DNA of 64,000 nucleotides. It comes from Candidatus Gottesmanbacteria bacterium (GTDB lineage: Bacteria; Patescibacteriota; Microgenomatia; UBA10105; UBA927). The translations under genes and the position numbers were made by a program. Below, one piece after another: positions 1 to 64,000 of this stretch. Below the pieces are notes generated by a model that was given only the letters and a program-made list of their open reading frames with translations, had not been told where the DNA came from and ran no database searches. How positions within the stretch are numbered: position 1 is the first letter of the stretch; every line of letters begins with the position of its first letter. The stretch covers positions 532,084-596,083 of the forward strand of contig OY970230.1 of assembly GCA_963714095.1 (NCBI GenBank), read 5' to 3'.

Positions 1-670
1 TACCGATCCGGAAATAAAACGGAAAACCATCGGAAAACTTTATATAGATATTTTCCAGGAACAGGCAATAAAACACAAAGACGCAGTATTTTTGGGCCAA
101 GGGACAATTTATTCCGACGTCATCGAATCCAAAGGAAGTAAACATGCCTCCCATATAAAATCCCATCACAACGTCGGAGGGCTTCCCGCATCATTACACT
201 TAAAACTTATTGAACCTCTGAGACATCTCTATAAAGACGAAGTTCGCGGGATTGGACGGCGTGCAGGGTTGCCGGAGGAAATCATTCTCACACACCCGTT
301 CCCGGGCCCCGGGTTTGCCATCCGCATCCGGGGAGAAGTCACTCAGGTGCGGTTGGCACAGGTGAAAATCGCCGACGCAATCGTTATGGAGGAAATAAAA
401 AGAGCTGGATTGTATGATAAAGTTTTTCAGTGTTTTGCCGTCATGACCGGTGCGTACTCAACTGCAGTCAAAGGCGACGGCCGGGTGTTTGCCGAAGTTG
501 TCGCCGTCCGCGCATACGAATCGCGAGATATTATGACCAGCCAGTGGGCGCGCATCCCCTACGACGTACTCGGAGTAATATCCTCGCGGATTGTGAACGA
601 AGTCCCCAATATTTCCCGAGTTGTTTTTGATATCACCACCAAACCCCCTGCAACAATGGAGTGGGAATAA
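1..670 (+). CDS. guaA: GMP synthase (glutamine-hydrolysing), C-terminal ATP-pyrophosphatase/dimerisation region; 5' end outside window
   Basis: In-frame translation from nt 2 reads [22 protein letters not shown]...[12 protein letters not shown]...[27 protein letters not shown]...PPATMEWE, the typical GuaA C-terminus; ORF-track entry 92..670 is just the internal-Met remainder. Confidence 0.85.
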
Positions 671-672
671 AA

Positions 673-2157
673 TTACTGCGGCTTATTAAGAACTACCGGT
701 TTGAGACGACTCATGGCTTCCAAAGAATACCGCACGCCCTGCGCGCCGATGCCGGAATGCTTGACGCCGAGAAACGGAAAATGATCAGGTCCGCGCTGCG
801 GCGAACCGTTTATCTGCACCGTTCCGACGTTTAACGATCTGGCAAACACAATCCCCGTCCCTTCATCTTTGGTAAACACACAGGCCTGCAAACCAAACCG
901 TGTCGCATTGATAATAGATGCTGCATCTCCCATACTTTTTATTTCAATAAACGAAACAACCGGCCCAAATACTTCATTAACGATAACCGGCATCGTCGGC
1001 GTGACATTGGTTAAGAGTGTTGGCTGAATATAGGCACTTTCGTGTGTACCACCCGTAATAATTTTTGCCCCCATATGAATAGACTCATCAATCCATCCCT
1101 GAATTTTCTGGGCAATCGCAGGAGCGATAACGGGTCCCACAAGTTTTGTTTCGGGACTCCTGGGATCTCCGACGTGAATAAGTTCTTTCATTTGGGTAAG
1201 AACAACTGGTATAAGTTCGTCCAGAACTCCGCGAGTCGCCATAACATATTTAATCGCGGTACAACGCTGTCCCGCATACGAAAACCCGCCTTTGACAATT
1301 TCTTTTGCCGTTAGATTCATGTCCGCATCAGGAAATACGACTGTCCCGTTATTCCCGCCGCATTCAAACAAGAGTGGTTTCATCGGCGCTTTTCCGGCTA
1401 TGGCGATTCCGGTATCGGAACTTCCGGTAAACGCAACAGCATCGATATGCTTATGGGAAACTAAATAATCCCCGATCTCCGACCCGCCTCCGGTCACGCA
1501 GGAAAACACATCGGGCGGAACGCCTGCTTTTTCAAAAATTCTCGCAAGATGAAGTCCGCTCACGCCTCCTTGTGTCGGCGGCTTAAACAGCACCGTATTG
1601 CCCATGAGAAGCGCCGGCACGATTTTACTGGCTGCAAGATTGACGGGGTAATTAAACGGCGCAATACAAAGGACAACGCCGTGGGCAACGCGCTCAACCA
1701 TCGCAATACTCCCCTTGTCATAACCGGGAAAATCATCGCTATTGATTGTTTCACCGTGGATTGACTGTACTTCATCGGCAAAATAATCCGTAAGCTCCGC
1801 GGTCCGTACGATTTCGCTTTTGGATTCTCCCACTGATTTCCCTATCTCGCGGACTAACAGCGTTGTAAGATATTCTTCGTAATGCCTCACCCAATCGGCA
1901 ACAAGGTGCATTATTTTCACCCGCTGATTGAGGGGTTTTGCCTCCCATGCCGGCTGGGCGACTTTTAACTTTGTCAGTATTTCATCAATTTCCGCCGTAG
2001 TTGCAGTTATCAGATTTCCGACGACACTTTGATCAATGGGAGACACAACAGGTGTCGTTTTATTACTAGCTCCCGCGACCCAGGCAGATCCGTTAAAAAA
2101 ATTATATGTCGGTGGAGTCTTGGTATCGGATAGTGGTTCAAAAAATTCTTCGGGCAT
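673..2157 (-). CDS. aldehyde dehydrogenase family protein, GapN-like non-phosphorylating NAD(P)-dependent dehydrogenase
   Basis: 494 aa; ALDH motifs FECGGNNG (ELGG-like) and catalytic-Cys motif AGQRCTA; NAD-binding GxGxxG-like FTGSSDTG. Confidence 0.8.
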   Translation of the reverse strand: MPEEFFEPLSDTKTPPTYNFFNGSAWVAGASNKTTPVVSPIDQSVVGNLITATTAEIDEILTKLKVAQPAWEAKPLNQRVKIMHLVADWVRHYEEYLTTLLVREIGKSVGESKSEIVRTAELTDYFADEVQSIHGETINSDDFPGYDKGSIAMVERVAHGVVLCIAPFNYPVNLAASKIVPALLMGNTVLFKPPTQGGVSGLHLARIFEKAGVPPDVFSCVTGGGSEIGDYLVSHKHIDAVAFTGSSDTGIAIAGKAPMKPLLFECGGNNGTVVFPDADMNLTAKEIVKGGFSYAGQRCTAIKYVMATRGVLDELIPVVLTQMKELIHVGDPRSPETKLVGPVIAPAIAQKIQGWIDESIHMGAKIITGGTHESAYIQPTLLTNVTPTMPVIVNEVFGPVVSFIEIKSMGDAASIINATRFGLQACVFTKDEGTGIVFARSLNVGTVQINGSPQRGPDHFPFLGVKHSGIGAQGVRYSLEAMSRLKPVVLNKPQ

Positions 2158-2166
2158 GTATATCCA

Positions 2167-2898
2167 TCATATCACGATCCGTTTCACCAAACACGCTGAC
2201 ATGGAGTCCGTGCTACCTGCGGCTTTGGCAGTTTCGATAAGCGAATCGACTGCGATTTGCAGGGATTCTGTGGTCGTTCCGACGTCTTCTAAAATTGCGC
2301 GCATCTCATCTTCGCTGACAAAATTTGCAATGCTATCACTGGCAATAAGAATAATATCGTTTTCCAATAATTTTTCAGAGTGCATTGAAGGAATAAGTTG
2401 TTTCCGGGAAAATCCGGCAGCTTTGGTGATCATCCCGTCACTATCGACATCACGTTTTGTAAGAATATCGATAAGCCCGTCGCGAAAAAGAAAGCTGTTG
2501 CAGTTTCCGGCCGAACCGATCCAAAAATAGTCGTCAATAACGATAAGTACTGTGATTGCCGATGCCAGCCCCGCATCAAATCCCTTGTCACGGCGTTTTT
2601 GCCAAAGCCTGAGATTTGTTGAACGGAAAATGCGTTTGAGGAATAATGGTTTTTCTCTCCAGTAAAATCGGCGCTGACGGACCATAGTGTACGCCCAGAG
2701 CGCCGTCTCCCGGGTTAATTGCTCCGCAATGCCTGCATGCGGCAAACTTGCGACGCCGTCGGCAATAATGAAGCACTCGTCTTGCGAGTGAACGAAATCC
2801 CCGCCGGCAAACAGGGTAACGCCTTTTGGCTTCGCCTGCGGGGGTTTAACAAAAAAATCATCTGGTTTCATGCGTTTGTCATTCATTATACAACACAA
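2167..2898 (-). CDS. PP2C-family (PPM) serine/threonine protein phosphatase
   Basis: 243 aa; metal-binding Asp-rich blocks IIADGVASLPHAG, VIDDYFWIGSAGNCNSFLFRDG, LIASDSI typical of PPM/SpoIIE-like phosphatases. Confidence 0.6.
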   Translation of the reverse strand: MCCIMNDKRMKPDDFFVKPPQAKPKGVTLFAGGDFVHSQDECFIIADGVASLPHAGIAEQLTRETALWAYTMVRQRRFYWREKPLFLKRIFRSTNLRLWQKRRDKGFDAGLASAITVLIVIDDYFWIGSAGNCNSFLFRDGLIDILTKRDVDSDGMITKAAGFSRKQLIPSMHSEKLLENDIILIASDSIANFVSEDEMRAILEDVGTTTESLQIAVDSLIETAKAAGSTDSMSACLVKRIVI

Positions 2899-2926
2899 AT
2901 CTCTCTATTCTTGATATAATGAACCC

Positions 2927-5161
2927 ATGGACAATCCGGTCATTTCATGGCTAAAACAACGGGTAAAGGTCGTCCCGAAATCCCGCAAAAAATTTCCTCG
3001 GTACGCATGGGCGTTCTGGGCCCTACCTATTCTTCTTGTGGTGGCATCATATCTGTTGATTTTCAAGGACCTCCCGTCCCCGGCAAAACTGGCCCAATAC
3101 AATATCCCCATCGCGACCAAAATTTACGACCGGAACGGAAAACTTTTGTTTGACATATTTGCCGACCAAAACCGCTCACCCGTACCGCTTTCGGAAATTC
3201 CCAAATACCTGCAGGAGGCAACGATTTCCATTGAAGATAAAGACTTCTATAAACATCAGGGAATCAACTTTGTCGGAGGAATCCTCCGCGCGCTTGCGGC
3301 AGACGTGACCCACGGAGAACTCCAGGGCGGTTCTACCATAACCCAGCAACTGGTGAAGTCGGAACTGCTCTCACCGGAACGCACGGTCACACGGAAAATT
3401 AAGGAGATCATCCTCGCATTTTGGGTGGAAGCGCTGTACCCCAAAGATAAAATACTTGAAATGTATTTAAACCAGGTTCCCTACGGCGGTACAGCCTGGG
3501 GCGTACAGTCAGCTGCCGAACAGTATTTCGGCAAAAATGTTGATGAGTTGACGCTTGCCGAATGCGCACTTCTTGCCGGACTTCCGCAGGCGCCGACATC
3601 TTACTCTCCGTTCGGAGCACATCCCGAACTGGCAATAACGAGACAAAAAGAGGTCCTCACGCGCATGGTGGAAGACAAGTATATTACCCAACAACAGGCA
3701 GACGCGGCGGCGGCCCAGCCTCTTGTGTATAAAAACGAAACCGGCATCAAGGCCCCGCATTTTGTCATGTACGTAAAAGAACAGTTGGTTGACAAATACG
3801 GGGAAGCGATGGTGGCAAAAGGAGGGTTAAAAGTCACAACCACACTGGATCTGGACCTTCAGGAGTATGCCGAGGCAACGGTTGCCGCAGAGGTTGCGAA
3901 ATTAAAAAACTATCAGGTTTCAAACGGAGCTGCACTCATTACAAAACCCGCAACCGGCGAAATACTTGCGATGGTCGGTTCTGCCGACTATTTTGCGTCA
4001 CCGTCGGGTAACTTTAATGTCGTTACCGCACTTCGCCAACCGGGGTCCAGCATTAAACCCATCAACTATGCAATCGGTTTGGAAAAGCATATTGTAACGC
4101 CGGCAACGATGTTTATTGACGAACCGACCTGCTTCGGCAACAGTATCGGACAACCTCTCTACTGCCCCGTCAATTATGACGGAAAATTCCACGGTCCGGT
4201 ACAGCTGCGTATGGCCCTGGGCAACTCATTTAATATTCCCGCAGTCAAAATGCTCTATATGAATACCGTTCAGGATATGGTGGCATCCGCCAGCGCTTTT
4301 GGTCTCACGACACTCACGGACCCGACACGGTACGGACTCTCTCTTACCCTGGGCGGCGGCGAGGTTCACATGACCGATATGGCAACGGCATTCGGGGTAT
4401 TTGCCAACGGTGGCATCCTGCATGATCTCGTATCTATTCTTAAAGTCGTGGATAAAAACGGCAACACGCTGGAAGAATACAAAGATTCCAATTTAAATAA
4501 AGACATTCCGTCACAACTTCTTATGAGCGGACCGCGTGTTATTTCACAGGAGACGGCATTCCTCATCTCCCATATACTTCTGGATAATAATGCGCGCCAG
4601 CAGGAATTCGGTCCCGACTCAGAGCTCTATATCCCCAACCGCGCCGTATCGGTAAAAACCGGAACCACGAACGATCTTCGGGACAACTGGACCATCGGGT
4701 TTACGCCGCTGGTACTTGTCGCCACCTGGGTGGGTAACAACGATAACACACCGATGAATCCGTATCTTGTATCAGGCATCACCGGCGCCGCTCCCATCTG
4801 GCATGACCTTATGGTGCGGGCCATGCAGGGAGAACCGGATATTTGGCCCAAACAGCCCGACGGCATAGTCGGGGCGCAGATTTGCGCAATAAGCGGTCTG
4901 TTGCCTCCCAATCCGGATCCCAACGCCGGTGATAAAGGGTGCCAAACGCGGTTTGAATATTTTATTAAAGGTACGGTTCCCACCGAACGCGAACAGCTTT
5001 CACAGCAGGTACTTATCGATAAAACGACCGGAGACTTAGCCGCTCCGGGTCAAACGGATAATGTGGAAATGCAGACACATCAGGTAGTACATGATCCTGT
5101 TTCTGCATGGTGCCTGGACTGCCCACACCCCGCCGGCGAACCGCCGACACTTCTTAAGTAA
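2927..5161 (+). CDS. class A penicillin-binding protein (PBP1A-type bifunctional glycosyltransferase GT51 / transpeptidase)
   Basis: 744 aa; N-terminal TM; GT51 motifs EDKDFYKHQGINF and GGSTITQQL; transpeptidase SxxK (QPGSSIKP), KTG (SVKTGTTN); TATAAT 9-14 nt upstream of ATG. Confidence 0.9.
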   Translation: MDNPVISWLKQRVKVVPKSRKKFPRYAWAFWALPILLVVASYLLIFKDLPSPAKLAQYNIPIATKIYDRNGKLLFDIFADQNRSPVPLSEIPKYLQEATISIEDKDFYKHQGINFVGGILRALAADVTHGELQGGSTITQQLVKSELLSPERTVTRKIKEIILAFWVEALYPKDKILEMYLNQVPYGGTAWGVQSAAEQYFGKNVDELTLAECALLAGLPQAPTSYSPFGAHPELAITRQKEVLTRMVEDKYITQQQADAAAAQPLVYKNETGIKAPHFVMYVKEQLVDKYGEAMVAKGGLKVTTTLDLDLQEYAEATVAAEVAKLKNYQVSNGAALITKPATGEILAMVGSADYFASPSGNFNVVTALRQPGSSIKPINYAIGLEKHIVTPATMFIDEPTCFGNSIGQPLYCPVNYDGKFHGPVQLRMALGNSFNIPAVKMLYMNTVQDMVASASAFGLTTLTDPTRYGLSLTLGGGEVHMTDMATAFGVFANGGILHDLVSILKVVDKNGNTLEEYKDSNLNKDIPSQLLMSGPRVISQETAFLISHILLDNNARQQEFGPDSELYIPNRAVSVKTGTTNDLRDNWTIGFTPLVLVATWVGNNDNTPMNPYLVSGITGAAPIWHDLMVRAMQGEPDIWPKQPDGIVGAQICAISGLLPPNPDPNAGDKGCQTRFEYFIKGTVPTEREQLSQQVLIDKTTGDLAAPGQTDNVEMQTHQVVHDPVSAWCLDCPHPAGEPPTLLK

Positions 5162-5172
5162 TTTCTTTCCCC

Positions 5173-7557
5173 TTGTCTGACGGCTGGCATTTGTGGTATA
5201 ACTCACCCACTATGGCGCGCCAGAAAGAGCTAAACATAAATACCCCACTGAGGGAGGTTACATTTATCGGACTTTTGCTGTTTATTCCCCGCGTGTTGAT
5301 CGCGATCGGCGACGCAGTACGATTCATTGCTTCTCTCGTATTTCATATTCTTGCAACAACAATAATCACCATCGGCATTGTCATCCGACAGTCGCTTCGG
5401 GCGCTCAAGCCGCCGAAAAAGAAAAAAACAGTAAAGCTCCCGATTATAAAACTCCCGACAATTGTGCTGCCAAAAATACATTTCCCAAAGATTGTATTTC
5501 CGAAACTCCATTTCCCTAAATTACCGAAATTCAAAAAACGGTGGACGAAGCTTCCACCTCCGCCTGTCGTCATCAGGGTATGGCCGACCAAAATGGAACG
5601 TATCAAATCCTTTATCGCCGGCGCATGCGTAACCGTGTTGTTTTTTATTCTTCCGTACAATACCTACCAGTGGCTGAAAGCCCTCCCGAACCCGCAGCTC
5701 CTGACCCGACGCGACCTTGAGGTAACCACAAAAATTTTCGACCGCAACGGGGTACTCTTATACGAGATTTATAACGACCAAAACCGTACACCCCTGTCGC
5801 TTTCTCAAATTCCAAAACTCATGCAGGAAGCAACGATTTCAATAGAAGATAAAGACTTCTATAAACATCCGGGTTTTTCCGTCACCGGTATTATCCGGGC
5901 AACACGGGAAACACTACTGGATAACCAGGTGCAGGGAGGCTCTACTATTACGCAACAACTGATTAAATCTGCGTTACTATCACCAGAAATTAGCATCACC
6001 AGAAAGGTGAAAGAAATCATTCTTGCGTTTTGGGCGGAGCGGATTTATTCCAAAAACCAGATTCTAGAAATGTACTTAAACCAGGTCCCCTACGGCGGCA
6101 CCGCTTGGGGGGTAGAGGCAGCCGCTCAGACATATTTCGGCACATCTGTAACAAAACTCAATTTGGCACAAATTGCCATTCTTGCGGGGCTTCCGGCTGC
6201 TCCAACGGAATATTCACCGTTTGGCAGCCACCCGGAAAAAGCATTCGAACGCCAGAAAGAGGTACTCCGAAGAATGACAGAGGATCACTATATCACGCCA
6301 CAGCAGGAACAAGAGGCGCTCGCGACGCCCATTCAGTTTACAACCCCCCGAGTACCGCTTTTGGCACCACATTTTGTCATGTACGTGAAGGATTTACTCG
6401 AAGAACAGTACGGGCCACGCCTTGTTGAACAAGGGGGCTTACGTATCACCACGTCGCTGGACATTACGATGCAGGAAAAAGCGGAAGCTATTGTGAAAAC
6501 TCAGGTAGATTCGCTTACAAGCCTGTCGGTGGGAAACGGCGCGGCACTGGTCACCAATCCGAAAACCGGTGAAATACTAGCCATGGTCGGCAGTAAAAAT
6601 TACTTTGACGTTGCCAATGACGGCAACGTTAACGTAACGACTTCACTTCGCCAACCCGGGTCAAGCATTAAAGTGGTCAACTACGCAGCGGCACTGGAAA
6701 ACGGATTCACCGCGGCAAGCATTCTTGACGATTCTCCCGTTGTCTACCAACTACCCGGCAGCACGCCGTATGCACCAGTCAACTACGACGGAAAATTCCA
6801 CGGCCTCGTGCCTCTCCGGTATGCACTTGGGAATTCCTATAACGTTCCGGCCGTCAAAACGCTGGCCAAAATTGGTGTCGCGACGATGGTTGAGAAGGGG
6901 CGCGCGATGGGTATTACCTCCTGGACGGATCCGAGCCGGTTCGGACTCTCGCTCACTTTGGGGGGCGGAGACGTCACAATGATGGATATGGCGCGGGTAT
7001 TCGGAACACTCGCCAACGGCGGCCAGGAAATAGAACTCCAGCCGATTTTGGAAGTCACCGACTATACCGGGCATGTATTGGAAAAAAATACGCCGAAACA
7101 AGGCGCGCAGGCTGTTAAACCGGGAGTTGCATGGATTATGAGTAATATTTTGAGTGACAACACGGCACGCATGTCGGCATTCGGTCCCAACTCAAGCCTG
7201 GTCATTCCCGGAAAAACAGTTTCAGTGAAAACCGGAACGACTGACAGTAAACGCGATAATTGGACCATCGGGTACACGCCGTCACTCCTCACCGCAGTCT
7301 GGGTGGGAAACAATAACAATGCCCCGATGGATCCCCTCCTCACGTCGGGGATTACGGGAGCCGCGCCAATCTGGCATGACATCATGACGGAATTTTTGAA
7401 AGACAAACCCGATGAAGTGCCGCCAAAACCGGACGATGTGATTTCCATTCCCTGCTACTTTAACCGACCCGAATATTTCATCAAAGGAACCGAACCCATG
7501 AATGGTTCGTGTGCACCGATCCCAACACCAACGCCGAGCCCTAGTCCAACACCGTGA
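5173..7557 (+). CDS. second class A PBP1A paralogue with ~150-aa N-terminal extension (two TM segments flanking a basic KLP/FPK repeat) and PT-rich C-terminal tail
   Basis: 794 aa; EDKDFYKHPGF, GGSTITQQL, QPGSSIKV, SVKTGTTD motifs; ~47% identity by eye to upstream PBP over catalytic regions; repeat KLPIIKLPTIVLPKIHFPKIVFPKLHFPKLPKF; start may be at internal Met (5212). Confidence 0.85.
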   Translation: MSDGWHLWYNSPTMARQKELNINTPLREVTFIGLLLFIPRVLIAIGDAVRFIASLVFHILATTIITIGIVIRQSLRALKPPKKKKTVKLPIIKLPTIVLPKIHFPKIVFPKLHFPKLPKFKKRWTKLPPPPVVIRVWPTKMERIKSFIAGACVTVLFFILPYNTYQWLKALPNPQLLTRRDLEVTTKIFDRNGVLLYEIYNDQNRTPLSLSQIPKLMQEATISIEDKDFYKHPGFSVTGIIRATRETLLDNQVQGGSTITQQLIKSALLSPEISITRKVKEIILAFWAERIYSKNQILEMYLNQVPYGGTAWGVEAAAQTYFGTSVTKLNLAQIAILAGLPAAPTEYSPFGSHPEKAFERQKEVLRRMTEDHYITPQQEQEALATPIQFTTPRVPLLAPHFVMYVKDLLEEQYGPRLVEQGGLRITTSLDITMQEKAEAIVKTQVDSLTSLSVGNGAALVTNPKTGEILAMVGSKNYFDVANDGNVNVTTSLRQPGSSIKVVNYAAALENGFTAASILDDSPVVYQLPGSTPYAPVNYDGKFHGLVPLRYALGNSYNVPAVKTLAKIGVATMVEKGRAMGITSWTDPSRFGLSLTLGGGDVTMMDMARVFGTLANGGQEIELQPILEVTDYTGHVLEKNTPKQGAQAVKPGVAWIMSNILSDNTARMSAFGPNSSLVIPGKTVSVKTGTTDSKRDNWTIGYTPSLLTAVWVGNNNNAPMDPLLTSGITGAAPIWHDIMTEFLKDKPDEVPPKPDDVISIPCYFNRPEYFIKGTEPMNGSCAPIPTPTPSPSPTP

Positions 7558-7566
7558 CCAGCGGTA

Positions 7567-8016
7567 TTATTTTATAACTACGACTTTCCCCTTAACTGCA
7601 GGATTCAAGTGGTTGTCATAAATCCAAGTCCCGACTTTCACAAACGTATATTCATACGTCCCGCCACTGGTGACACTCGTATCCTCATTAAATACGGACG
7701 ATTCTACCCACATCGGACTGCTGCCTTCATTTACAAACGTTACCGTAGCTCCTGCCTTCACCGTTACAGGACTCGGGGAAAATCCTTTATCCGTAAACGT
7801 CACAATAGTGCGTGCGGCAACACCGCCTTTTTCCAGACCATTCCCTGAAACACCTGAAGCCGCCCCGGCCGCTCCTAAGTGAGAACCTGAGGGTGTCGGT
7901 GTTGCCTGTATGGTTTGATTGACGGATACCGGCAGGATTTTCCCTTTGAAATAAACCCAACCGATCAGCGCTCCCGCTGCAAGTACCACTAAACCAATAA
8001 ATACTTTATTATTCAT
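7567..8016 (-). CDS. membrane-anchored cupredoxin-fold (PF13473-like) domain protein, apparently without the Cys copper ligand
   Basis: 149 aa; N-terminal TM helix; C-terminal beta-rich block TVTFTDKGFSPSPVTVKAGATVTFVNEGSSPMWVES...GTYEYTF.KVGTW.Y.....P.KGKVVV. Confidence 0.4.
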   Translation of the reverse strand: MNNKVFIGLVVLAAGALIGWVYFKGKILPVSVNQTIQATPTPSGSHLGAAGAASGVSGNGLEKGGVAARTIVTFTDKGFSPSPVTVKAGATVTFVNEGSSPMWVESSVFNEDTSVTSGGTYEYTFVKVGTWIYDNHLNPAVKGKVVVIK

Positions 8017-8029
8017 GTTTCACCTCCCC

Positions 8030-8500
8030 TCACGTATATCTATCTGCTACTTTACTGGCCGCGTAACTTTCCGGTTTAATTTTCACCCGATATCCCGATC
8101 CGCGGATCATGCCGACAATTTCATTAATCATATCATGCGTATCGCCGAATTTGCCGATATCCACATGGATTTCCACATCATATTTTGTGATACCGTCGCG
8201 GCAAAGAAGCGCCAATACCGTTTCCGCCATCTCCAGAGACATGGTCGCCTCCTCATACATCCGATCACGAAGTACATATTTCCGTTTATTCACGATCCGT
8301 TTCCAAAAATAGATACCGCCGATCCCCACACGATGAATGACAATTGCCGTAACAAAATCCACGCCTGACCCGTTATGCGGCTGGGAATCCGTCCCGACAA
8401 CAAGCTCATATGTCCTTTTGGGATCTTTTGAGAGAAACTCAAGAATTTTTTCCCTGACTTGGGTCAGCTCAAGCTCCCCGAATGTAGGGCTTTGGAACAT
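8030..8500 (-). CDS. hypothetical protein, possibly YkuK/DUF458-like RNase H-fold family
   Basis: 156 aa cytoplasmic; GTDSQ...VTAIVIHR pattern; family assignment from memory only. Confidence 0.35.
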   Translation of the reverse strand: MFQSPTFGELELTQVREKILEFLSKDPKRTYELVVGTDSQPHNGSGVDFVTAIVIHRVGIGGIYFWKRIVNKRKYVLRDRMYEEATMSLEMAETVLALLCRDGITKYDVEIHVDIGKFGDTHDMINEIVGMIRGSGYRVKIKPESYAASKVADRYT

Positions 8501-8567
8501 AAGGATGCTATTATACCAAAAACCCCGCTTTCGCGGGATTTTTGGTAATAATTGTAATTTCTTACGA

Positions 8568-8834
8568 TTACTGTTGCGGTCGCTCTTCGCGGGGACGTGC
8601 TTCGTTTACGACCAAAGCCCGGCCTTCGATATCTTTGCCATTGAACATTTCAATAGCTTTCTTCGATTCCTCTTCGGATGCCATTTCGACAAATCCAAAG
8701 CCTCGTGATCGTCCTGAATATTTATCAGAGATCACTTTCGCGCTGGTGACTGTTCCTGCTGCAGCAAAAAGCTGTGACAGTTTGTCATTATCCATCGCAT
8801 AGGGAAGATTCCCTACAAACAAATTAGTTGCCAT
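8568..8834 (-). CDS. RNA-binding protein with single RRM domain
   Basis: 88 aa; RNP-2 LFVGNL and RNP-1 RGFGFVEM; AAGGAG RBS 6 nt upstream of ATG on minus strand. Confidence 0.85.
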   Translation of the reverse strand: MATNLFVGNLPYAMDNDKLSQLFAAAGTVTSAKVISDKYSGRSRGFGFVEMASEEESKKAIEMFNGKDIEGRALVVNEARPREERPQQ

Positions 8835-8969
8835 ATGGGACTCCTTTCTCCTTAGGACTTAAAGGTGAGATATCTCGCCTAAAGAGAAAGTCAAGAGGTT
8901 TAATTCTCACTTTCACAGGACGGTTCCACACTTCTTTCCTAGGTCATGGATAGTATACCACATTGAGGG

Positions 8970-9557
8970 CTATTGGACAACTTCTTCCTCGTCCACCGAG
9001 TCGGAACCGGCAGAGGTATTGGCGGGCGCGCTGGTATCGGGCGTAAACGCAAAACTTTTAACAATGCCGTCCTCTACCATCTGCCAATAGGGTTTATCTG
9101 TGAGAGTGCCTTCAATTTTAAATACCAATCCTTCGCTTACCGCGCCGACGATAAGTTTCGCGCTCGGTGTACTTATCATAATTTTTGTTGCCGCCACACC
9201 ACCCAGCGTCGTATCAATACTCGTTCCACCCTTTGGCGGCCAGGCGGAAGACACGTCGCTTGCCCACACAATAATACTTCCGGAATGCGTCGCGCTTGTA
9301 AGTTCCACATGCGCATAATTTGCATTATCATCTTCATGAGGATTAACGGACAAATCTTTGGGATATTGGAATGAAAATCCTGCAGGGTCATTCCATGTCG
9401 TCATTTCGACCACGGGAGTCGATATCGGCTTTGGAGTCATTGCTTCACCTGGCGGGATTGCTTTTGAATTTTTTTGAGAATAGAAAAATATGCCCGATGA
9501 CGCGACCCCCACAACAACAATAATTCCCGTCACGATCCATAATTTCTTCATGCGCAT
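8970..9557 (-). CDS. hypothetical membrane-anchored extracytoplasmic protein
   Basis: 195 aa; N-terminal signal/TM (KKLWIVTGIIVVVGVASSGIFFY), acidic C-terminus. Confidence 0.4.
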   Translation of the reverse strand: MRMKKLWIVTGIIVVVGVASSGIFFYSQKNSKAIPPGEAMTPKPISTPVVEMTTWNDPAGFSFQYPKDLSVNPHEDDNANYAHVELTSATHSGSIIVWASDVSSAWPPKGGTSIDTTLGGVAATKIMISTPSAKLIVGAVSEGLVFKIEGTLTDKPYWQMVEDGIVKSFAFTPDTSAPANTSAGSDSVDEEEVVQ

Positions 9558-9653
9558 AGTATATCATGGTATACTAATGGCACGTTCATGCATATCTTCA
9601 TAGATATGAATGATTACGGTCATTTGTGTCGCATGTTAATGCGACCTATCGCC

Positions 9654-10058
9654 ATGAAACGGATTGCACTATTTTTCATTCTAATTTTTCTTGTTTTGAT
9701 ATCTGCAACAAATCATCCGGTATTTGCCCTCAAAAAACGCATCCGCGCCGCGCGTGCTGTCTATTCTTCCGCCAGGCTGTCACGGGATACCCACAGTATT
9801 GTCGCAACTTTTTACACGCTTGCCGGCGTTGCAAAGTTTGATTATGTCTTGAGTTACTCAGCAAACGGTATCCCGCAGGGTGTGGTCGGATCATTTGCGC
9901 CAAGCGGCACCAACGATTCGCGGGATCTGTATTTCGGCACCTGCAGTAAAGGCGTCTGTACACCACATTACGGCATTACCGATGCGTCCCTTACTGTCAC
10001 AGCAACGATGACCAGTGGCGCAACATACATCAAACGGTATATCATTAAAAATATCTAA
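9654..10058 (+). CDS. hypothetical secreted protein
   Basis: ORF 9588..10058; signal-peptide-like MKRIALFFILIFLVLISATNHPVFA begins at internal Met (9654). Confidence 0.4.
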   Translation: MKRIALFFILIFLVLISATNHPVFALKKRIRAARAVYSSARLSRDTHSIVATFYTLAGVAKFDYVLSYSANGIPQGVVGSFAPSGTNDSRDLYFGTCSKGVCTPHYGITDASLTVTATMTSGATYIKRYIIKNI

Positions 10059-10063
10059 TACCC

Positions 10064-10819
10064 ATGAATATACTTCACGCAATCATTCTTTCCATCATTG
10101 AGGGCATCACAGAATTCCTGCCCATATCCTCGACCGGCCACATGATTTTAGCCGGTACACTCCTTCACATCACTGAAACAGACTTCGTTAAAAGTTTTGA
10201 AATTATCATCCAGCTCGGCGCAATTCTTGCGGTATTACTTCTCTATTGGAAAAAGTTATTGACAAATAAAGATACGTTTATCCGCGTACTCGTTGCGTTT
10301 ATTCCTACAGGAATAGTCGGCCTGGTACTGTATAAATTTATCAAAGACGTGCTTCTGGGAAATCCATGGATCGTTGTTTGGAGCTTAGGGATCGGCGGTA
10401 TTTTGCTTATTGTATTGGAAAAATTTCATACGGAAAAACAAAAACCCATGAGCTTACTGGATGCATTCATTATCGGTTGTGTACAATCACTCTCTATAAT
10501 TCCCGGAGTATCACGCGCTGCCGCCACTATTGCCGGCGCACTCATGCTCGGAATAAAACGCGAAACCGCGGTCGAATTTTCTTTTTTACTCGCCATTCCT
10601 ACCATGGCAGCAGCGACAGGATTAGACCTTATTAAAAGCGGCCATCATTTCACCGGAAGTCAATACGAATTACTTGCAATTGGTTTCACTGGAGCATTTA
10701 TTACCGCATTAATAACGGTCAGATGGTTTATTACCTTTGTTAAAACCCACACTTTCATCCCCTTCGCCATCTACCGCATCCTTGCGGCTCTCGCATTTTA
10801 TTTCTTTGTTCTTCGTTAA
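10064..10819 (+). CDS. uppP: undecaprenyl-diphosphate phosphatase
   Basis: 251 aa polytopic; hallmark N-terminus EGITEFLPISSTGHMIL and later PGVSRAAATIAGALMLGIKRE. Confidence 0.9.
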   Translation: MNILHAIILSIIEGITEFLPISSTGHMILAGTLLHITETDFVKSFEIIIQLGAILAVLLLYWKKLLTNKDTFIRVLVAFIPTGIVGLVLYKFIKDVLLGNPWIVVWSLGIGGILLIVLEKFHTEKQKPMSLLDAFIIGCVQSLSIIPGVSRAAATIAGALMLGIKRETAVEFSFLLAIPTMAAATGLDLIKSGHHFTGSQYELLAIGFTGAFITALITVRWFITFVKTHTFIPFAIYRILAALAFYFFVLR

Positions 10820-11424
10820 AACCCCAACACTTTTTTCACAAAAATCAGGGTCGTGCGACCCGGTTTAATTTCTTTACTTACGAGAAGCACTTTATTGACG
10901 GAACTGCCCGACCGCCCGTACGCCTTTTTTGCGCGCTGACCTTCCAAAGGTAAACAGTGTTCGTAAATCCGACGGAATCCTTCGTCTATATTTTGTACAA
11001 TTTTTTGTGTACCCGCTACCCAAATAATATGACCCGCTCCGCTTGCGTACGCGGACAATTGGCTGCCGGTCTGCGACGCAATCATAATCTGGCCATCCTG
11101 CGTCACCGCCTGAACGCTGCCAACTGCCCAGTCAGGTGCAGCGCCAAGTTTACGCATTTCCCGCCCTTGCGTCTCCCGATTCATCAAGAGTAATTTTTTC
11201 CGGACGGAATCAAACTTTCCGGATTCATTTATATCCGGCAATACACCAAGCGCCTCAAGCGTCATCGAAGTCATGGAAAACACCTCTGACCCAAGCGGAA
11301 GGAGTTCTAATAATTTCTTTTTAGCTTCTTCTTTATTCGCAACCGCAACCGTATCAATATGGTTCGCTTGTAATGAAGCAATTGTTTTGTCTAAAGAAAT
11401 TTGATCGGCTAACGTTGTCCACAT
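10816..11424 (-). CDS. LUD-domain (LutC/YkgG-like, DUF162) protein
   Basis: 202 aa; overall similarity to lactate-utilisation LutC family; 4-nt overlap with uppP stop. Confidence 0.55.
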   Translation of the reverse strand: MWTTLADQISLDKTIASLQANHIDTVAVANKEEAKKKLLELLPLGSEVFSMTSMTLEALGVLPDINESGKFDSVRKKLLLMNRETQGREMRKLGAAPDWAVGSVQAVTQDGQIMIASQTGSQLSAYASGAGHIIWVAGTQKIVQNIDEGFRRIYEHCLPLEGQRAKKAYGRSGSSVNKVLLVSKEIKPGRTTLIFVKKVLGF

Positions 11425-11468
11425 AGATTCTCCTCTTTCTATTATAGAATATACATCAATAACAGGGG

Positions 11469-13295
11469 TTAATTTTCATCCGTGCGCTTAGCCCGCACTC
11501 GGCCGACTTTCGTGAGAAATTTTTTACGGAGACGCAAACTTTGCGGCGTTACCTCCAACAGTTCATCGTCTTCAATAAAATCAAGACACTGTTCAAGAGA
11601 CAACACCATTGGAGGGTCCAGTTGGATTGCAACATCCGCGTTTGCACTGTGAATGTTCGTTAATTTTTTAATTCTGCAGACATTGATGTCGATATCTTCG
11701 GAACGCTTGTTGATACCGATGATCATCCCTTCGTATACCGGGATACCCGGTCCTATAAACGCGTTCCCGCGATCCTGCACGGTGGTAAGAGCGTACCCTG
11801 TTGATTTTCCTGTTTCCAGTGATACTAAAACGCCGTTCCGTAGCTTCGGAATATGCGGCGTGAGGGAAAAATAGCCGATGACCCGTGTGGCAAATATCCC
11901 GTTTCCGCGGGTTTTGGTAAGGATATCACCGCGGAATCCCAAAAGATTCCGGCTGGATACTTTATACACCATCTTCGTTACTCCCCGATCATTTGTATGG
12001 GTATCAAGCATCACGGCTCTTCGGCGCCCAAGTTCTTCAGATATCACACCGACATACGCGTTATCGATCTCTATGGTAATTTCTTCAAACGGTTCGCAGG
12101 TTACTCCGTCGATGTCTTTCAAAATAACCTCAGGTTTACCGACCTGGAATTCATACCCTTCACGGCGTAAATTTTCAAAAAGAATCGCCAGATGCAATTC
12201 TCCCCGCCCGGCGACGATAAATCCTGTGCCGTCTGGATTTTCCGTAATCCTCAAACCGATATTTGTCTGCTTTTCCTTAAGTAACCTCTGGTGAATTTGT
12301 CTCGCGGTTGAAAATTTTCCTTCTCGCCCGGCAAACGGCGAGGTGTTTGCCGACACCAAAATCTTTAATGTCGGTTCTTCAAGGTGTATCGCCGGAAAAC
12401 CGGTCGGATCGGAGGGATCCGTAATGGTCTGGCCGATGCCGACATCAGAAATTCCGGTAATAGCAATAATATCCCCTGTCTCTCCCATCGCGGTTGCTAC
12501 GCGCTTCAAACCTACGCTGGTGAACACTTCGGCAACGGTGAATGTGCCTAATTTTTCATTTTCCAGCATCTGCAATACTTTTTGCCCGGGTTTCACATTC
12601 CCCTGCGTAAGTTTACCGATGGCGAATGTTCCTTTATGCGTATCAAAATCCAGGGTCGACACAAGCATTTTAAAGGGTTTTGCTGCGTCTACTTCAGGCG
12701 CCGGAATGTATTTGATAATCGCATCAAAAAGGCACGTTAAATCGGTTTTTTCATTCATATTTTCGGGATATGCCGCCCATGCTTTTTCCTCGCGGCCGAT
12801 GGCATACAATACCGGAAAATTTAAATGCTCTTCGTGATGCGCTAAATGCAAAAACAGTTCTTCCGTTTCCCGGAGCACTTCCGCGGGTCTGGCGTCTTTC
12901 CTGTCAATTTTATTGATAACGACAATAATTTTGAGGTTATGCTCCATGGCTTTCTGCAGCACAAATTGTGTCTGAGGCAATGGTCCTTCCGCCGCGTCGA
13001 TAATAAGAAGCGCGCCGTCTGCCATATTGATGACACGCTCCACCTCTCCGCTGAAGTCCGCATGGCCGGGGGTATCGATAATATTTATTTTGGTCTTGTG
13101 ATACATGACCGCCGTATTTTTGGCGAGGATTGTAATCCCCTTTTCCCGCTCTAAAGCATTGCTGTCCAGAATCGTTGTCTGCGTCATTTCCGCTTCATTG
13201 GCGCGGAACGTATGGGTTTGCTTGAGCATCCCGTCAACGAGAGTTGTTTTCCCGTGATCCACGTGGGCGATTATTGCAACGTTACGTATATCCAT
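11469..13295 (-). CDS. typA: translational GTPase TypA/BipA
   Basis: ORF 11469..13403 but BipA N-terminus MDIRNVAIIAHVDHGKTTLVD starts at internal Met (13295); G-domain motifs DTPGHADF, NKID; EF-G-like C-terminal domains. Confidence 0.9.
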   Translation of the reverse strand: MDIRNVAIIAHVDHGKTTLVDGMLKQTHTFRANEAEMTQTTILDSNALEREKGITILAKNTAVMYHKTKINIIDTPGHADFSGEVERVINMADGALLIIDAAEGPLPQTQFVLQKAMEHNLKIIVVINKIDRKDARPAEVLRETEELFLHLAHHEEHLNFPVLYAIGREEKAWAAYPENMNEKTDLTCLFDAIIKYIPAPEVDAAKPFKMLVSTLDFDTHKGTFAIGKLTQGNVKPGQKVLQMLENEKLGTFTVAEVFTSVGLKRVATAMGETGDIIAITGISDVGIGQTITDPSDPTGFPAIHLEEPTLKILVSANTSPFAGREGKFSTARQIHQRLLKEKQTNIGLRITENPDGTGFIVAGRGELHLAILFENLRREGYEFQVGKPEVILKDIDGVTCEPFEEITIEIDNAYVGVISEELGRRRAVMLDTHTNDRGVTKMVYKVSSRNLLGFRGDILTKTRGNGIFATRVIGYFSLTPHIPKLRNGVLVSLETGKSTGYALTTVQDRGNAFIGPGIPVYEGMIIGINKRSEDIDINVCRIKKLTNIHSANADVAIQLDPPMVLSLEQCLDFIEDDELLEVTPQSLRLRKKFLTKVGRVRAKRTDEN

Positions 13296-13308
13296 ATAAA
13301 TAGAAAAA

Positions 13309-13324
13309 CCCGCGTCCTCGCGGG
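13309..13324. promoter_or_regulatory. GC-rich perfect hairpin CCCGCG-tcct-CGCGGG in the 66-nt divergent typA/queA intergenic region; U-tract follows on minus strand
   Basis: seen directly: gaaaaaCCCGCGtcctCGCGGGatttcc; sits 14 nt upstream of typA start codon (minus strand) and 38 nt upstream of queA ATG. Confidence 0.4.
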
Positions 13325-13361
13325 ATTTCCGTATTGGGCAGAACAACAGTATTATACTACA

Positions 13362-14351
13362 ATACCTATCATGACGCTCAAAACCAGCGACTTCGACTAT
13401 CATTTACCGATTGATCGGATTGCCCAAACGCCGGCCGTGCCGCGGGAATCGGCAAAGCTGATGGTTGTGGATAGACATAGTGGACAACTTATCCACAAAC
13501 ATATTTCGGATTTCCCGGATTTCCTGCATAAAGGCGACGTGCTTTTCATAAATAACACAAAAGTGTTTCATGCGCGGCTGAAATCAGGAAATAAAGAATT
13601 ATTTTTAATCCGGCCAATCGAAAATACCCTCTGGAGTGCCATCGGCAGAAACTTAACCCCAGGGACCCGCATCACGTTTTCCAATACGTTTATTGCGGAA
13701 ATTACGAAAAAAAATCCTGACGGAACAGTTCTTGTATCGTTTAATACGTCAGATGTCGTGGATAACGCCAACACATTCGGTGAAGTGCCGGTACCGCCCT
13801 ACATCAAAACCATTCCAAAAGACAGCGATTATCAGACTGTCTATGCAAAAATTACAGGATCGGTCGCCGCTCCGACCGCCGGCTTTCATCTGACGAAGCC
13901 GTTACTGAAAAAAATTAAGGAGAAAGGCGTCACCATTCTTGAAATTACACTCCATGTCGGACTGGGTACGTTCATGCCGATAAAATCCGACACACTCGCT
14001 GCCCATACCATGCACAGCGAATGGGTGGATGTTCAGCCGGACGTTTCGGAGCAAATTCTTGAAGCCAAAAAAGAGGGCAGACGAATTATTGCAGTCGGCA
14101 CCACAACCGTCCGTACACTAGAAGGAACTTTGGCAAAACCATATACAGGTGATGTTAATGTATTTATCCAACCCGGCTACAAATTTAAAATCGTTGATGC
14201 GATGCTCACGAATTTTCACTTACCGAAATCCACGCTTATCGTGTTGGTCTCAGCATTCTGGAAGCGCGAACAAATTCTGGCAGCATATAAAACGGCGGTA
14301 AAAAATAGGTATCGCTTTTACAGTTTCGGCGATGCAATGTTCATCGTGTAA
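13362..14351 (+). CDS. queA: S-adenosylmethionine:tRNA ribosyltransferase-isomerase
   Basis: ORF 13212..14351; QueA N-terminus MTLKTSDFDYHLPIDRIAQTP..RESAKLMVV at internal Met 13362; ~329 aa fits QueA length. Confidence 0.88.
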   Translation: MPIMTLKTSDFDYHLPIDRIAQTPAVPRESAKLMVVDRHSGQLIHKHISDFPDFLHKGDVLFINNTKVFHARLKSGNKELFLIRPIENTLWSAIGRNLTPGTRITFSNTFIAEITKKNPDGTVLVSFNTSDVVDNANTFGEVPVPPYIKTIPKDSDYQTVYAKITGSVAAPTAGFHLTKPLLKKIKEKGVTILEITLHVGLGTFMPIKSDTLAAHTMHSEWVDVQPDVSEQILEAKKEGRRIIAVGTTTVRTLEGTLAKPYTGDVNVFIQPGYKFKIVDAMLTNFHLPKSTLIVLVSAFWKREQILAAYKTAVKNRYRFYSFGDAMFIV

Positions 14352-14412
14352 TATATTTTATAAAAACAACAATATTATACAAACACTTGTTCTATCTCTA
14401 TAATACCCGTAC

Positions 14413-15225
14413 ATGAAAAAATTATTCTCACGCTGCATACTTCTGTTCATTTCTTTTTTCCTCTCTCCGTTTTTCATTACTAACTCGGCACGCGCCGCGG
14501 TAGTAATTAACGAACTTCTGCCGAAAACTGACCCGGCGACAAACGAATGGGTAGAACTTTACAACACGGGATCTGAGTCTGTATCACTGGACCGCTGGCA
14601 TATCGACCATATAGCAGGCGACGCAAAATCATATATTTTCAATGCCGGCGCCGTTATCGGACCGTCCGGCTTTCTTACCTTCAACGGAAATCAAACGGCC
14701 ATCAGTTTCAGCATACAGGGTGATACCGTCCGGTTATTCGATGCTACTGGCACACTCGTGGACAGCCAAAGCTACCCCGGTATACTGGGATACAACACTT
14801 CTATGGGAAGAAGCACCGACGGCGCAGGTGTGTGGGCCATCTGCACCACTGCGACGTACAATACACCAAACAACTGTCCGCAACCCTCGCCGACTCCGAC
14901 GCCGATCCCGACCGCCGAAATGACACCGACACCCACACCTGCGGTGACCCCGTATCCGACCCTCACGACAACCCCTTTTCCTGCGGCAACACAGAATTCC
15001 ATTGAACCGGAAACTCCGGTGCCGTCCCGGCAGACGTTCGGATCATTCCTGCCCTCCCCGACGGAAAACCGGGTGTTGGGGGCCCAAGACGTTCTGTCCC
15101 CCACACCTACCCCTGACCCTGCGACTCTGACGCTAAAAATGGATAAAATCCTCGCCTATCAGATTCTTGCGGTCGCCGTTGCCTGGGGTGTTATTGCAGC
15201 CGTTGCCTATGTACGCCACAAATAA
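14413..15225 (+). CDS. lamin-tail-domain (LTD) surface protein with PT-rich linker and C-terminal TM anchor
   Basis: 270 aa; signal peptide; LTD signature VVINELLP...EWVELYNTGSESVSLDRWHI; PTPTP linker; C-terminal hydrophobic helix + basic tail; TATAAT 10 nt upstream. Confidence 0.75.
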   Translation: MKKLFSRCILLFISFFLSPFFITNSARAAVVINELLPKTDPATNEWVELYNTGSESVSLDRWHIDHIAGDAKSYIFNAGAVIGPSGFLTFNGNQTAISFSIQGDTVRLFDATGTLVDSQSYPGILGYNTSMGRSTDGAGVWAICTTATYNTPNNCPQPSPTPTPIPTAEMTPTPTPAVTPYPTLTTTPFPAATQNSIEPETPVPSRQTFGSFLPSPTENRVLGAQDVLSPTPTPDPATLTLKMDKILAYQILAVAVAWGVIAAVAYVRHK

Positions 15226-15291
15226 AGCATCAGACATAAAGAAAACGACAGCAGAGCCGCCGTATGGTTATATCTTTACCATATTGGTATA

Positions 15292-16260
15292 ATGGCGGCG
15301 ATGAAACAAACCCTCATTTCGCTTATTGTTCCCTGCTACAACGAACAGCTGAATATTGAGCTCATGTACCGGCGTATCACGGCAGTATTTAAAAAATTGC
15401 CGGGATACGATTTTGAACTGTTGTACGTGGATAATGCTTCCGTTGACGGGTCCGCGGCGATATATTCCCGGCTCGCAAAAAAAGACAAACGGGTGAAGGT
15501 TATCCTTATGTCCCGCAACTTCGGATCACCGCAGCCCAGTTTCGTCGCCGGTTTATCATTTGCAAAAGGAGATGCAGCGGTACTTCTGCACGGCGACATC
15601 CAGGATCCGCCGGAGATGATTCCCGATTTTATCAAACGCTGGCGGCAGGGCTACGATGTTGTGTACGGGGTGCGCACGAGCAGGCGCGGGTACAACGTAA
15701 TGTGGAATCTTATGTATAAAGGATTTTACTATCTTCTTGAAAAACTCGCGTATATTCAGATACCTCTGAACGCCGGAGAATTTTCACTTATTGACCGGCG
15801 CGTTATGAAGGAGCTTGCCTCTTTTGATGAATATGATTATTATCTGCGCGGCCTGCGGGCATTCGTAGGTTTCCGGCAAATCGGCATTTCATATGTGCGT
15901 GACTCACGCGTCCGTGGGCAGTCGACGGAAAGTTTCTGGTCCGGGCTCTGGTGGGCTAAAACGATCCTTATTAACTTTTCATTCCGGCCGCTGGAGTGGA
16001 TATCGACGATCGCATTTGGCGTCGTCGTTCTGACGGTCCTACTTTTTATCGTGAACGTTATTGTTGTATTTATCTTTCACAATTCTCCCCGCGGGATCCC
16101 GACGATTGTGTTGTTGATGCTGTTTTTGGGCGGCGTACAGCTGTTATCTCTGAGCGTGATCGCCGAATACCTGGCAAAAATTTTTCTCGAGGTCAAACGA
16201 AGACCTAAATATATTATACAAAAAACACTCAACCTGGCCGGCCATACACAACGGGCCTGA
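15292..16260 (+). CDS. GT2-family polyprenyl-phosphate glycosyltransferase (GtrB/ArnC/DPM1-like) with two C-terminal TM helices
   Basis: 322 aa; LISLIVPCYNEQLNI, YVDNASVDGS, DxD-like HGDIQD; C-terminal TMs typical of GtrB-like enzymes; TGA stop. Confidence 0.8.
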   Translation: MAAMKQTLISLIVPCYNEQLNIELMYRRITAVFKKLPGYDFELLYVDNASVDGSAAIYSRLAKKDKRVKVILMSRNFGSPQPSFVAGLSFAKGDAAVLLHGDIQDPPEMIPDFIKRWRQGYDVVYGVRTSRRGYNVMWNLMYKGFYYLLEKLAYIQIPLNAGEFSLIDRRVMKELASFDEYDYYLRGLRAFVGFRQIGISYVRDSRVRGQSTESFWSGLWWAKTILINFSFRPLEWISTIAFGVVVLTVLLFIVNVIVVFIFHNSPRGIPTIVLLMLFLGGVQLLSLSVIAEYLAKIFLEVKRRPKYIIQKTLNLAGHTQRA

Positions 16261-16309
16261 TACAAAAATCAGATTCTAACTCTTCATTAGTATCAAAATC
16301 CGTTTCGTA

Positions 16310-16516
16310 TTATTTGTTCTTTTTCAATTGTTCGTTTACCCATTCAAGTTTTTCCTCCAACATCTTTTTCTTCATTTCAAGATGTTGTTTTGACATTGCA
16401 TGTTCTTTACAGCAATCCATCATGTCGCCATGGCCTCCATGGAAATGTCCGCTTTTTGTGTCCATCATATATGTCACCTCCTCTTCATTATTAACTGATG
16501 AAAGTTTACACTCCAT
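16310..16516 (-). CDS. small His/Met/Cys-rich protein (possible metal-binding), coiled-coil C-terminus
   Basis: 68 aa (or 52 aa from second Met); motif SGHFHGGHGDMMDCCKEH. Confidence 0.3.
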   Translation of the reverse strand: MECKLSSVNNEEEVTYMMDTKSGHFHGGHGDMMDCCKEHAMSKQHLEMKKKMLEEKLEWVNEQLKKNK

Positions 16517-16641
16517 TTCTGAGAAACTGCTTGCATTAAATAATATCTACACCTGGTATCGCGAGTTCAAACATTCACCATCAGCGTTTTATCAGAATCC
16601 GATGCTATATTCTTCTTATTACGTTAAGGAGGTAATACAGT

Positions 16642-17205
16642 ATGAATAAACAAAAAATTCTTTCATCGATATCGGCGGTTATTCTCACGGGCACGGCTCT
16701 TGTTGCTACCCCGCAAATTTATGCACAGACTCCGGGCACAAGCCCTCATATGAATTTTTTCCAGGAACTGGTGCAGTTTATCTCCCAAAAATTCGGGCTG
16801 GATCAAACACAGGTGCAAACTGCAGTAACTGAATTTCAACAGCAAAAAAGGGCAACGATTACTCCGCGCCCGACGCTGACGCCGCAACAGATTTCCGACA
16901 GGGATAAAACCCGATTGGATCAGCTCGTCTCATCCGGAAAAATCACATCGGATCAGGAAACGGCGATCATCAATGAACTCGCGGCTCTGAGAGCTAAATA
17001 TAATTTTAGGTCATCAGCAAACCTGACACCTGCTCAGCGGAAAACCCAGATGACTACGATGCATGACGAAATTGTTGCCTGGGCAAAATCTCAGGGAATT
17101 GATTCCTCCTATGTCATGGGCGGATTTGGTGCTGGAGGAAGAGGCCCGGGTATGGGCGGCCGGGGCCGATGGAAAGGGACAATTACTCCAACACCAACGC
17201 CATAA
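16642..17205 (+). CDS. hypothetical secreted protein with Gly-rich C-terminus
   Basis: 187 aa; signal peptide ending VATPQIYAQT; GGFGAGGRGPGMGGRGRW...TPTPTP tail; RBS AAGGAGG upstream. Confidence 0.5.
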   Translation: MNKQKILSSISAVILTGTALVATPQIYAQTPGTSPHMNFFQELVQFISQKFGLDQTQVQTAVTEFQQQKRATITPRPTLTPQQISDRDKTRLDQLVSSGKITSDQETAIINELAALRAKYNFRSSANLTPAQRKTQMTTMHDEIVAWAKSQGIDSSYVMGGFGAGGRGPGMGGRGRWKGTITPTPTP

Positions 17206-18246
17206 CTATTTTAGATACTGATTAAAAAATGCCACAGTTTCGGTTAACGCTCTTGAGGAATCGGGAGAAAGGTTATGATCTGCGCCCGCATAGGCATGGT
17301 ACACAACTGTTTTCCCGGCGCTTTGTAACGTATCACGAAGAGATGAGGAAAAAACCGGCGGAACGGAGACATCTGCCGTGCCAACCTGTATTTCTACGGG
17401 CGCTGTAATGTCCGAAACGTATTTGGTCGGGTCAATTGCATTCCAGTACTGCGGGTTAGTTACGGGCGTTCCGTAATCAGCAATCATCTGTTGGACGATG
17501 TATGACGTATCCAAATCGTTTCCGATAATGCTTTTTGCGCTAATTCTTTGATTCCACCAATTGAGAATGCCTGTTTCATCCCCTACAACCCCTGCCATCA
17601 GTTCGGCTGCCTGAATATCTTTGGATATGACAAGTTCGTGCAAGGTAATATTTCCTCCCATGGAATGGCCGAACACACCGATCTTTTGCGGATTTGCATC
17701 CTTATATTGTTTGATGGAAGCCAGGGCATTCATGCTGTCAACAAGATAATCGGCAGATACGTATATTTGCATTGGTGTTCCTTCCGAATTCCCATTTCCC
17801 CGGTAATCGGGTTTAAATACGATATACCCCGCCGAGGCAAGCGGGTTCACAAAAGAAGCGTAACTGATTTCGGTTGAATACTGCGCCGGCGGAATATATC
17901 CGTGATTAAAAAGGATAACCGGCCACCCTCCGGCCGGTTTCTGCCCGGTGGGAACCGTGAGAAGTCCGTATTGTTTTAATCCCTCCGACAGATACGAAAC
18001 AATGTAACGGCTGTAATCGGCGCCGGGAGTCAACGTTGCTGCCACAACAAGAGCGCTGCCAGGATACGACTTCTGCTTCATCGAGGAAATTGCTAATGGA
18101 TTTACCATTGAATTTGGGGTGGGAGTTATCGTGGTCCCGGAAATCCGCAGTATTGGTGTTGCACTTTTAGTACTCGTCTTCTGCAGAAAAAAATACCCGG
18201 TTCCTATAATACAAAGAAGCAGCAATACGACAATAACCTTTTTCAT
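17206..18246 (-). CDS. secreted alpha/beta-hydrolase (S9/dienelactone-hydrolase-like)
   Basis: 346 aa; N-terminal signal/TM; nucleophile elbow GHSMGG; Asp/His downstream (YAGADHN). Confidence 0.7.
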   Translation of the reverse strand: MKKVIVVLLLLCIIGTGYFFLQKTSTKSATPILRISGTTITPTPNSMVNPLAISSMKQKSYPGSALVVAATLTPGADYSRYIVSYLSEGLKQYGLLTVPTGQKPAGGWPVILFNHGYIPPAQYSTEISYASFVNPLASAGYIVFKPDYRGNGNSEGTPMQIYVSADYLVDSMNALASIKQYKDANPQKIGVFGHSMGGNITLHELVISKDIQAAELMAGVVGDETGILNWWNQRISAKSIIGNDLDTSYIVQQMIADYGTPVTNPQYWNAIDPTKYVSDITAPVEIQVGTADVSVPPVFSSSLRDTLQSAGKTVVYHAYAGADHNLSPDSSRALTETVAFFNQYLK

Positions 18247-18475
18247 TATTCCTTACTGTAACACATGCAACAGCTCCCAAGGAAAACTGAAGAAAGGCTT
18301 ATGACGTAAGCCAAGAGTCGCTTCAAAATTCATTGAAAGCGAACAAAAACAGTGATATATTCTATGAGGCGGTATGCAGCGTTAACACAACAATAATTTG
18401 CACCCCAATTTTAATCGTTACCCAACTTAATACAATATGGAAACCTTTAAATAAAATCGACACGAAGTTCAAAAC

Positions 18476-19288
18476 ATGAACAACGATACACAAAATATCA
18501 TTACCGTAACAAATCTCACGAAGAAATTTAACGGATTTACCGCCGTTAACAACATTTCCTTTGCCGTCAAACACGGTGAGATATTTGCGTTTTTAGGACC
18601 TAACGGAGCCGGAAAAACAACAACAATAAAAATGCTGATAACACTTCTTGCACCTACCGGCGGCGACGGAATTATAGACGGATATAGCATTATGAAAAGT
18701 CCGGGAAATGTCCGTAGGGTTATTGGGTATGTACCGCAACTTATCTCCGTCGACGGTACGCTCACTGCGGATGAGAACCTCATGCTGATGGCAAAACTCT
18801 ACGATATTGCAAAAAGCGACAGAAAACAGCGCATCAATGATGTGCTCTCCTTTCTTAACCTCACAGAGCTGCGTCATACGCTTGTCAAAAAATTCTCCGG
18901 CGGCATGATCCGCAAGCTCGAAGTCGGACAGGCAATACTGCATCATCCGCCCGTCTTATTTCTGGATGAGCCAACGTCCGGTCTTGATCCGATTGCCAGA
19001 AGAAATGTCTGGAAACATTTACTCGAATTGAGGAAACTATTCCGGACGACGATTTTTTTCACAACACATTATATGGAAGAGGCAGAGGAAGTCGCAGACC
19101 GTGTCGCTATTATGCATCTGGGTAATATCGTCGCACTGGGAACAGTTGAGGAACTCCGTAAAAAAACAAAAAAAGACAATGCAACACTTGAAGACGCATT
19201 TATCTATTTCACCGGAACGGCCATGCAGGAAAAAGGAAACTTACGTGAAATCAAACGAATGCGGGAAACCGAGCATAAACTTGGATAA
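18476..19288 (+). CDS. ABC transporter ATP-binding protein (ABC-2 exporter type)
   Basis: Walker A GPNGAGKTT, signature FSGGMIRKL, Walker B LFLDEPTSGLD, H-loop THYMEEA. Confidence 0.9.
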   Translation: MNNDTQNIITVTNLTKKFNGFTAVNNISFAVKHGEIFAFLGPNGAGKTTTIKMLITLLAPTGGDGIIDGYSIMKSPGNVRRVIGYVPQLISVDGTLTADENLMLMAKLYDIAKSDRKQRINDVLSFLNLTELRHTLVKKFSGGMIRKLEVGQAILHHPPVLFLDEPTSGLDPIARRNVWKHLLELRKLFRTTIFFTTHYMEEAEEVADRVAIMHLGNIVALGTVEELRKKTKKDNATLEDAFIYFTGTAMQEKGNLREIKRMRETEHKLG

Positions 19289-19290
19289 CC

Positions 19291-20064
19291 ATGAACTATC
19301 TGACACAACTTATCAGCAAGTCCTACGTAATGGCAGAAATGGAAGTCCGGAAACTTCTTCATGATCCAACGGAACTGATTACCCGCGCGGTACAACCCAT
19401 TCTCTGGCTTGGGATATTCGGCGAAGCATTGAGTAAAGTCAGGGCAATTCCCACGCAGGGACTCACATATCTGCAGTTTATTACGCCAGGCATTCTCACC
19501 CAGTCAGTTGTGTTCATCGCCATATTCTACGGATTATCCATTATTTGGGAACGCGATATGGGAATACTGCAAAAATTTCTGGTCACTCCGACTCCACGTC
19601 TTGCTTTAGTGTGGGGAAAAATGGCTTCCGCAGGAGTACGCGGAATGAGCCAGGCGGTAATTATTTTTCTTTTTGCATTACTTCTTCATATTCATTTGCA
19701 GTTTACACTGTTATCAATATTTGGGACAGTCCTTATCGTAATTTTGGGGGGTGGTTTTTTTACAGGGCTTTCTATGATTATCGCATCCATTGTGAAAACA
19801 CGTGAACGGTTCATGGGAATTGGACAGGTAATCACGCTGCCCCTCTTCTTTGCTTCAAATGCCATTTATCCCATTTCAATTATGCCATCCTGGCTGCAGG
19901 TTGTCGCAACTATTAACCCCTTAAGCTATATGGTCGATGGCCTTCGGGCGCTTCTGGTAACGGGAGACATATCACAGCTTCCGTTTGATATCACAATTCT
20001 CGTCGTCGCTACACTCCTTATCTCTTTTCTTTCAGCTTTTATGTATCCAAAAGTTGTTGTCTAA
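19291..20064 (+). CDS. ABC-2 family transporter permease
   Basis: 257 aa, six predicted TM helices, immediately downstream (2-nt gap) of the ATPase. Confidence 0.8.
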   Translation: MNYLTQLISKSYVMAEMEVRKLLHDPTELITRAVQPILWLGIFGEALSKVRAIPTQGLTYLQFITPGILTQSVVFIAIFYGLSIIWERDMGILQKFLVTPTPRLALVWGKMASAGVRGMSQAVIIFLFALLLHIHLQFTLLSIFGTVLIVILGGGFFTGLSMIIASIVKTRERFMGIGQVITLPLFFASNAIYPISIMPSWLQVVATINPLSYMVDGLRALLVTGDISQLPFDITILVVATLLISFLSAFMYPKVVV

Positions 20065-20104
20065 AACGGATAAATGGTAGTTTGATGTGCTTGTGCTGTA
20101 GGTA

Positions 20105-20686
20105 TTACGGAATGCACGTGACGACTTTCCACCAGTTAGTAATATAATCAACTCTCCGGTTTTGATACAGAAGATAATACGCATGTTCCCAGACGTCCAA
20201 AGCAATGATAGGGGTGTGCCCCGTAAGATACGGAGAATCCTGGTTGTGAGTCGTATATATTTCAAGCTTTTTATCACCGTTTTCCGCAAGCCATACCCAG
20301 CCGCTGCCGAAATGTCCGACTGCGGCGTCAGTAAATACTTTTTTAAATGCTTCGACACTCCCGAATTCCCGGGTAACACGCTCTATCAGTAATGTATTGA
20401 GGCGTTTCGTAGGACCCATGACCGTCCAAAAAAAAGCGTGGTTCACATGTCCCCCGCCGTTATTTTTCAGCGCCGTTCTGTCCTTCTCTTCCATGGGAAG
20501 AGTACTTACTTTCCGTAACAATTCCTCAACCGGCGTCTCCCCTAGAGATGGATATTTTGCCAATACTCCATTTAATTTATCAATATATGCCTGGTGGTGT
20601 TTTGTCAGATGAATTTCCATGGTCCTGGCATCAATATATGGCTCCAACGCATCATAGGCATATGGTAATTTGGGTAATATAATCAT
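20105..20686 (-). CDS. sodA: Fe/Mn superoxide dismutase
   Basis: 193 aa; LPKLPYAYDALEPYIDARTMEIHLTKHHQAYIDKLN ... DVWEHAYYLLYQNRRVDYITNWWKVV. Confidence 0.92.
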   Translation of the reverse strand: MIILPKLPYAYDALEPYIDARTMEIHLTKHHQAYIDKLNGVLAKYPSLGETPVEELLRKVSTLPMEEKDRTALKNNGGGHVNHAFFWTVMGPTKRLNTLLIERVTREFGSVEAFKKVFTDAAVGHFGSGWVWLAENGDKKLEIYTTHNQDSPYLTGHTPIIALDVWEHAYYLLYQNRRVDYITNWWKVVTCIP

Positions 20687-20829
20687 AGAGTTATAATTCT
20701 AGGGTGCACGTACCATGTATTCATATATATCCAGATTTTGAATAACTATGGTACTATTCATACTATCATAATGCATACATGCATCATACGTACCGTATAA
20801 ACGGAAGTCTGTAATCTTCATTACAAAGT

Positions 20830-21507
20830 ATGGAAGTAAATGCGAAAGTCGCTGCGTTTTTTTCTCAAAAACCGGTTCATTCCTGCAAAAAAGGAGACAT
20901 GATACTCGCTCCGGGAGATCCGATATCGGACGTGTATTATGTACAGGCAGGACTCGTGCGGTTATATTGCCTCTTAGGTGACGGAAAGGAATTAACGCTG
21001 AATATATTCAAACCGGGGTCATATTTCCCCATGTTTTTGATTTTAAATAATACCGCGAATCTCAATTATTTCCAGGCAATGACGGCCGCAAAACTATCTA
21101 AAACTTCCAAAGAAGACGTAGTGCGTTTTATAAAAAACGAACCTGACGTTCTTTTGGACTTTACAAAACGGCTTTCTGTCGGACTTAACGGTCTTATAAC
21201 AACTATTCAGTATTCACTGTTCGGGTCCGTACATACGAGAATTATTTCCGCCCTCTTGTTGCTGGCAAAACGGTTCGGGCAGCCGCTGCCCGACGGATCG
21301 GTTATGATTGCCATTCATCTAACACATCAGGATATTGCAAATATTGTCGGCGTGGCACGCGAAACCGTCAGTATTGAAATGGAGCGCCTTGAGCAAAAAA
21401 AACTGGTCGCAGACAACCGGAGAAAAATTACCATACGTAATGTTCCGCATCTTGAGCGGGAGGCTCTTATCGACGGTGATATCCAGATCACGGATTATAG
21501 TTTGTAA
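20830..21507 (+). CDS. Crp/Fnr-family transcriptional regulator (cNMP-binding domain + HTH)
   Basis: 225 aa; beta-roll region then HTH IANIVGVARETVSIEMERLEQKKLV. Confidence 0.8.
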   Translation: MEVNAKVAAFFSQKPVHSCKKGDMILAPGDPISDVYYVQAGLVRLYCLLGDGKELTLNIFKPGSYFPMFLILNNTANLNYFQAMTAAKLSKTSKEDVVRFIKNEPDVLLDFTKRLSVGLNGLITTIQYSLFGSVHTRIISALLLLAKRFGQPLPDGSVMIAIHLTHQDIANIVGVARETVSIEMERLEQKKLVADNRRKITIRNVPHLEREALIDGDIQITDYSL

Positions 21508-21854
21508 TCACAACTTTTTTAGTTCACCTGGGAGGTCAACAGCAGGACAAAATCGTGGAAAATACTATCTTCATACAATTTGTAAAGCCAACCGATTGAT
21601 ATGCGCTTTTCAATGATTAAATTATTCCACATATACCTGCGTTCCGCCGGGGAACCAAAATAGATCCTCTCTGAATGAACCGCATCTGCTGAAATGGTTT
21701 GGATATCTTTCATATATTCGCTACGTTGAGGCAGGAAAGAAGCGTTAATTTTTTGTTCAATTACCTGCCTCAACGCAGACTACATGAAGTGTACACTCTG
21801 AGAAAGTTTGAATTCCGTAATCTGGATTACAAAATAACGTATAATAATAACCGG

Positions 21855-22547
21855 ATGCTGAGTACCATTGAACCCTATCATCATCGTATAAACTGGTTCG
21901 CCGATTTAATTCTCGGCGGACAGGACGGAATCGTAAATGTTTTAGGGTTAATCCTGGGAGTCACGGCCGCCAACGGCAGTAATAAAATCCTCCTCGCCGC
22001 GTCACTTGCTGCAGGGCTTGCAGAAGCCGTTTCCATGGCAGCAGTTTCCTATACGTCCCAACAATCAAATAAAAATCACTATGAAAAAGAAAAACGGCGG
22101 GAATACTATGAAGTCGATCATATGCCGGAGACGGAAAAAACGGAAATACGCGATATTTACCGCCAGCGTGGGTTTAAAGGAAAAATACTGGAAGATATTG
22201 TACAAACAATTACCGCTGATAAAGAGAGATGGGTTTCCAATATGATGACGGACGAACTGGGGCTGGAACCCGTGGAAACAGCAAACATAGTCAAATCTGC
22301 TATTTTAGTCGGGTTGTCTGCCGCTGTGGGGTCGCTCATTCCCGTATTGCCATTCTTTTTCCTTATAGGAAAACCGGCCGTTTTGATCAGTCTAATTCTC
22401 GCTGCCTGTACATTATTTACGGTAGGCGTGTATCAGGCAAAAATAATGGTAGGAAACTTGTGGAAAAGCGGCGTACAGATGATGGGTATCGGACTGGGAT
22501 CTGCACTTGTCGGCTTCCTCGTCGGAAATTTATTCAAAGCAGCATAG
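21855..22547 (+). CDS. VIT1/CCC1-family Fe/Mn transporter
   Basis: ORF 21699..22547; VIT-domain begins near internal Met (DLILGGQDGIVNVLGLILGV...), five TM; 230 aa from 21855 fits family length; start uncertain. Confidence 0.6.
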   Translation: MLSTIEPYHHRINWFADLILGGQDGIVNVLGLILGVTAANGSNKILLAASLAAGLAEAVSMAAVSYTSQQSNKNHYEKEKRREYYEVDHMPETEKTEIRDIYRQRGFKGKILEDIVQTITADKERWVSNMMTDELGLEPVETANIVKSAILVGLSAAVGSLIPVLPFFFLIGKPAVLISLILAACTLFTVGVYQAKIMVGNLWKSGVQMMGIGLGSALVGFLVGNLFKAA

Positions 22548-22634
22548 GGACAATAACTTTCAAGGATTGATGCGGTCACCCCGGGATCCCGATTTTTACT
22601 TGTTATTATTGAAGGATATCCGTATTATAAATAT

Positions 22635-23201
22635 ATGGTAACACGTCAATATTTCGGATACGGGCCGACACTCAAAAACAGAAAAATCATAAAGGAGATT
22701 ATCGGGCGTGATCCCGGTGAAGGTCGAAGCGCCGTCATTAGAGGATTCCAGCTTGGATACCAAAGCTTAAGCCAAATACCCGAATCCGTTTCAAATAAAC
22801 TCCTGCAATTTTGGGGCGAGTCGTTTCGAGCGTACACATTAGTGAAAGGACCCGGCGTAGTCTCGGGAATTGTTTGGGAAATAACTGATGAAGAATTCAT
22901 CAAACTTCAACAATGGAATTTCGTCGGTGAATGGCGGATGATGACCAAAAATATTGTCATATTAGACGACAATACTGAGATCGCTGTAGATATGGATATA
23001 ACTCCCCCAACCCAATCGATTGAGGGCATAATTAAGAATGGAATGAAGGAGTTACCAAATCCCCTTCTTGAGGCTCTCCTTGAGGGAAAGAAGAAATTAA
23101 AGGATTACAAAGAAGGTATGGAGGAAGATGTCACCAAAACACGCGAAGTCTTGAGAATGATTGCTCAGAGGAAATATGATAATACACGAACGTATGCCTG
23201 A
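22635..23201 (+). CDS. gamma-glutamyl cyclotransferase-like (AIG2/GGCT fold) protein, tentative
   Basis: N-terminal YFGYGPTL resembles GGCT YFAYGSN motif; LVKGPGVVSGIVWEITDEEF resembles GGCT core. Confidence 0.35.
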   Translation: MVTRQYFGYGPTLKNRKIIKEIIGRDPGEGRSAVIRGFQLGYQSLSQIPESVSNKLLQFWGESFRAYTLVKGPGVVSGIVWEITDEEFIKLQQWNFVGEWRMMTKNIVILDDNTEIAVDMDITPPTQSIEGIIKNGMKELPNPLLEALLEGKKKLKDYKEGMEEDVTKTREVLRMIAQRKYDNTRTYA

Positions 23202-23249
23202 TTGAAAATTGTATTTTCTCTCATTTGTGAGTACTATAGAACCAAGGAT

Positions 23250-23882
23250 ATGAAAAAACGGTTGTTCATTATTTCTTTCAGCATACTCTGCCTGACTCTC
23301 TTTGCACCAACGCAGGTTATTGCGCAGCAGACGACGCTTACTCCGACTCCAACCTCCACGACACAGCAAAAATGTCAGATAATTACGGCAAGAATCAGTG
23401 CGATGATTACAAATGCAAATAAACGCCTGCAACAAAGGCAATCGGGCGCTTCAACGAGAGCTGCAGCCATACAGAAGTCTATCCAAAATTTACAGGCAAA
23501 AGGAGTCGATGTATCAAAATTACAGGCAGACCTGACGCAGTTAACAACACTGCTCAACCAATCGGTTACGGATTTCCAACTGTATATAACGAAACTTCAG
23601 GCAACGCAAAATTTTACCTGTGGTGACGCTCAGGGGCAATTTAAACAGGCGCTTATCGCTGCACGGACACAACTGCAGGTTGTACGGCAGGATAATAAAA
23701 CCATCATGCAGTTTATCACCGGAACGCTGATGAAAGATTTGCAGGTACTCCGTCCGTCTACGGGTGCGGCGCGAGGGAATAGAGGCGTCGGAAGCGGAAG
23801 TGCATTTCCCAGAGGATTCAGACAAAATAGGTTTGGTAGCGGGACGCCCGGGGCGACAAACAGTCCGGTTCCGACGCAATAG
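23250..23882 (+). CDS. secreted Gln-rich coiled-coil protein
   Basis: ORF 23202..23882; signal peptide MKKRLFIISFSILCLTLFAPTQVIAQQ from internal Met. Confidence 0.4.
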   Translation: MKKRLFIISFSILCLTLFAPTQVIAQQTTLTPTPTSTTQQKCQIITARISAMITNANKRLQQRQSGASTRAAAIQKSIQNLQAKGVDVSKLQADLTQLTTLLNQSVTDFQLYITKLQATQNFTCGDAQGQFKQALIAARTQLQVVRQDNKTIMQFITGTLMKDLQVLRPSTGAARGNRGVGSGSAFPRGFRQNRFGSGTPGATNSPVPTQ

Positions 23883-23891
23883 GTCGTATAT

Positions 23892-24170
23892 ATGAAAAAA
23901 ACACTGATTATCATACTTGTTCTATTGATTTTCGGAGGGGCGGCATTCTACATTATAAAAAAATACGCTTCCCCAAACACTCCGTCGTACCAAACAAATA
24001 CGACAACCGTTGTTCCCACAAACTCTACAAATGCAACCACGATACCGACGGGCAGTCCAAGCTCCATAACACAATCAAATGACGGCACGGATACAACTGC
24101 CATTGATCAAAATACGAAAGATGATAATGCAGACAGCGGATCGTTAGACAGCATGATATCTTCATTGTAG
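23892..24170 (+). CDS. small membrane-anchored Thr/Asn/Ser-rich protein
   Basis: 92 aa; N-terminal TM LIIILVLLIFGGAAFYII then low-complexity tail. Confidence 0.3.
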   Translation: MKKTLIIILVLLIFGGAAFYIIKKYASPNTPSYQTNTTTVVPTNSTNATTIPTGSPSSITQSNDGTDTTAIDQNTKDDNADSGSLDSMISSL

Positions 24171-24182
24171 TTTTCCCTATTA

Positions 24183-24803
24183 TTGACACCTTTCAGCCTC
24201 AAACGATATACTACTGCAATCATGACACCGGTGAAACAACAGCGTTCTCCGTTTTTTATCGTACTACTCTGCGTAATTTCCAGTTTCATTGGCGGAGTTG
24301 CCGGCGCCGTAGGCCTGAAAATTTGGGAAGAACAACCAAATCAACGCATTGCAAACACGTATGAAGATGAAGTAGCCTCTTTCGTAAGCCCCACCACCGT
24401 CAAAAAAATGATTGATGAGAAAGATTCGACTTTTATTCTTGTAGACCTTCGTAGTAAACAGGAATACGACACCGAACATATTACCGGCGCCGTAAATATC
24501 CCGGCAGTATCGATGAACGCCGACCAGATAGTCAAGGCATTTCAGCGTCTTCCGAAAAAGAAACAGGTTATTGTCCATTGCTACAGCGCCTCATGCACGT
24601 TGGGCCGACAGATCGGCAAATTACTCGCGGAGCATGGTATCTTTGTGCAAGAAATGGATGTCGGATGGAACGAATGGCGCTATCATTGGGATCTTTGGAA
24701 TCCGGGTGCCGGACCATTGGACGGAAAAGCGTACATTGCTACCGGTGCGGCTGATCCGAATGCTCCCATTATCCCTTGTACCGCGGGAACGTTTGGATGT
24801 TAG
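24183..24803 (+). CDS. membrane-anchored rhodanese-domain protein
   Basis: TM helix FFIVLLCVISSFIGGVAGAV; rhodanese fold VDLRSKQEYDTEHITGAVNIP...VIVHCYSASC (active-site Cys loop). Confidence 0.7.
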   Translation: MTPFSLKRYTTAIMTPVKQQRSPFFIVLLCVISSFIGGVAGAVGLKIWEEQPNQRIANTYEDEVASFVSPTTVKKMIDEKDSTFILVDLRSKQEYDTEHITGAVNIPAVSMNADQIVKAFQRLPKKKQVIVHCYSASCTLGRQIGKLLAEHGIFVQEMDVGWNEWRYHWDLWNPGAGPLDGKAYIATGAADPNAPIIPCTAGTFGC

Positions 24804-24865
24804 CCATAATTCCGCATCTTGATTGATTAGAAACCCTTAGTAGAGGATGTTTGGACTTTTTCGGA

Positions 24866-27190
24866 TTAATGAACCTTAATCACTCCGTTCGTCAGAGGCG
24901 TGATGGGAGCTGCTGTCGATGGGTCACGGGGCTGAGTGTCATAAATAGTGGTATTTGAGGAATCTGTAATCAGGATGCGCATTAAACTTTGTCCGCCGGT
25001 CTGACTGCCGTCAATACCGGAAAACAGGAAAGTATAACCGCCTGATCCGTTGATTGTACCTGTTCCTTCCACTGTTGCTTCTGCGCCGCTCACAACTAAC
25101 CACTGAAATGAAGTTGAGGAAAAATCAATATTCCCGGTTTTGAATGTAAATTTGCTCTGACCTATTGGAATAGTTAGATGTCCTCCATTATATTTCGCAT
25201 CTATGCCGAATTTTACGTCTCCTGCGGCCTGTGCATTCTGTTTATCCCACCCGGCGGTTGAATTATAGCTCCCCGAGCTCGTGAGAAAACCCCCTGACGG
25301 GTCGTAGACGACAACGTATTGGAACGGCGGGGAAACAGCGGACATACCGTCATCATCAGTGACAGTCAAAGTTATCGTATAGACACCGGCGCTTGTGTAT
25401 GTGTGCGTATCGCTTACCGATCCCGAACCGTTCGTTTCCGTGACTGTTCCGGCGGTTGTATTGCCATCCCCCCAGTTCCAGGACGCGGTGTGGGTATCCA
25501 GGACACCCGGATCTGAAAAAGTCGAAGACGCCGTGACTGCGTTTCCTACCTGGACAGACGTGGCTGTCGTAGAAATGGTATGTACGGTAGGCGGAACGTC
25601 ATGAACTGTAACTGCTCCCGTGCCTGTCCCTGTTGCGCCCTGGTTATCCGTAACTGTAACTGTAACTGTATATGTTCCTTCATCTTTGTAGACATGGGTA
25701 AGATTGAAGTTCGTACCGGAAAGTGTAAGCGGTTGCGTTCCTGATCCGTCACCATAATCCACCGTTGCATTCCAACCCATTGAATCCGGATCAGTAAAAG
25801 AACCGGAGGAGCTGTACGTATCGCCTTCATTGATAGTTGCAGACTGTATCGCGTTGACTACCGGAGGTTGATTTGGTGTGGGGGTCGGCGTACCCATATA
25901 GTATACAGCCCGAATGGAAACTGCGGTCGGATACGTCGGCAGACTAAGGAAAAGGTCTGCGGTATGATCTGCCGGTGCGATATACCAGGATGGATATACC
26001 GTTGTCGTATTTATGTCCCGGTCAGAAGATGTGGAAAAATCAAATGTACCGACATTCGTACAACCCAGCTGAAGACCACTCAAAAAACTATTCCACGTGA
26101 CGGTCTTTTCGTCATATGACGGACATCCGAAGATTGAGACTTTCGGACCACCGCTCAAAGGTTGTGGAACCATGTATAAGATCAAGTTATTTATTATCGC
26201 TCCGGACGGCAGCGAAGAGGAATCGAATTTTACTAAACCATCGACTTCCCTTCCAGACGATCCGGTATACGAAATTATCCGGGAGCTGGGATTTAAAAAG
26301 GTTTGACCGGGAAAAGAACTGTCAACATTGTTCATATTGAGGACATACAATAACGTATTAGTAGTAAAATCAGACCCCGTCAGCACGTTCGAGGTCCCCG
26401 GCACTAATTGCGGCACTATGTACCCCCATGGAGCATATGTCAGCCTGCCTGTATCGCCCGAGGGAGAATAATCGGACACAAACGGTCCTGTGTCATCGAA
26501 GTGCCATCCGCCAACCAAATTAGTCAAACTCGGATCGCCGGCAATTCCGGATCGGCCATTATCATAATCTGTCTGAATTTGTTCTTGGCTGTAACCGGTA
26601 TTAAAAATCTTCACTTCATCAATTAAACCGGAATAAAACCGTCTTGGAAAGTCTGCTGAATTCATTTCTGCACCAACCGTAGAAAGATTATTCATTGGTA
26701 CATTTGGACTTGTATAGTACTGCGTATCAGATTGCTTACCGTTAAGGTATAAATAGGAATCGCCGCCCCTTCGAACGAGTGCAACGTGTTGCCAGACATC
26801 ATTTTGCAATGGGATTCCCGGATTCAGCAACTTCACGGTGACTACGCCTCCATAAAGGCCAACTAACCGTAGCTTTCCGGTGCCGTCGTCCTGCACCGCA
26901 AGACCCCACCCCCCATAATCGTTGCCGTTGTAGTAAATCATTCCGACTGGTCCGACGGGTGGACTACCTATAATATTATTATTATTTGTTATTAACGCAT
27001 GCGGCTTAATCCATGCCGTAACCGTAAAATTATCAGTGGCATTTGTTGGACTATTCAAAAACTTTACGTATCCAACTTCCCCGTCGAAGGAAAGGACATT
27101 ATTAAACGGAACAGCGTAAACAGGTGAAGCGCGTGACGACAGGAATATGCCGATAAACAATAAGAAAATACAGAAAACAAATCTTTTCAT
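24866..27190 (-). CDS. large secreted surface protein: LamG_3 (concanavalin-like) domain + two PKD-like domains + C-terminal beta-rich region
   Basis: 774 aa; signal peptide; LamG_3 pattern NFTVTAWIKP...DEVKIFNTGYSQEQI; PKD repeats TVDYGDGSGTQ...HVYKDEGTYTVTVTVTDNQG and WNWGDGNTTAG...HTYTSAGVYTITLTVTDDDG. Confidence 0.75.
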   Translation of the reverse strand: MKRFVFCIFLLFIGIFLSSRASPVYAVPFNNVLSFDGEVGYVKFLNSPTNATDNFTVTAWIKPHALITNNNNIIGSPPVGPVGMIYYNGNDYGGWGLAVQDDGTGKLRLVGLYGGVVTVKLLNPGIPLQNDVWQHVALVRRGGDSYLYLNGKQSDTQYYTSPNVPMNNLSTVGAEMNSADFPRRFYSGLIDEVKIFNTGYSQEQIQTDYDNGRSGIAGDPSLTNLVGGWHFDDTGPFVSDYSPSGDTGRLTYAPWGYIVPQLVPGTSNVLTGSDFTTNTLLYVLNMNNVDSSFPGQTFLNPSSRIISYTGSSGREVDGLVKFDSSSLPSGAIINNLILYMVPQPLSGGPKVSIFGCPSYDEKTVTWNSFLSGLQLGCTNVGTFDFSTSSDRDINTTTVYPSWYIAPADHTADLFLSLPTYPTAVSIRAVYYMGTPTPTPNQPPVVNAIQSATINEGDTYSSSGSFTDPDSMGWNATVDYGDGSGTQPLTLSGTNFNLTHVYKDEGTYTVTVTVTDNQGATGTGTGAVTVHDVPPTVHTISTTATSVQVGNAVTASSTFSDPGVLDTHTASWNWGDGNTTAGTVTETNGSGSVSDTHTYTSAGVYTITLTVTDDDGMSAVSPPFQYVVVYDPSGGFLTSSGSYNSTAGWDKQNAQAAGDVKFGIDAKYNGGHLTIPIGQSKFTFKTGNIDFSSTSFQWLVVSGAEATVEGTGTINGSGGYTFLFSGIDGSQTGGQSLMRILITDSSNTTIYDTQPRDPSTAAPITPLTNGVIKVH

Positions 27191-27268
27191 ACCCCGTTAA
27201 ATTAACGATATACCCTATAAAATTTTTGTCAAGAAGAGATACAGGTTAATATATTATATAATGAGCCA

Positions 27269-28936
27269 ATGCGGAATTATAAAATTTGGATACTCGTCCT
27301 CATCGGCTTTTTCGTATATGGAAACATACTTTTTAATAGTTTTTTGTTAGATGACGAAGTCCAAATACTCCGCGATACCGCAGTCCATTCACTTATTAAT
27401 TTCCCTACGTATTTTCTGGGCAGCACTTTTAATAACGGCGGAACGGCGATCGGATTATATTACAAGCCCCTCATGACGACTGGGTTTGCACTGATATATA
27501 GCATTTTCGGGGCACAGGCGTGGGCATTTCATTTTGTCCAGATTATCCTTCATATTACAACAGGAATTCTCGTGTACCTTATTCTCAAAAAACTCCTTAA
27601 ACATGACCTGCTCGCGTGGTTTCTCGCCGCCGTTTTTCTCGTTCATCCTATTAACTCGGAGGCTGTTGCATATATTGCTGATTATCAGGATGTACTTTTC
27701 CTTTTGTTTGGACTCCTGAGTTTATTTGCCGACTCCCCATACATTTCTGCTCTGCTTCTTTTCGCTTCACTTCTGTGTAAAGAAACAGGAATTGTCATGG
27801 CAGCAATTGTCACGCTTTACTATGTTCTATACAAACGAAATAAACTCAAGGTATTTCTTGCGAGTTTAACTGGGATATTGCTGCTATACGTTTTTTTACG
27901 GTTTGGAGTAGCTCACCTGCCGATCGGTAAAAGTAAACTCACTCCCATTGCCGTCCTGCCGCTCTCCGGACGTCTCATGAATGCTCCCGCCATTATGTTT
28001 TATTACTTAAAAACGTTTATCTGGCCGGACAATCTTGCCATTAATCAATTGTGGATAGTGAAAAAAATCACGTGGATGACATTTACGTTTCCTTTGCTTG
28101 CCGATACGGTTTTTTGCAGTCTGTTAGGATGGTTTTTGTTTGTTCTCAAGCGCACTCAATCAAAATTGCTAACTCCTTATCTTTTTTTCCTGTTTTGGAT
28201 TCTTGTCGGTATCGGTTTTCATCTACAACTTTTCCCTCTGGACGTCACAGTTTCCGCCCGATGGTTCTATCTCCCCATGATTGGTCTCCTGGGCATGATT
28301 GGATGCACATGGTTATTTTTATCGAGCCGCTTAACGATCAATCATTCTGTTAAAAAATTCTTGATCGGTGTCATAATTATCGTTCTAGTTTCTTTATCCA
28401 TCAGAACCTTTATGCGCACATTTGACTGGCGAAACGGACTAACTCTAACTAAACATGATCTTGCATTATCACCCGATAACTTTCTTTTAGAGAATAACTA
28501 TGGTGTAGAGCTATTCCGTATAGGGGAATTAGATGAGGCCTCGATACATTACCGGCGATCTATCGAACTCCAATCTCGTTGGTGGGAAAATTATAACAAT
28601 TTAGGGATTTATTACCTCCTTAAAGGAAATCTGAGTGCCGCAGAATCGTCATATATAAAATCAATTACTAACGGGGAATATTATGATGCCTACGCTAACC
28701 TTTCACTTCTCTATCTCAAAGAAAAACGATATGTGGAGTCACTTAACTACCTGGAAGAAACACTCCGACTTTTTCCACAAAGTCAGCAAAATTCAAAAAT
28801 TCTTTACGCGCTTGCCATCGACTATTACCAAACCGGCCAAAAAGAACAAGCATTAATTGTTGCATCCTCCCTACTAAAAATCGACTCAAGTTCTTTAAAT
28901 CAAGAACTGTATCAGTTTATCAAAACAAATAAATAG
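27269..28936 (+). CDS. TMTC-like GT-C membrane protein (PMT/ArnT-like, DE motif in first loop) with C-terminal TPR repeats
   Basis: 555 aa; >10 TM helices; loop-1 LLDDEVQIL (Asp-Glu of PMT/GT-C); C-terminal TPR-like YNNLGIYYLLKGNLSAAESSY... ; AT-rich. Confidence 0.55.
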   Translation: MRNYKIWILVLIGFFVYGNILFNSFLLDDEVQILRDTAVHSLINFPTYFLGSTFNNGGTAIGLYYKPLMTTGFALIYSIFGAQAWAFHFVQIILHITTGILVYLILKKLLKHDLLAWFLAAVFLVHPINSEAVAYIADYQDVLFLLFGLLSLFADSPYISALLLFASLLCKETGIVMAAIVTLYYVLYKRNKLKVFLASLTGILLLYVFLRFGVAHLPIGKSKLTPIAVLPLSGRLMNAPAIMFYYLKTFIWPDNLAINQLWIVKKITWMTFTFPLLADTVFCSLLGWFLFVLKRTQSKLLTPYLFFLFWILVGIGFHLQLFPLDVTVSARWFYLPMIGLLGMIGCTWLFLSSRLTINHSVKKFLIGVIIIVLVSLSIRTFMRTFDWRNGLTLTKHDLALSPDNFLLENNYGVELFRIGELDEASIHYRRSIELQSRWWENYNNLGIYYLLKGNLSAAESSYIKSITNGEYYDAYANLSLLYLKEKRYVESLNYLEETLRLFPQSQQNSKILYALAIDYYQTGQKEQALIVASSLLKIDSSSLNQELYQFIKTNK

Positions 28937-29076
28937 CTTATCAGAAGGCGCTAAAATGTTTTGTTCAGAGGGATGAATTCGAACTTAAAAACGTTTACTT
29001 GTTTTCAAGGTATATATGCCGAAAGACATACAATATGCAATAATACCCTTTTCATTATAAGTGTATAATAATTTCA

Positions 29077-29532
29077 ATGGAAAACGAATCGGAAATAACC
29101 AAAGCCAGTAAATTAAAACATAAATTAATATTAAATAGCACAGCCCAGGAAAAAATCCATGGCAACGGTATCATCGGTAAAGTAAATACTTTTTTAGCAG
29201 TTTTTATCACGAAGGCAGTAGGATCGATGTGGTGCGCATATATTTTTGCCATCCTTGCCATTATTTCTCTCCCGGCGGCCATACGATCCCATGATCCGAT
29301 TATTATCGTAGCCTGGACCGCCCAGACATTTTTACAGTTAGTCCTTTTGCCCATCATTATCGTAGGCCAAAATGTTCAGGCTGAGGCAAGTGATCAGAGG
29401 GCCCAAAATGACCATCTCATACTCATGGCCATCCATACGCTTTCAACCGAAATCTATAAAATTAATGAACGCCAAACCAAAATTCTCGATTTATTGGAAA
29501 AAAAGACAGAGTCACCCGGTAAAAAATCCTGA
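29077..29532 (+). CDS. DUF1003-family membrane protein
   Basis: 151 aa; two TM; LLPIIIVGQNVQAEASDQRAQNDH resembles DUF1003 core (..QNRQ..D..). Confidence 0.5.
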   Translation: MENESEITKASKLKHKLILNSTAQEKIHGNGIIGKVNTFLAVFITKAVGSMWCAYIFAILAIISLPAAIRSHDPIIIVAWTAQTFLQLVLLPIIIVGQNVQAEASDQRAQNDHLILMAIHTLSTEIYKINERQTKILDLLEKKTESPGKKS

Positions 29533-29577
29533 TAGATTTTGCCTTCTTTGCGCCGATCGGCAGATGAAGATTCGAAC

Positions 29578-29760
29578 TTATTTTTTCCGGTACAGTAGAA
29601 AAATATTGAGAGTCAATAAGAAAAGCAAACTAATATAGGAAACTTTTTGAACTATGGTACCGCTAAACCCTTCATCAATGCCGTTATAGGTAATCCAAAG
29701 AATAAAGATGAAGTCGCCAAAAATGGCTAGGTAGCGAAATAATTTATACCAATCACTCAT
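29578..29760 (-). CDS. small two-TM membrane protein
   Basis: 60 aa hydrophobic ORF. Confidence 0.25.
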   Translation of the reverse strand: MSDWYKLFRYLAIFGDFIFILWITYNGIDEGFSGTIVQKVSYISLLFLLTLNIFLLYRKK

Positions 29761-29769
29761 AAGGCGAAG

Positions 29770-30057
29770 TTATAAACCGAAACACATATTACCTACACAC
29801 GCCCATGGTAAATCCCCGTCCAGATACCATCTCCCGTGATACTTCACGATTTTAATCGTCTGGCCGTTGTCTGTTTTGCACATTCCGTAATCTTCTTTCT
29901 TTTCCAGTAATTGGACACATCCCCTAAACGCATAATAATTTTCAAACGTGCTATGAGCTTTTCTTAAAAACAGATATTGATGAATCATGAAAACAAAAAA
30001 CGTTATCCCAACCACAAGTGCAGCGACTATCATTATTTTATTCTTCGATAGTTTCAC
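29770..30057 (-). CDS. small membrane-anchored protein with 4-Cys C-terminal domain
   Basis: 95 aa; TM IMIVAALVVGITFFVFMI; C...C.....C....C at C-terminus. Confidence 0.3.
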   Translation of the reverse strand: MKLSKNKIMIVAALVVGITFFVFMIHQYLFLRKAHSTFENYYAFRGCVQLLEKKEDYGMCKTDNGQTIKIVKYHGRWYLDGDLPWACVGNMCFGL

Positions 30058-30169
30058 CGAAGCAATTATATCAGAGAGTTCGAATACCCATTCATAGTTA
30101 TCATAAAAGGACCCTCTGGGTCTGCTCTAGAGATATGATTACAGAAGGGGTATTATTATTTCATTACGC

Positions 30170-30943
30170 ATGAATCTTAAAAAGATACTAACCACACAGG
30201 AATTTCTAAAGGTTCCCCAGATTACCGTCTTCTTCTGGGTCGTGAAACTACTCACGACGGCAATGGGTGAGTCCACTTCTGACTTCCTGGTCCATCATAT
30301 TAACCCGGTTATTGCTGTGGTATTAGGAGGCATTGGTTTTGCTGTCACCATAGTGCTACAGTTTTCGGTTCGAAAATATGTTGCGTGGATTTATTGGCTC
30401 ACCGTTACCATGGTTGCCATATTTGGAACTATGGCTGCAGACGTAATCCACATAGTTTTAGGGGTTCCGTATCTTATCTCAACCATATTCTTTGCAGTCG
30501 TACTGACCGGTATCTTTATTTTCTGGTACAAAACCGAGAAAACTTTTTCTATCCATAGTATCTACACTCCCCGCCGCGAATTATTTTACTGGGCTACCGT
30601 TATAGTGACATTTGCGCTTGGTACTGCGACAGGTGACATGACCGCAATAACATTAAATTTAGGATATCTAACTTCAGGTATTCTGTTTGCCATATTGTTT
30701 GTTCTACCACTCCTAGCTCACAAGCTATCTCACGTTAATGAAGTCCTGACTTTCTGGGCTGCCTATATTGTGACTCGACCGTTTGGTGCGTCATTTGCTG
30801 ACTGGTTTGGACGAACTCCGGATATGGGTGGTATTGGTTTTGGTACCGGACGAACGAGCATAGTCTTAACCGTTCTTATTATTCTTCTTGTTGGGTACCT
30901 AACAATTACCCGCAAGGATATTAAGAAACAAGAACGACTGTGA
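30170..30943 (+). CDS. polytopic membrane protein with internal duplication
   Basis: 257 aa; two homologous halves (TTAMGESTSDFLVHH / GTATGDMTAITLNLGY; VTRPFGASFADWFGR). Confidence 0.4.
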   Translation: MNLKKILTTQEFLKVPQITVFFWVVKLLTTAMGESTSDFLVHHINPVIAVVLGGIGFAVTIVLQFSVRKYVAWIYWLTVTMVAIFGTMAADVIHIVLGVPYLISTIFFAVVLTGIFIFWYKTEKTFSIHSIYTPRRELFYWATVIVTFALGTATGDMTAITLNLGYLTSGILFAILFVLPLLAHKLSHVNEVLTFWAAYIVTRPFGASFADWFGRTPDMGGIGFGTGRTSIVLTVLIILLVGYLTITRKDIKKQERL

Positions 30944-30947
30944 AAAC

Positions 30948-31520
30948 TTAAACCCGTAGTGAACCACGGAACCCCCGAGAACCATAGTACGAATCCGCAC
31001 CGTTATGAAAGACAAAGACGTGGTTGTAGCGGCGATCGGCGAATATCGCGCCGCCGAGTTTTCTGATTTCAGCAGGAGTTTTCAACCAGCTTGACGTTTT
31101 CGTATCGAAGGCACCAAGTTTCTGCAACTCTGTATATTGTTCTTCCGTTAGCATTTCGATACCCATGCGGGCCGCCATATCCATCGCGGTGTCTTTTGGT
31201 TTAAATTCTTTCCTTGCCGTAAGCGCTTCATGGTCATAACAAACGTTCCTGCGATCTTTCGGAGTTTCCGCGCAGCAGTCATAAAAAATGTATTCGCCCG
31301 TCTTAACATCGTGACCCACAACATCCGGTTCACCGCCGGTTCTTTCCATTTCACTCAGGGTCCACAGTTTTTCGTTATTGGCCTCCAACCTTGTTTGCAC
31401 CTTCGTCCATTCAAGACCTTTATGGCGGTTCATGTTTTTCTCAAAACGGGCCTTCAATGTTAAAAAAAGTTCTGCACGTTGTTCTGACGACAATTCTTTT
31501 TTTATATTGCTGTTGCTCAT
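30948..31520 (-). CDS. hypothetical cytoplasmic protein
   Basis: 190 aa, no TM; function unknown. Confidence 0.4.
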   Translation of the reverse strand: MSNSNIKKELSSEQRAELFLTLKARFEKNMNRHKGLEWTKVQTRLEANNEKLWTLSEMERTGGEPDVVGHDVKTGEYIFYDCCAETPKDRRNVCYDHEALTARKEFKPKDTAMDMAARMGIEMLTEEQYTELQKLGAFDTKTSSWLKTPAEIRKLGGAIFADRRYNHVFVFHNGADSYYGSRGFRGSLRV

Positions 31521-31558
31521 ACTTGAATATTATCACTTCTTATTCTTTTTTGGCTTTT

Positions 31559-31585
31559 GCTCCAAGCGGTTAAGGGTGTTTGGAC
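31559..31585 (+). repeat. repeat family R1, degenerate partial copy A (head only)
   Basis: gCTCCaAGCGGTtaAGGgtGTTtGGAC aligns to R1 head GCTCCGAGCGGTAGAGGATGTTCGGAC. Confidence 0.4.
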
Positions 31586-31599
31586 CTGCTTTTCCTGCT

Positions 31600-32190
31600 C
31601 TAATTAGACGTCACGGTAAATGCAGCTTTTATAGAAATATCATGAAGTGTCGGGTGTTGGTAGCTAAAAGTGATATTTCCGTTCCCAATACCGATCGGAA
31701 CTATCGTCGTATAGTTTTGATCGCCTGGCTTACTCGTCCAAACCATCGTCGGTATGACGTATATCGTTTCGTATGTTCCGTTCTGTATTTTCGTCGTATT
31801 AAATGTATATCCGGATGTATCGCTGTCTTTCCCTAAACCGTTAATTGCCAAAAGGCTGACAGTTGCGTAAGGAGCGTTCGGATTTGGAACGATGCCCACA
31901 ACATGCACGTTCACTTTTGTTCCGACCGGCCCATGCGTAGGGCTTACGGTCATGGTGATACCGTTTTGCGTAACAGTTTCACTATCTCCGGTTGTTGATG
32001 TAGGAATAAGGGTAGGTGAAGGAGTTCCAAGCTGTGCCCCTTGGGTTATCACAGGCAAATTTTGGACAGATACCTGACTGGTCTGACCTTTTTTAACAAA
32101 AAAGAGATAGCCACCGAGTCCTAAAAGAAACGCTAATAACCCGACAATGATTATGATAGGGATATTACCTCGTTGTTTAGAGATACTCAT
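31600..32190 (-). CDS. hypothetical membrane-anchored extracytoplasmic protein
   Basis: 196 aa; N-terminal TM IIIVGLLAFLLGLGGYLFFV; T/S-rich. Confidence 0.4.
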   Translation of the reverse strand: MSISKQRGNIPIIIIVGLLAFLLGLGGYLFFVKKGQTSQVSVQNLPVITQGAQLGTPSPTLIPTSTTGDSETVTQNGITMTVSPTHGPVGTKVNVHVVGIVPNPNAPYATVSLLAINGLGKDSDTSGYTFNTTKIQNGTYETIYVIPTMVWTSKPGDQNYTTIVPIGIGNGNITFSYQHPTLHDISIKAAFTVTSN

Positions 32191-32292
32191 AAATCTAGTA
32201 TTTCAGAGTTTGCAGAATTTGGCAAGCTCGCGACTTGACTTAAAACTGAGAAGCTACTTGATATTGTCTTGTAGTACGTTTACCATAAATGT

Positions 32293-32799
32293 ATGGGAAA
32301 AACGGTCGGCATTATCGTGGGAGTCGTAGTCGTCGCGGTCATTATATTCTTTGGTGTTACCTCAATGCATAAAAATCAAACCTCAGATATTCAGCCAACA
32401 AATTCTTCCTCCGCGTCTCAAACAAAAACAGCTGGAGGAAAACTTGTAACAACGTGTGCTCATTACGAAACGGGTTCTACCGGCTTTAAAGCAAATGACA
32501 CCTCACTCATACCGGCGGACGTTGCAGCCGTAGGTGCCGGCGAAACGTTGTGCGGGAGTCTTACCGAAACAAATTCGGTCTATTATTTGACTGACAAATC
32601 AGATACCCAAATCGAAGACATGTATAAAACAAAAATGACTTCCCGCGGATGTACGGTATCAGCTATAGTCACACCCGCTCCGGGCTCTGAAGTATATTCT
32701 CTAAATATATCGTTCTCCTGCGCCGACGGTCATTATTACGTCGGCACCGGCTTTAAAGATAACGGCTATTGGGTTACTTTCAGTCCTCCGAGAGAATAA
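32293..32799 (+). CDS. hypothetical membrane-anchored extracytoplasmic protein
   Basis: 168 aa; N-terminal TM; Cys-containing. Confidence 0.4.
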   Translation: MGKTVGIIVGVVVVAVIIFFGVTSMHKNQTSDIQPTNSSSASQTKTAGGKLVTTCAHYETGSTGFKANDTSLIPADVAAVGAGETLCGSLTETNSVYYLTDKSDTQIEDMYKTKMTSRGCTVSAIVTPAPGSEVYSLNISFSCADGHYYVGTGFKDNGYWVTFSPPRE

Positions 32800-32834
32800 T
32801 TCCTTACGTGAATCTACACTGAGTTTTCCGAAAT

Positions 32835-32866
32835 GCTCCGAGCGGTAAAGGATGTTCGGACTTATT
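32835..32866 (+). repeat. repeat family R1, copy B (head + ACTTATT, remainder replaced)
   Basis: GCTCCGAGCGGTAaAGGATGTTCGGACTTATT. Confidence 0.6.
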
Positions 32867-32873
32867 ACACGTA

Positions 32874-33017
32874 TTATCGGATTAACCCTAATCCGATAAC
32901 TCCGACAATAATCAGGTACGCAGCGACAAAATAATTAAGAAATTTCGGAAATATCAGAATCAATACGCCGAACGCAAGTGATGCAAGCGGCGTTAAATTG
33001 TTTGTAGATATATTCAT
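32874..33017 (-). CDS. small membrane protein (DUF3096-like), below ORF-track size cutoff
   Basis: 47 aa MNISTNNLTPLASLAFGVLILIFPKFLNYFVAAYLIIVGVIGLGLIR; strong RBS GGAGGTGAAAC 4 nt before ATG. Confidence 0.45.
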   Translation of the reverse strand: MNISTNNLTPLASLAFGVLILIFPKFLNYFVAAYLIIVGVIGLGLIR

Positions 33018-33046
33018 ATGTTTCACCTCCTTCCGCGTTACACACT

Positions 33047-33292
33047 TTATCTATTTCGTACCATGCGGCCAATATAAATAACGACAATAGCCCCAAGTAC
33101 CGCCACAATCATGCTATACAGATTAAATCCCGTCACACCCGATTGACCGAGGAGATTCATGATAAAACCCCCTACCACGGCCCCAACAATACCCATAACG
33201 ATATCCATCATGGCTCCTGCACCGGTTTTCATGATCATCGATGCTATCCACCCTACCAGAGCTCCAAATATGATCCACAGTAAAATACCCAT
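33047..33292 (-). CDS. GlsB/YeaQ/YmgE (transglycosylase-associated) family stress membrane protein
   Basis: MGILLWIIFGALVGWIASMIM...GIVGAVVGGFI hallmark; start taken at internal Met of ORF 33047..33328. Confidence 0.7.
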   Translation of the reverse strand: MGILLWIIFGALVGWIASMIMKTGAGAMMDIVMGIVGAVVGGFIMNLLGQSGVTGFNLYSMIVAVLGAIVVIYIGRMVRNR

Positions 33293-33340
33293 ATACCATT
33301 CACCCCCTAACGTTATATTTTTCGGCATCCAATCAGCTAT

Positions 33341-33799
33341 TTACTGATTATCAACCGATTGATTTACCTCTTCCTGATTCGTTGGCTTTACCAGTTGAAA
33401 AAGCGCAACGAGCCCATACGCTATGATTGCATACACCGCCATAGCAATGAGCGTTGACCATTCAAGAGTCATGTATGAAATTCCCGTAACGCCTAATATC
33501 CCTGCAAACGGCAAAGCGAAAGGATTACTCACCGCATAAATGAAATTAGTAAATCCGCTTCCTGCATTTGCCCCAAGGAGCTTGAGGAGAACTCTAAACG
33601 CCAAAACCACCTCAATGACACCCAGGATATACCAAATAACCTGATACGTACGAAAAATTGCTTTTTTGGTATCATACGTTTTTTGCGGCGATCCGGTAGT
33701 AACTGCCGGCTTCACTACTCTCGTTTGCTGAACAACCCGCTGTGTAGTAGGCGTCGATACTGTCGTTACTTCCTGTACGTCTGTATTTTGTTCTGTCAT
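33341..33799 (-). CDS. YggT-family membrane protein
   Basis: 152 aa; Q/T-rich N-terminus then YggT-like IWYILGVIEVVLAFRVLLKLLGAN...FIYAVSNPFALPF. Confidence 0.5.
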   Translation of the reverse strand: MTEQNTDVQEVTTVSTPTTQRVVQQTRVVKPAVTTGSPQKTYDTKKAIFRTYQVIWYILGVIEVVLAFRVLLKLLGANAGSGFTNFIYAVSNPFALPFAGILGVTGISYMTLEWSTLIAMAVYAIIAYGLVALFQLVKPTNQEEVNQSVDNQ

Positions 33800-34413
33800 G
33801 TTATTTCACCTCCTCCTTGTATTGTTTTATTTTTGTGAAATTCTTCGATTTTTGCTATCAACTCATTCACTTCATAGTTGGATGTGTCAATATTGTGCTC
33901 TGCAAAAGTCCGAAGTCCCTCAATAATCATTTGCACCCGGGCCGCTTTTTTTGCATCAAGATGACCAATCATAATATTATTTTCTGCAAACGTCCGGGAA
34001 ACGATCTCAAGTGTGGCAAAAAACGGTGACGATTCTATAAGCACATTTGAAATATCCTTTATATCCACGCTGTGTGATTGAGAGGCAAGAAACTGCCGGA
34101 AGATAAACGTTACTCTGCTTTCTTCAACCTCTATAGTGTTAGGAAACAACGTCCATGGAAACTGAGAAGAAATACTTATAATACATCTGTTGGATTTTTT
34201 TATTAAATCACTAACCGTTTGTTTGTCTTCTTCTTTTTTCGTCGCCTCATTGATCGTCTGTTCATTTTTACCTTCTTGCTGTAACGCTTGATCCGAGAGC
34301 CGGGGGATTTGCCGCACCTGTGTCATGGCAGGTATGCGATCTTGCCTTTTGGGATCGGCCTTTATGCGAGTATAAAGCGGTTGAGATATTCTGCTGAAGA
34401 TATTTATGTCCAT
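33796..34413 (-). CDS. hypothetical protein with possible bacterial PH-like C-terminal domain
   Basis: ORF 33796..34440; first 9 codons lie inside a perfect palindrome, so Met-10 (34413) is the preferred start. Confidence 0.4.
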   Translation of the reverse strand: MDINIFSRISQPLYTRIKADPKRQDRIPAMTQVRQIPRLSDQALQQEGKNEQTINEATKKEEDKQTVSDLIKKSNRCIISISSQFPWTLFPNTIEVEESRVTFIFRQFLASQSHSVDIKDISNVLIESSPFFATLEIVSRTFAENNIMIGHLDAKKAARVQMIIEGLRTFAEHNIDTSNYEVNELIAKIEEFHKNKTIQGGGEIT

Positions 34414-34445
34414 ACATATGTCTAAATATAATTTAGACATATGTA
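34413..34445. promoter_or_regulatory. perfect AT-rich palindrome (14-bp arms, 3-bp spacer, +1 flanking pair): tACATATGTCTAAAT-ata-ATTTAGACATATGTa; candidate operator
   Basis: seen directly; lies between RHH gene (34470..34745) and downstream gene start. Confidence 0.5.
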
Positions 34446-34469
34446 AACCCGTAAATCAGGTGGTAAAAA

Positions 34470-34745
34470 TTATCGAGGCACGGTGAGAGATTTCGTATGT
34501 TTCGGGGCTATTCGTTTTAATTTTAAATCCGCCTCATGAGTAAATGTGTCTATTGTGGAACTGTTGTCAAATTTAATGTGAATATGCTGATTACTATCTT
34601 TTTCAAGTTTGGGAGCGTACGCGTCAAGTGCCTTTTCCACTATCTCGGATAGCGTAAGGCCTTCCAGGGCCCCCCTGACCTTCGCACGTTTCATTAGCAT
34701 CGGATCAATAAATGCTGTAAGCCGTTGTTTTAAAATATTATTCAT
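34470..34745 (-). CDS. ribbon-helix-helix (CopG/Arc-like) DNA-binding protein, tentative
   Basis: 91 aa; N-terminal beta-strand + two helices pattern KQRLTAFIDPMLMKRAKVRGALEGLTLSEIVEKALDAY. Confidence 0.45.
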   Translation of the reverse strand: MNNILKQRLTAFIDPMLMKRAKVRGALEGLTLSEIVEKALDAYAPKLEKDSNQHIHIKFDNSSTIDTFTHEADLKLKRIAPKHTKSLTVPR

Positions 34746-34829
34746 CTATACATAGTCTGCACCTATTACAATTATTTGTCAAGTTACATATAGTTGTATA
34801 ATATGTAATGACCGTGTATACTATAAGAA

Positions 34830-35177
34830 ATGCTTATACTTATTCTCTTATTAGTGGTCGGCGCAATCATGGCGTATCTGGCACAAAATAACTCGATGTT
34901 AGTAACAGTACGCCTCGGAACATCTGTGCTCTCTGGCATTCCCCTCTTTTATGTCATCGTTGGTTGTCTTTTAACGGGTCTTGGGTTAGCGTACGTTATA
35001 TATCTTGTCAATTCAATTTTTACCGCCTTCTCCATGCACCGGAAGGATACGGCAATCAAACATGGAAAAAGTGATATTGTTGATCTGACGAAACGGATTC
35101 ATCAGCTGGAGTTAGAAAACGAGAGGCTTAAAAATAACTCCTCAGTTGTGGAGCCTCGGGATAAAAACGCGTTGTGA
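34830..35177 (+). CDS. LapA-domain (DUF1049) inner-membrane protein
   Basis: 115 aa; two TM then coiled coil LTKRIHQLELENERLKNN. Confidence 0.55.
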   Translation: MLILILLLVVGAIMAYLAQNNSMLVTVRLGTSVLSGIPLFYVIVGCLLTGLGLAYVIYLVNSIFTAFSMHRKDTAIKHGKSDIVDLTKRIHQLELENERLKNNSSVVEPRDKNAL

Positions 35178-35647
35178 AATCACTACTCGGTAAAGTGTGG
35201 AAATTATTAAACCTTCCAAAAGGCATCCAGTTGTTTTTTATGCGCTTTTTCCAAAATAAATTTCTCGTCGGTGTTACCGGAGTTGTATTTAATAAAAAAA
35301 ACGAGGTATTACTTTTTAAGCATACATATCGGCAACACTCCTGGAGTCTGCCGGGCGGATATCTAAAAGCCGGCGAGCACCCCTCTGAAGCAATTGAACG
35401 GGAAATAAAAGAGGAATCCCATTTAATCGTAAGTGTCGACGCCCCACTCGTTATCCGCACTGACCGAACCGCTTCTCGGTTGGATATTTGCTATATCGGG
35501 GTTTTCATCGGTGGAGAATTTACTCCAAGTCAGGAAGTATCTGAATATGGCTTTTTTTCACAGAACACTATGCCTTTATTAAGAAGTAATCAGGTTTTTT
35601 TAATAGAAAAAGCCCTCCAGCAAAAAAGATTGTCAGAAAAAAGATAA
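35174..35647 (+). CDS. NUDIX hydrolase
   Basis: Nudix box LPGGYLKAGEHPSEAIEREIKEESHL. Confidence 0.75.
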   Translation: MKSLLGKVWKLLNLPKGIQLFFMRFFQNKFLVGVTGVVFNKKNEVLLFKHTYRQHSWSLPGGYLKAGEHPSEAIEREIKEESHLIVSVDAPLVIRTDRTASRLDICYIGVFIGGEFTPSQEVSEYGFFSQNTMPLLRSNQVFLIEKALQQKRLSEKR

Positions 35648-35654
35648 ATAATTT

Positions 35655-35727
35655 TGCTCCCCGGCAGGATTCGAACCTGCAACCTTCTTCTTAACAGGAA
35701 GCCGCTCTACCGTTGAGCTACAGGGGA
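35655..35727 (-). tRNA. tRNA-Asn (anticodon GUU)
   Basis: minus-strand cloverleaf: D-arm GCTC-AACGGTA-GAGC, anticodon loop CUGUUAA, T-arm GCAGG-TTCGAAT-CCTGC; acceptor has one C-A mismatch (2-71) and 27-43 G-A. Confidence 0.7.
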
Positions 35728-35791
35728 ATATTAAGGAACGTGGTTATTATATCAGATTTATTCATATTTCGGGTGATATAATAGCCTCACT

Positions 35792-36442
35792 GTGAAAAAC
35801 ATTCTCCTCGTGCTACTCGCCTTTCTTCTGGGATTTGGCGGCGTTATGGAATATCACTATCTGCGAACCAAACAAACAGCAACAATAGTTGCACCTACAA
35901 CAACGAGCCGAGTTACGCCGGAGCCGACCTTTGCTCTCGTTCCCCCATCACAGGCGGTATCGGGAATATTAACCGTAACCAGTGGTCAAGCGGAAAAATT
36001 TTCGAGGAATGACACGCAATATAGAGAGGCCTCTTCCGGCGCCCAAATATTGATCGGCGAGTCCGTGGCAACAAAGGAAAATTCTACAGCCGCGGCCTCT
36101 GTAAGCGGCATCGTACGTGTCAACATGGGTCCGACAGCGGAACTGGTATTTGCAAACCTATTCCCCGACGATTTTGTCCTCCAGCAAACGACAGGGAAAA
36201 TCGAATATTTTGTTGACGCACCGATTTCCGTCCACGCACTCCACTCGCTCGTTAGCATGAACCCGGGCGACTTTATACTAAATATTATCGATACCGATAT
36301 GTCCATTACCGTAAATACCGGATCGGTAAAATTCGCACTTGTTGATAACGATAATAATACGAACGTGTGGAATTTGAACGCCGGGCAGCGCGCAAATATC
36401 GATGATGCGGCCCGCCAAGTGTATTTAGTACAGGCCAGATAA
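35792..36442 (+). CDS. hypothetical membrane-anchored beta-rich protein
   Basis: 216 aa; N-terminal TM; no recognisable motif. Confidence 0.4.
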   Translation: MKNILLVLLAFLLGFGGVMEYHYLRTKQTATIVAPTTTSRVTPEPTFALVPPSQAVSGILTVTSGQAEKFSRNDTQYREASSGAQILIGESVATKENSTAAASVSGIVRVNMGPTAELVFANLFPDDFVLQQTTGKIEYFVDAPISVHALHSLVSMNPGDFILNIIDTDMSITVNTGSVKFALVDNDNNTNVWNLNAGQRANIDDAARQVYLVQAR

Positions 36443-37609
36443 ATCGAGCGTATTTTTGTAATTTGTCAGGGGGCTGAGCATCGTAGTGTCCTCATATCCC
36501 AACGCCCAGAGAGCAATGCCACCGAGATGATATTTTTGGGCAAGCCCTATTTTTTCACCCACCGACGCTTTATTTTCAAAATAAATCTGGTTGAAATAAT
36601 CTCCCTCCGGATAAATCACGTATGGCTCGTGCGCAACCGGGTCCAACTGGGCCGAACACGACGCGCAATTGGCAAGGATATCCGCAACGCGACTGCTACT
36701 GGCAATCGACGAGCCGCCGGGAATGGTTGCCGACTCAGGAGCGGCATTTATTGTCTCCCACTCATACCCGTATAAAGGAATACCCAATAGTACTTTTTGT
36801 GACGGCATCACTTTCAATGCTTCTTTAACAGCCGTCTCCGTATCGTATTCAAGTGTGGTGCCTGCTCCCCCGATCGGCGCATTGGCACCGGAGGTAAACG
36901 ACCCCGCGTAGTGGTAATCATAGGTCATCAAAATCACACGATCGACAATCGCACCCAGCGCGCGGGCGTCATAGATATCGCTTTTCACCAGAGAAATCGG
37001 AATCAAATCAAGCGATACTGTTCCCAACTTTTGCGCTTTCACCTGATCCGTAACGGTTTTGACAAATGTCGTAAAATTTACCCGCGCGCTTTCGGATGCA
37101 GTCATAAAACTTTCAATATCAAGGTTTAAATCCGTAAACCCTTTGTCTTTCATAATCGGGGAAACGTCGGCAATGAGGTTGTTCGCACTGGTAACGGGGT
37201 CATCCATCATGGCGCTTATGACACTATCGTCCCCGCTTATCACCAGGAGTGATTGTTTTAAACCCTGCTTTTTTGCATTCGTCATATAGGTACCGAACGT
37301 GTCTCCTTTGAGCGCCGTCCACCCGGGTTCCTCTTCCTGCGGGTTCGTGAGCTTTTGAATCGTTCCGTCACTGTTGAGTGCAAGACCGAAATAGGTGAGC
37401 GTCGTAATATATTGGGAATAATCCTTATCCGCTTTATCCAGAAGCCAATACGGCAAAAATCCCACAATCTCGGGTTTATTCACGTTAAACGTTGTCAGGA
37501 TGGGGTTGTCAAACCGTACCGGAGCATTTCCTAAATAATAAAACGCTCCAAAAGCACTCAGTGCGCCCGCAATAAAAAAAATGATGAAAAGAAAATTTTT
37601 TTTAATCAT
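36425..37609 (-). CDS. glycoside hydrolase family 18-like (chitinase/YdhD-like) secreted protein
   Basis: 394 aa; signal/TM; GH18-like blocks FTDLNLDIESF (DxxDxDxE-like) and ILMTYDYHYAGS. Confidence 0.55.
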   Translation of the reverse strand: MIKKNFLFIIFFIAGALSAFGAFYYLGNAPVRFDNPILTTFNVNKPEIVGFLPYWLLDKADKDYSQYITTLTYFGLALNSDGTIQKLTNPQEEEPGWTALKGDTFGTYMTNAKKQGLKQSLLVISGDDSVISAMMDDPVTSANNLIADVSPIMKDKGFTDLNLDIESFMTASESARVNFTTFVKTVTDQVKAQKLGTVSLDLIPISLVKSDIYDARALGAIVDRVILMTYDYHYAGSFTSGANAPIGGAGTTLEYDTETAVKEALKVMPSQKVLLGIPLYGYEWETINAAPESATIPGGSSIASSSRVADILANCASCSAQLDPVAHEPYVIYPEGDYFNQIYFENKASVGEKIGLAQKYHLGGIALWALGYEDTTMLSPLTNYKNTLDLSGLY

Positions 37610-37682
37610 TACTTCGGTTTACCCAATCATACCATTGAGCCGTATATTCCCAAAACAACCATTATGTGATATTCTCCGGTAC

Positions 37683-39050
37683 GTGAGTACGAAAGGTGAA
37701 ACCCCGATCGACCTACACATAACTCCTATTGACGGAAGAAATTACCACAAGATAAACGTACTTTCCCGGTATTTTTCAGAGCGAGCACTAAACCAAGAAC
37801 GCATCTATGTCGAGACTGAATATCTCCTCTGGTTGAGTAAATATACCATCATACGGAAACTTACAAAAAAAGAAACCGCTCTTCTGCATTCCCTCCCGTC
37901 GATGACGACGGGAAACTACGAGCATCTGCGGGACCTTGAGTCACGGGTTAATCATGATATGAAAGTAATTGAACTGTATATACAGGAAAAAATATCCAAA
38001 ACAACACTTCACGACATTACCAGCATGGTTCATTTCGGGTTAACCGCAGATGATACCAATTCATGTGCATATGCCCGATGCATCAACGGGGCTATGAAGG
38101 ATGTTATTATTCCGATTCTGAATGATATTCATGAGTCACTACAAAAATACGCAGGGATGTATAAAAATCTTCCGATGCTTGCCCGGACGCACGGTCAGCC
38201 GGCGACAGGAACAACATACGGTAAAGAGCTTGGGGTATTTTCCTATAGACTCCGACAACAGATAACATTACTCAAGACACTTCGCATCGGAGGAAAACTC
38301 TCAGGAAACGTCGGAACGTTCAATGCACATACAGTCGTATTCCCCCGAATGAATTGGGTAACTTTTTCAAAAACATTTTTAGAGCACATCACCGTTGAGC
38401 CAATAATGCTTGCAACTCAGATAGCTCCCTATGACAGTCATATACAACTCTTTCAAACGCTCCTCCATATCAATCTGATATTACTCGGGCTTTCAAAAGA
38501 TATGTGGCTCTATAGTATGCTTGGATATGTCACCCTAAAAAACGTATCACGTGAGGTGGGCTCTACTGCCCTTCCTCATAAAATTAATCCCATCTATCTT
38601 GAGGGGGCCGAGGGTGGATTTGAAATCGCCAATTCCCTGTTGGAACTCTATATCCGTAAACTTTCTTACAGCAGGCTCCAGCGGGATCTATCGGACAGCA
38701 CCGTACGGCGTTCATTCGGTACGGCATTCGCCTATTCCCTTCTCTCCTATCAAAGTATACTCGAAACGTTTACCCGGATGGAACCAAATGAAATACGCAT
38801 GAAAGAAGATCTCCTCTCCCACTACGAAATACTTTCCGAGGCAATCCAAAATTATTTACGTACCAAAGGATTTCCTGACGCGTATGAGAAAACAAAACAA
38901 TTTTTCCGGGGACACGTCTCGACACAATCCGATGTTGCATCATTTATTTCAACATTATCCATCTCAGAAAAAGATAAAGACTATTTGCGCACGCTTACTC
39001 CACTGAAGTATACGGGGCTCGCGGGTACGCTCGTTGATACCTATGTCTAA
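37683..39050 (+). CDS. purB: adenylosuccinate lyase
   Basis: ORF 37581..39050; PurB N-terminus ..ITPIDGRNYHK...FSERAL best explained by GTG start at 37683 (455 aa); fumarate-lyase signature GSTALPHKINP. Confidence 0.85.
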   Translation: MSTKGETPIDLHITPIDGRNYHKINVLSRYFSERALNQERIYVETEYLLWLSKYTIIRKLTKKETALLHSLPSMTTGNYEHLRDLESRVNHDMKVIELYIQEKISKTTLHDITSMVHFGLTADDTNSCAYARCINGAMKDVIIPILNDIHESLQKYAGMYKNLPMLARTHGQPATGTTYGKELGVFSYRLRQQITLLKTLRIGGKLSGNVGTFNAHTVVFPRMNWVTFSKTFLEHITVEPIMLATQIAPYDSHIQLFQTLLHINLILLGLSKDMWLYSMLGYVTLKNVSREVGSTALPHKINPIYLEGAEGGFEIANSLLELYIRKLSYSRLQRDLSDSTVRRSFGTAFAYSLLSYQSILETFTRMEPNEIRMKEDLLSHYEILSEAIQNYLRTKGFPDAYEKTKQFFRGHVSTQSDVASFISTLSISEKDKDYLRTLTPLKYTGLAGTLVDTYV

Positions 39051-40317
39051 CATCAAATTCCCACTCGTTGTTGTCGGCGCCCAATGGGGAGACGAAGGAA
39101 AGGGAAAACTTGTCGATGTACTGGCGCGGGAGGCTGATATTGTTGTCCGGTATAACGGGGGAAATAACGCGGGACACACGGTTGTTGTCGGCGACGATGT
39201 GTTCAAATTGTCACTGCTGCCATCTGGGGTAGCCCAGAAAAAACACATTGTCATTGCCCAGGGGTGTGTTGTTGATCCTAAGGTGCTTCTCGATGAAATT
39301 CAGATGATCAAAAACCATCACCTCCCAGTTCATTTGTCTATTGACCCCCGCGTTCATCTTGTTATGCCGTATCATAAGGCGTTAGACCGCGCGACGGAAC
39401 TGTGGAAAGGGAAAAAAGCGACAGGCAGCTTACACTTGGGTATCGGCTATTGTTACGAAGATAAAAATAACCGGTTCGGAATTCGGCTTGACGACCTCTA
39501 TCATCCGAGGGAATTGAAAGAAAAAATCGCAACAATGTCCTCGCTTCACCTCAAACGCATTCAGGGTGTTTTTAACCAAAAAGATTCATTTGATACGAAC
39601 GACATATTCAAAACATATATGTCCTATGGAAAGAAACTTAAAAAATATATGGAAGACACCTCTGTTCTTATTGAAAAAAAGATGAATACCAAAAAAATAT
39701 TATTTGAGGGAGCACACGGGACACTGCTGGATCCGATATTCGGGACCTATCCGTATACGGTCGCCATTCATACGATCTCGGGAGCAATTTTCCCCTATGT
39801 CGGTATCGCCCCGAGAAACGTCTATTCGCTTGGCATCGTCAAAGCCTATACAACGCGGGTCGGCAACGGTCCATTTCCGACCGAATTATTCGACAAAACA
39901 GGAGAATCCATACGAACCCGCGGCCATGAATTCGGAACGGTTTCAAAACGGCCGCGGCGATGCGGATGGCTGGATATTCCGGCATTAAAAACGGCAGCCA
40001 GGCTATCCGGATTTACATCGCTTGCTGTCACGAAACTGGATGTACTCAGCGGACTTCCTGAGATAAAAGTGTGTATTGCATACAAAGTAAATAAAAGGCA
40101 ATACGACCAGATCCCTGCATCTACGTATGAATACGAAAAGTGCAAGCCGGTCTACCGGACGTTTCCCGGATGGCAAAACGATATATCGAACAGTAAAAAA
40201 TATACTGATTTACCAAAAAATGCAAAAGTATATCTGCAATTCATTGAAAATGAATTACATGCTCCAATTAAAATAGTATCCGTCGGATCAGAAAGGAATG
40301 CGACTATAACATTATGA
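39043..40317 (+). CDS. purA: adenylosuccinate synthetase
   Basis: MSNIKFPLVVVGAQWGDEGKGK, GGNNAGHT; ATG overlaps purB stop (ATGTCTAA); alternative TTG at 39034. Confidence 0.9.
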   Translation: MSNIKFPLVVVGAQWGDEGKGKLVDVLAREADIVVRYNGGNNAGHTVVVGDDVFKLSLLPSGVAQKKHIVIAQGCVVDPKVLLDEIQMIKNHHLPVHLSIDPRVHLVMPYHKALDRATELWKGKKATGSLHLGIGYCYEDKNNRFGIRLDDLYHPRELKEKIATMSSLHLKRIQGVFNQKDSFDTNDIFKTYMSYGKKLKKYMEDTSVLIEKKMNTKKILFEGAHGTLLDPIFGTYPYTVAIHTISGAIFPYVGIAPRNVYSLGIVKAYTTRVGNGPFPTELFDKTGESIRTRGHEFGTVSKRPRRCGWLDIPALKTAARLSGFTSLAVTKLDVLSGLPEIKVCIAYKVNKRQYDQIPASTYEYEKCKPVYRTFPGWQNDISNSKKYTDLPKNAKVYLQFIENELHAPIKIVSVGSERNATITL

Positions 40318-41747
40318 AATTTGAAGAAGGGTATACATATGATGATGTACTCCTGGTTCCACAACGGTCATTTATTGATCACCGGCGCCAGATATCAATC
40401 GCCACAAAGCTCACCCGTTCAATACCCATGAATCTTCCGTTCATTTCTGCAAACATGGATACGGTAACGGAATCGGCAATGGCCATTGCGCTTGCCACCG
40501 AAGGAGGAATCGGTATTATCCACCGGTTCATGACAATCGAAAAACAAGTGGAGGAAGTATCGAAAGTAAAACGGAATGTCGGATTTATTCTTGATGCTCC
40601 CTACACCATCGGCCCTAAAGATACCATCCAGACGGCGATGGAGAAAAAGACTAAAACAGGGATAGATTGTTTTATCGTCGTTGACGAAACCAATCATGTG
40701 GTAGGTATTCTTTCGCGGCGGGATTACCAATTTATCGATTCGCTGACGACTCCCGTACATTCCGTTATGACACCTCGGAATAAGCTTATTGTCGGAAACA
40801 GAAAAATATCAACCAGGGATGCAAAAGAGATATTTTCGACGAAAAAAATTGAAAAGTTGCCGCTTATTGATAAGAACAATGTTCTTGTCGGCCTCATTAC
40901 CGCCCGTTCGATACGGAATTTCGAAAAATTCCCCTATTCGACCAAAGATTCATTCGGTCGGTACCGAGTCGGGGCTGCCGTGGGCGTTGTCAATGATTAT
41001 CTGGACAGAACGAAGGCGCTGCTTGATGCGGGGGCTGATGTGATTGTTGTCGATGTTGCTCACGGGCATAATGATGTATCCCTGCGGGCATTAAAAACTA
41101 TCCGGAAAAAATATAAACACATTGATCTTATCGGCGGCAATGTTGCAACACCCGAAGGAGTGCGGGATCTCATTGCCTGCGGGGTTGACGCAGTCAAAGT
41201 CGGCATCGGTCCCGGGGGGCTCTGTACCACCCGAATAGTTGCCGGCGTGGGCGTACCGCAATTAACAGCCGTTATGCAGGCAGCGGCGGCGGCAAAACGA
41301 TCTGGGGTGCCGATTATAGCCGACGGAGGAACCAATTACCCCGGAGATATGACCAAAGCACTCGCGGCCGGCGCGTCCGCGCTCATGCTTGCCGGATGGT
41401 TTGCAGGAACCGATGAAAGCCCCGGCGGAATCATTATGCGGAAAGGAACGAAATTTAAAGTTCACCGTGGATCTGCATCGTTTCTCGCGACCGCTGACCG
41501 AAAGTTAAATCTTGAGCGGTCAACAGAAAGCCGGCTCAATTCCATAGTTGCCGAAGGCGTGGAGGCACTTATTCCCTATAAAGGGAACGTTGCTGATGTC
41601 ATTTATCAACTCGGTGGGGCTCTTAAATCCGGCATGAGCTACTGTAACGCAAAAACAATTCCGGCGCTATGGAAAAATGCACGGTTTATTAAAATAACTG
41701 ATGCGGGTCTGCGGGAAAGCAAATCTCACAACGTCGAAGAATTATAA
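40314..41747 (+). CDS. guaB: IMP dehydrogenase (with CBS pair)
   Basis: 477 aa; active-site loop [14 protein letters not shown] insert, GGNVAT...; 4-nt overlap with purA. Confidence 0.9.
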
Positions 41748-41750
41748 TAC

Positions 41751-42842
41751 CTATTCCAAATAGTCTTTTAGTTTTTTACTTCTTGACGGGTGACGAAGCT
41801 TTCGTAATGCTTTAGCCTCTATCTGTCGGATGCGTTCGCGGGTGACACCGAACTGTGCACCTACCTCTTCGAGCGTCCGCGGGCGTCCGTCCTCCAAACC
41901 AAAACGGAGAATGAGTACCTTTTTCTCGCGGTCGGAAAGCGTTGTTAACACTTCTTCCATGTGCTCTTTCAAAAGTTGACGGCTGGTCTGTTCATACGGA
42001 GTCGGACCCGGATCGGAGATAAAGTCACCGAGATGCGAGTCTTCCTCATCACCGACCGGCGTTTCCAACGACGTGGGCTCCTGTGACACCTTCATGATTT
42101 CACGGACTTTGGTCACATCCACTTCCATGACCTTGGCAATTTCCTCCGGTGTGGGCTCGCGGCCAAGGTCCTGCATCAGGCGGCGCGACGCGCGGACGAA
42201 CCGGTTAATCGTTTCCACCATGTGAACGGGGATGCGGATAGTGCGTGCTTGATCGGCAATCGCACGGGTAATGGCCTGACGGATCCACCACGTGGCATAC
42301 GTAGAAAATTTATAGCCTTTTCGCCAATCGTACTTTTCAACCGCACGGATAAGACCCTGGTTTCCTTCCTGAATAAGATCCAGGAGACTCATGCCGCGCC
42401 CGATGTACTTTTTTGCAATGGAAACGACGAGGCGTAGGTTAGACTCTATCAGTTTTTTCTTTGCTTTCCGGTCTCCTTTTTCATACCGTTTGGCAAGCGA
42501 AATTTCGTCGGCAAACGTAAGAAGCGGGATACGCCCAATTTCCTTAAGATACATGCGTACCGGATCGGAAACACCCTCCGCAGACGCGCGGACGAGCGCT
42601 TCTATTTCTTTTTCCAAATCCTGAATGGATTTATTTGCCTCTTTCTCTATATCCTGGGATGTGGTTTCAAAAACGTCGATTCCGGCGTGAATGAGCTTCC
42701 CGTACAATTCGTCAAGTTCTTTGATATGGTCCTCAGGCTTTGGATAGAGAAAAAGAATATCGTCCTGGGTAATAAAACCGTTGCTTTTTCCTTCCTTGAT
42801 GAGATCGGCAACAGTGGCGAGGGTTTTGGGTTTCGTGGCCAT
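41751..42842 (-). CDS. rpoD: RNA polymerase primary sigma factor (sigma-70)
   Basis: regions 2-4: [54 protein letters not shown]; C-terminal HTH. Confidence 0.92.
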
Positions 42843-42906
42843 AGGTTCCGTAAATCATTGTCAGCCGACTGACAATAGATCACGCTTCAGCTGTAGTATA
42901 CCAGAT

Positions 42907-44673
42907 TTACCCATTTTTTTCCAGAGCCTTTAGACGGTCCGTAAGCGCCCGGAGCTCATCATCCTCATCTGATGTCGAGTCCATGTGATGCATGCGCAGA
43001 GTCAACACCTGAATTTTCCGCTTTACACCGGCGCGTTCCAGCTCGCGAAGCACTGAGACCCATTCACGGGCAAAAAGTTCTTCATCATCAAGCAGGTCCC
43101 CGATGTCCCACAAAAACGCCTCATCTAACGTCGGCACCAGTTCAACGGGAAGGGAATCGGCAAAATCCTTTATAAGAAATACACTATTGGTTGATAAAAA
43201 TGATTTCAGGCGTACCAAAATTTTCTGCACTGCAGGATTGGCGATATCCGTCAGACTGATTTTTTCCGATAATTCTTCAAAGAGCTCCGTTGTTTTTCCC
43301 TGAAGAACCAATGCCAATACGTACGTTTCCAATTTTTGCGACCGCGTCGTTGCCTCGGCTTGACTTTCATCTGTCTTTACACTCATCCCTGCGCCCCGAG
43401 AAATCCGCCGCATGCTTTCCGCAATCGTTTCCTCTGAGCTGTCCAGAGTCTTGGCTAATTTTTTTACGTAATGCCCCTGTACGATAGGGTTTTCGATTTT
43501 ATCGAGTATCGGTAACAATTCCTCGCTTATCTTTTTCTTTCCGAATGCACTGCTTACATCAAAACGTTTGACAGCGGAAGAAATGAAATAATCATAAATG
43601 GGAATTGCATGTTTAATGGCTTTTTTAACAGCCACAGCGTCTTCCCGAACTGCCTCGTCGGGGTCTTTCCCTGACGTAAGAACGACTACACGCATGTCCA
43701 AACCCGCCCGGTCGGCGATTTCTATCCCGCGACGGCTAGCTGCGTCTCCCGCCATATCGCTGTCCAAGGCAAACGCAAGACGCTCTGTATACCGCCTGAT
43801 AAGATTAACATGCCCTTCTGTGAGCGCAGACCCTTTAATGGCAACTACATTCCCTATCCCGGCTTGAAACGACGAAATAAGATCCAATTCCCCCTCCATG
43901 ACAATCGCCTCGTTTTCCTTCTGGATTGCAGCTTTAGTCACATCCAACCCGTACAGCACGTTGCCTTTGATATACACCGGCGTTTCCGAGGTGTTAATAT
44001 ATTTCGCTTCTTTTACGGTAGGATCCAATACCCTGCCCGAAAATCCAACCACATTGCCACGATGATCTTTAAGGGTAAACATCACCCTGCCGCGGAACCT
44101 GTCATAGTAGCCACTCCCGCCGGACCTACCGATCGTAAGCCCTGCAGCAGCCAGCAGTGCCGCGTCATACCCTTTTTTCTTTAAATAAGAAGACATTGTG
44201 TCCCAACTGTTCGGGCTGTAACCCAAACCAAACGTATTCACGGACCTTTCAGAGACTCCTCGGTGCTTAAGGTATTCACGCGCAGACCCGCCCAGTTTAT
44301 GTTTGGTAAGAATGTACTGATAATACTCGCTTGCCAGATGGTTGACTTCAAATATTTTTTGTTTCAACTTTGCTTCTGGCGTTTCCCCGATGCTGCGGGT
44401 AAGTTTTACGCCGGTCACCTCTGCCAATTCCTCCAACGCCTCAACAAAATCTACATGGTCATATTCCATGACAAAAGCAAGAATATCTCCCCCCTTGCCG
44501 CACCCGAAACAGTGGAACGTCTGCCGCTCGGGGCTGACGATAAAAGACGGGGTTTTCTCGTTGTGGAAGGGGCATAAACCCTTAAAATTCCTGCCGGTTT
44601 TCTTGAGCGTCACGCGCTTTCCGATAAAATCAACAATGTTGATGCGGGATTTAATTTCGTCAGTATCGCTCAT
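42907..44673 (-). CDS. dnaG: DNA primase
   Basis: zinc ribbon CPFHNEKTPSFIV...FHCFGCGKGGD; TOPRIM EGELDLISSFQAG; start at MSDTDEIKSR (ORF begins 7 codons earlier). Confidence 0.9.
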   Translation of the reverse strand: MSDTDEIKSRINIVDFIGKRVTLKKTGRNFKGLCPFHNEKTPSFIVSPERQTFHCFGCGKGGDILAFVMEYDHVDFVEALEELAEVTGVKLTRSIGETPEAKLKQKIFEVNHLASEYYQYILTKHKLGGSAREYLKHRGVSERSVNTFGLGYSPNSWDTMSSYLKKKGYDAALLAAAGLTIGRSGGSGYYDRFRGRVMFTLKDHRGNVVGFSGRVLDPTVKEAKYINTSETPVYIKGNVLYGLDVTKAAIQKENEAIVMEGELDLISSFQAGIGNVVAIKGSALTEGHVNLIRRYTERLAFALDSDMAGDAASRRGIEIADRAGLDMRVVVLTSGKDPDEAVREDAVAVKKAIKHAIPIYDYFISSAVKRFDVSSAFGKKKISEELLPILDKIENPIVQGHYVKKLAKTLDSSEETIAESMRRISRGAGMSVKTDESQAEATTRSQKLETYVLALVLQGKTTELFEELSEKISLTDIANPAVQKILVRLKSFLSTNSVFLIKDFADSLPVELVPTLDEAFLWDIGDLLDDEELFAREWVSVLRELERAGVKRKIQVLTLRMHHMDSTSDEDDELRALTDRLKALEKNG

Positions 44674-44694
44674 AGCAAGCGAAGAATAGCACAC

Positions 44695-45165
44695 TTATAC
44701 AACTATCGGTAGCGGAAACGGAGTTTTCCTATATGTAAGATATAAGCCAATACTTTCACCATGATCAAATGCAAAAGCAGAGAGCGGAATAAGTTTGTCA
44801 ACCGGAATCCATTCAACTTTGGAAGATTCATGGTCCGGATCTCCGGTTTTTTGAATGGGCTTCACTAAAAATTCAATTGAAACATTCTGCCGGTCCTCGT
44901 GCGGCCGGTCGGGATTCGTATTGATGCGGAAAAGGGAAATAACCTCACAATCCCAGCCTGTTTCCTCTTTTACTTCACGGATAATGGCATGAGCAGCAGT
45001 TTCATCGCGTTCCAAGAATCCAGAAGGCAATCCCCACTTGCCGCTTTCCAAAAGATTCCCTGTCCGCTTCTCGAGGAGTAATTTTCCGTCCATCTCAATG
45101 ATGGCATGTACTACCACGTGCCGCAGGTTTGCCTTATTTCCGTTCTCAAATGTACAGGTGATCAT
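44695..45165 (-). CDS. NUDIX hydrolase
   Basis: Nudix box LPSGFLERDETAAHAIIREVKEETG; first gene of dnaG-rpoD operon on minus strand. Confidence 0.75.
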   Translation of the reverse strand: MITCTFENGNKANLRHVVVHAIIEMDGKLLLEKRTGNLLESGKWGLPSGFLERDETAAHAIIREVKEETGWDCEVISLFRINTNPDRPHEDRQNVSIEFLVKPIQKTGDPDHESSKVEWIPVDKLIPLSAFAFDHGESIGLYLTYRKTPFPLPIVV

Positions 45166-45182
45166 ATATGCACCTATTCAAT

Positions 45183-46373
45183 CTATTTCTTTTTCCGGAA
45201 AGAAACAAATAACACCTGGCGTAACACAAAACATACATTTATAAATTGAATGCCTGCTAGATATTCTAAAGGAATAATAATTTTAAAAAATAAATATGGA
45301 ATATAGCTTAATAAGGATACCTCAGGTACCGTAAGTATAAGAAAAAAATATCGCGGGTTATAAAAAACGTAAATAATAGATAAAACATCAGCAAGATAAA
45401 AATACCGCTCATGCATTTTCGGAAGAACAAAGGGTAATAAAAGTGCCGATGCGAAGGAAATCAGTATAATAGTATCTTTTGTTAATTCAACTTTATGTTT
45501 GACTAAAAATAGTATAAACGCAGCAAGTACAATGAACGCAAACACTAATCCGGCGGGATATTCATAAGAGAAAAAGCCATTCGGAAGCCACTGATATAAA
45601 TTCGGTGCATTTAATGTCAATACCTTATTTTCATTAATAATAGTCATAAAAATAGATAACAAATTTTGTACTGATACTCCATTAAGTAAAGCGGGCATAA
45701 ATGACATAATGATGACAACGGGAACAATTATTATTTTTTTCAACTCTATATGTTGTCTCGCGAACAATACGATGAATAATGGCAATATGAATATTGATTG
45801 CAGTTTAAAAGAAAGAGCTAAGCCCAAAAATACTAATGCAATTACCTGTTTTCTTTTTAAGAGATAGTAAATAGAAGCTATAACAAAAGATGTGTAAATA
45901 CTATCGCATTGACCCCAAAAAGAACCATTAAGGATGACGGTCGGCATAAATAACGTTGTTATATACGCAATAACGGGAAGCATGCTGTTTTCATATTTAA
46001 GCTGCACTATTTTATAAACATACCAGGCACAAATAATATCAAAAATAATGGAAATACCTTTTATAACAAACAGGCCCTGCATTTGTGGAAGCACAGCATG
46101 ACTGAAAATAAGCAAATAATAATAAGCAGGAAAATAGTCATTAATGAGATACTTCAGTACCCCTAATCCCGGATATTGAATAATTATGCGGTACCAAACT
46201 GCAAGACAATCGGTATAATCTTTAGTTTTAAAAAAAAGGAGCTCTAATCGTAATAAAATCGCAATAACGGTTCCGACTATAAACACTACGTTCTCAATCA
46301 ATTTTATTTTACAGTTCATACAATACATCCAGTAGTATGTATTCAATAAAATGAGAAACAATTCCCCATACAC
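45183..46373 (-). CDS. polytopic membrane protein, probable GT-C-fold glycosyl/mannosyltransferase or polymerase (DUF2029/PMT_2/EpsG-like)
   Basis: 396 aa, >10 TM, markedly AT-rich compared with flanking dnaG/rpoD. Confidence 0.45.
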   Translation of the reverse strand: MYGELFLILLNTYYWMYCMNCKIKLIENVVFIVGTVIAILLRLELLFFKTKDYTDCLAVWYRIIIQYPGLGVLKYLINDYFPAYYYLLIFSHAVLPQMQGLFVIKGISIIFDIICAWYVYKIVQLKYENSMLPVIAYITTLFMPTVILNGSFWGQCDSIYTSFVIASIYYLLKRKQVIALVFLGLALSFKLQSIFILPLFIVLFARQHIELKKIIIVPVVIIMSFMPALLNGVSVQNLLSIFMTIINENKVLTLNAPNLYQWLPNGFFSYEYPAGLVFAFIVLAAFILFLVKHKVELTKDTIILISFASALLLPFVLPKMHERYFYLADVLSIIYVFYNPRYFFLILTVPEVSLLSYIPYLFFKIIIPLEYLAGIQFINVCFVLRQVLFVSFRKKK

Positions 46374-46472
46374 ATCTTTCTATGCTCGTTTATTCTACCA
46401 GATTCCGGTGTTTTCATATCTTCATGCCATTTCAAATAACAATGTACTCTATAGTGGTATAATTTTGATAAA

Positions 46473-47744
46473 ATGATTCGATTGCCTGATTTCCGTCGTG
46501 TATCCCGTCTGAAAAATCAGATCGTGGAGCGTATTACTGACCATAAAACTCTGATTACGGTCTCTAGTATTATAGTAATTTCTCTGATTGCATTCGGAGT
46601 TTTTGCAGTTAAACTCAGAGCGTATCTTCTCTCTAAAATAGAAACGGTTCAACAAACCACCGCACAACCTCCTCCGAGTGATATTTATTATGCCACAACC
46701 GCCGGTGATTTGAGTTCAAATTTTACGAGTCTCTATGCTTCTGATGCCGGCGTTTTGGAAGTTTCACCTGCTGTCGAAAACGATGAAACGTTTCCTACTC
46801 CCACACCATATCCGATTGTTACAGAGGCCCCTCTTCCTGTGGTTACGCCTGAACCAATCACCACCACGGACACATCTTCTGCCTCTTCCTGTACCGGGAC
46901 GCCCACAGTAGATAATTCGCAGGTATATGTCTCTCCCAGTACAACGCAGGTTAATAGCACATCGACCATTTCTGTAGATCTGTCTGATTGTAACAATACG
47001 ACCGCACCGGTAACTGACACCCTGACCATTGCACTCGTTAGCGGCGATTCTGGCACAAAAATAAACGGTTCATTAGCTCCGGTAACCATAGAGACACAAA
47101 ATGGGAAAGTATCGTTTTCTGTAACATCACCTAACGCCACGACAGCAACCTTTCTTATCACCGATACCACGCGGTCATTCCAGGTTACCACCCCTGGATA
47201 TCACAACCCAAGCGTAACATTTACCAATAACAGTTCAGGAAACGCACATTGCACTACTGCGGCAGGTGTGCCGAACTTATGGTATTCCGACGTGTATCCA
47301 AATCCTCCGATTTCAACAACAAACGGTTCTATAGGGCTGATCGTTGACATATATGACTGTAATCAACAACTGGCACCGGTATCCGACACATTAAATATTT
47401 CTGTAAGTTCAGGAAATTCCGATACACAGATGAATGGGGGGAGCCTGCCGCAAAATGTTACGACGCAAAATGGTGAGGCAAGGTTTACCATTTCATCTCA
47501 AATGAACGGCACGGTCACACTGAGTGTCCAGGATACCACCAGTGGATTTACCGTAACCAACATAAATAGCGCTAATCCGAGTATAACGTTCAGCGGTTCA
47601 CCAGCATCAACACCGACAGATACGCCTACCCCCACACCTGCTCCTGTATCTACTGATACGCCCACGCCGGTACCAACAGATACGCCTACCCCCACACCTG
47701 CATCGCCAAATACCCCAACATCGAATCCAACCGGCCCTTCATAA
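46473..47744 (+). CDS. cell-surface protein with N-terminal TM, tandem Ig-like repeat domains and PT-rich C-terminal repeats
   Basis: 423 aa; internal ~100-aa repeats (C-N-xT-APV-DTL-I...GS..P......NG...F....); 26-nt direct DNA repeat acagatacgcctacccccacacctgc x2. Confidence 0.55.
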   Translation: MIRLPDFRRVSRLKNQIVERITDHKTLITVSSIIVISLIAFGVFAVKLRAYLLSKIETVQQTTAQPPPSDIYYATTAGDLSSNFTSLYASDAGVLEVSPAVENDETFPTPTPYPIVTEAPLPVVTPEPITTTDTSSASSCTGTPTVDNSQVYVSPSTTQVNSTSTISVDLSDCNNTTAPVTDTLTIALVSGDSGTKINGSLAPVTIETQNGKVSFSVTSPNATTATFLITDTTRSFQVTTPGYHNPSVTFTNNSSGNAHCTTAAGVPNLWYSDVYPNPPISTTNGSIGLIVDIYDCNQQLAPVSDTLNISVSSGNSDTQMNGGSLPQNVTTQNGEARFTISSQMNGTVTLSVQDTTSGFTVTNINSANPSITFSGSPASTPTDTPTPTPAPVSTDTPTPVPTDTPTPTPASPNTPTSNPTGPS

Positions 47745-47805
47745 GAATACGTTTCTTTAAAACCATACTCTTTACTTATTTTATTGCCCGGTTTACTCTT
47801 AAACT

Positions 47806-48603
47806 ATGGATGAAAATGAAAAAGGGTATGTTACGTTACTGCTTCTGATACTTATCGCATTCGGATTTTTATTAAGCGGCGGGCTGATGCCCCTGTTGCA
47901 GCAGCCTCCTGCAAATGCAACCGGGTATTCATTGATAAATCCACCTGTGAGTTCATCTTCATCCACACTTCAACTACAAAGTCTGAATTTTGTCCTTGGC
48001 GCCTGTGATCCAGGTTACTTGGAATCTGGAGAACCGGGAATTCTCTATGCTGCCAAACCAGGACCCAACGATATTGCATCTGCCACCGATACGATAAAAT
48101 TGTGGTATAGTGACGAACACGCATTAACCCTGGGAGTAGGAGCAATTTCTCCTATGGTTAATCATCCTGTAGACCAGATAGCAAATCCTCAGGTTGGTGA
48201 TACAACACAAAGAGATCCGTATGGATTCCCTCAATTTCCGGCGCTGTTTATTGTTGATGTGACGTTTGACCCAAAAAATACTGTCGGAGATGCACAACAT
48301 GGAGGAATACCGATTCCGCCGTCAATAGTGTATGGGACATGGAAAGCCGCAAATGCAGCTGATCCGCCGGCAAACGGCTGGAATGTCGGGGCGGGCGATC
48401 CTTTTCCTTCACAGCCTACCAATATTCAACACAGTGGCACCACCCGTATTGAGAATGAGTATGGTGCGGAAATAGAATGGAATATTAGCAGCTTGAATCT
48501 TGCTCCGGGGCATTCATATAAGGCACAATTTGTTGTTCATGACGGTGATTCAAATAGGGCTGGTGGAGATATTGGTATCGGATGCACAACGGTGAGAATG
48601 TAA
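47806..48603 (+). CDS. hypothetical membrane-anchored extracytoplasmic protein
   Basis: 265 aa; N-terminal TM VTLLLLILIAFGFLL. Confidence 0.45.
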   Translation: MDENEKGYVTLLLLILIAFGFLLSGGLMPLLQQPPANATGYSLINPPVSSSSSTLQLQSLNFVLGACDPGYLESGEPGILYAAKPGPNDIASATDTIKLWYSDEHALTLGVGAISPMVNHPVDQIANPQVGDTTQRDPYGFPQFPALFIVDVTFDPKNTVGDAQHGGIPIPPSIVYGTWKAANAADPPANGWNVGAGDPFPSQPTNIQHSGTTRIENEYGAEIEWNISSLNLAPGHSYKAQFVVHDGDSNRAGGDIGIGCTTVRM

Positions 48604-48608
48604 GATTG

Positions 48609-51029
48609 TTATCCTTCAGTGGACGGATGAGCCGGGGCAGGCGTACCTATCGGTGGAGCTGTTGGAGAAACTGGTTGCGGCGGGGGGGCTTTTTGGAATG
48701 TATATGCTTCTTTTGTTTCATCGAAACCAACGATAATCGTATCACCGGAAATAAATTGTTTCTGTATGAGCATCGTTGCAATAGGATTTTCTATTGCAGA
48801 CTGGATAAGTCTCCGCAAAGGTCTAGCGCCGTACATCGGGTCGAATCCTTCTTTCGCCAGCTGTTCTAACGCTTTTGGCTCAGTCGTGAGTGTCACCTGC
48901 TGTTCGATAAGAAGTTTTGCAGTTTTTTGTAACTGTAGGCGTGCAATTTCCAGCATATGTTTTTGTCTCAGGGGATCAAAAATAATAATATCGTCAAATC
49001 TGTTTAGAAGCTCCGGTTTAAAAAATTTATGCAGTTCATTTTCAACCAGAGTCTTCACATGCTTAAATTCCTCAGATAACGTGTTTTCTTTCTTTTGCAG
49101 TTCCTGCTGAATAAGACTGCTTCCTATATTTGAGGTTGCTATAATAATGGTGTTTTTGAAAGAAATAGTATTACCTTTATTATCCGTAAGCCTTCCGTCT
49201 TCCAAAATCTGCAGCAAAATATTAAAAACGTCTGCATGTGCTTTCTCTATCTCATCGAAAAGCACAACGGAATATGGCTTTGTCCGAACTGCCTCTGTGA
49301 GCTGACCACCCTCTTCATATCCTACATAACCCGGTGGTGCACCGATGAGTTTCGCGACTTCATGCTTTTCCATATATTCGCTCATATCAAGCCGTATCAT
49401 TGCCTCTTCTTTTCCGAAAAGAATTTCTGCAAGCGTTTTAGCCAATTCTGTTTTTCCGACTCCGGTCGGTCCGAGGAAAATAAATGATGCGATAGGGCGG
49501 CTCACATTTGTAAGTCCTATTCTCCCTCTTCGCACAGATTGGGCAATTGCCTGTACCGCGATTTCCTGATTAATGAGGCGCTTGTGGATAAAATCCTCCA
49601 AGTGCAATAGTTTCTCGCTTTCATCCTCATTCAGTTTTGTTATGGGAATATTTGTCCACTTACTGATAACGAGCTCTATATCCTGGCGATTTACTTCCGT
49701 TGACGTGCGTTTCTTGGATTCTGCAGCAAGCTTTACATCTGCTGCCGCTTCATCTAAGACGTCAACTGCTTTATCAGGCAGGTATCTGTCCCCGATATAC
49801 CGTTTGGACAACTTGACCGCTTCCACGATAGCTTCATCGCTGAAGGTTACTTTATGAAATGCTTCGTATTTTGGCTTGAGCACGTTAATCATTTTTATTG
49901 CGGCTTCTTCTGTGGGCTCTTCAACCAACACAGTCTGAAACCTGCGTTCAAACGCTTTGTCCTTTTCAATATATCTTCTGTATTCACTAATAGTTGAACT
50001 ACCAATAATCTGTAGTTGCCCCCTGGCGATATACGGCTTAATAATATTTGAAGCATCCAGCGAACCCTCTGTTTGCCCGGCACCGATAAGCGTGTGGATT
50101 TCGTCAATAAAGAGAATAATTTTTCCCGAAGAAACCTGAACTTCCTTTATGACGTTTCGGAGTCTTTCTTCAAACTCTCCCCGATGAGCTGCACCCGCAA
50201 CCAAAGCAGCAATCTCTATTTGCACAATGCGTTTGCCCAGAAGCTCTTGCGGGACTTTCCCTTCAACAATCCGGGAGGCCAACCCTTCGACAACTGCGGT
50301 TTTCCCGACGCCTGCATTGCCGATAATGACGGGATTATTTTTTATTCGTCGCAGGAGTATATGCATTGTCCGTTCGATCTCATTTTCCCGCTCTGCAACC
50401 GGGTCAAGCTTGCCTTCTTCGGCAAGCTTCGTGATGTCTGTCCCAAACTCCAACAGCACGGATTTATTACCGAAATTATACTTTGTGGAGTTTGCCAGCT
50501 TTTCCTGGACCTTTTCTTTTTGTATTCCCTGCGCGGCCAGCATTGAAGATGCGGCAATTGTGCTTGACATAAACGCCATAAGGATATCTTCCGGCATAAC
50601 AAAGTCCATTTTTCTGTCTTTCGCCAATACAAATGCCTGTTCCAAAAGTCTTTTCGTGTCTTCACCGAGGCTTGGCTGTCCTTCAAACATCCCTGGTCGC
50701 TCCTGCGATTGAATTTCTCTGACAATATCTCCGACTTTTAATGAAAATTGCTCAATGAGTTGGAAAATTTCCTGATCGTTTAAAAGACCTAAAAGCAGTT
50801 GCTCCGGCGCTATGGCAGGCTGTTTTATACGCATTGTTTCACTCTGCGCGGCATGCAGAACCTGCAGGGATCGCTGATCTAAGTGGGTTAATACCGTCAT
50901 ATCTTCTTTAGTCGTAGGGGAAACGACAGAATTAACCTGGGGTGTTGGAGGAGGCGGAGCAGGCGGAGGACCCGCTATATCCGCCTCTTGAGTAATCGGC
51001 TGTGTTTTTGAAAATAAAGAATCGAACAT
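48609..51029 (-). CDS. clpC: Clp/Hsp100 AAA+ chaperone, ClpC-like (Clp_N + two AAA+ modules) with Pro-rich N-terminal extension
   Basis: 806 aa; Walker A GNAGVGKTAVVEG and GPTGVGKTELAKT; Walker B ILFIDEIH, VVLFDEIEKAH; short middle domain. Confidence 0.88.
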   Translation of the reverse strand: MFDSLFSKTQPITQEADIAGPPPAPPPPTPQVNSVVSPTTKEDMTVLTHLDQRSLQVLHAAQSETMRIKQPAIAPEQLLLGLLNDQEIFQLIEQFSLKVGDIVREIQSQERPGMFEGQPSLGEDTKRLLEQAFVLAKDRKMDFVMPEDILMAFMSSTIAASSMLAAQGIQKEKVQEKLANSTKYNFGNKSVLLEFGTDITKLAEEGKLDPVAERENEIERTMHILLRRIKNNPVIIGNAGVGKTAVVEGLASRIVEGKVPQELLGKRIVQIEIAALVAGAAHRGEFEERLRNVIKEVQVSSGKIILFIDEIHTLIGAGQTEGSLDASNIIKPYIARGQLQIIGSSTISEYRRYIEKDKAFERRFQTVLVEEPTEEAAIKMINVLKPKYEAFHKVTFSDEAIVEAVKLSKRYIGDRYLPDKAVDVLDEAAADVKLAAESKKRTSTEVNRQDIELVISKWTNIPITKLNEDESEKLLHLEDFIHKRLINQEIAVQAIAQSVRRGRIGLTNVSRPIASFIFLGPTGVGKTELAKTLAEILFGKEEAMIRLDMSEYMEKHEVAKLIGAPPGYVGYEEGGQLTEAVRTKPYSVVLFDEIEKAHADVFNILLQILEDGRLTDNKGNTISFKNTIIIATSNIGSSLIQQELQKKENTLSEEFKHVKTLVENELHKFFKPELLNRFDDIIIFDPLRQKHMLEIARLQLQKTAKLLIEQQVTLTTEPKALEQLAKEGFDPMYGARPLRRLIQSAIENPIATMLIQKQFISGDTIIVGFDETKEAYTFQKAPPPQPVSPTAPPIGTPAPAHPSTEG

Positions 51030-51060
51030 ACTTTATTATGCACAGAGATGCACAGGGTCG

Positions 51061-53265
51061 TCAATTGCTTTGGTCTTTTTCATCCAATGCTGCTTCTTGG
51101 CTCAGCTGCTTGAGATTTCCTTTCTTTACTGTTCCTTTCTCAAGCAATGTTTCTTGGTTTTCCTCTTTCTTAGCCAATTCCTCCAGTGCTCCCCTCCCTG
51201 CGGCATATTTGGCTTTAAGATATGCAATAACTTCCGTCTGTGAAAAGCCTCCTATGAGAAGAAATGGGAGAATGTTCGATACCGAGGAGAGGCCTTCTCT
51301 GACTTTCAGTGGATCAGGGGAAGACAATAACGTCATTGCCAGGGAAACGGCTTCTCCATCATCTTCAATCCATGCCCGTCTGTTGGAATATTTCTCAGGA
51401 ACATCGATTTGCTGATAATTCTCCAGCCATAATGACTTAACCGCTTCGTAGTCATCAAAACTTACTGTTTGTATCTGGTTCACCGCGGGAAAATTAATAA
51501 CAGGAATCGTTTGAGCAGTGGTAGATGCGGCAGAAAGAATAGATTTTGCCAACACATCACCTTTTGTTGTTTCCTGATTGAGCTGTTCACGAAGGACCGT
51601 AAAATGCTGTGCTTCCTGCGGTGTTGCACTCGTTTTCGGATTGGCAATTTTCTCGAGTGATTCCTGAGTTTGCTGCAACTGGTGAGTACTCACCTCTGTC
51701 CGGCTTAAACGTGCTGTTTCAAAGTTTACGATATCACGCATAGTAGGTATTGGAAAATTGATTAATCGTGTCGTCGGTCTTGCTAAAATCTCAGGCTTAA
51801 ATTGAGTAGCCATAACCGGCCGCTGGGTCGTCTGTGAAGATTGTTGTTTATTCTCCGTTACATTTGTTGTATACGTCTGGTGCGTTTGGTTGGTTGTTTG
51901 CTGCTGACTAAAAGCGTTGCCTACCTGGGTATATGATGTGCGTTCAGCCGGCCGTTCCGATTCCTGCTGTCGGGGGGTAACGGTTGTCACTCGTTTAATA
52001 CTGCTTTCTTCTTGTCTTGCAATGTTTTGCCTTAAAACGTTGCGGGCCTCTCCGGCAGGAAACTGCCCGGTTGGCAGGGGGGGAGGCTGCTGGGGTTTTT
52101 TCAGAAAGGCAAAACCTCCGCTTTGAAGCGTGTTTATATATCTGCCCATTGGGGTATTTCCGGGCTCATATTTTGCAAGAAAATCCAGAAGAATTTGCAG
52201 AAGAATAAAAGGCATAAAAATTGCCACCCAGAGCATAAGAAGTGCTATTACATACTGTGCATATGTATCGGGATAATTAAGACTGTTTGTCAAACTTAAT
52301 TGTTGTCCTGGTCCTCCTACAAGAATGCTGATTGCTGTCGGATATAACGGTGCTGGTTGAGATGCGGGTGGAAAAAACTGGAAAGGAAGAATAAGAATAT
52401 TACTCTTCCAAATAATCACGACTGCTGATAAAAACAAGGCAAAAAGCGGAGCATATAAGAGCCACCGTAAAAATTCCCTTATCCATATTTTTCCGGTACT
52501 TTTTAGTGACTCATACAAAAAAACGATCGGGTAAAGCGGCGATGCGACAAGAAAAAACCACAGGATAATTTTTCTCACCGAAAGAATGGAGCCTATGACA
52601 TAAAAAGTAACAGAGCTCAGTTGGATAAGAAGAAGGGACACGAATGCGGATTCATCAAAACCAATACCCGTCCTTCTGAAACCAGTAAAATTTTGTGGGG
52701 TAAATGATATGTTAACGATATCTTTACCGGCAATAACACCGCTCCCTGTACCCGCTGTCTGGAAAAAAAACATCTGAAAGATGTCGGCTATTTGATACAA
52801 AAAGCGGGCGATGGCAAAAGAAAAGGTTACAAACAGTAACGCGAAAATAAACTTTCTTGTAAATATCAGAATGCTGACATTCTTTCCTCCGTTTATAATA
52901 ATCAAGAACGCCGTCACCAAAATTGCCAAAATAAACACTGCATAGACAATATTTCTTATCGCAACCCAGACGTTTATCAGGGAGCTATCCACGTAATCCC
53001 ATTTATAATTGACGAGCGTCCAATCCATAAAATTTTCAGCCCGGGAGGCTGTTTGTCCTAAGAAAGTCACCATTGGATCCTGAACCCAATCACCGGGAGA
53101 AGTGGGAGAAACGGTGGGAGTAGGAGTGGGTGTTGGTTGGGGCGGTGTTGGGGTTTGAGCAAAGACGGTCGGAATCAATTGAGGGGAAGGAAAAAAACGT
53201 AATCCCGAAAATACGGGCTGGAAAAAAAACAATACGAGAATACTAATGAAAAGAAAACGTTTCAT
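51061..53265 (-). CDS. large polytopic membrane protein: signal peptide + PT linker, 5-6 TM core, long Gln/Thr-rich C-terminal tail (VirB6/TrbL-like architecture, tentative)
   Basis: 734 aa; hydrophobic segments between aa ~90-370. Confidence 0.5.
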   Translation of the reverse strand: MKRFLFISILVLFFFQPVFSGLRFFPSPQLIPTVFAQTPTPPQPTPTPTPTVSPTSPGDWVQDPMVTFLGQTASRAENFMDWTLVNYKWDYVDSSLINVWVAIRNIVYAVFILAILVTAFLIIINGGKNVSILIFTRKFIFALLFVTFSFAIARFLYQIADIFQMFFFQTAGTGSGVIAGKDIVNISFTPQNFTGFRRTGIGFDESAFVSLLLIQLSSVTFYVIGSILSVRKIILWFFLVASPLYPIVFLYESLKSTGKIWIREFLRWLLYAPLFALFLSAVVIIWKSNILILPFQFFPPASQPAPLYPTAISILVGGPGQQLSLTNSLNYPDTYAQYVIALLMLWVAIFMPFILLQILLDFLAKYEPGNTPMGRYINTLQSGGFAFLKKPQQPPPLPTGQFPAGEARNVLRQNIARQEESSIKRVTTVTPRQQESERPAERTSYTQVGNAFSQQQTTNQTHQTYTTNVTENKQQSSQTTQRPVMATQFKPEILARPTTRLINFPIPTMRDIVNFETARLSRTEVSTHQLQQTQESLEKIANPKTSATPQEAQHFTVLREQLNQETTKGDVLAKSILSAASTTAQTIPVINFPAVNQIQTVSFDDYEAVKSLWLENYQQIDVPEKYSNRRAWIEDDGEAVSLAMTLLSSPDPLKVREGLSSVSNILPFLLIGGFSQTEVIAYLKAKYAAGRGALEELAKKEENQETLLEKGTVKKGNLKQLSQEAALDEKDQSN

Positions 53266-53269
53266 TCTG

Positions 53270-53566
53270 TTAACGACCGAACCCCGGAATTTGTAAAATA
53301 TTTACAGCAATCACCTGGATAAAAACAAAGGCAAAAACTGCTAATAAAACCCCGGCGATAGATGAATAGAGATATCCCTTCCCTTTCTCTAACTGCATGG
53401 GATTACCTTGAGAGGTGAGAATAAGGTACCCTGCATAAATAATGCCGATGAGAGCAACGCCACCAATCAATCCCAGCCCAATGCCGTAAAATTTTTCAAC
53501 AAATCCAACCGGGGTATTAGGGACACATCCAAAATCAGTAATTGTTTCATTTGCCAGGCAGCTCAT
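53270..53566 (-). CDS. small two-helix membrane protein (TrbC/VirB2-pilin-like topology, tentative)
   Basis: 98 aa; two hydrophobic helices (GIGLGLIGGVALIGIIYAGYLIL / IAGVLLAVFAFVFIQVIAV) separated by short polar loop; 4-nt gap to downstream large membrane gene. Confidence 0.45.
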   Translation of the reverse strand: MSCLANETITDFGCVPNTPVGFVEKFYGIGLGLIGGVALIGIIYAGYLILTSQGNPMQLEKGKGYLYSSIAGVLLAVFAFVFIQVIAVNILQIPGFGR

Positions 53567-53671
53567 ACTATACTTACCGTAGCATATTTGTGCCGAAGAT
53601 AAAAGGTAAAACCAGGTGTCTGATGTGCCTGGCGGAAAGGGAGAGGTTTGAACCCAATTTTTTTCTGGTAA

Positions 53672-55654
53672 TTATCGCTGCGATAATTGATATCTATGAG
53701 AAATAATTGTAAGAGTGATGCACATTGGTAAACAACAGAACAATACTATCAATGGTTCCGGCTCTGTAAACGGTAAACTGAACTTATTCCACAACACCTC
53801 TCCCATGAGTGGCAGTTTTTTAAGAAGGTCCGTCTTTTTAACCACATATATTTCTCTCAGTGTGACATTTGTGTTTACCAGTGCCATATAGGTATTTGCA
53901 TCAGATTGATCGATAGATAAATGTAACTGATACTGTTTATCTCTTGATTGTGTTTCTATTGGTAGGCCAATAGTGAAAAATTTAGACTCATAAATTTGGT
54001 ACAACGGATATGCAGTGATATTTATCCTACGGCCGGTCTTGTCGGTAATTGCAGCAATCAAGTGTGCGTTTAGGTTCGCTCCCGGCATATAACCCAGTCG
54101 TGTCATTTCCTCCTTTGCCAACGGTCTTATTGCAAATTTGAGCATGCCGAGGTTGTCGTATGTCGCAACAAACGGGATCGTAAGCGTTACCGGAGTTATC
54201 GGTACTAACCGGGGCAGATTGTTGTTGCTCATATTGACAACAAGAGTTGCAAATGATGTTGGGACGCTATACCCATACCATACAAGAAATATCACCAGGC
54301 AGGCGGCAAGGATAAATCTTATTGATGCTGCATGTGTAAATTTCTGTAATTGTTGTTTACTCTGAACTAATAACCCCTTAGGGTGAAGAAAGTACGGACG
54401 CTCCATAGTAACATGAAGTACATATCCAAATATACCGATTAACCCGACAACAAATAGATTACGGGTTATCATCTGATAGAGTGTCGCAGGCTCACCGTAT
54501 CGACCAACAATTTCGATTGCAATCGAATGCGTAAGATACAGTGAATAGCTTACTGTTCCAAGCCAGATGAAGAATGGAGTTCGTAGCACGCGCGCCCATA
54601 CTGTTTGATGACTAAGCGTGATCAAAAATCCGAGAGAAAGCGGGAATACAATGAGGAAATTTTTAACGATTGAACTTGTCGGAATAAATATTCCGGCAAA
54701 TATACTCAATAGTGCTACTCCAAGTGGTATGACTGAGGGCAAACGTATAAGCATGGCATGGAACCGCTTCACGACGGGAGATCCGGTCGCGCCTCCAATA
54801 ATCGCCCCGGCGATAAAATACAGGATGAGATGTATCTGAAGCATTGAAAAAAAATAGATATGTTGATAGAGCATATATAAGCCAAAACAAAGAGGAAACA
54901 AAAGAACAATACTGATAATTGTCGTCACGGTTGATTTTGTTTGTCGAATGAGCTGTATCCCGGGCAAAAGAATGATGGGATAAAGAAGATAAAACGACAC
55001 TTCAGCAATAACGCTCCAATATACTCCATCCAGCTGACCGACATAGGTACCAAACGGTATAGTCATGGTCATATTCACAAGCGCATTCATCGCTGTTCGA
55101 ACGGTTGCCGGCCAAACGATGAAATACACAGCGCTCGGCACACGCATCTGAAGCACGATGTATGAAATGACTGTCAAAATTTGGACTATCAAAAATCCTA
55201 AAAAAATAATTTTTCCGATACGTGCCCGGTGTGGAGATCGCTGTATACATCGCCAAAGGAAACCCCCTATAGCCATTGCGACGATGAGTACGGCGGACAG
55301 AGCAAGCGGCGAAAACTGATTCCATTGCCATTTGATAATGGCAAGCGCTATACACATGACAACGAACGCCGGAAATATCCGGGTATATCGTTTCTGCCAA
55401 AAATCAAAAGCGGACGGAACGGTCGGATAAATCGTCGCCATGAGGTACCCGCTCAACATGAAAAAAATGAGCACTCCTATGCTGCCACTATTAATAATCA
55501 TACTGACGATCGGGTGAAACCACCCGGGAGTAGACGTATAAAGGAGTCCAAGATGGAGATGATTGAGAATAACCATGAGTATTGCCAGACCACGAAGTCC
55601 GTCTAGCGCAGCTATACGGTGTTTAGGTAGGGACATATGACTCTTGTCCATCAT
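53672..55654 (-). CDS. acyltransferase-3 family (OatA-like) membrane O-acyltransferase with C-terminal extracytoplasmic domain
   Basis: N-terminal hallmark ALDGLRGLAILMVILNHL; ~11 TM; start at MMDKSH inside ORF 53672..55729. Confidence 0.8.
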   Translation of the reverse strand: MMDKSHMSLPKHRIAALDGLRGLAILMVILNHLHLGLLYTSTPGWFHPIVSMIINSGSIGVLIFFMLSGYLMATIYPTVPSAFDFWQKRYTRIFPAFVVMCIALAIIKWQWNQFSPLALSAVLIVAMAIGGFLWRCIQRSPHRARIGKIIFLGFLIVQILTVISYIVLQMRVPSAVYFIVWPATVRTAMNALVNMTMTIPFGTYVGQLDGVYWSVIAEVSFYLLYPIILLPGIQLIRQTKSTVTTIISIVLLFPLCFGLYMLYQHIYFFSMLQIHLILYFIAGAIIGGATGSPVVKRFHAMLIRLPSVIPLGVALLSIFAGIFIPTSSIVKNFLIVFPLSLGFLITLSHQTVWARVLRTPFFIWLGTVSYSLYLTHSIAIEIVGRYGEPATLYQMITRNLFVVGLIGIFGYVLHVTMERPYFLHPKGLLVQSKQQLQKFTHAASIRFILAACLVIFLVWYGYSVPTSFATLVVNMSNNNLPRLVPITPVTLTIPFVATYDNLGMLKFAIRPLAKEEMTRLGYMPGANLNAHLIAAITDKTGRRINITAYPLYQIYESKFFTIGLPIETQSRDKQYQLHLSIDQSDANTYMALVNTNVTLREIYVVKKTDLLKKLPLMGEVLWNKFSLPFTEPEPLIVLFCCLPMCITLTIISHRYQLSQR

Positions 55655-55872
55655 AGCGAAGAGGGCAGGATGACTTACGAACTTTTTACGCACGAGTCCC
55701 CGCCTTCCGGGAGTATTATATACCGTCATTAACCGAATAATGAAAATGGGTATCTGTTCGCCCTAGTAAATATGTTTAGTAACCGAGAAATAGAGTTTGG
55801 GTTTAGTTTGCAGAATATCAAAATTGTCTTTGAAACCTTCCTATAACAACCAGCTTACGCTTAATTAATAAA

Positions 55873-56061
55873 TCATTTTAAGTGAATATAAGCCCAAATT
55901 CCAATTGCCACTATTTCAATAAGACTGATCAAAAATACTAACATACCAAGCGAGTGTATTCTTGAATGTATCCCATTGTTCTTAATGGCATAAAACAACA
56001 CGAAATTATTAACGGCTATAATAATTACAACAAAAACAATAAGGCTAGTTCTGAGTTCCAT
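55873..56061 (-). CDS. small two-TM membrane protein
   Basis: 62 aa hydrophobic. Confidence 0.25.
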   Translation of the reverse strand: MELRTSLIVFVVIIIAVNNFVLFYAIKNNGIHSRIHSLGMLVFLISLIEIVAIGIWAYIHLK

Positions 56062-56297
56062 AAAATATCCTTACAAATACATTGTCCTCTCAATTCAAAA
56101 AGGAATCAATTTTGAGGCTAATTTGCTCGCTCAATGAGACGATTTTCGTACGGTTAATTGGATATCTAACCTAGGGAAACCCGATTCGATTCTCCGGGAA
56201 ACCACACAATTACTTCAAAATTAATAGACGGATTCTAAACTTAAAATATGGTTATAGAAAAGATCAGAACATGTTATTAAAATTTTATATTTATAAA

Positions 56298-58592
56298 CTA
56301 AGGTTTAAGTATCTCCTTATAAAGATAAATTGGACCGCACCCCCAGGCATGGGAATAACTTGAGAGTTCTTCTGCCGTACCCGGAGTATAGTATTCATAT
56401 ATTGTAGTTGCCCCGTCTTTAATCATTCCGCCCCAATAGTTTCTCATTGTCTCTAAAGCCGTATCCCGTCTCCCTACATTAAGCAACCATTCAACAACCC
56501 AGCTTTCAGAAAATGGGTCAGCTGTATAGAGTTTTTCCCCGAAGCTCTTGGCAACCTCCTCAGACTTTCCAGGAGGAAAAATTCCGATTGATCCAGCCAG
56601 CGCGTTGGTAACTAAGCTTTCACCCTTAGATTGTTCTTCTAAGGAAAAACTATCCACGAATAGACCTGTTTTACTGTCGTATCCGTATTTAAGCAGATTG
56701 GCCTCAATTTTATCAGCTTGTTGGGTAAAATTTTCCTCTGGTTGATCGGCTTCCTTTGCTATCAACGCCGCCGAACGTAAAGCTTGGTAGTACCAAATTT
56801 GAAAACCAGTAATAAACTGTTTACTCCTATCGATTGGGGACCAGTCAATAAAGACCTGCCACTTAGTATCCAACAGTTCTTGTGAACCAGCATTTTTCTC
56901 AGCCCAGTTCATAACTTTTTCAACCGTTGGCCACATTTCTTTTGCAAAGGAAGCATCTTTAGTTTTAGTAAGATAATCGTCCACCCAAACAACCCATTGA
57001 AACACATAATCATAAATGATTATTGGATCTCCCGATGGTGACATGGCAGGTAGCAATCCATCATTATTTTGGCCTTGCGCAAATTGCCTAATCATTTGAC
57101 TAACTAATCTAGAATTATCGCCATTGACCATTAAACAGCGTGAAACTTCTCTGGCATCACCAATATACATAGCTTTTTCTCTCACAACGCTATCCTCGAA
57201 ATGATCTTGGACATTATTTTTTAAAGTATTTATTGCCAACTCGTATATCTGCTGATCAATTTCTTGCCCAAACTCAGTTATTTTTGGTTCAACAAAGGGC
57301 ATCCCAACTATTTTAAATCCAAGTTCTAGTTCGTTCTCACACGCCGATTTATCTATCTGGATATATCGGCCGGACCGGCGAGAAAACTGTTCCCAATTTA
57401 TTTCTCCTTCAGTAAATACTATTTTGTCATCCTGGGACGTCTCCTCAATCTTCTTATCAACAGTAAGTTTGTCTCCCCATGAGACTGAAAGAGTGCAGTT
57501 TTTCTCTAGAGAACCTTTGGCGGTGAGATAGCCTACCATTGTCCTACCTAAGTCATATACCCCCGAACCCATATCGTTAACCGGTTCTTTTTTCTCAACG
57601 AGTAAGGGGGTTTGTCTCGGCTCGGGAATATACTCTTTAAAATCAATTTTTTCGGGAGTTTTCCAAGACATATTGTCATCTTTTGTTAAATCAATTTCTT
57701 CCGAATATGCAGCAACCGGAGATATTTTTACACCATTTTTCCACCCGTCATTACGAGCAGTTTGCCAGAGACGGCTATCGGCAAGATTGTGAGTTATTAT
57801 TCCATCCTTTATCTCCCCACCCACTAGCAGTCCAGGCGAGGGATAAGTAGCGTGCTGGTGGTATTTTTCGTTGGAATAATTACAAACTATTAAGATTTCG
57901 TTTCTTCCTTTCCTAATATTTCCCCCTATGTCGATTTGGTCGTAATAAATCCTTGGGGGAACTGCATAACTTGGACCATGATACAAACTCTCTCCATTCA
58001 CAATTAATTGATAATCTCCCAAACAGGAGACTAAAATCTTTGCAGTGGACGAGGAATATTTTTGATTCCACTCATACCTAAAGCTTGTATATGGATAGAT
58101 ATTATTATCATCTCCATAACGCCAAATCCACACCAGGGATTTTGACCAGGGATATTTTAAATCCCAGTGAGTGTTAATAATTAGTTTATCCCAGGAGTCT
58201 CCAATTATTTTTGTAACAGGAACTAGCCACAAGAGAGTCAAAACCAAACCAACTAACACGATTTTTCGTCTTTGAGGTAGCACAATCAGTGACGTCAGAA
58301 CGATAATAATTGGCAAACAAATAAATAAGTATGCCAGCCTCTCATCCCACCAATGAATTCTTATCCAGGCGGGAAATAATGGAGAAGTAACTAAGTTTCC
58401 AATGTGGGAGTAGATTTTGTAGATCAAGTTTAATCCAAAATTTAACCGTTGCTGGGGTAGGACGTGTTTGCGAACCAGAAGTATGGCGCTCTCCCCTAAT
58501 CGATGTTTTGGATAAAATACTGAGGCTGATTCGAATCCAAGAAACAAGATTAACAGAAAAATGGTGATCCATATCAACATTTTTCTTTTCAT
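56298..58592 (-). CDS. membrane-anchored (N-terminal ~5 TM) protein with large C-terminal six-hairpin glycosidase-like domain (GH78/GH63/GDE-like)
   Basis: 764 aa; C-terminal WGGMIKDGATTIYEYY...SHAWGCGPIYL resembles (alpha/alpha)6 glycosidase C-termini; AT-rich. Confidence 0.45.
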   Translation of the reverse strand: MKRKMLIWITIFLLILFLGFESASVFYPKHRLGESAILLVRKHVLPQQRLNFGLNLIYKIYSHIGNLVTSPLFPAWIRIHWWDERLAYLFICLPIIIVLTSLIVLPQRRKIVLVGLVLTLLWLVPVTKIIGDSWDKLIINTHWDLKYPWSKSLVWIWRYGDDNNIYPYTSFRYEWNQKYSSSTAKILVSCLGDYQLIVNGESLYHGPSYAVPPRIYYDQIDIGGNIRKGRNEILIVCNYSNEKYHQHATYPSPGLLVGGEIKDGIITHNLADSRLWQTARNDGWKNGVKISPVAAYSEEIDLTKDDNMSWKTPEKIDFKEYIPEPRQTPLLVEKKEPVNDMGSGVYDLGRTMVGYLTAKGSLEKNCTLSVSWGDKLTVDKKIEETSQDDKIVFTEGEINWEQFSRRSGRYIQIDKSACENELELGFKIVGMPFVEPKITEFGQEIDQQIYELAINTLKNNVQDHFEDSVVREKAMYIGDAREVSRCLMVNGDNSRLVSQMIRQFAQGQNNDGLLPAMSPSGDPIIIYDYVFQWVVWVDDYLTKTKDASFAKEMWPTVEKVMNWAEKNAGSQELLDTKWQVFIDWSPIDRSKQFITGFQIWYYQALRSAALIAKEADQPEENFTQQADKIEANLLKYGYDSKTGLFVDSFSLEEQSKGESLVTNALAGSIGIFPPGKSEEVAKSFGEKLYTADPFSESWVVEWLLNVGRRDTALETMRNYWGGMIKDGATTIYEYYTPGTAEELSSYSHAWGCGPIYLYKEILKP

Positions 58593-58670
58593 ATCTATTT
58601 AATTAAGGGTTAATTTGTATATATTATTGTTTGTCAATTGGATCCACCTGATGGACAGGTTCAGAACCTA

Positions 58671-59000
58671 TTACAATTCTGTCTTGTCAATTAGTAGGTA
58701 AATATCAAAGGCCACTTCTTCATAGGGGTGAACTTTCTTAATTGCTTTAATTATTTCTTTGGCTTTGTCTTTCGGGCAAACAAATTCGATCCTCTCCTCT
58801 TCAACTTCTTCGGGTTTCCCAACTTCACCAATAGCTGGTCTTGCTCCCTTCTGGAGATTAAATCTACCTACACCTTTACTGGAGAAACTACAATTTTTGT
58901 AATTACCGATTACTCCACCACCAGCATCACCAATAGCTTTTCTAACAATATCTGTGTGGGTCAGTGGAACAAAAACGACAATCTTTACTATTTCTCCCAT
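58671..59000 (-). CDS. PII-fold protein homologous to the Nif3/YqfO insert domain (COG3323-like)
   Basis: 109 aa; KIVVFVP..H...V..A...AG.G.IGNY..CSF...G.G.F.....A.P.IGEVG....VEE.R.E.V.P pattern. Confidence 0.45.
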   Translation of the reverse strand: MGEIVKIVVFVPLTHTDIVRKAIGDAGGGVIGNYKNCSFSSKGVGRFNLQKGARPAIGEVGKPEEVEEERIEFVCPKDKAKEIIKAIKKVHPYEEVAFDIYLLIDKTEL

Positions 59001-59039
59001 AACTGAAGTATATCAAAAAGTTCTAATTGTGCCTATCTA

Positions 59040-59102
59040 GCTCCGGGCGGTAGAGGATGTTTGCACTTATTTTAGGTTCAAATCCCGCTTCCTGTCAGGC
59101 TA
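59040..59102 (+). repeat. repeat family R1, copy C (full: head + tRNA-T-arm-like middle + tail)
   Basis: gCTCCGgGCGGTAGAGGATGTTtGcACTTATTTtAGGTTCAAATCCCGCTTCCTgTcAGGCTA. Confidence 0.65.
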
Positions 59103-59181
59103 GGTTATATTTCCTACATCGCAAAGTCAGAACTCGTTTTTGTAACGGTACAAACACATATTTTAATCGAAAATATATGGT

Positions 59182-59198
59182 TGTACGTGATGGCGGAG
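59182..59198 (-). other. duplicated fragment of a tRNA-Ser 3' end plus 12-nt downstream flank (TGTAyGTGATGG-CGGAG), matches 63973..63989
   Basis: tgtacgtgatggcggag vs tgtatgtgatggcggag at the partial tRNA at window end; sequence diverges immediately after. Confidence 0.5.
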
Positions 59199-59583
59199 CA
59201 TACAGGTCTGGAACCCTTATGTCCGTATAATCCCCTCGTACTTCTTACTGGTATTGTACCAGATTGCGTTCTATAGTCGAAGCTAAATTAAACAGGTTTA
59301 TAATTGGGTTGTATATAATTTTTTTAGGTAAAGGAGATAAGCCAGGCGATAATACGGTTGAATTGTTTATGACGAAGAAAACGTTGGGTGTTAATACGAT
59401 TGAAAAACGAAGTGATAAATGGCAAGTAGTGTGATCGTTATGTGCGTATCCTTCGTTATGTATTATGTATATATAATAAAGGGCATTAGTATTTTTTCGT
59501 TATTAGCCTCAAAAAGTCGTACTTTCTGTGTAAACGCGCTTACACAGAAAAACTACAACATCTTCATAACCGAAAACTTTCTG

Positions 59584-59670
59584 CGGAGAGGGCGGGATTT
59601 GAACCCGCGATCACCTTGCGGCGATACGCGCTCTCCAAGCGCGCGCACTAGGCCACTATGCGACCTCTCC
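59584..59670 (-). tRNA. tRNA-Ser (anticodon GGA), type II
   Basis: GGAGAGG-TC-GCA-TAGTGGCCTAG-TGC-G-CGCGC-TTGGAGA-GCGCG-long variable arm-GCGGG-TTCAAAT-CCCGC-CCTCTCC-G. Confidence 0.85.
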
Positions 59671-59699
59671 AATAGCCATAATTATACTATAATGATCCC

Positions 59700-60611
59700 A
59701 TGTCTTCCCGAATGAAGGCTGTCTTCGTATTAATTCTTGCGGAACTTTTGTGGTCAACGTCCGGACTTGCCAAAATAGTAGTGCGGGAGCTAGATCCATA
59801 TGTAGCTGCGTTCCTGCGATTCTTTATTGCGTCTCTGGTCATCCTGCCGTTTTTTCTTAACGAGCACGTCCAGAGAAAAAATCTCATCAGGGATCTATTG
59901 CCGCTCTCTTTGGCAAGCGCCGCAAATATCCTGTTTTATTATGTCGGTCTCCAATTTTCTACCGCAAATGCTGCCACACTTATCTATGCGGGCGTTCCGC
60001 TGGTTACCGCACTTATTGCCCATCACATGATCGGTGAACGGCTTAATATGCAAAAAATTATCGGTATTTGTATCGGCCTTGTCGGTGTAGTATTCGTAGC
60101 ACTGTTACCCGCAATATTTCGCGGGGAATCCGTTACCGGCAATATCCGCGGGAATATCTTTTTCGTGTGTGCGGTACTGGCGTGGTCCTTGTATACTATC
60201 GGGTCACGCAAAGCTATAGCCAACCAAAAATATTCACCTCTTACAGTAGCCAGCATGTCCATTTTTACCACCGGCGCACTTTTTTTTATAATCAGCCTTT
60301 TTACATTTCAACCGCACTATTGGATAACCCTCAAACAGCCGTCGCTTCTGCTCCTTATTCTGCATCTCGGGACAATTGTTACTGTTGCCACGTTTCTTCT
60401 CTATCAGTGGGTCATTAAACATTCATCCGCGGGAACCGCAGCTCTGGGAAACTATATCGGCCCGATATTTGCTATCCTCAGTAATGTGATATTCCTGGGT
60501 GAAGTTATAACTCCTGCATTCATTCTCGGAACCGCGCTTATTCTTATCGGCATCGTGGTGATATCAGGAAGCGGCCTTCTGCAAGAAGCGAAAGATTGGA
60601 TAAACAAATAA
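59700..60611 (+). CDS. DMT-superfamily (EamA/RhaT) transporter
   Basis: 303 aa, 10 TM in two EamA halves. Confidence 0.8.
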   Translation: MSSRMKAVFVLILAELLWSTSGLAKIVVRELDPYVAAFLRFFIASLVILPFFLNEHVQRKNLIRDLLPLSLASAANILFYYVGLQFSTANAATLIYAGVPLVTALIAHHMIGERLNMQKIIGICIGLVGVVFVALLPAIFRGESVTGNIRGNIFFVCAVLAWSLYTIGSRKAIANQKYSPLTVASMSIFTTGALFFIISLFTFQPHYWITLKQPSLLLLILHLGTIVTVATFLLYQWVIKHSSAGTAALGNYIGPIFAILSNVIFLGEVITPAFILGTALILIGIVVISGSGLLQEAKDWINK

Positions 60612-60614
60612 TTG

Positions 60615-60686
60615 CGCTCTCGTGCAGAGTCGAACTGCAATCACACCCTTCGGAGGGGCGTATTCTATCCATTGAACTACGAGAGC
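60615..60686 (-). tRNA. tRNA-Arg (anticodon CCG)
   Basis: GCTCTCG-TA-GTTC-AATGGATA-GAAT-A-CGCCC-CTCCGAA-GGGTG-TGAT-TGCAG-TTCGACT-CTGCA-CGAGAGC-G; 5' end overlaps stop of CDS 60677..61090 by ~10 nt. Confidence 0.85.
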
Positions 60687-61090
60687 TTTCCCAAATCTCC
60701 ATTGAGTACAATCACTTTCATTGCATGCATCTCAACGCTGTAATCCATCTTCGGAACCGGATACAAAAGATATATCTTTTTATCCAACCCAAACGCGTAT
60801 CCCATCTCTAAAAACGTGTTGCCTCCGATGTAACCGTTTACTCCTTTTTTCTCATAATTCAAAACAAGTATCGCATCGGATTTTTCTATTTTTCTGAAGT
60901 GCTCGCGGATAAAATCATATTCTATTTTCGTTGATATTTTATCTGCATCCCGATTCATAAACGATTCATTCGTTTTTTTATTCCCGAGCTCTGTCGGCAC
61001 CAATACACGGAGGCCCTGCGCTTCGAGTTCTTTTTGCGCTTTTGCCATTTGTCGATAAAACTGCATGCTGCCGCAGATGGTGATAGTCAT
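60677..61090 (-). CDS. nucleoside 2-deoxyribosyltransferase-like (NDT fold) protein
   Basis: 137 aa; MTITICGSM...ILVLNYEKKGVNGYIGGNTFLEMGYAFGL matches NDT-like Rossmann motif; start codon only 3 nt downstream of tRNA-Ser 3' end. Confidence 0.5.
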   Translation of the reverse strand: MTITICGSMQFYRQMAKAQKELEAQGLRVLVPTELGNKKTNESFMNRDADKISTKIEYDFIREHFRKIEKSDAILVLNYEKKGVNGYIGGNTFLEMGYAFGLDKKIYLLYPVPKMDYSVEMHAMKVIVLNGDLGKLS

Positions 61091-61093
61091 AAG

Positions 61094-61182
61094 CGGAAAG
61101 GGCGAGATTCGAACTCGCGTAGGCCCTTTCGGACCTCCAAGGTTTTCGAGACCTGGCCGTTTAACCGCTCCGGCACCTTTCC
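61094..61182 (-). tRNA. tRNA-Ser (anticodon CGA), type II
   Basis: GGAAAGG-TG-CCGGAGCGGTTAAACGG-CCAGGT-CTCGAAA-ACCTTGG-variable hairpin AGGTCCGAAAGGGCCT-GCGAG-TTCGAAT-CTCGC-CCTTTCC-G. Confidence 0.8.
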
Positions 61183-61184
61183 CT

Positions 61185-61259
61185 TGGCGCTCCCGCGCAG
61201 AATCGAACTGCGATCAGAGGTTCCGCAAACCCCTATTCTATCCGTTAAACTACAGGAGC
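61185..61259 (-). tRNA. tRNA-Arg (anticodon read as GCG; G37), CCA encoded
   Basis: GCTCCTG-TA-GTTT-AACGGATA-GAAT-A-GGGGT-TTGCGGA-ACCTC-TGAT-CGCAG-TTCGATT-CTGCG-CGGGAGC-G-CCA; D-arm identical to tRNA-Arg(CCG); 2-nt spacer to tRNA-Ser. Confidence 0.7.
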
Positions 61260-61289
61260 CATAGCGGAGCTTATTATACCGCAAAAAGG

Positions 61290-61826
61290 TTATGAAGGCT
61301 TCTCGAGGGGAATTTTCTTTGACAACCATGAGGATGCGTTATCCATCCAACTTTTCTCCGGTTTTTCCCGGAAAGGAATATACTGGGCGATAAGTTTACG
61401 GACCAACGATTTATCCTGAACTCCTAAAAGGATAATAATACGCATGCCCATGATGGGCCGCAAGACCAATAAATCCTGCCCCCACTGCTCTTCAAACCAA
61501 AACTCAGAGAGCTCTTCCCACCGGTAATAATGCCCGGCACTTTCAACCCCCAAGTTGGTAATCCTGTGTGTTACGTCCTCCGGAGGTACAGTGGAAAGAA
61601 CAACAATAAGAAATACGATAGACACGGCAGCTGCAATGAGTAAATATTCCTGTGCGAATACTAAAATTATAACAAGAGGCAACATGATCACCCCGACATT
61701 GGTATAAAACTCTTTATCCCTCTTTTTAAACAAACGGGATGGGGAAGACCATGCGAGCAGTACCTCTTGTTGAACTTTTACCTGTGTATCGCCGGCATTA
61801 TCAACCATGAGATTAGTATATATCAA
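61290..61826 (-). CDS. hypothetical membrane protein (two TM)
   Basis: 178 aa. Confidence 0.4.
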   Translation of the reverse strand: MIYTNLMVDNAGDTQVKVQQEVLLAWSSPSRLFKKRDKEFYTNVGVIMLPLVIILVFAQEYLLIAAAVSIVFLIVVLSTVPPEDVTHRITNLGVESAGHYYRWEELSEFWFEEQWGQDLLVLRPIMGMRIIILLGVQDKSLVRKLIAQYIPFREKPEKSWMDNASSWLSKKIPLEKPS

Positions 61827-61866
61827 AAGAAAAGAAATCCAAAGGGCGGAGAACGGTTTACAGTGT

Positions 61867-61917
61867 TATAACCTATTATAAAACTACAATCCTACCTACG
61901 GAACAATTGAATTATAA
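61867..61917 (+). repeat. repeat family R2, copy a (preceded by GCGGAGAAC tRNA-3'-end-like motif at ~61849)
   Basis: tataacctattataaaactacaatcctacctacggaacaattgaattataa ~85% identical to 63311..63361. Confidence 0.6.
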
Positions 61918-61943
61918 CCCAAATTTAATTTATTAAATCTGAG

Positions 61944-62324
61944 TCAAGCATTCTTCGGGGAACCCCCAAAAGCTACCTCATTTCCATCCGGGTCGTTGTA
62001 TATAATTTTGCGGACGCCGTTTGAAAGAGTTTCGTTTTTCGTTGGTTGTAATCCACGTTCGGCTACTTGATTCATGAAAATATCAAGGTCACTAAGGAAA
62101 ACAAGATTAGAAGTATGACCTGCATGTTTAGGACGTACTGTAATATACACGTACCTATGTTCCGCAAGTTCCCATACTGCTTCTACATCATTAGGAAAGA
62201 ATGATGGTGAACGACCGAACAAACGCGTATACCAAACAAGAGATGTTGTGTAATCTTTGACGGGAAATCCAGCAAACAGATCGGTAGTTAGTTCATCTGA
62301 AAATACTCTTTTTGCCTTTACCAT
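61944..62324 (-). CDS. VOC (glyoxalase/bleomycin-resistance) family protein
   Basis: 126 aa; two beta-alpha-beta-beta-beta halves typical of VOC fold. Confidence 0.5.
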   Translation of the reverse strand: MVKAKRVFSDELTTDLFAGFPVKDYTTSLVWYTRLFGRSPSFFPNDVEAVWELAEHRYVYITVRPKHAGHTSNLVFLSDLDIFMNQVAERGLQPTKNETLSNGVRKIIYNDPDGNEVAFGGSPKNA

Positions 62325-62365
62325 TTCAAATCCATTATACGCCTAATTTTATGTATATAGGCACC

Positions 62366-62436
62366 TACAGTTCGAGGCTAATTTTTAATGCTCCGGGCGG
62401 TAGAGGATGTTCGAATCTTTTTTTTACTTATTTAAA
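62366..62436 (+). repeat. repeat family R1, copy D (tail-like CAGTTCGAGGCTAA precedes head; T8 tract inserted)
   Basis: acagttcgaggctaatttttaatGCTCCGgGCGGTAGAGGATGTTCGaAtCttttttttACTTATTTAAAC. Confidence 0.6.
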
Positions 62437-62616
62437 CTTCACGACATCTCTCAAGAAGTAAAGAAAAACCAGAACTGATGCTAAGAGAGTTAACCAATCA
62501 CGAATTGTATGTGATTCAAAAATATCATGGAAAGTCATCCAGTCGACAAACAAAAGCAAGAATACGATGATCCACATGAGGGTCGTTTTGATTTTCATAA
62601 TCGGTCTCATTTCCAT
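62428..62616 (-). CDS. small two-TM membrane protein
   Basis: ORF 62428..62673 trimmed to internal Met so that it abuts upstream small gene. Confidence 0.3.
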   Translation of the reverse strand: MEMRPIMKIKTTLMWIIVFLLLFVDWMTFHDIFESHTIRDWLTLLASVLVFLYFLRDVVKFK

Positions 62617-62789
62617 CGATAGAGATGCACGGCGATATACATCGCTAGCATCCCAAGGGCGAAGCCCGCACATACTGTGACAACGTCATGGAAAGGTTTC
62701 CAGATGACACCAAACCATGAGAGCATAAGAATAATCGCCCACACAACAGCAACTCCGATTACATACACATAGAGCGGTCGCTTGTTCAT
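62607..62789 (-). CDS. small two-TM membrane protein
   Basis: 60 aa. Confidence 0.3.
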   Translation of the reverse strand: MNKRPLYVYVIGVAVVWAIILMLSWFGVIWKPFHDVVTVCAGFALGMLAMYIAVHLYRWK

Positions 62790-62882
62790 ATGTACATTCT
62801 AGCACTGAGGTGTGACAATCAAAAGTTCTGGTGTCCAGTTGGGGTATCAAAAATCCGATTGAAAAATAAGGTTGAAAAAACA

Positions 62883-62910
62883 GCTCCGAGCGGTTGAGGG
62901 AGTTCAGGCT
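62883..62910 (+). repeat. repeat family R1, copy E (head fused directly to tail, middle deleted)
   Basis: GCTCCGAGCGGTtGAGGgAG|TTCAGGCT. Confidence 0.55.
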
Positions 62911-62941
62911 TTTTAAAGGATTAAGAGAGTATAATAAATAC

Positions 62942-63145
62942 ATGAGCAAGTCTACAAAGATTATCGTCGGTATTATGGCTGTTATTCTGATTATCGTAGT
63001 TGGCTTTGTATTGCTTAAAAAGCGAGGCGGGACACAGGGATCGTTATTCTCTCCTAACAACCCTTCCCAAAACGCCTCTGGTCTTGAGCATATTATTCGT
63101 CCACTCATGAATGGTGGTGCTCCCGGGGACGGGGGTGGCGGATAA
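62942..63145 (+). CDS. small membrane-anchored Gly-rich protein
   Basis: MSKSTKIIVGIMAVILIIVVGFVLL...GGAPGDGGGG; internal-Met start of ORF 62894..63145. Confidence 0.3.
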   Translation: MSKSTKIIVGIMAVILIIVVGFVLLKKRGGTQGSLFSPNNPSQNASGLEHIIRPLMNGGAPGDGGGG

Positions 63146-63204
63146 AAGGAGTGCTGGTGTTGTGTTAGTACCTTATATTGTCAGGACGCTCCAAACTCTA
63201 TTTT

Positions 63205-63276
63205 GCTCCGAGCAGTAGAGGATGTTCGGACTTATTTAAGGTTCAAATCCCGCTTCCTCTTAGCTTCAGGCTAAAC
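63205..63276 (+). repeat. repeat family R1, copy F (full-length reference copy)
   Basis: GCTCCGAGCaGTAGAGGATGTTCGGACTTATTTAAGGTTCAAATCCCGCTTCCTCTTAGCTTCAGGCTAAAC. Confidence 0.7.
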
Positions 63277-63310
63277 TTACTTTTGAGGCTGCGGAGAACC
63301 ATTATCAATA

Positions 63311-63361
63311 ATATAACCTACTTCAAGACTACAATCCTGCCTATGGAACAATTAAATTACA
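63311..63361 (+). repeat. repeat family R2, copy b (preceded by CTGCGGAGAACC, a tRNA-Ser 3'-end-like motif, at 63288)
   Basis: tataacctacttcaagactacaatcctgcctatggaacaattaaattacaa. Confidence 0.6.
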
Positions 63362-63404
63362 ACAGTCATTTTTTATTCAATTAACCAGCAAAGGTGCTTT
63401 TTAA

Positions 63405-63851
63405 TTATTTTATTTTCTTAGCAACCATACTGTATCCGCCACCAGGCCATTGCCATGCACCTTTAAAAGAGCTGCCTTCCTTATTAAATGTCCCTCTATA
63501 AAAGTTGTTTGAACCTTTTTCACCAAACCAAATGGTAAGCGTGTTATCAATCAGTTCGTAGACATAATCAAGAGTTAAACCTTCTGTAAAATGGTAAAAT
63601 CGGGACCATATATCTTGACTTGGTTTTTCTCCAACTTTTTGCAGGTGTCCAATCATCTCAATACCTCGTATTTGTTTTCCCTCATATTCAAGATCCACAT
63701 CTTGGATAAGGAAAGGGCCGCCCTCAGCCCATTTGTATTCTATCTGTCCTTTTGCATCACCGGATATTTCCCATGTTCCGACTAATTTCTCCAAATCCTT
63801 CAGGTTAGTCATATATTTCATCTCCTCTGTCTGTTTACCAGAACCATACAT
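63405..63851 (-). CDS. hypothetical cytoplasmic protein
   Basis: 148 aa (or 135 aa from Met-14 MTNLKDLEKL); Trp/Gly-rich beta-type sequence. Confidence 0.4.
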   Translation of the reverse strand: MYGSGKQTEEMKYMTNLKDLEKLVGTWEISGDAKGQIEYKWAEGGPFLIQDVDLEYEGKQIRGIEMIGHLQKVGEKPSQDIWSRFYHFTEGLTLDYVYELIDNTLTIWFGEKGSNNFYRGTFNKEGSSFKGAWQWPGGGYSMVAKKIK

Positions 63852-63875
63852 GTAATTTATCCTGGAACTGTCATG

Positions 63876-63907
63876 AGGTTCAAATCCCGCTTTCTCTCAA
63901 GCTAAAG
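63876..63907 (+). repeat. repeat family R1, copy G (middle + tail only)
   Basis: AGGTTCAAATCCCGCTTtCTCTcAaGCTAAAG. Confidence 0.55.
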
Positions 63908-63984
63908 TCACTTTTCAGTTAGAACGTGCTTTTGTGATGCTCTAGATTGTCAGAATAACCCGTTTTTTATTTTGTATGTGATGG

Positions 63985-64000
63985 CGGAGAGGGTGGGATT
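63985..64000 (-). tRNA. partial tRNA (3' acceptor CCTCTCC-G + T-stem; Ser-like), truncated by window end
   Basis: ggCGGAGAGGGTGGGATT parallels + strand of tRNA-Ser(GGA) tgCGGAGAGGGCGGGATTtgaacc. Confidence 0.4.

Follow-up and report, generated by a model that had tools for sequence, protein, structure and literature searches.

The repeats in this stretch of DNA (the window, 64,000 nt) share a single conserved unit of 33 nt, GCTCCGAGCGGTAGAGGATGTTCGGACTTATTA, hereafter the head, which forms the core of a dispersed family. With considerable reservation we read the head as a lineage-specific REP-like extragenic repeat of Gottesmanbacteria-type Patescibacteria that carries a polar terminator hairpin. 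This reading builds on the observed sequence, orientation, position, folding and turnover of the family.

A dispersed repeat family had been proposed in a preliminary description of the sequence and proved to be genuine. Pattern search recovered the window heads against a chance expectation of 0, repeat finding grouped them as one family (D2), nhmmer scored them at E values of 5e-10 to 9e-8, and a covariance model run with filters off gave 43-62 bits and detected no head at E<1 on the minus strand of the window. About 30 further heads were found outside the window, across 18 contigs of Patescibacteria/Gottesmanbacteria type (CPR). Absence of the motif elsewhere had been named beforehand as a ground for rejecting the family, and its presence in these contigs removes that ground. 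Exact matches never number more than two in any public contig, no Rfam family was at or near threshold for the head, and the repeat matched nothing of viral, plasmid, recombinase or transposase kind. The spacings between heads, at least 322 nt, are not those of CRISPR arrays with their 25-50-nt spacers. In addition to six full heads, all on the plus strand, the window contains one partial and one decayed copy, both of which the preliminary description overlooked (Table 1). Heads A, B, C, E and F had been placed correctly; in the case of D the T-rich tail insertion had been recognized, but the head begins at 62390 and not at 62366. Every copy in the window is intergenic, as had been stated.

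Table 1. Heads and tRNA-Ser(GGA) fragments in the window.
Feature	Position	Strand	Sequence (identity to consensus head)	Context
Partial head H	24839..24861	+	3' two-thirds, AGTAGAGGATGTTTGGACTTTTT; 5' arm GCTCCGAGC missing; repeat-finding family D4; nhmmer E 0.0035	3 nt from stop of - PKD-domain gene 24866-27190; 26-35 nt past + strand rhodanese gene
Decayed head remnant	30055..30088	+	CACCGAAGCAATTATATCAGAGAGTTCGAATACC	Upstream of DUF347 gene
Head A	31559..31591	+	24/33; arms CCAAGC/GTTTGG	8 nt from stop of - gene 31600-32190; 38 nt upstream of start of - gene 30948-31520 (DUF4256)
Head B	32835..32867	+	32/33	Between convergent genes: 35 nt past + gene 32293-32799, 6 nt from stop of - gene 32874-33026 (DUF3096)
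Head C	59040..59072	+	29/33	39 nt upstream of start of - gene 58671-59000
"Middle" of C	59075..59095	+	tRNA-Ser(GGA) 3'-end fragment	Separate entity adjoining head C
Head D	62390..62437	+	27/33 over first 33 nt; 11-nt T-rich tail insertion; displaced tail ACTTATTT	Displaced tail contains stop codon (62428-62430) of - gene 62428-62673
Head E	62883..62915	+	27/33; arm variant GTTCAGGC	Between divergent genes
Head F	63205..63237	+	31/33	60 nt past + gene 62942-63145
"Middle" of F	63240..63260	+	tRNA-Ser(GGA) 3'-end fragment	Followed by unique "tail" 63261-63276
Copy G of preliminary description	63877..63897	+	tRNA-Ser(GGA) 3'-end fragment	No head

The repeat had been described as a composite of head, deletable middle and tail, and this architecture does not stand. 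In the alignment only the head is common to the roughly 36 copies; its conservation begins abruptly at GCTCC on the 5' side and stops past the T-rich tail. The middle is restricted to the window, where it occurs at C, F and G only, and to one relative. It matches the 3' end of tRNA-Ser(GGA), GGTTCAAATCCCGC[TT]CCTCT, at 19 of 21 positions, with a score reached by none of 500 shuffles, and as a copy of that tRNA end it is an entity separate from the head. Copy G, counted as a family member at about 63875, has the middle and lacks the head. The sequence named as tail, TAGCTTCAGGCTAAAC, has a single occurrence even when 3 mismatches are allowed (0.38 expected by chance) and is thus not a repeated module, and the direct junction of head to tail reported for copy E is a variant 3' arm, GTTCAGGC in place of GTTCGGAC. 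We read the middle as a 3' piece of tRNA-Ser(GGA) that was displaced when the tRNA cluster underwent rearrangement or integration. It resembles the att duplications of tRNA 3' ends at genomic islands in that it spans the T-loop through the acceptor end and recurs three times close to a tRNA cluster, itself a variable hot spot in every relative, and differs from them in that the fragments are opposite in strand to the present tRNA-Ser(GGA) gene, carry a 2-nt insertion and are accompanied by no integrase.

We assign almost no probability to the head itself being a tRNA-gene scar, an att-site duplicate from elements integrating into such genes. The region is rich in tRNA genes and fragments (including the D7 repeat), three heads (C, F and L038-7865) adjoin a tRNA-Ser fragment, and by eye the head is D-arm-like (GCTC...GGTAGAG) and its complement looks like a T-loop with an acceptor. 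However, when the head is aligned locally with 16 tRNAs the scores stay within shuffles on both strands (86/500, 384/500), Rfam gives no tRNA match even over 161 nt, the head lies inside no intact tRNA, most copies are far from tRNA fragments, and no integrase was found. For the head a tRNA origin is largely refuted.

Within every multi-copy contig the heads are co-oriented, with 0 flips among 29 copies in 9 contigs (2^-20). Of 34 contexts, 25 have a gene of the opposite strand as the 3' (right) neighbor; the median distance from its stop codon to the tail of the head is about 6 nt, and in at least six copies the stop codon lies inside the tail. Heads are present in 19% of intergenic spaces with a minus-strand gene on the right, as compared with 8% of the others (Fisher p 0.04), and a same-strand gene that the head could terminate lies upstream in only 13 of the 34 contexts. 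Head E is one of the exceptions to the usual placement at a gene 3' end. The copies are found in low-GC accessory stretches, beside unrelated accessory genes. The two strongest regularities of the family are its constant orientation and its contact with opposite-strand stop codons, and neither is mentioned in the preliminary description.

The uniform orientation would be explained if the head were a DNA site that binds protein in a polar manner and is coupled to replication direction, either Ter-like or a block to head-on transcription, a reading to which we give only a slight chance. The orientation is indeed uniform whichever way the genes run, conservation is at the level of sequence without covariation, and in the window and most long loci it is the C-rich (lagging) strand that carries the head, with dnaG, rpoD and all tRNA genes on the strand opposite. 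GC skew, the one observation that links orientation to replication, has negative values for the head strand of the window and of 7 of the 8 informative long loci, but this is a weak result (sign test p 0.07) and L038 and L064 have the opposite skew. Furthermore, the heads are concentrated in accessory islets (5 within 4.2 kb) with none at 0-24 kb or 33-59 kb of the window, copies at orthologous sites decay, and the genomes of close relatives are without them.

As RNA, the consensus head forms a stem of 8 bp, UCCGAGCR/YGUUCGGA, which includes G.U pairs and encloses a loop of 8 nt; the U-rich tail begins 1-2 nt past the stem. Consensus copies fold on the head strand with -10.7 to -11.6 kcal/mol (z about -2.2), the best hairpin of the window being that of head F at -11.6 kcal/mol. 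The mean over 35 copies is -7.1 kcal/mol for the head strand, as compared with -4.2 for the complement and -5.4 for shuffles, and the G.U pair 14-27, kept in 29 of 31 copies, makes the fold strand-specific. In 14 of 31 copies (about 45%) the second pair of the stem is a C.A mismatch, with which the hairpin falls to about -6 kcal/mol. Covariation in the head hairpin is not above that of shuffles, though 90% of cells pair, so that the hairpin is without compensatory support, as had been observed earlier. The accompanying view of a DNA-level element rather than a structured sRNA also agrees with our results, since no RNA fold is backed by covariation and turnover appears to be that of a DNA-level repeat.

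On the head strand the consensus heads possess the stem of at least 5 bp, the loop of 3-8 nt and the adjacent U tract of an intrinsic terminator, and a terminator scan flagged heads F and D. They resemble such terminators as well in their stability (about -11 kcal/mol) and their location at the ends of transcription units. Unlike intrinsic terminators, the heads are all alike in sequence and not in shape alone, without covariation, and most of them face the 3' end of the neighboring gene from the wrong strand; nor are they the only terminators at hand, as the genome has ordinary GC-rich ones besides. These canonical terminators were recovered by repeat finding as family D13. We take the consensus head to encode a module of the intrinsic-terminator type on its written strand, the U-rich tail of which spells TAA stop codons on the other strand. 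The presumed terminator activity of an intact head would most likely be a one-way transcription stop on the head strand, acting on transcripts from convergent genes or on antisense or divergent ones entering the neighboring opposite-strand gene, to which the head may often donate its stop codon.

It is conceivable, if unlikely, that the complement is instead the functional strand and that the reverse-complemented head serves as a 3'-UTR element at operon ends, its C-rich, poorly structured RNA acting as a Rho-entry site, a protein-binding site or a 3'-end stabilizer. Read on that strand, 25 of 34 copies directly follow the stop codon of an operon's last gene, the RNA is rich in C and poor in G (10 C and 3 G in the core of 22 nt) and folds worse than shuffles, as given above, and conservation is in sequence and not in pairing. 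On the other hand, L072-3860, L068-8211 and L064-1840 are flanked by plus-strand genes yet keep the orientation of their contig, orthologous copies drift at the neutral rate or faster, and most copies are without a U tract after the hairpin on the complement strand. There is little to recommend, either, the reading of the head as the terminating 3' hairpin of very small RNAs that form a family and start either at a TATNTT box of -10 type immediately before the head or at the divergent promoter of the gene to its left. The hairpin and U tail are present, a weak TATNTT occupies -6 to -1 (22/32 copies have A at -5, 24/32 have T at -1), and the loop GAGGAUG may be Shine-Dalgarno-like and may resemble the GGA motif of CsrA sites. 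However, a start 6-8 nt past TATNTT would cut off the 5' arm of the hairpin, there is no consistent -35 box and no Rfam family, the upstream parts are unconserved, and the copies decay.

The head might also be the recombination site of a gene-cassette system, attC-like in its working but not an attC, with a unit composed of promoter, ORF and reverse-complemented head, a crossover at the GCTCC edge and a recombinase encoded elsewhere; we consider this improbable. As in integron attC arrays and CALINs, the heads form arrays of uniform orientation at the 3' ends of ORFs that are short and accessory, often adjoining or overlapping the stop codon, with 1-2 genes per interval (spacings 322-1646 nt) and one strand that folds better. 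The conservation edge is sharp on the ORF-distal side and the cargo is accessory and low in GC. A DUF347 gene lies between two heads in the relative's contig L068, the DUF4256 gene of the window, equipped with a promoter of its own, is inserted precisely in the interval from DUF347 to head A, and head-bounded blocks are placed differently in the window and in L068. The attC-like character suggested by the preliminary description was not borne out at the level of the site, however. The arms, TCCGAGC and GTTCGGA, do not constitute RYYYAAC/GTTRRRY (R''/R') cores, the left being without AAC and the right off the consensus GTTRRRY at positions 4 and 7, and only L018 (GTTAGAC) fits the R' core. L boxes are lacking and the second site pair, L''/L', is absent, there being 8-10 nt between the arms of a 33-nt conserved unit as opposed to the 55-141 nt of attC sites. 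Folded as single-stranded DNA, the heads have minimum free energies of -2.6 to -6.3 kcal/mol and do no better than shuffles (z +0.9 to -1.6). Pfam detects no IntI or other tyrosine recombinase among 70 window ORFs and 30 locus ORFs, and no other recombinase across the 64 kb or beside any copy. Unlike integron cassettes, these units have their own promoters and the head sequence itself is conserved between them. Finally, homologues of the cargo genes occur in other genomes without heads, and no head marks the left junction of the large insertion that L068 carries relative to the window.

The features that lead us to prefer a REP-like repeat are those of a short, imperfect palindrome (about 35 nt) that is strictly extragenic, multi-copy and lineage-specific, often lies a few bases from a stop codon, and has a consensus that is conserved while copies decay. 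REPs usually occur as inverted pairs together with a RAYT gene, neither of which was seen for the head: the sole candidate for a REPIN/BIME inverted doublet involves a weak partial copy on the opposite strand of L030 (E 0.2), and Pfam finds no RAYT (Y1 HUH transposase) gene in the 64-kb window of this 1.09-Mb genome. The head departs from REPs also in its co-orientation, its weak stem, the position of GTAG in the loop and not 5' of the stem, and its distribution, which spans several genera yet is sparse or absent in close relatives. A MITE-like element, as suggested earlier, is contradicted by the lack of terminal inverted repeats, the sole inverted repeat being the internal hairpin, and of target-site duplications in the flanks of 32 aligned copies. 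With the subterminal hairpins of IS200/IS605 elements and with PATEs the head shares a small strand-specific hairpin, direct and not inverted repetition and a chromosomal orientation bias, but there are no paired left and right ends, no nearby TnpA/TnpB and no defined target tetranucleotide, and the better-folding strand is apparently the leading-strand template and not, as in IS200/IS605, the lagging-strand template.

No mobilizing enzyme was found in the window or adjoining any copy (Pfam, gene clustering), and no clean filled-versus-empty site was found for the head. In the closest relatives the motif is absent from stretches of 18-20 kb, with one decayed copy in L090. Mobility or homogenization of the REP-like repeat is nevertheless suggested, in that fresh near-consensus heads would arise, or be homogenized, through some trans-acting copy or recombination process, settle at the 3' ends of transcription units in one chromosomal orientation and then decay neutrally. 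The decayed remnant in the window is, by alignment and synteny, the orthologue of an intact head at L068 11747. The orthologous pairs B/L068-253 and A/L068-12720 are identical at 26 and 24 of 33 positions (73-79%), the genes that flank them being 83-89% identical. Non-orthologous heads in other genomes are near consensus, at 30-33 of 33 positions, a similarity that for many copies outside the window is in part an ascertainment effect of the search patterns. The conserved sequence of head F extends upstream (about -53 to -1) in common with copies from L072, L064 and L038.

The head, a 33-nt intergenic repeat unit (search pattern GCTCCRRGCRGTWRAGGRWGTT), is present on the + strand of the window in six full copies (A to F), and four methods agreed on all of them, which bears out the head consensus given in the preliminary description. 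A pattern search had no match in 100 shuffles, the copies were recovered as family D2 by repeat finding, and nhmmer assigned them E values of 5e-10 to 9e-8. With filters off, a covariance model scored them at 43–62 bits and found no head on the - strand of the window below E = 1. The preliminary description had also attached a middle and a tail to the head, together forming the repeat family R1, and these additions do not stand. The middle, AAGGTTCAAATCCCGCTTCCTCT, is limited to positions 59073, 63238 and 63875 and is a copy of the 3' end of tRNA-Ser(GGA); aligned with that end of the gene present in the window (GGTTCAAATCCCGC[TT]CCTCT), it has a score reached by none of 500 shuffles. The tail occurs a single time, at a frequency equal to chance expectation, and the seventh copy originally listed, G (63875), lacks a head. 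A tRNA origin of the head itself is tempting by eye on both strands but was not above shuffles (86/500 and 384/500). Since the middle is derived from tRNA-Ser, the head is not tRNA-like and the tail is single, R1 is two unrelated things that abut by happenstance in copies C and F. In these two copies head, tRNA fragment and tail could form an imperfect hairpin of ~70 nt, with z only -0.6 to -1.9 (n = 2).

Heads and tRNA-Ser(GGA) sequences located in the window
Feature	Position	Strand	Basis or remark
Full head, copy A	31559	+	four concordant methods
Full head, copy B	32835	+	four concordant methods
Full head, copy C	59040	+	four concordant methods
Full head, copy D	62390	+	four concordant methods
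Full head, copy E	62883	+	four concordant methods
Full head, copy F	63205	+	four concordant methods
Partial head without 5' arm	24839-24861	+	repeat finding, nhmmer
Decayed head	30055-30088	+	comparison with relative
tRNA-Ser(GGA) 3'-end fragment	59075-59095	+	T-loop to acceptor, 2-nt insertion
tRNA-Ser(GGA) 3'-end fragment	63240-63260	+	T-loop to acceptor, 2-nt insertion
tRNA-Ser(GGA) 3'-end fragment	63877-63897	+	T-loop to acceptor, 2-nt insertion
Intact tRNA-Ser(GGA) gene	59583-59670	-	

The three tRNA-Ser(GGA) fragments resemble scars that rearrangement or integration would leave in the tRNA cluster. Rfam gave no match to the repeats at gathering or permissive thresholds, down to a 161-nt search, and ARAGORN at low threshold with introns returned noise only. 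A second repeat, D7, occurs at 61846-61918 and 63291-63363 of the window and at 7090-7167 of L038, a locus from a relative, the copies being 79–86% identical; it starts with GGCGGAGAAC, the reverse complement of a tRNA-Ser 3' terminus, and could represent either a degenerate gene of tRNA-like type or the end of an island. At low threshold ARAGORN called 61834-61913 (-) a tRNA with a 4-nt anticodon. The 480 nt from 59100 to 59580, with neither ORF nor Rfam match, are probably a tRNA remnant, and GTGATGGCGGAGCATACAGG at 59187 is similar to the partial tRNA that closes the window, in its 3' end and flank (63970-64000). A further tRNA, truncated by the window edge, has its 3' end at 63975-64000 (-) (TGGCGGAGAGGGTGGGATT..., CCA encoded).

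On the head strand the consensus is predicted to fold into a stem of 8 bp capped by a loop of 8 nt, CUUAUUU coming after it, with fold energies of -11.6 kcal/mol for F and -10.7 kcal/mol for B (z about -2.2); a pattern scanner called F and D terminator-like. Averaged across 35 copies, the head strand had a minimum free energy of -7.1 kcal/mol versus -4.2 for its complement and -5.4 for shuffles. Pairing is present in 90% of the cells of the head alignment. Of 31 copies, 29 have G.U at pair 14-27, which gives the fold its strand specificity, and 14 have C.A at pair 10-31. Covariation in the main helix did not exceed that of shuffles, in keeping with the earlier view that the hairpin lacks such support. 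An alternative, D-arm-like helix never varies informatively, and a mini-ORF (MFGLI...) starting at the loop ATG was rejected on its Shine-Dalgarno-to-ATG spacing of ~0-1 nt and its unconserved stops. The window also contains canonical bidirectional terminators at 8513-8541, 11887-11915 and 13300-13328, each with an A tract, a GC-rich stem (CCCGC...GCGGG) and a T tract, so the organism uses ordinary intrinsic terminators too.

The preliminary description had suggested looking for the head elsewhere, and exact degenerate-pattern scans found it in MAGs of Patescibacteria (Roizmanbacteria L018; Gottesmanbacteria L019, L030 and L045), in two MAGs that bear a Gammaproteobacteria label (L014/L056 and L038/L043), of which L038 is syntenic with the window, and in 12 metagenome contigs. 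Matches in Micromonospora and other non-CPR genomes were set aside as chance because the sequence around them is GC-rich and resembles protein-coding DNA, without the AT-rich flanks and extension of the family. After nhmmer the family totals ~36 copies. All-against-all comparison restricts the part common to the whole family to positions of about -2 to +34, the conservation of positions 0-25 being partly by construction in pattern-recovered copies; the 5' edge is sharp at GCTCC and the 3' edge comes after the T-rich tail. One subgroup (F, L072, L064-440 and L038-7213) has in common an upstream extension to about -65, and another (L062, L063 and L066) similarity to +41. The upstream extension (63152-63204 in the window; 2150-2213 and 3795-3859 in L072) contains a Shine-Dalgarno-like box, a mini-ORF of 3-6 codons (MLMLY*, LVLFY*, LVLC*) and the string GCTGGTG. 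Neither viral contigs nor phage or plasmid records held a relevant match, and a full-text literature search covering the head sequence, as well as Patescibacteria integrons or repeats, yielded no relevant item.

The copies are uniform in orientation: across the nine contigs with at least two copies none of 29 is flipped (2^-20), whichever strand the flanking genes are on, and one weak opposite-strand partial head was seen in L030 (E 0.2). Reading the head 5' to 3', 25 of 34 contexts have an opposite-strand gene next; the distance between the stop codon of that gene and the head tail ranges from -6 to +45 nt in 19 copies (median ~6 nt), and in D, L072-2214, L030, L067, L073 and L056-525 the tail TTA is the stop codon itself. 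Heads occupy 19% of intergenic spaces with a "-" right-hand gene versus 8% of others (p 0.04). On the left there is an opposite-strand gene start 16–100 nt off, with its own leaderless-type promoter, or a same-strand gene end 13–87 nt off. A promoter-like consensus, T(A/C)GAAC-TTTT-TGATATACT-N6-ATG, recurs before unrelated genes (window ~59001-59035 (-); upstream of heads in L018 and L064), which suggests that this lineage makes widespread use of leaderless mRNAs with an extended -10 box.

The reading best supported by these data, which we hold with modest confidence, sees the head as a REP-like extragenic repeat, each unit being a polar hairpin of the terminator type that has stop codons within the tail. 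The position at transcription-unit ends, the strand-specific stem with its G.U pair and the U tail argue that transcripts made along the head strand would end at intact copies: those of a convergent gene in 13 contexts, and in the others antisense or divergent transcripts otherwise headed into the neighbouring gene. A main rival, held with low confidence, takes the head for a 3'-UTR element acting on the other strand, as its operon-end position and the C-rich, unstructured complementary RNA would allow; against it, the exceptions keep their orientation regardless of gene direction. The uniform orientation points to a strand-specific mode of spreading or to a constraint linked with replication. 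Of the two window strands, the one bearing the heads is the C-rich one, all five window tRNA genes, rpoD and dnaG are on the other, and head-strand skew is negative in seven of eight informative long loci (p 0.07). With rpoD, dnaG, purA/B, guaB, clpC and PBPs identified by Pfam, the window is a piece of ordinary chromosome. Its host is a Gottesmanbacteria-type CPR member, and the named homologues of a core 172-aa protein belong to that group. The gene at 2927-5161 encodes a class A penicillin-binding protein (transglycosylase and transpeptidase domains), of which its tandem neighbour (5173-7557; DNA segments 70–79% identical) appears to be a paralogue.

Window heads cluster in two stretches of lower GC that contain small accessory genes, at 24.8-32.9 kb and 59-63.3 kb, and are absent from 0-24 kb and 33-59 kb. 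The region 61830-64000, beside a conserved 172-aa gene, is a variable hot spot when set against the loci L087-L090: gene content differs in every relative, the relatives having it face thiamine pyrophosphokinase and SmpB genes, and the densest head cluster of the window genome sits there. The anatomy of the head arrays favours the other main rival, also held with low confidence, that the head is a novel cassette recombination site, and so does the junction at copy A, where a DUF4256 gene with its own promoter lies exactly between DUF347 and the head, the L068 head at 12720 directly following DUF347. This reading is weakened by the lack of attC features and of an enzyme, as neither the 70 window ORFs nor the ~30 ORFs next to copies elsewhere include an integrase, transposase or other recombinase by Pfam. 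The preliminary description had proposed an attC-like or MITE-like element; the head departs from attC sites in cores, L boxes, length and single-stranded fold, extended copies folding no better than shuffles, and heads have neither terminal inverted repeats nor target-site duplications. Unlike CRISPR repeats, the copies lack CRISPR-like spacing. No protein family recurs beside heads apart from syntenic orthologues.

Comparison with relatives of the window (L068/L045, L019 and L038; 70–89% nucleotide identity in shared genes) shows that orthologous heads have diverged. Head B and L068-253 are each found after the orthologous DUF3096 gene, yet match at only 26/33 positions, and head B matches L072-3860, on an unrelated contig, at 32/33. 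Head A and L068-12720 have the derived CCAAGC arm in common and match at 24/33, the DUF347 gene beside them being 89% identical; the L068 head upstream of DUF347 is a wreck in the window. Four other genomes with a 76–78% identical DUF347 have no heads. Homologues of the cargo (the 148-aa gene and DUF347) in other genomes likewise lack them, which argues against the head travelling with these genes. Heads were also absent from a second region of the L019-bearing genome and, except for one decayed copy (L090), from the 18–20 kb surrounding the corresponding tRNA cluster in each of the four closest relatives retrieved. With orthologous heads diverged or decayed, unrelated copies near consensus and relatives without heads, the turnover pattern is that of repeats born near consensus and then decaying, not of sites held in place by selection.

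Should the head prove to be no more than a selfish repeat in decay, only its host is unusual, the element itself being of ordinary REP type. There is a slim chance that it instead belongs to an undescribed polar CPR system, either a minimal integron-like cassette site of an unknown recombinase or a replication-oriented block to head-on or antisense transcription, in which case strict co-orientation would reflect function, not history. Repeat families and mechanisms of gene flux are almost undescribed in the reduced CPR genomes, and a short, conserved, strictly co-oriented head that flags accessory-gene 3' ends within variable islets offers a handle on the acquisition and shuffling of such genes, on transcription ending and on motif-encoded chromosome polarity. 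It is also a searchable signature of one Gottesmanbacteria clade, and in practical terms would explain why short-read assemblies of the window organism break at head sites. Four short-read contigs are from the same strain as the window (L074, L075, L085 and L086; 99.7–100% identical), and two of them, L085 and L086, start ~25 nt past head D, which suggests a repeat-induced assembly break nearby.

Follow-up and report, generated by a model that had tools for sequence, protein, structure and literature searches.

Tandem accretion of elements and CIMEs (cis-mobilizable elements) at tRNA 3' ends has been described for streptococcal ICEs and IMEs (PMC5704250). Elements moved by serine recombinases usually integrate within protein-coding genes (PMC5704250) and are reported to show very short direct repeats, while tyrosine-integrase sites in tRNA genes share 25-76 bp (PMC5704250, PMC8092301). 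A 64,000-nucleotide stretch of a Candidatus Gottesmanbacteria genome, hereafter the window, was compared with related Gottesmanbacteria (CPR) contigs, labelled with L-numbers. The results make it probable that the region from 55.6 to 64 kb is an insertion hotspot at two tRNA-Ser 3' ends, where elements were stacked, most likely by large serine recombinases. Decayed mobile elements stacked at a tRNA are a known kind of feature, found here in a new and little studied lineage, a small-genome CPR bacterium in which two tRNA-Ser 3' ends would repeatedly have taken up foreign DNA.

The preliminary description of this DNA had listed four minus-strand tRNA genes and a truncated fifth at the window edge. 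All of them were found, the four by ARAGORN and Rfam and the edge fragment by means of the tRNA-Ser(TGA) of relatives:

59583-59670, minus strand: tRNA-Ser(GGA) (ARAGORN and Rfam)
60614-60686, minus strand: tRNA-Arg(CCG) (ARAGORN and Rfam)
61093-61182, minus strand: tRNA-Ser(CGA) (ARAGORN and Rfam)
61185-61259, minus strand: tRNA-Arg(GCG) (ARAGORN and Rfam)
63982-64000, minus strand: tRNA-Ser 3' end (19 nt) cut by the window edge, anchor of the right-hand array
59583-61808: conserved core block with the 172-aa gene, tRNA-Arg(GCG), tRNA-Ser(CGA), an NDT-like gene, tRNA-Arg(CCG), an EamA transporter and tRNA-Ser(GGA)

The edge fragment TGGCGGAGAGGGTGGGATT is identical to the 3' end of tRNA-Ser(TGA) in L046 and L062 and contains TCTCCGCC at 63983-63990; on the basis of this identity and of synteny, the cut gene is tRNA-Ser(TGA). 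The core block (GC 0.46) keeps its gene order in L046-L050, L059 and L062. Conserved blocks show a GC content of 46-48% versus 35-41% for the inserts (37% for module 1 below). The repeats are not an assembly artefact, since two sequencing runs yielded independent Logan contigs that are collinear with 57803-62446 and 62726-64000.

Two modules, each terminating in a 6-9-nt copy of the tRNA 3' end, follow the cut tRNA-Ser on the minus strand. Module 1 extends from 63981 down to 63289 (Q arm, 148-aa ORF, R2b arm). Module 2 covers 63288 to 61845, with a Q arm, four small ORFs (one of them VOC) and R2a; beyond it lie the probable original flank CTTTGG... and the 172-aa gene:

63866-63981, minus strand: Q(e) arm, tRNA-proximal arm of module 1, starting TCACATACAA
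63405-63851, minus strand: 148-aa ORF, cargo of module 1, no family match
63289-63363, minus strand: R2b, distal arm of module 1, ending in core TCTCCGCAG (63289-63297)
63198-63288, minus strand: Q(d) arm, equal to R1d, proximal arm of module 2
62943-63145, plus strand: 67-aa membrane ORF, cargo of module 2, gene call also on Logan contig L001
62428-62789, minus strand: small membrane ORFs of 81 and 60 aa that overlap each other, cargo of module 2, no family match
61944-62324, minus strand: 126-aa VOC/glyoxalase-family ORF, cargo of module 2 (Pfam PF00903, E = 3e-4)
61845-61918, minus strand: R2a, distal arm of module 2, ending in core TCTCCGCC (61845-61852)
61809-61844, minus strand: conserved flank CTTTGGATTTC...GATATATACTAATCTC, leader of the 172-aa gene

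The core of R2a is a direct repeat of the tRNA-Ser(TGA) 3' end, and the core of R2b is identical to the tRNA-Ser(GGA) 3' end plus 3 nt. Q(e) includes an inverted T-arm mimic (R1e, 63876-63897), is paralogous to 59074-59190 and shares 85% identity across 116 nt with L093 15957-16072, located there too after ...CTCTCCGCCA. Q(d) consists of a T-arm mimic (63239-63260) and a copy of a dispersed palindrome arm (63205-63231), and matches the flank immediately 3' of the intact tRNA-Ser(GGA) in L085/L093 with 89% identity across 56 nt.

The hotspot reading is favoured because relatives show empty sites, varied inserts at the same nucleotide and strain polymorphism of an island. In L062 the tRNA-Ser(TGA) site is empty and ends in ...TCTCCGCC/CTTTGG (the slash marks the junction) immediately before the conserved 172-aa gene, the whole junction reading ...CCCACCCTCTCCGCC/CTTTGGTTTTCC...ATG (172 aa). 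In the window the tRNA end ...CTCTCCGCC/ATCACATAC sits 2.14 kb from the junction at 61845, which reads ...AACCGTTCTCCGCC/CTTTGGATTTC...ATG, and the gap is filled by two AT-rich modules without a recombinase. The site is also empty in L026 and in the L085-L093 lineage. The inserts preceding CTTTGG elsewhere consist of a 155-aa ORF and a bMG3-domain gene in L048-L050 (...ACACCGCC/CTTTGG), a VOC-like ORF and a partial R2 in L059-L061 (...TATTCCGCA/CTTTGG), where a diverged VOC-like 3' end occupies the position equivalent to the window VOC ORF, and, at the same nucleotide, a 358-aa ORF in L063. The flank 61809-61844 has an identical starting nucleotide in L048, L059, L063 and L062, in the last of which the tRNA immediately precedes it, and probably represents the original downstream sequence of tRNA-Ser(TGA). 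Comparison with related genomes supported the earlier suggestion of a hotspot of insertion at tRNA 3' ends.

The tRNA-Ser 3'-end fragments previously reported outside tRNA genes are indeed present, but they do not share one sequence at 63288 and 61849: CTGCGGAGA occurs at 63289-63297 and GGCGGAGA, not CTGCGGAGA, at 61845-61852. The repeat TGTAyGTGATGGCGGAG, noticed at the window edge and around 59182, was recovered as TTGTAyGTGATGGCGGAG at 59181 and 63972, within a similarity spanning about 115-125 nt (59074-59198 versus 63876-63989). The fragments at 59191-59198, 61845-61852 and 63289-63297 coincide exactly with junctions. Since the repeated cores measure just 5-9 nt and TCTCCGCC occurs three times in the window versus 1.3 expected, the evidential weight lies in position and not in count.

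The second array, at tRNA-Ser(GGA), comprises the 384-nt remnant, the displaced CTCCGCCA and then a 3.5-kb fourth module in the order Q arm, 109-aa ORF, glycoside hydrolase and P3 arm:

59199-59582, minus strand: putative island remnant (384 nt) between tRNA-Ser(GGA) and the displaced 3' fragment
59191-59198, minus strand: displaced tRNA-Ser 3' fragment, CTCCGCCA on the minus strand
59033-59190, minus strand: Q(a) arm, R1a plus a spacer starting TCACGTACAA, proximal arm of the fourth module
55873-59000, minus strand: cargo of the fourth module, namely a 109-aa ORF, a 764-aa rhamnosidase-like glycoside hydrolase and a 62-aa membrane ORF
55656-55724, minus strand: P3 arm, distal arm of the fourth module, abutting the acyltransferase ATG

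The remnant (GC 0.35) contains an island-end arm at 59199-59304. Positions 59191-59304 match the EamA-side end of an 18.5-kb island located at tRNA-Ser(GGA) in L048, L064 and L067 (81% identity over 102 nt, E = 7e-22), with the tRNA fragment joined at the same position, and the tRNA-proximal side of the remnant showed no homology to the other end of the L048 island. The 384 nt are read as a remnant of an island of the large-serine-recombinase type. The cargo genes of the fourth module were not found between tRNA-Ser(GGA) and NUDIX in L062.

In L049 an intact tRNA-Ser(GGA) lies next to EamA, and its 171-aa and 111-aa proteins are identical to those of the island-bearing contigs; the island is polymorphic, being present in one strain and absent from a second assembly of the lineage. 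The L048 junctions read CCCCTTCCGC/AAGTATCC... and ...CCCGTATGCTCCGC/TTATG, and the crossover between L048 and L049 involves a shared sequence of just about 5 nt. The sole recombinase of the island, a large serine recombinase of 431 aa near one end with Resolvase, Recombinase and Zn_ribbon_recom domains, matches the phrog_95 integrase (E = 1e-59); no tyrosine recombinase was detected in the island. This phage-derived island also encodes small and large terminase subunits.

In the P3 arm a TATAAT box occurs together with GTTCGTAA and an end that resembles tRNA-Ser, CCCTCTTCGC. The arm matches L093 at 15885-15975 (81% identity over 91 nt) and at the copy abutting NUDIX (78% over 63 nt). The parts of L093 follow the order tRNA-Ser(GGA)/Q ... 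P3/Q ... R2'/... P3/NUDIX, as in the window; in L026 R2 abuts EamA, and L062 has none of the Q/P3/R2 arrangement. These arms raise the rather unlikely alternative that the arrays go back to homologous recombination or to local duplication with no site-specific recombinase, either through Campbell-type integration of circular DNAs bearing a tRNA-Ser-like segment or through unequal crossing-over duplicating a unit of tRNA-Ser and its flank, the spare tRNA copies having decayed to R2, P3 and the short cores. The P3 arms resemble shortened tRNA-Ser genes that keep the TATAAT box and abut the ATG of the next gene, exactly where the intact tRNA-Ser(GGA) stands in L062; R2' has a TATAAT-like box at its start and a tRNA-Ser-like end, and its comparison with P3 (R2a' versus P3_1) returned z = 6.7. 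The orientation of tRNA-Ser genes is moreover flipped between lineages, which suggests recombination among paralogous tRNA-Ser genes. However, most homology tests among P3, R2 and tRNA were not significant (z < 2.5), independent inserts begin at the same nucleotide before CTTTGG, and the L048/L049 event is recent, with about 5 nt of shared sequence, too little for this route, in an island that has a serine recombinase.

The preliminary description had also proposed at least four copies of a repeat, R1, read as att scars. The repeat itself was confirmed (22-nt 5' motif, five occurrences versus 0.00 expected; 20-nt 3' motif, three plus one in a real tRNA versus 0.02 expected), but the full length is reached by just two copies (59033-59102 and 63198-63267); at 62390 and 62883 there is a 5' half alone, and at 63876 a 3' half. 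Two more 5' halves lie beyond the tRNA region, at 31559 and 32835:

62390-62416, plus strand: R1b, dispersed palindrome arm followed by a T-run, 12 nt beyond the stop of an opposite-strand ORF
62883-62909, plus strand: R1c, diverged dispersed palindrome arm alone
32835-32861, plus strand: dispersed palindrome arm far from any tRNA-Ser, with a further copy at 31559-31585

The T-arm imitation formerly seen in R1 is real, the 14-nt GGTTCAAATCCCGC matching the tRNA-Ser(GGA) T-arm exactly in inverted orientation. The whole 3' half is an inverted tRNA-Ser T-arm copy, opposite in orientation to the neighbouring tRNAs, and together with the intact tRNA-Ser(GGA) beside it in L093 it makes up an inverted repeat of 20 bp. 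The 5' half showed no similarity to tRNA and is a palindrome dispersed among ordinary genes of the lineage. R1 is therefore a composite of two unrelated parts, the intergenic palindrome and the inverted T-arm copy of the Q arm, and was rejected as an att scar; the tRNA-targeted hotspot stands on the empty site, the differing inserts and the island polymorphism, and not on R1 as a classic integrase scar.

Complete palindromes are imperfect hairpins of about 85 nt whose outer boxes end AAC and begin GTT (GTCCGAAC ... GTTCGGAC), and copies follow stop codons in a single orientation at about 0.5-1.6 kb spacing (window, L057, L053, L051), as would attC-type sites in an integron-like cassette array with its integrase nearby outside the window. 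This reading is highly improbable, as the boxes do not match RYYYAAC/GTTRRRY, the palindromes flank scattered housekeeping-type genes on many contigs (cysteine synthase, alcohol dehydrogenase, secA neighbourhood), the inserts are bounded by tRNA cores and R2/P3 arms instead, and neither the window nor any of the eight metagenome contigs bearing the palindrome yielded a tyrosine recombinase.

R2 is present in two copies with 79% identity across 73 nt (0 expected), and R2a is 86% identical to the R2 of L026 and 79% to that of L093. A consensus RNA structure was sought for R2 and none was found, and the R1 arm shows one compensatory change among 17 distinct copies, indicating that the repeats are not conserved structured RNAs, an option the preliminary description had raised against its own proposal. 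R1, R2 and the Q arm might instead be ordinary regulatory DNA, terminators or promoters of the tRNA operon region, with gene-content differences due to unrelated indels. The R1 5' arm forms a hairpin followed by a T-run, two copies being terminator-like in a terminator scan; most palindromes lie just beyond the stop codon of an opposite-strand gene at many unrelated loci, some bearing a ribosome-binding site and a 5-6-codon mini-ORF; the L093 Q arm with the tRNA 3' half gives a terminator-like fold (-40 kcal/mol, z = -5.7); and the TATAAT boxes of R2' and P3 lie upstream of the next gene. The palindrome part of R1 is lineage-wide and resembles a terminator or REP element, and the Q arm could be the native tRNA-Ser downstream flank or terminator and not an element arm, in which case the junctions would be exchanged flanks. 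As the whole story, however, regulatory DNA is quite unlikely in view of the comparative evidence: it leaves unexplained the tRNA cores at insert boundaries, the empty sites, the island-end homology and the low GC of the inserts, and R2 shows 86% identity between two genomes whose 172-aa proteins share only about 70% (estimated by eye, not from a computed alignment), yet is absent from closer relatives.

No recombinase was detected in the window, 64 kb of the 1.09-Mb genome, whether by a Pfam analysis of 57 ORFs, which took in all those of 200 aa or more apart from two overlapping larger genes, or by tblastn queries with two large serine recombinases, in agreement with the earlier observation, and none was seen adjoining any R2 or Q copy. 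The accompanying guess of an integrase just beyond 64000 was not supported, synteny predicting that this DNA should hold tRNA-Ser(GCT), TPK and ComF and not an integrase. Excision or circular forms were not seen, two other assemblies being collinear with the window. A tyrosine integrase of the classic kind, using a long tRNA core, was not supported, the cores being 5-9 nt and the one recombinase linked to this site family a large serine one; very short direct repeats are reported for serine-recombinase elements and tyrosine tRNA sites are longer. Concerning the enzyme behind the small modules and their mobility in the present genome, we infer that elements may have entered by recombination in the final 5-9 nt of the tRNA, with large serine recombinases as the most likely catalysts, and that later arrivals would have used the regenerated tRNA end, giving tandem stacking. 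The elements would afterwards have lost their recombination genes, the modules now being either inert remnants or movable only by a recombinase encoded elsewhere.

Among known systems, the R1 5' half is similar to REP/BIME elements and bidirectional terminators in being a dispersed intergenic imperfect palindrome just after stop codons, with many copies per genome and a sequence conserved including the loop; it differs in its complete length of about 85 nt, in the mini-ORFs of some copies and in being known solely from a narrow Gottesmanbacteria lineage. As in tyrosine-integrase tRNA islands and prophages, the tRNA 3' end is targeted, a partial 3' copy marks the far boundary and occupancy differs among relatives, whereas the cores are 5-9 nt versus typically 25-76 bp (PMC8092301) and neither the window nor the island of the relative has a tyrosine recombinase. 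That island resembles phiC31/Bxb1/TP901-1-type elements in its 431-aa Resolvase/Recombinase/Zn_ribbon_recom protein next to one end, its very short direct repeat and its terminase genes; the window retains about 100 nt of the homologous island end, the enzyme being absent. Unlike in usual serine-recombinase elements, the crossover falls within the final nucleotides of tRNA-Ser, and the tRNA stays intact. Compared with streptococcal ICE/IME accretion, the modules are very small, with one to four genes in 0.7-3.5 kb, the cores measure 5-9 nt instead of tens of nt, the host, a CPR bacterium, has no known conjugation partner element, and cis mobilisation by a neighbouring element would be hypothetical; both share att-like junctions at a tRNA 3' end with recombination genes lost, head-to-tail stacking via the regenerated tRNA end and cargo that varies between strains.

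ARAGORN and Rfam agreed on four minus-strand tRNA genes in the window, and its right edge proved to be the 3' end of a tRNA-Ser, in keeping with the preliminary description, which had listed four minus-strand tRNAs and a truncated fifth:

59583-59670, minus strand: tRNA-Ser(GGA), ARAGORN and Rfam
60614-60686, minus strand: tRNA-Arg(CCG), ARAGORN and Rfam
61093-61182, minus strand: tRNA-Ser(CGA), ARAGORN and Rfam
61185-61259, minus strand: tRNA-Arg(GCG), ARAGORN and Rfam
Final 19 nt of the window, minus strand: 3' end of a fifth tRNA-Ser

The backbone of the related contigs consists, in order, of SmpB, ComF, TPK, tRNA-Ser(GCT), tRNA-Ser(TGA), a 172-aa gene, tRNA-Arg(GCG), tRNA-Ser(CGA), an NDT-like gene, tRNA-Arg(CCG), EamA on the opposite strand, tRNA-Ser(GGA), NUDIX, DnaG and RpoD. 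The window shows the same order, with the 172-aa gene at 61290-61808 (its homologues are named Candidatus Gottesmanbacteria, CPR/Patescibacteria) and RpoD, DnaG and NUDIX at 41751-45165, and compared with this backbone both outer tRNA-Ser genes are accompanied by additional DNA. Logan contigs from two other runs were collinear with the window, and the repeat arrangement is therefore not a misassembly.

The insertion at tRNA-Ser(TGA) was located by comparison with contig L062, in which this tRNA ends in ...CCCACCCTCTCCGCC and is immediately followed by CTTTGGTTTTCC...GATATATACTAATCTC-ATG of the 172-aa gene. The window has this flank at 61809-61844, where it follows ...AACCGTTCTCCGCC, the end of repeat copy R2a in minus-strand reading, and the tRNA-Ser(TGA), ending in ...CTCTCCGCC, lies at 63983, 2.14 kb away. 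Direct repeats of TCTCCGCC occur at 63983-63990 and 61845-61852. The displaced tRNA, compared with the empty junction of L062, therefore indicates that 2.14 kb was inserted between these direct repeats. The contents of the interval between tRNA-Ser(TGA) and CTTTGG varied among relatives as follows:

L062, L026, L085-L093: empty
L048-L050: 155-aa ORF and bMG3-domain gene; distal end ...ACACCGCC joined to CTTTGG
L059-L061: VOC-like ORF and half an R2; ...TATTCCGCA joined to CTTTGG
L063: 358-aa ORF
L046: GIY-YIG and NUDIX genes

A second junction, where the minus-strand reading of R2b (R2b') is followed by TCTCCGCAG with a core (a short copy of the tRNA-Ser 3' end) at 63289-63297, splits the insert into module 1 (63981-63289) and module 2 (63288-61845), each starting with a tRNA-proximal Q arm and ending with an R2 arm. 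The two R2 copies (61846-61918 and 63291-63363) are 79% identical, and the GC contents of the modules are 37% and 41%, against 46-48% for the backbone. The tRNA-Ser(GGA) is followed by CAG (59580-59583), thus having no encoded CCA, and the edge tRNA-Ser by CCA (63982-63984). Core copies are of two kinds (…CCGCAG and …CCGCCA) that keep this difference, thus showing which tRNA was last recombined with at each junction.

At tRNA-Ser(GGA), a GCGGAG direct repeat occurs at 59583-59588 and 59193-59198, and copies of CTGCGGAGA at 59581-59589 and 63289-63297. The preliminary description had matched TGTAyGTGATGGCGGAG between 59182 and 63973; the match (TTGTAyGTGATGGCGGAG, 59181 and 63972) is genuine and is the end of a longer paralogy between 59074-59198 and 63876-63989. 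Contigs L048 and L049, whose 171-aa protein is identical, are polymorphic at this tRNA. In L049 the start of EamA is abutted by tRNA-Ser(GGA), an empty site, while in L048 the tRNA at EamA is reduced to AAGCGGAG, followed by CATACGGGTCTGGAACCCTTATGTCC..., and the contig path L048-L064-L067 contains an 18.5-kb island ending at an intact tRNA-Ser(GGA). The island junctions are CCCCTTCCGC joined to AAGTATCC and ...GTATGCTCCGC joined to TTATG, so the shared sequence is only ~5 nt. The cargo comprises seven small proteins of unknown function, an MmeI-type restriction-modification enzyme, a PLD-SNF2 protein, a ParB-methyltransferase and the small and large terminase subunits (phrog_38, E = 1e-58). 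Its single recombinase, at L067 7258-8553, is a protein of 431 aa with Resolvase, Recombinase and Zn_ribbon_recom domains (phrog_95, E = 1e-59). The candidate attB at the tRNA-Ser(GGA) 3' end is ...CCCGCCCCTTCCGC joined to TTATG..., and the reconstructed attP is ...GGGTTCCAGACCCGTATGCTCCGC joined to AAGTATCCTATAG....

The window retains a trace of a related element. Positions 59191-59304 read TGGCGGAG joined to CATACAGGTCTGGAACCCTTATGTCC..., with 102 nt at 81% identity (E = 7e-22) to the island end, and this homology joins the tRNA fragment at the same position as in the L048 island. The 384 nt up to tRNA-Ser(GGA) (59199-59582, 35% GC) are therefore what a deletion has left of such an island, while no homology to the island's other end was found at the other end of the remnant.

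The hotspot extends past the 59000-64000 interval originally assigned to it. A fourth module of 3.5 kb lies on the tRNA-Ser(GGA) side:

59033-59190: Q arm after the displaced tRNA fragment, including R1a (a copy of repeat R1)
Following this Q arm: cargo of a 109-aa ORF, a 764-aa glycoside hydrolase and a 62-aa ORF
55656-55724: P3, a distal arm, abutting the ATG of an acyltransferase

Over 91 nt, P3 shares 81% identity with an arm of L093, in which the arrangement between tRNA-Ser(GGA) and NUDIX matches that of the window: the tRNA joined to Q(d), a Fe-hydrogenase-like ORF, a 189-aa ORF, P3 joined to Q(e), a 243-aa ORF, R2' with a further junction, a 229-aa ORF, and P3 joined to NUDIX. In L062, tRNA-Ser(GGA) stands directly before NUDIX, the site being empty, and in L026 EamA is abutted by R2, i.e., at the tRNA-Ser(GGA) position of L046-type genomes.

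From the P3 arm to NUDIX, about 10 kb of extra lineage-specific DNA (45183-55655) encode an acyltransferase-3, a 734-aa protein of unknown function, a ClpB-type ATPase and three membrane proteins (265, 423 and 396 aa, the third weakly GT87-like). No recognisable core occurs at the NUDIX boundary (45166-45182), and no recombinase was found in 45183-55655 or in the 14-kb lineage-specific insert as a whole (45183-59000), whose genes are of envelope type (acyltransferase, glycoside hydrolase, GT87-like protein, ClpB-type ATPase).

These loci carry the marks of integrated elements. The inserts begin 0-2 nt after ...CTCCGC(C), with tRNA-Ser(GGA) intact and the 3' end of tRNA-Ser(TGA) intact at the window edge; the distal boundary carries a short direct repeat of the tRNA 3' end; and relatives with the same flanks are empty at tRNA-Ser(GGA) (L049, L062) and at tRNA-Ser(TGA) (L062, L026, L085-L093). 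The central proposal of the preliminary description, an insertion hotspot at tRNA 3' ends, therefore holds on the basis of precise junctions and empty sites, of the fillings that vary across relatives, as seen when the synteny of the inter-repeat genes was compared, and of the L048/L049 polymorphism for a serine-recombinase island. The window elements contain no recombinase or integrase gene by Pfam and tblastn over the window, as had been noted before, and one is present only in the relative's island. An integrase had been surmised just past 64000, where the synteny of relatives places tRNA-Ser(GCT), TPK and ComF instead.

Serine-recombinase elements leave very short repeats, whereas tyrosine-integrase tRNA sites share 25-76 bp (PMC5704250, PMC8092301). 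With short cores and a serine-type enzyme as the sole island recombinase, the classical tRNA integrase originally envisaged does not fit. The elements most likely entered by site-specific recombination in the last nucleotides of tRNA-Ser, with large serine recombinases as the probable enzymes; the regenerated tRNA end would have been reused repeatedly, giving tandem stacks, and later loss of recombination genes would have left modules resembling cis-mobilizable elements (CIMEs; PMC5704250). As in CIMEs, modules 1, 2 and 4 and the 384-nt remnant keep junctions on both sides and contain no recombinase. The arm of the remnant shares homology with one end of a recombinase-bearing island, and among the contigs examined no R2, Q or P3 arm adjoined a recombinase.

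The main rival to recombinase-mediated entry is a homologous or duplicative origin in which redundant tRNA copies decayed. It is favoured by the tRNA-like appearance of P3 and R2' and by the flipping of tRNA-Ser genes among lineages; however, when P3, R2' and the island arm were tested for homology to tRNA-Ser, the likeness was suggestive by eye and mostly not significant, and the recent L048 event shares too little crossover sequence. Beyond site-specific entry, we consider it unlikely that the modules bounded by Q on one side and R2 or P3 on the other constitute a working trans-mobilised cassette system at paralogous tRNA-Ser 3' ends, with modules of 1-4 genes captured, stacked and exchanged by a chromosomal or phage large serine recombinase. 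If this were true, the locus would be a tRNA-anchored functional analogue of the integron in a reduced-genome CPR bacterium, and the flips of tRNA-Ser genes would have arisen as by-products when this recombinase acted on sites in inverted orientation.

The orientation of tRNA-Ser genes differs among closely related lineages. The tRNA-Ser(GGA) of L046 (10153-10242) and L049 (13204-13293) is flipped relative to that of the window (59583-59670), L062 (5646-5733) and L063 (13352-13442), and in L085 (5634-5931) the tRNA-Ser(GCT)/(TGA) pair is inverted and accompanied by an additional tRNA-Ser with anticodon ACT according to ARAGORN. A single inversion as the cause of the window order, either between the two tRNA-Ser genes or of the tRNA-Ser(GGA) segment, was rejected because neither version yields the flanks that are seen and because the tRNA orientation of the window is also that of L062 and L063.

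Other possible variable sites were observed. In L048/L049 (1700-3247) a 515-aa large serine recombinase lies beside SmpB, in the SmpB-ComF interval, with a small HTH gene and five ORFs of unknown function, probably another integrated element. A 328-aa LAGLIDADG-type ORF in the same contigs (10705-11691) separates tRNA-Arg(GCG) from tRNA-Ser(CGA), which are 2 nt apart in the window. In relatives RpoD adjoins tRNA-Asn (L046 13148-14346), but in the window (35656-42842) about 6 kb with IMPDH, adenylosuccinate synthetase, adenylosuccinate lyase and GH18 genes separate the two; in L046 a tblastn match to a serine recombinase without a called gene (14790-15830) lies ~450 nt downstream of tRNA-Asn. 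This neighbourhood may be another tRNA-linked variable site.

The repeats R1 and R2 occur far above chance expectation. At least four copies of a ~70-nt R1 had been reported between the genes of the tRNA region; the repeats are real, but the length applies to two copies, the rest being half-copies:

59033-59102: R1, full length
63198-63267: R1, full length
62390 and 62883, with two more at 31559 and 32835: R1, 5' half only
63876: R1, 3' half only
31559-31585, 32835-32861, 59040-59066, 62390-62416, 62883-62909, 63205-63231, all plus strand: palindrome arm of the R1 5' half

The 5'-half arm, GCTCCGAGCGGTAGAGGATGTTCGGAC, is present between ordinary genes in eight metagenome contigs and two MAG contigs, and its palindrome has 22 copies in the window and 10 other contigs (L014, L026, L051-L058). 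When the arm was scanned against the genome collection, 39 of 41 matches were a conserved actinobacterial gene, only L014 and L026 being relevant. In most copies the stop of an opposite-strand gene is the nearest feature past the T-run. The complete palindrome, ~85 nt and imperfect, folds with z ~ -3.3. Its short hairpin is 92% paired and shows one compensatory change among 17 distinct copies, which likewise arose in 93 of 500 shuffles. With dispersed intergenic copies, an imperfect hairpin and positions near gene 3' ends, the R1 5' half looks like a lineage-specific REP-type or bidirectional-terminator repeat. In one class of palindromes the arm is preceded, at a distance of ~35-45 nt, by a ribosome-binding site (AAGAGG) and a mini-ORF of 5-6 codons (MLMLY* or MLVLFY*), as in L057 (3795-3860, 2150-2213), L053 (441-505, minus strand) and the window (63146-63204); it resembles a leader peptide, usually with no same-strand downstream gene to regulate.

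The 5' 30 nt of R1 showed z <= 1.5 against five tRNAs. The 3' half matches tRNA-Ser(GGA) at 19 of 21 nt from the T-loop to the acceptor, in inverted orientation relative to the neighbouring tRNAs, and the match ends immediately ahead of the CCGC core. In L093, where tRNA-Ser(GGA) is intact, the 3' half lies 38 nt downstream of this tRNA, and the two fold into a joint hairpin of -40 kcal/mol (z = -5.7); this position and pairing therefore make it part of the Q arm, which is either a native terminator-like flank of tRNA-Ser genes or a tRNA-proximal module arm. R1 is thus not the att scar first supposed, as it joins a dispersed palindrome without tRNA similarity to inverted Q-arm sequence, and a decayed tRNA or tRNA pseudogene was likewise rejected, the likeness covering 21 nt only, with no Rfam tRNA match. 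Conserved structured RNAs, the alternative raised at the outset for R1 and R2, found no Rfam family and no covariation support: a search of the window with E up to 10 returned the four tRNAs only, and for R2 no consensus structure emerged on the plus strand, the minus strand giving a weak hairpin rich in G-U pairs. The viral contig collection gave no matches for the R1 arm, the R2 core or the island arm; 16 matches to a 16-mer from R2, lying in coding DNA, were due to chance.

CPR bacteria have tiny genomes, and to our knowledge little is known about how they gain genes. The tRNA-Ser cluster of the Gottesmanbacteria clade appears as a recurrent entry point for foreign DNA, resolved to the single nucleotide. 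One entrant was a phage-derived island with restriction-modification and helicase-nuclease genes, and insertion remnants persist as small accessory-gene modules. A tRNA 3' end is an unusual target class for large serine recombinases, and the locus provides a candidate new attB/attP pair.

Integron cassette arrays have an IntI integrase with adjacent attI and a Pc promoter, and attC boxes (RYYYAAC ... GTTRRRY) confined to one array. The present locus differs in both respects: neither the window nor the palindrome-bearing loci yielded an IntI or other tyrosine recombinase, and the R1 palindromes, with boxes (G)TCCGAAC / GTTCGGA(C), are scattered over many unrelated loci and were rejected as attC sites. 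Hotspots at tRNA genes are well known, as are decayed tandem elements, so the conceptual advance is a modest one; the locus represents a familiar type of feature found in a new lineage, and its unusual aspect is the candidate pairing of a serine recombinase with a tRNA 3' end.
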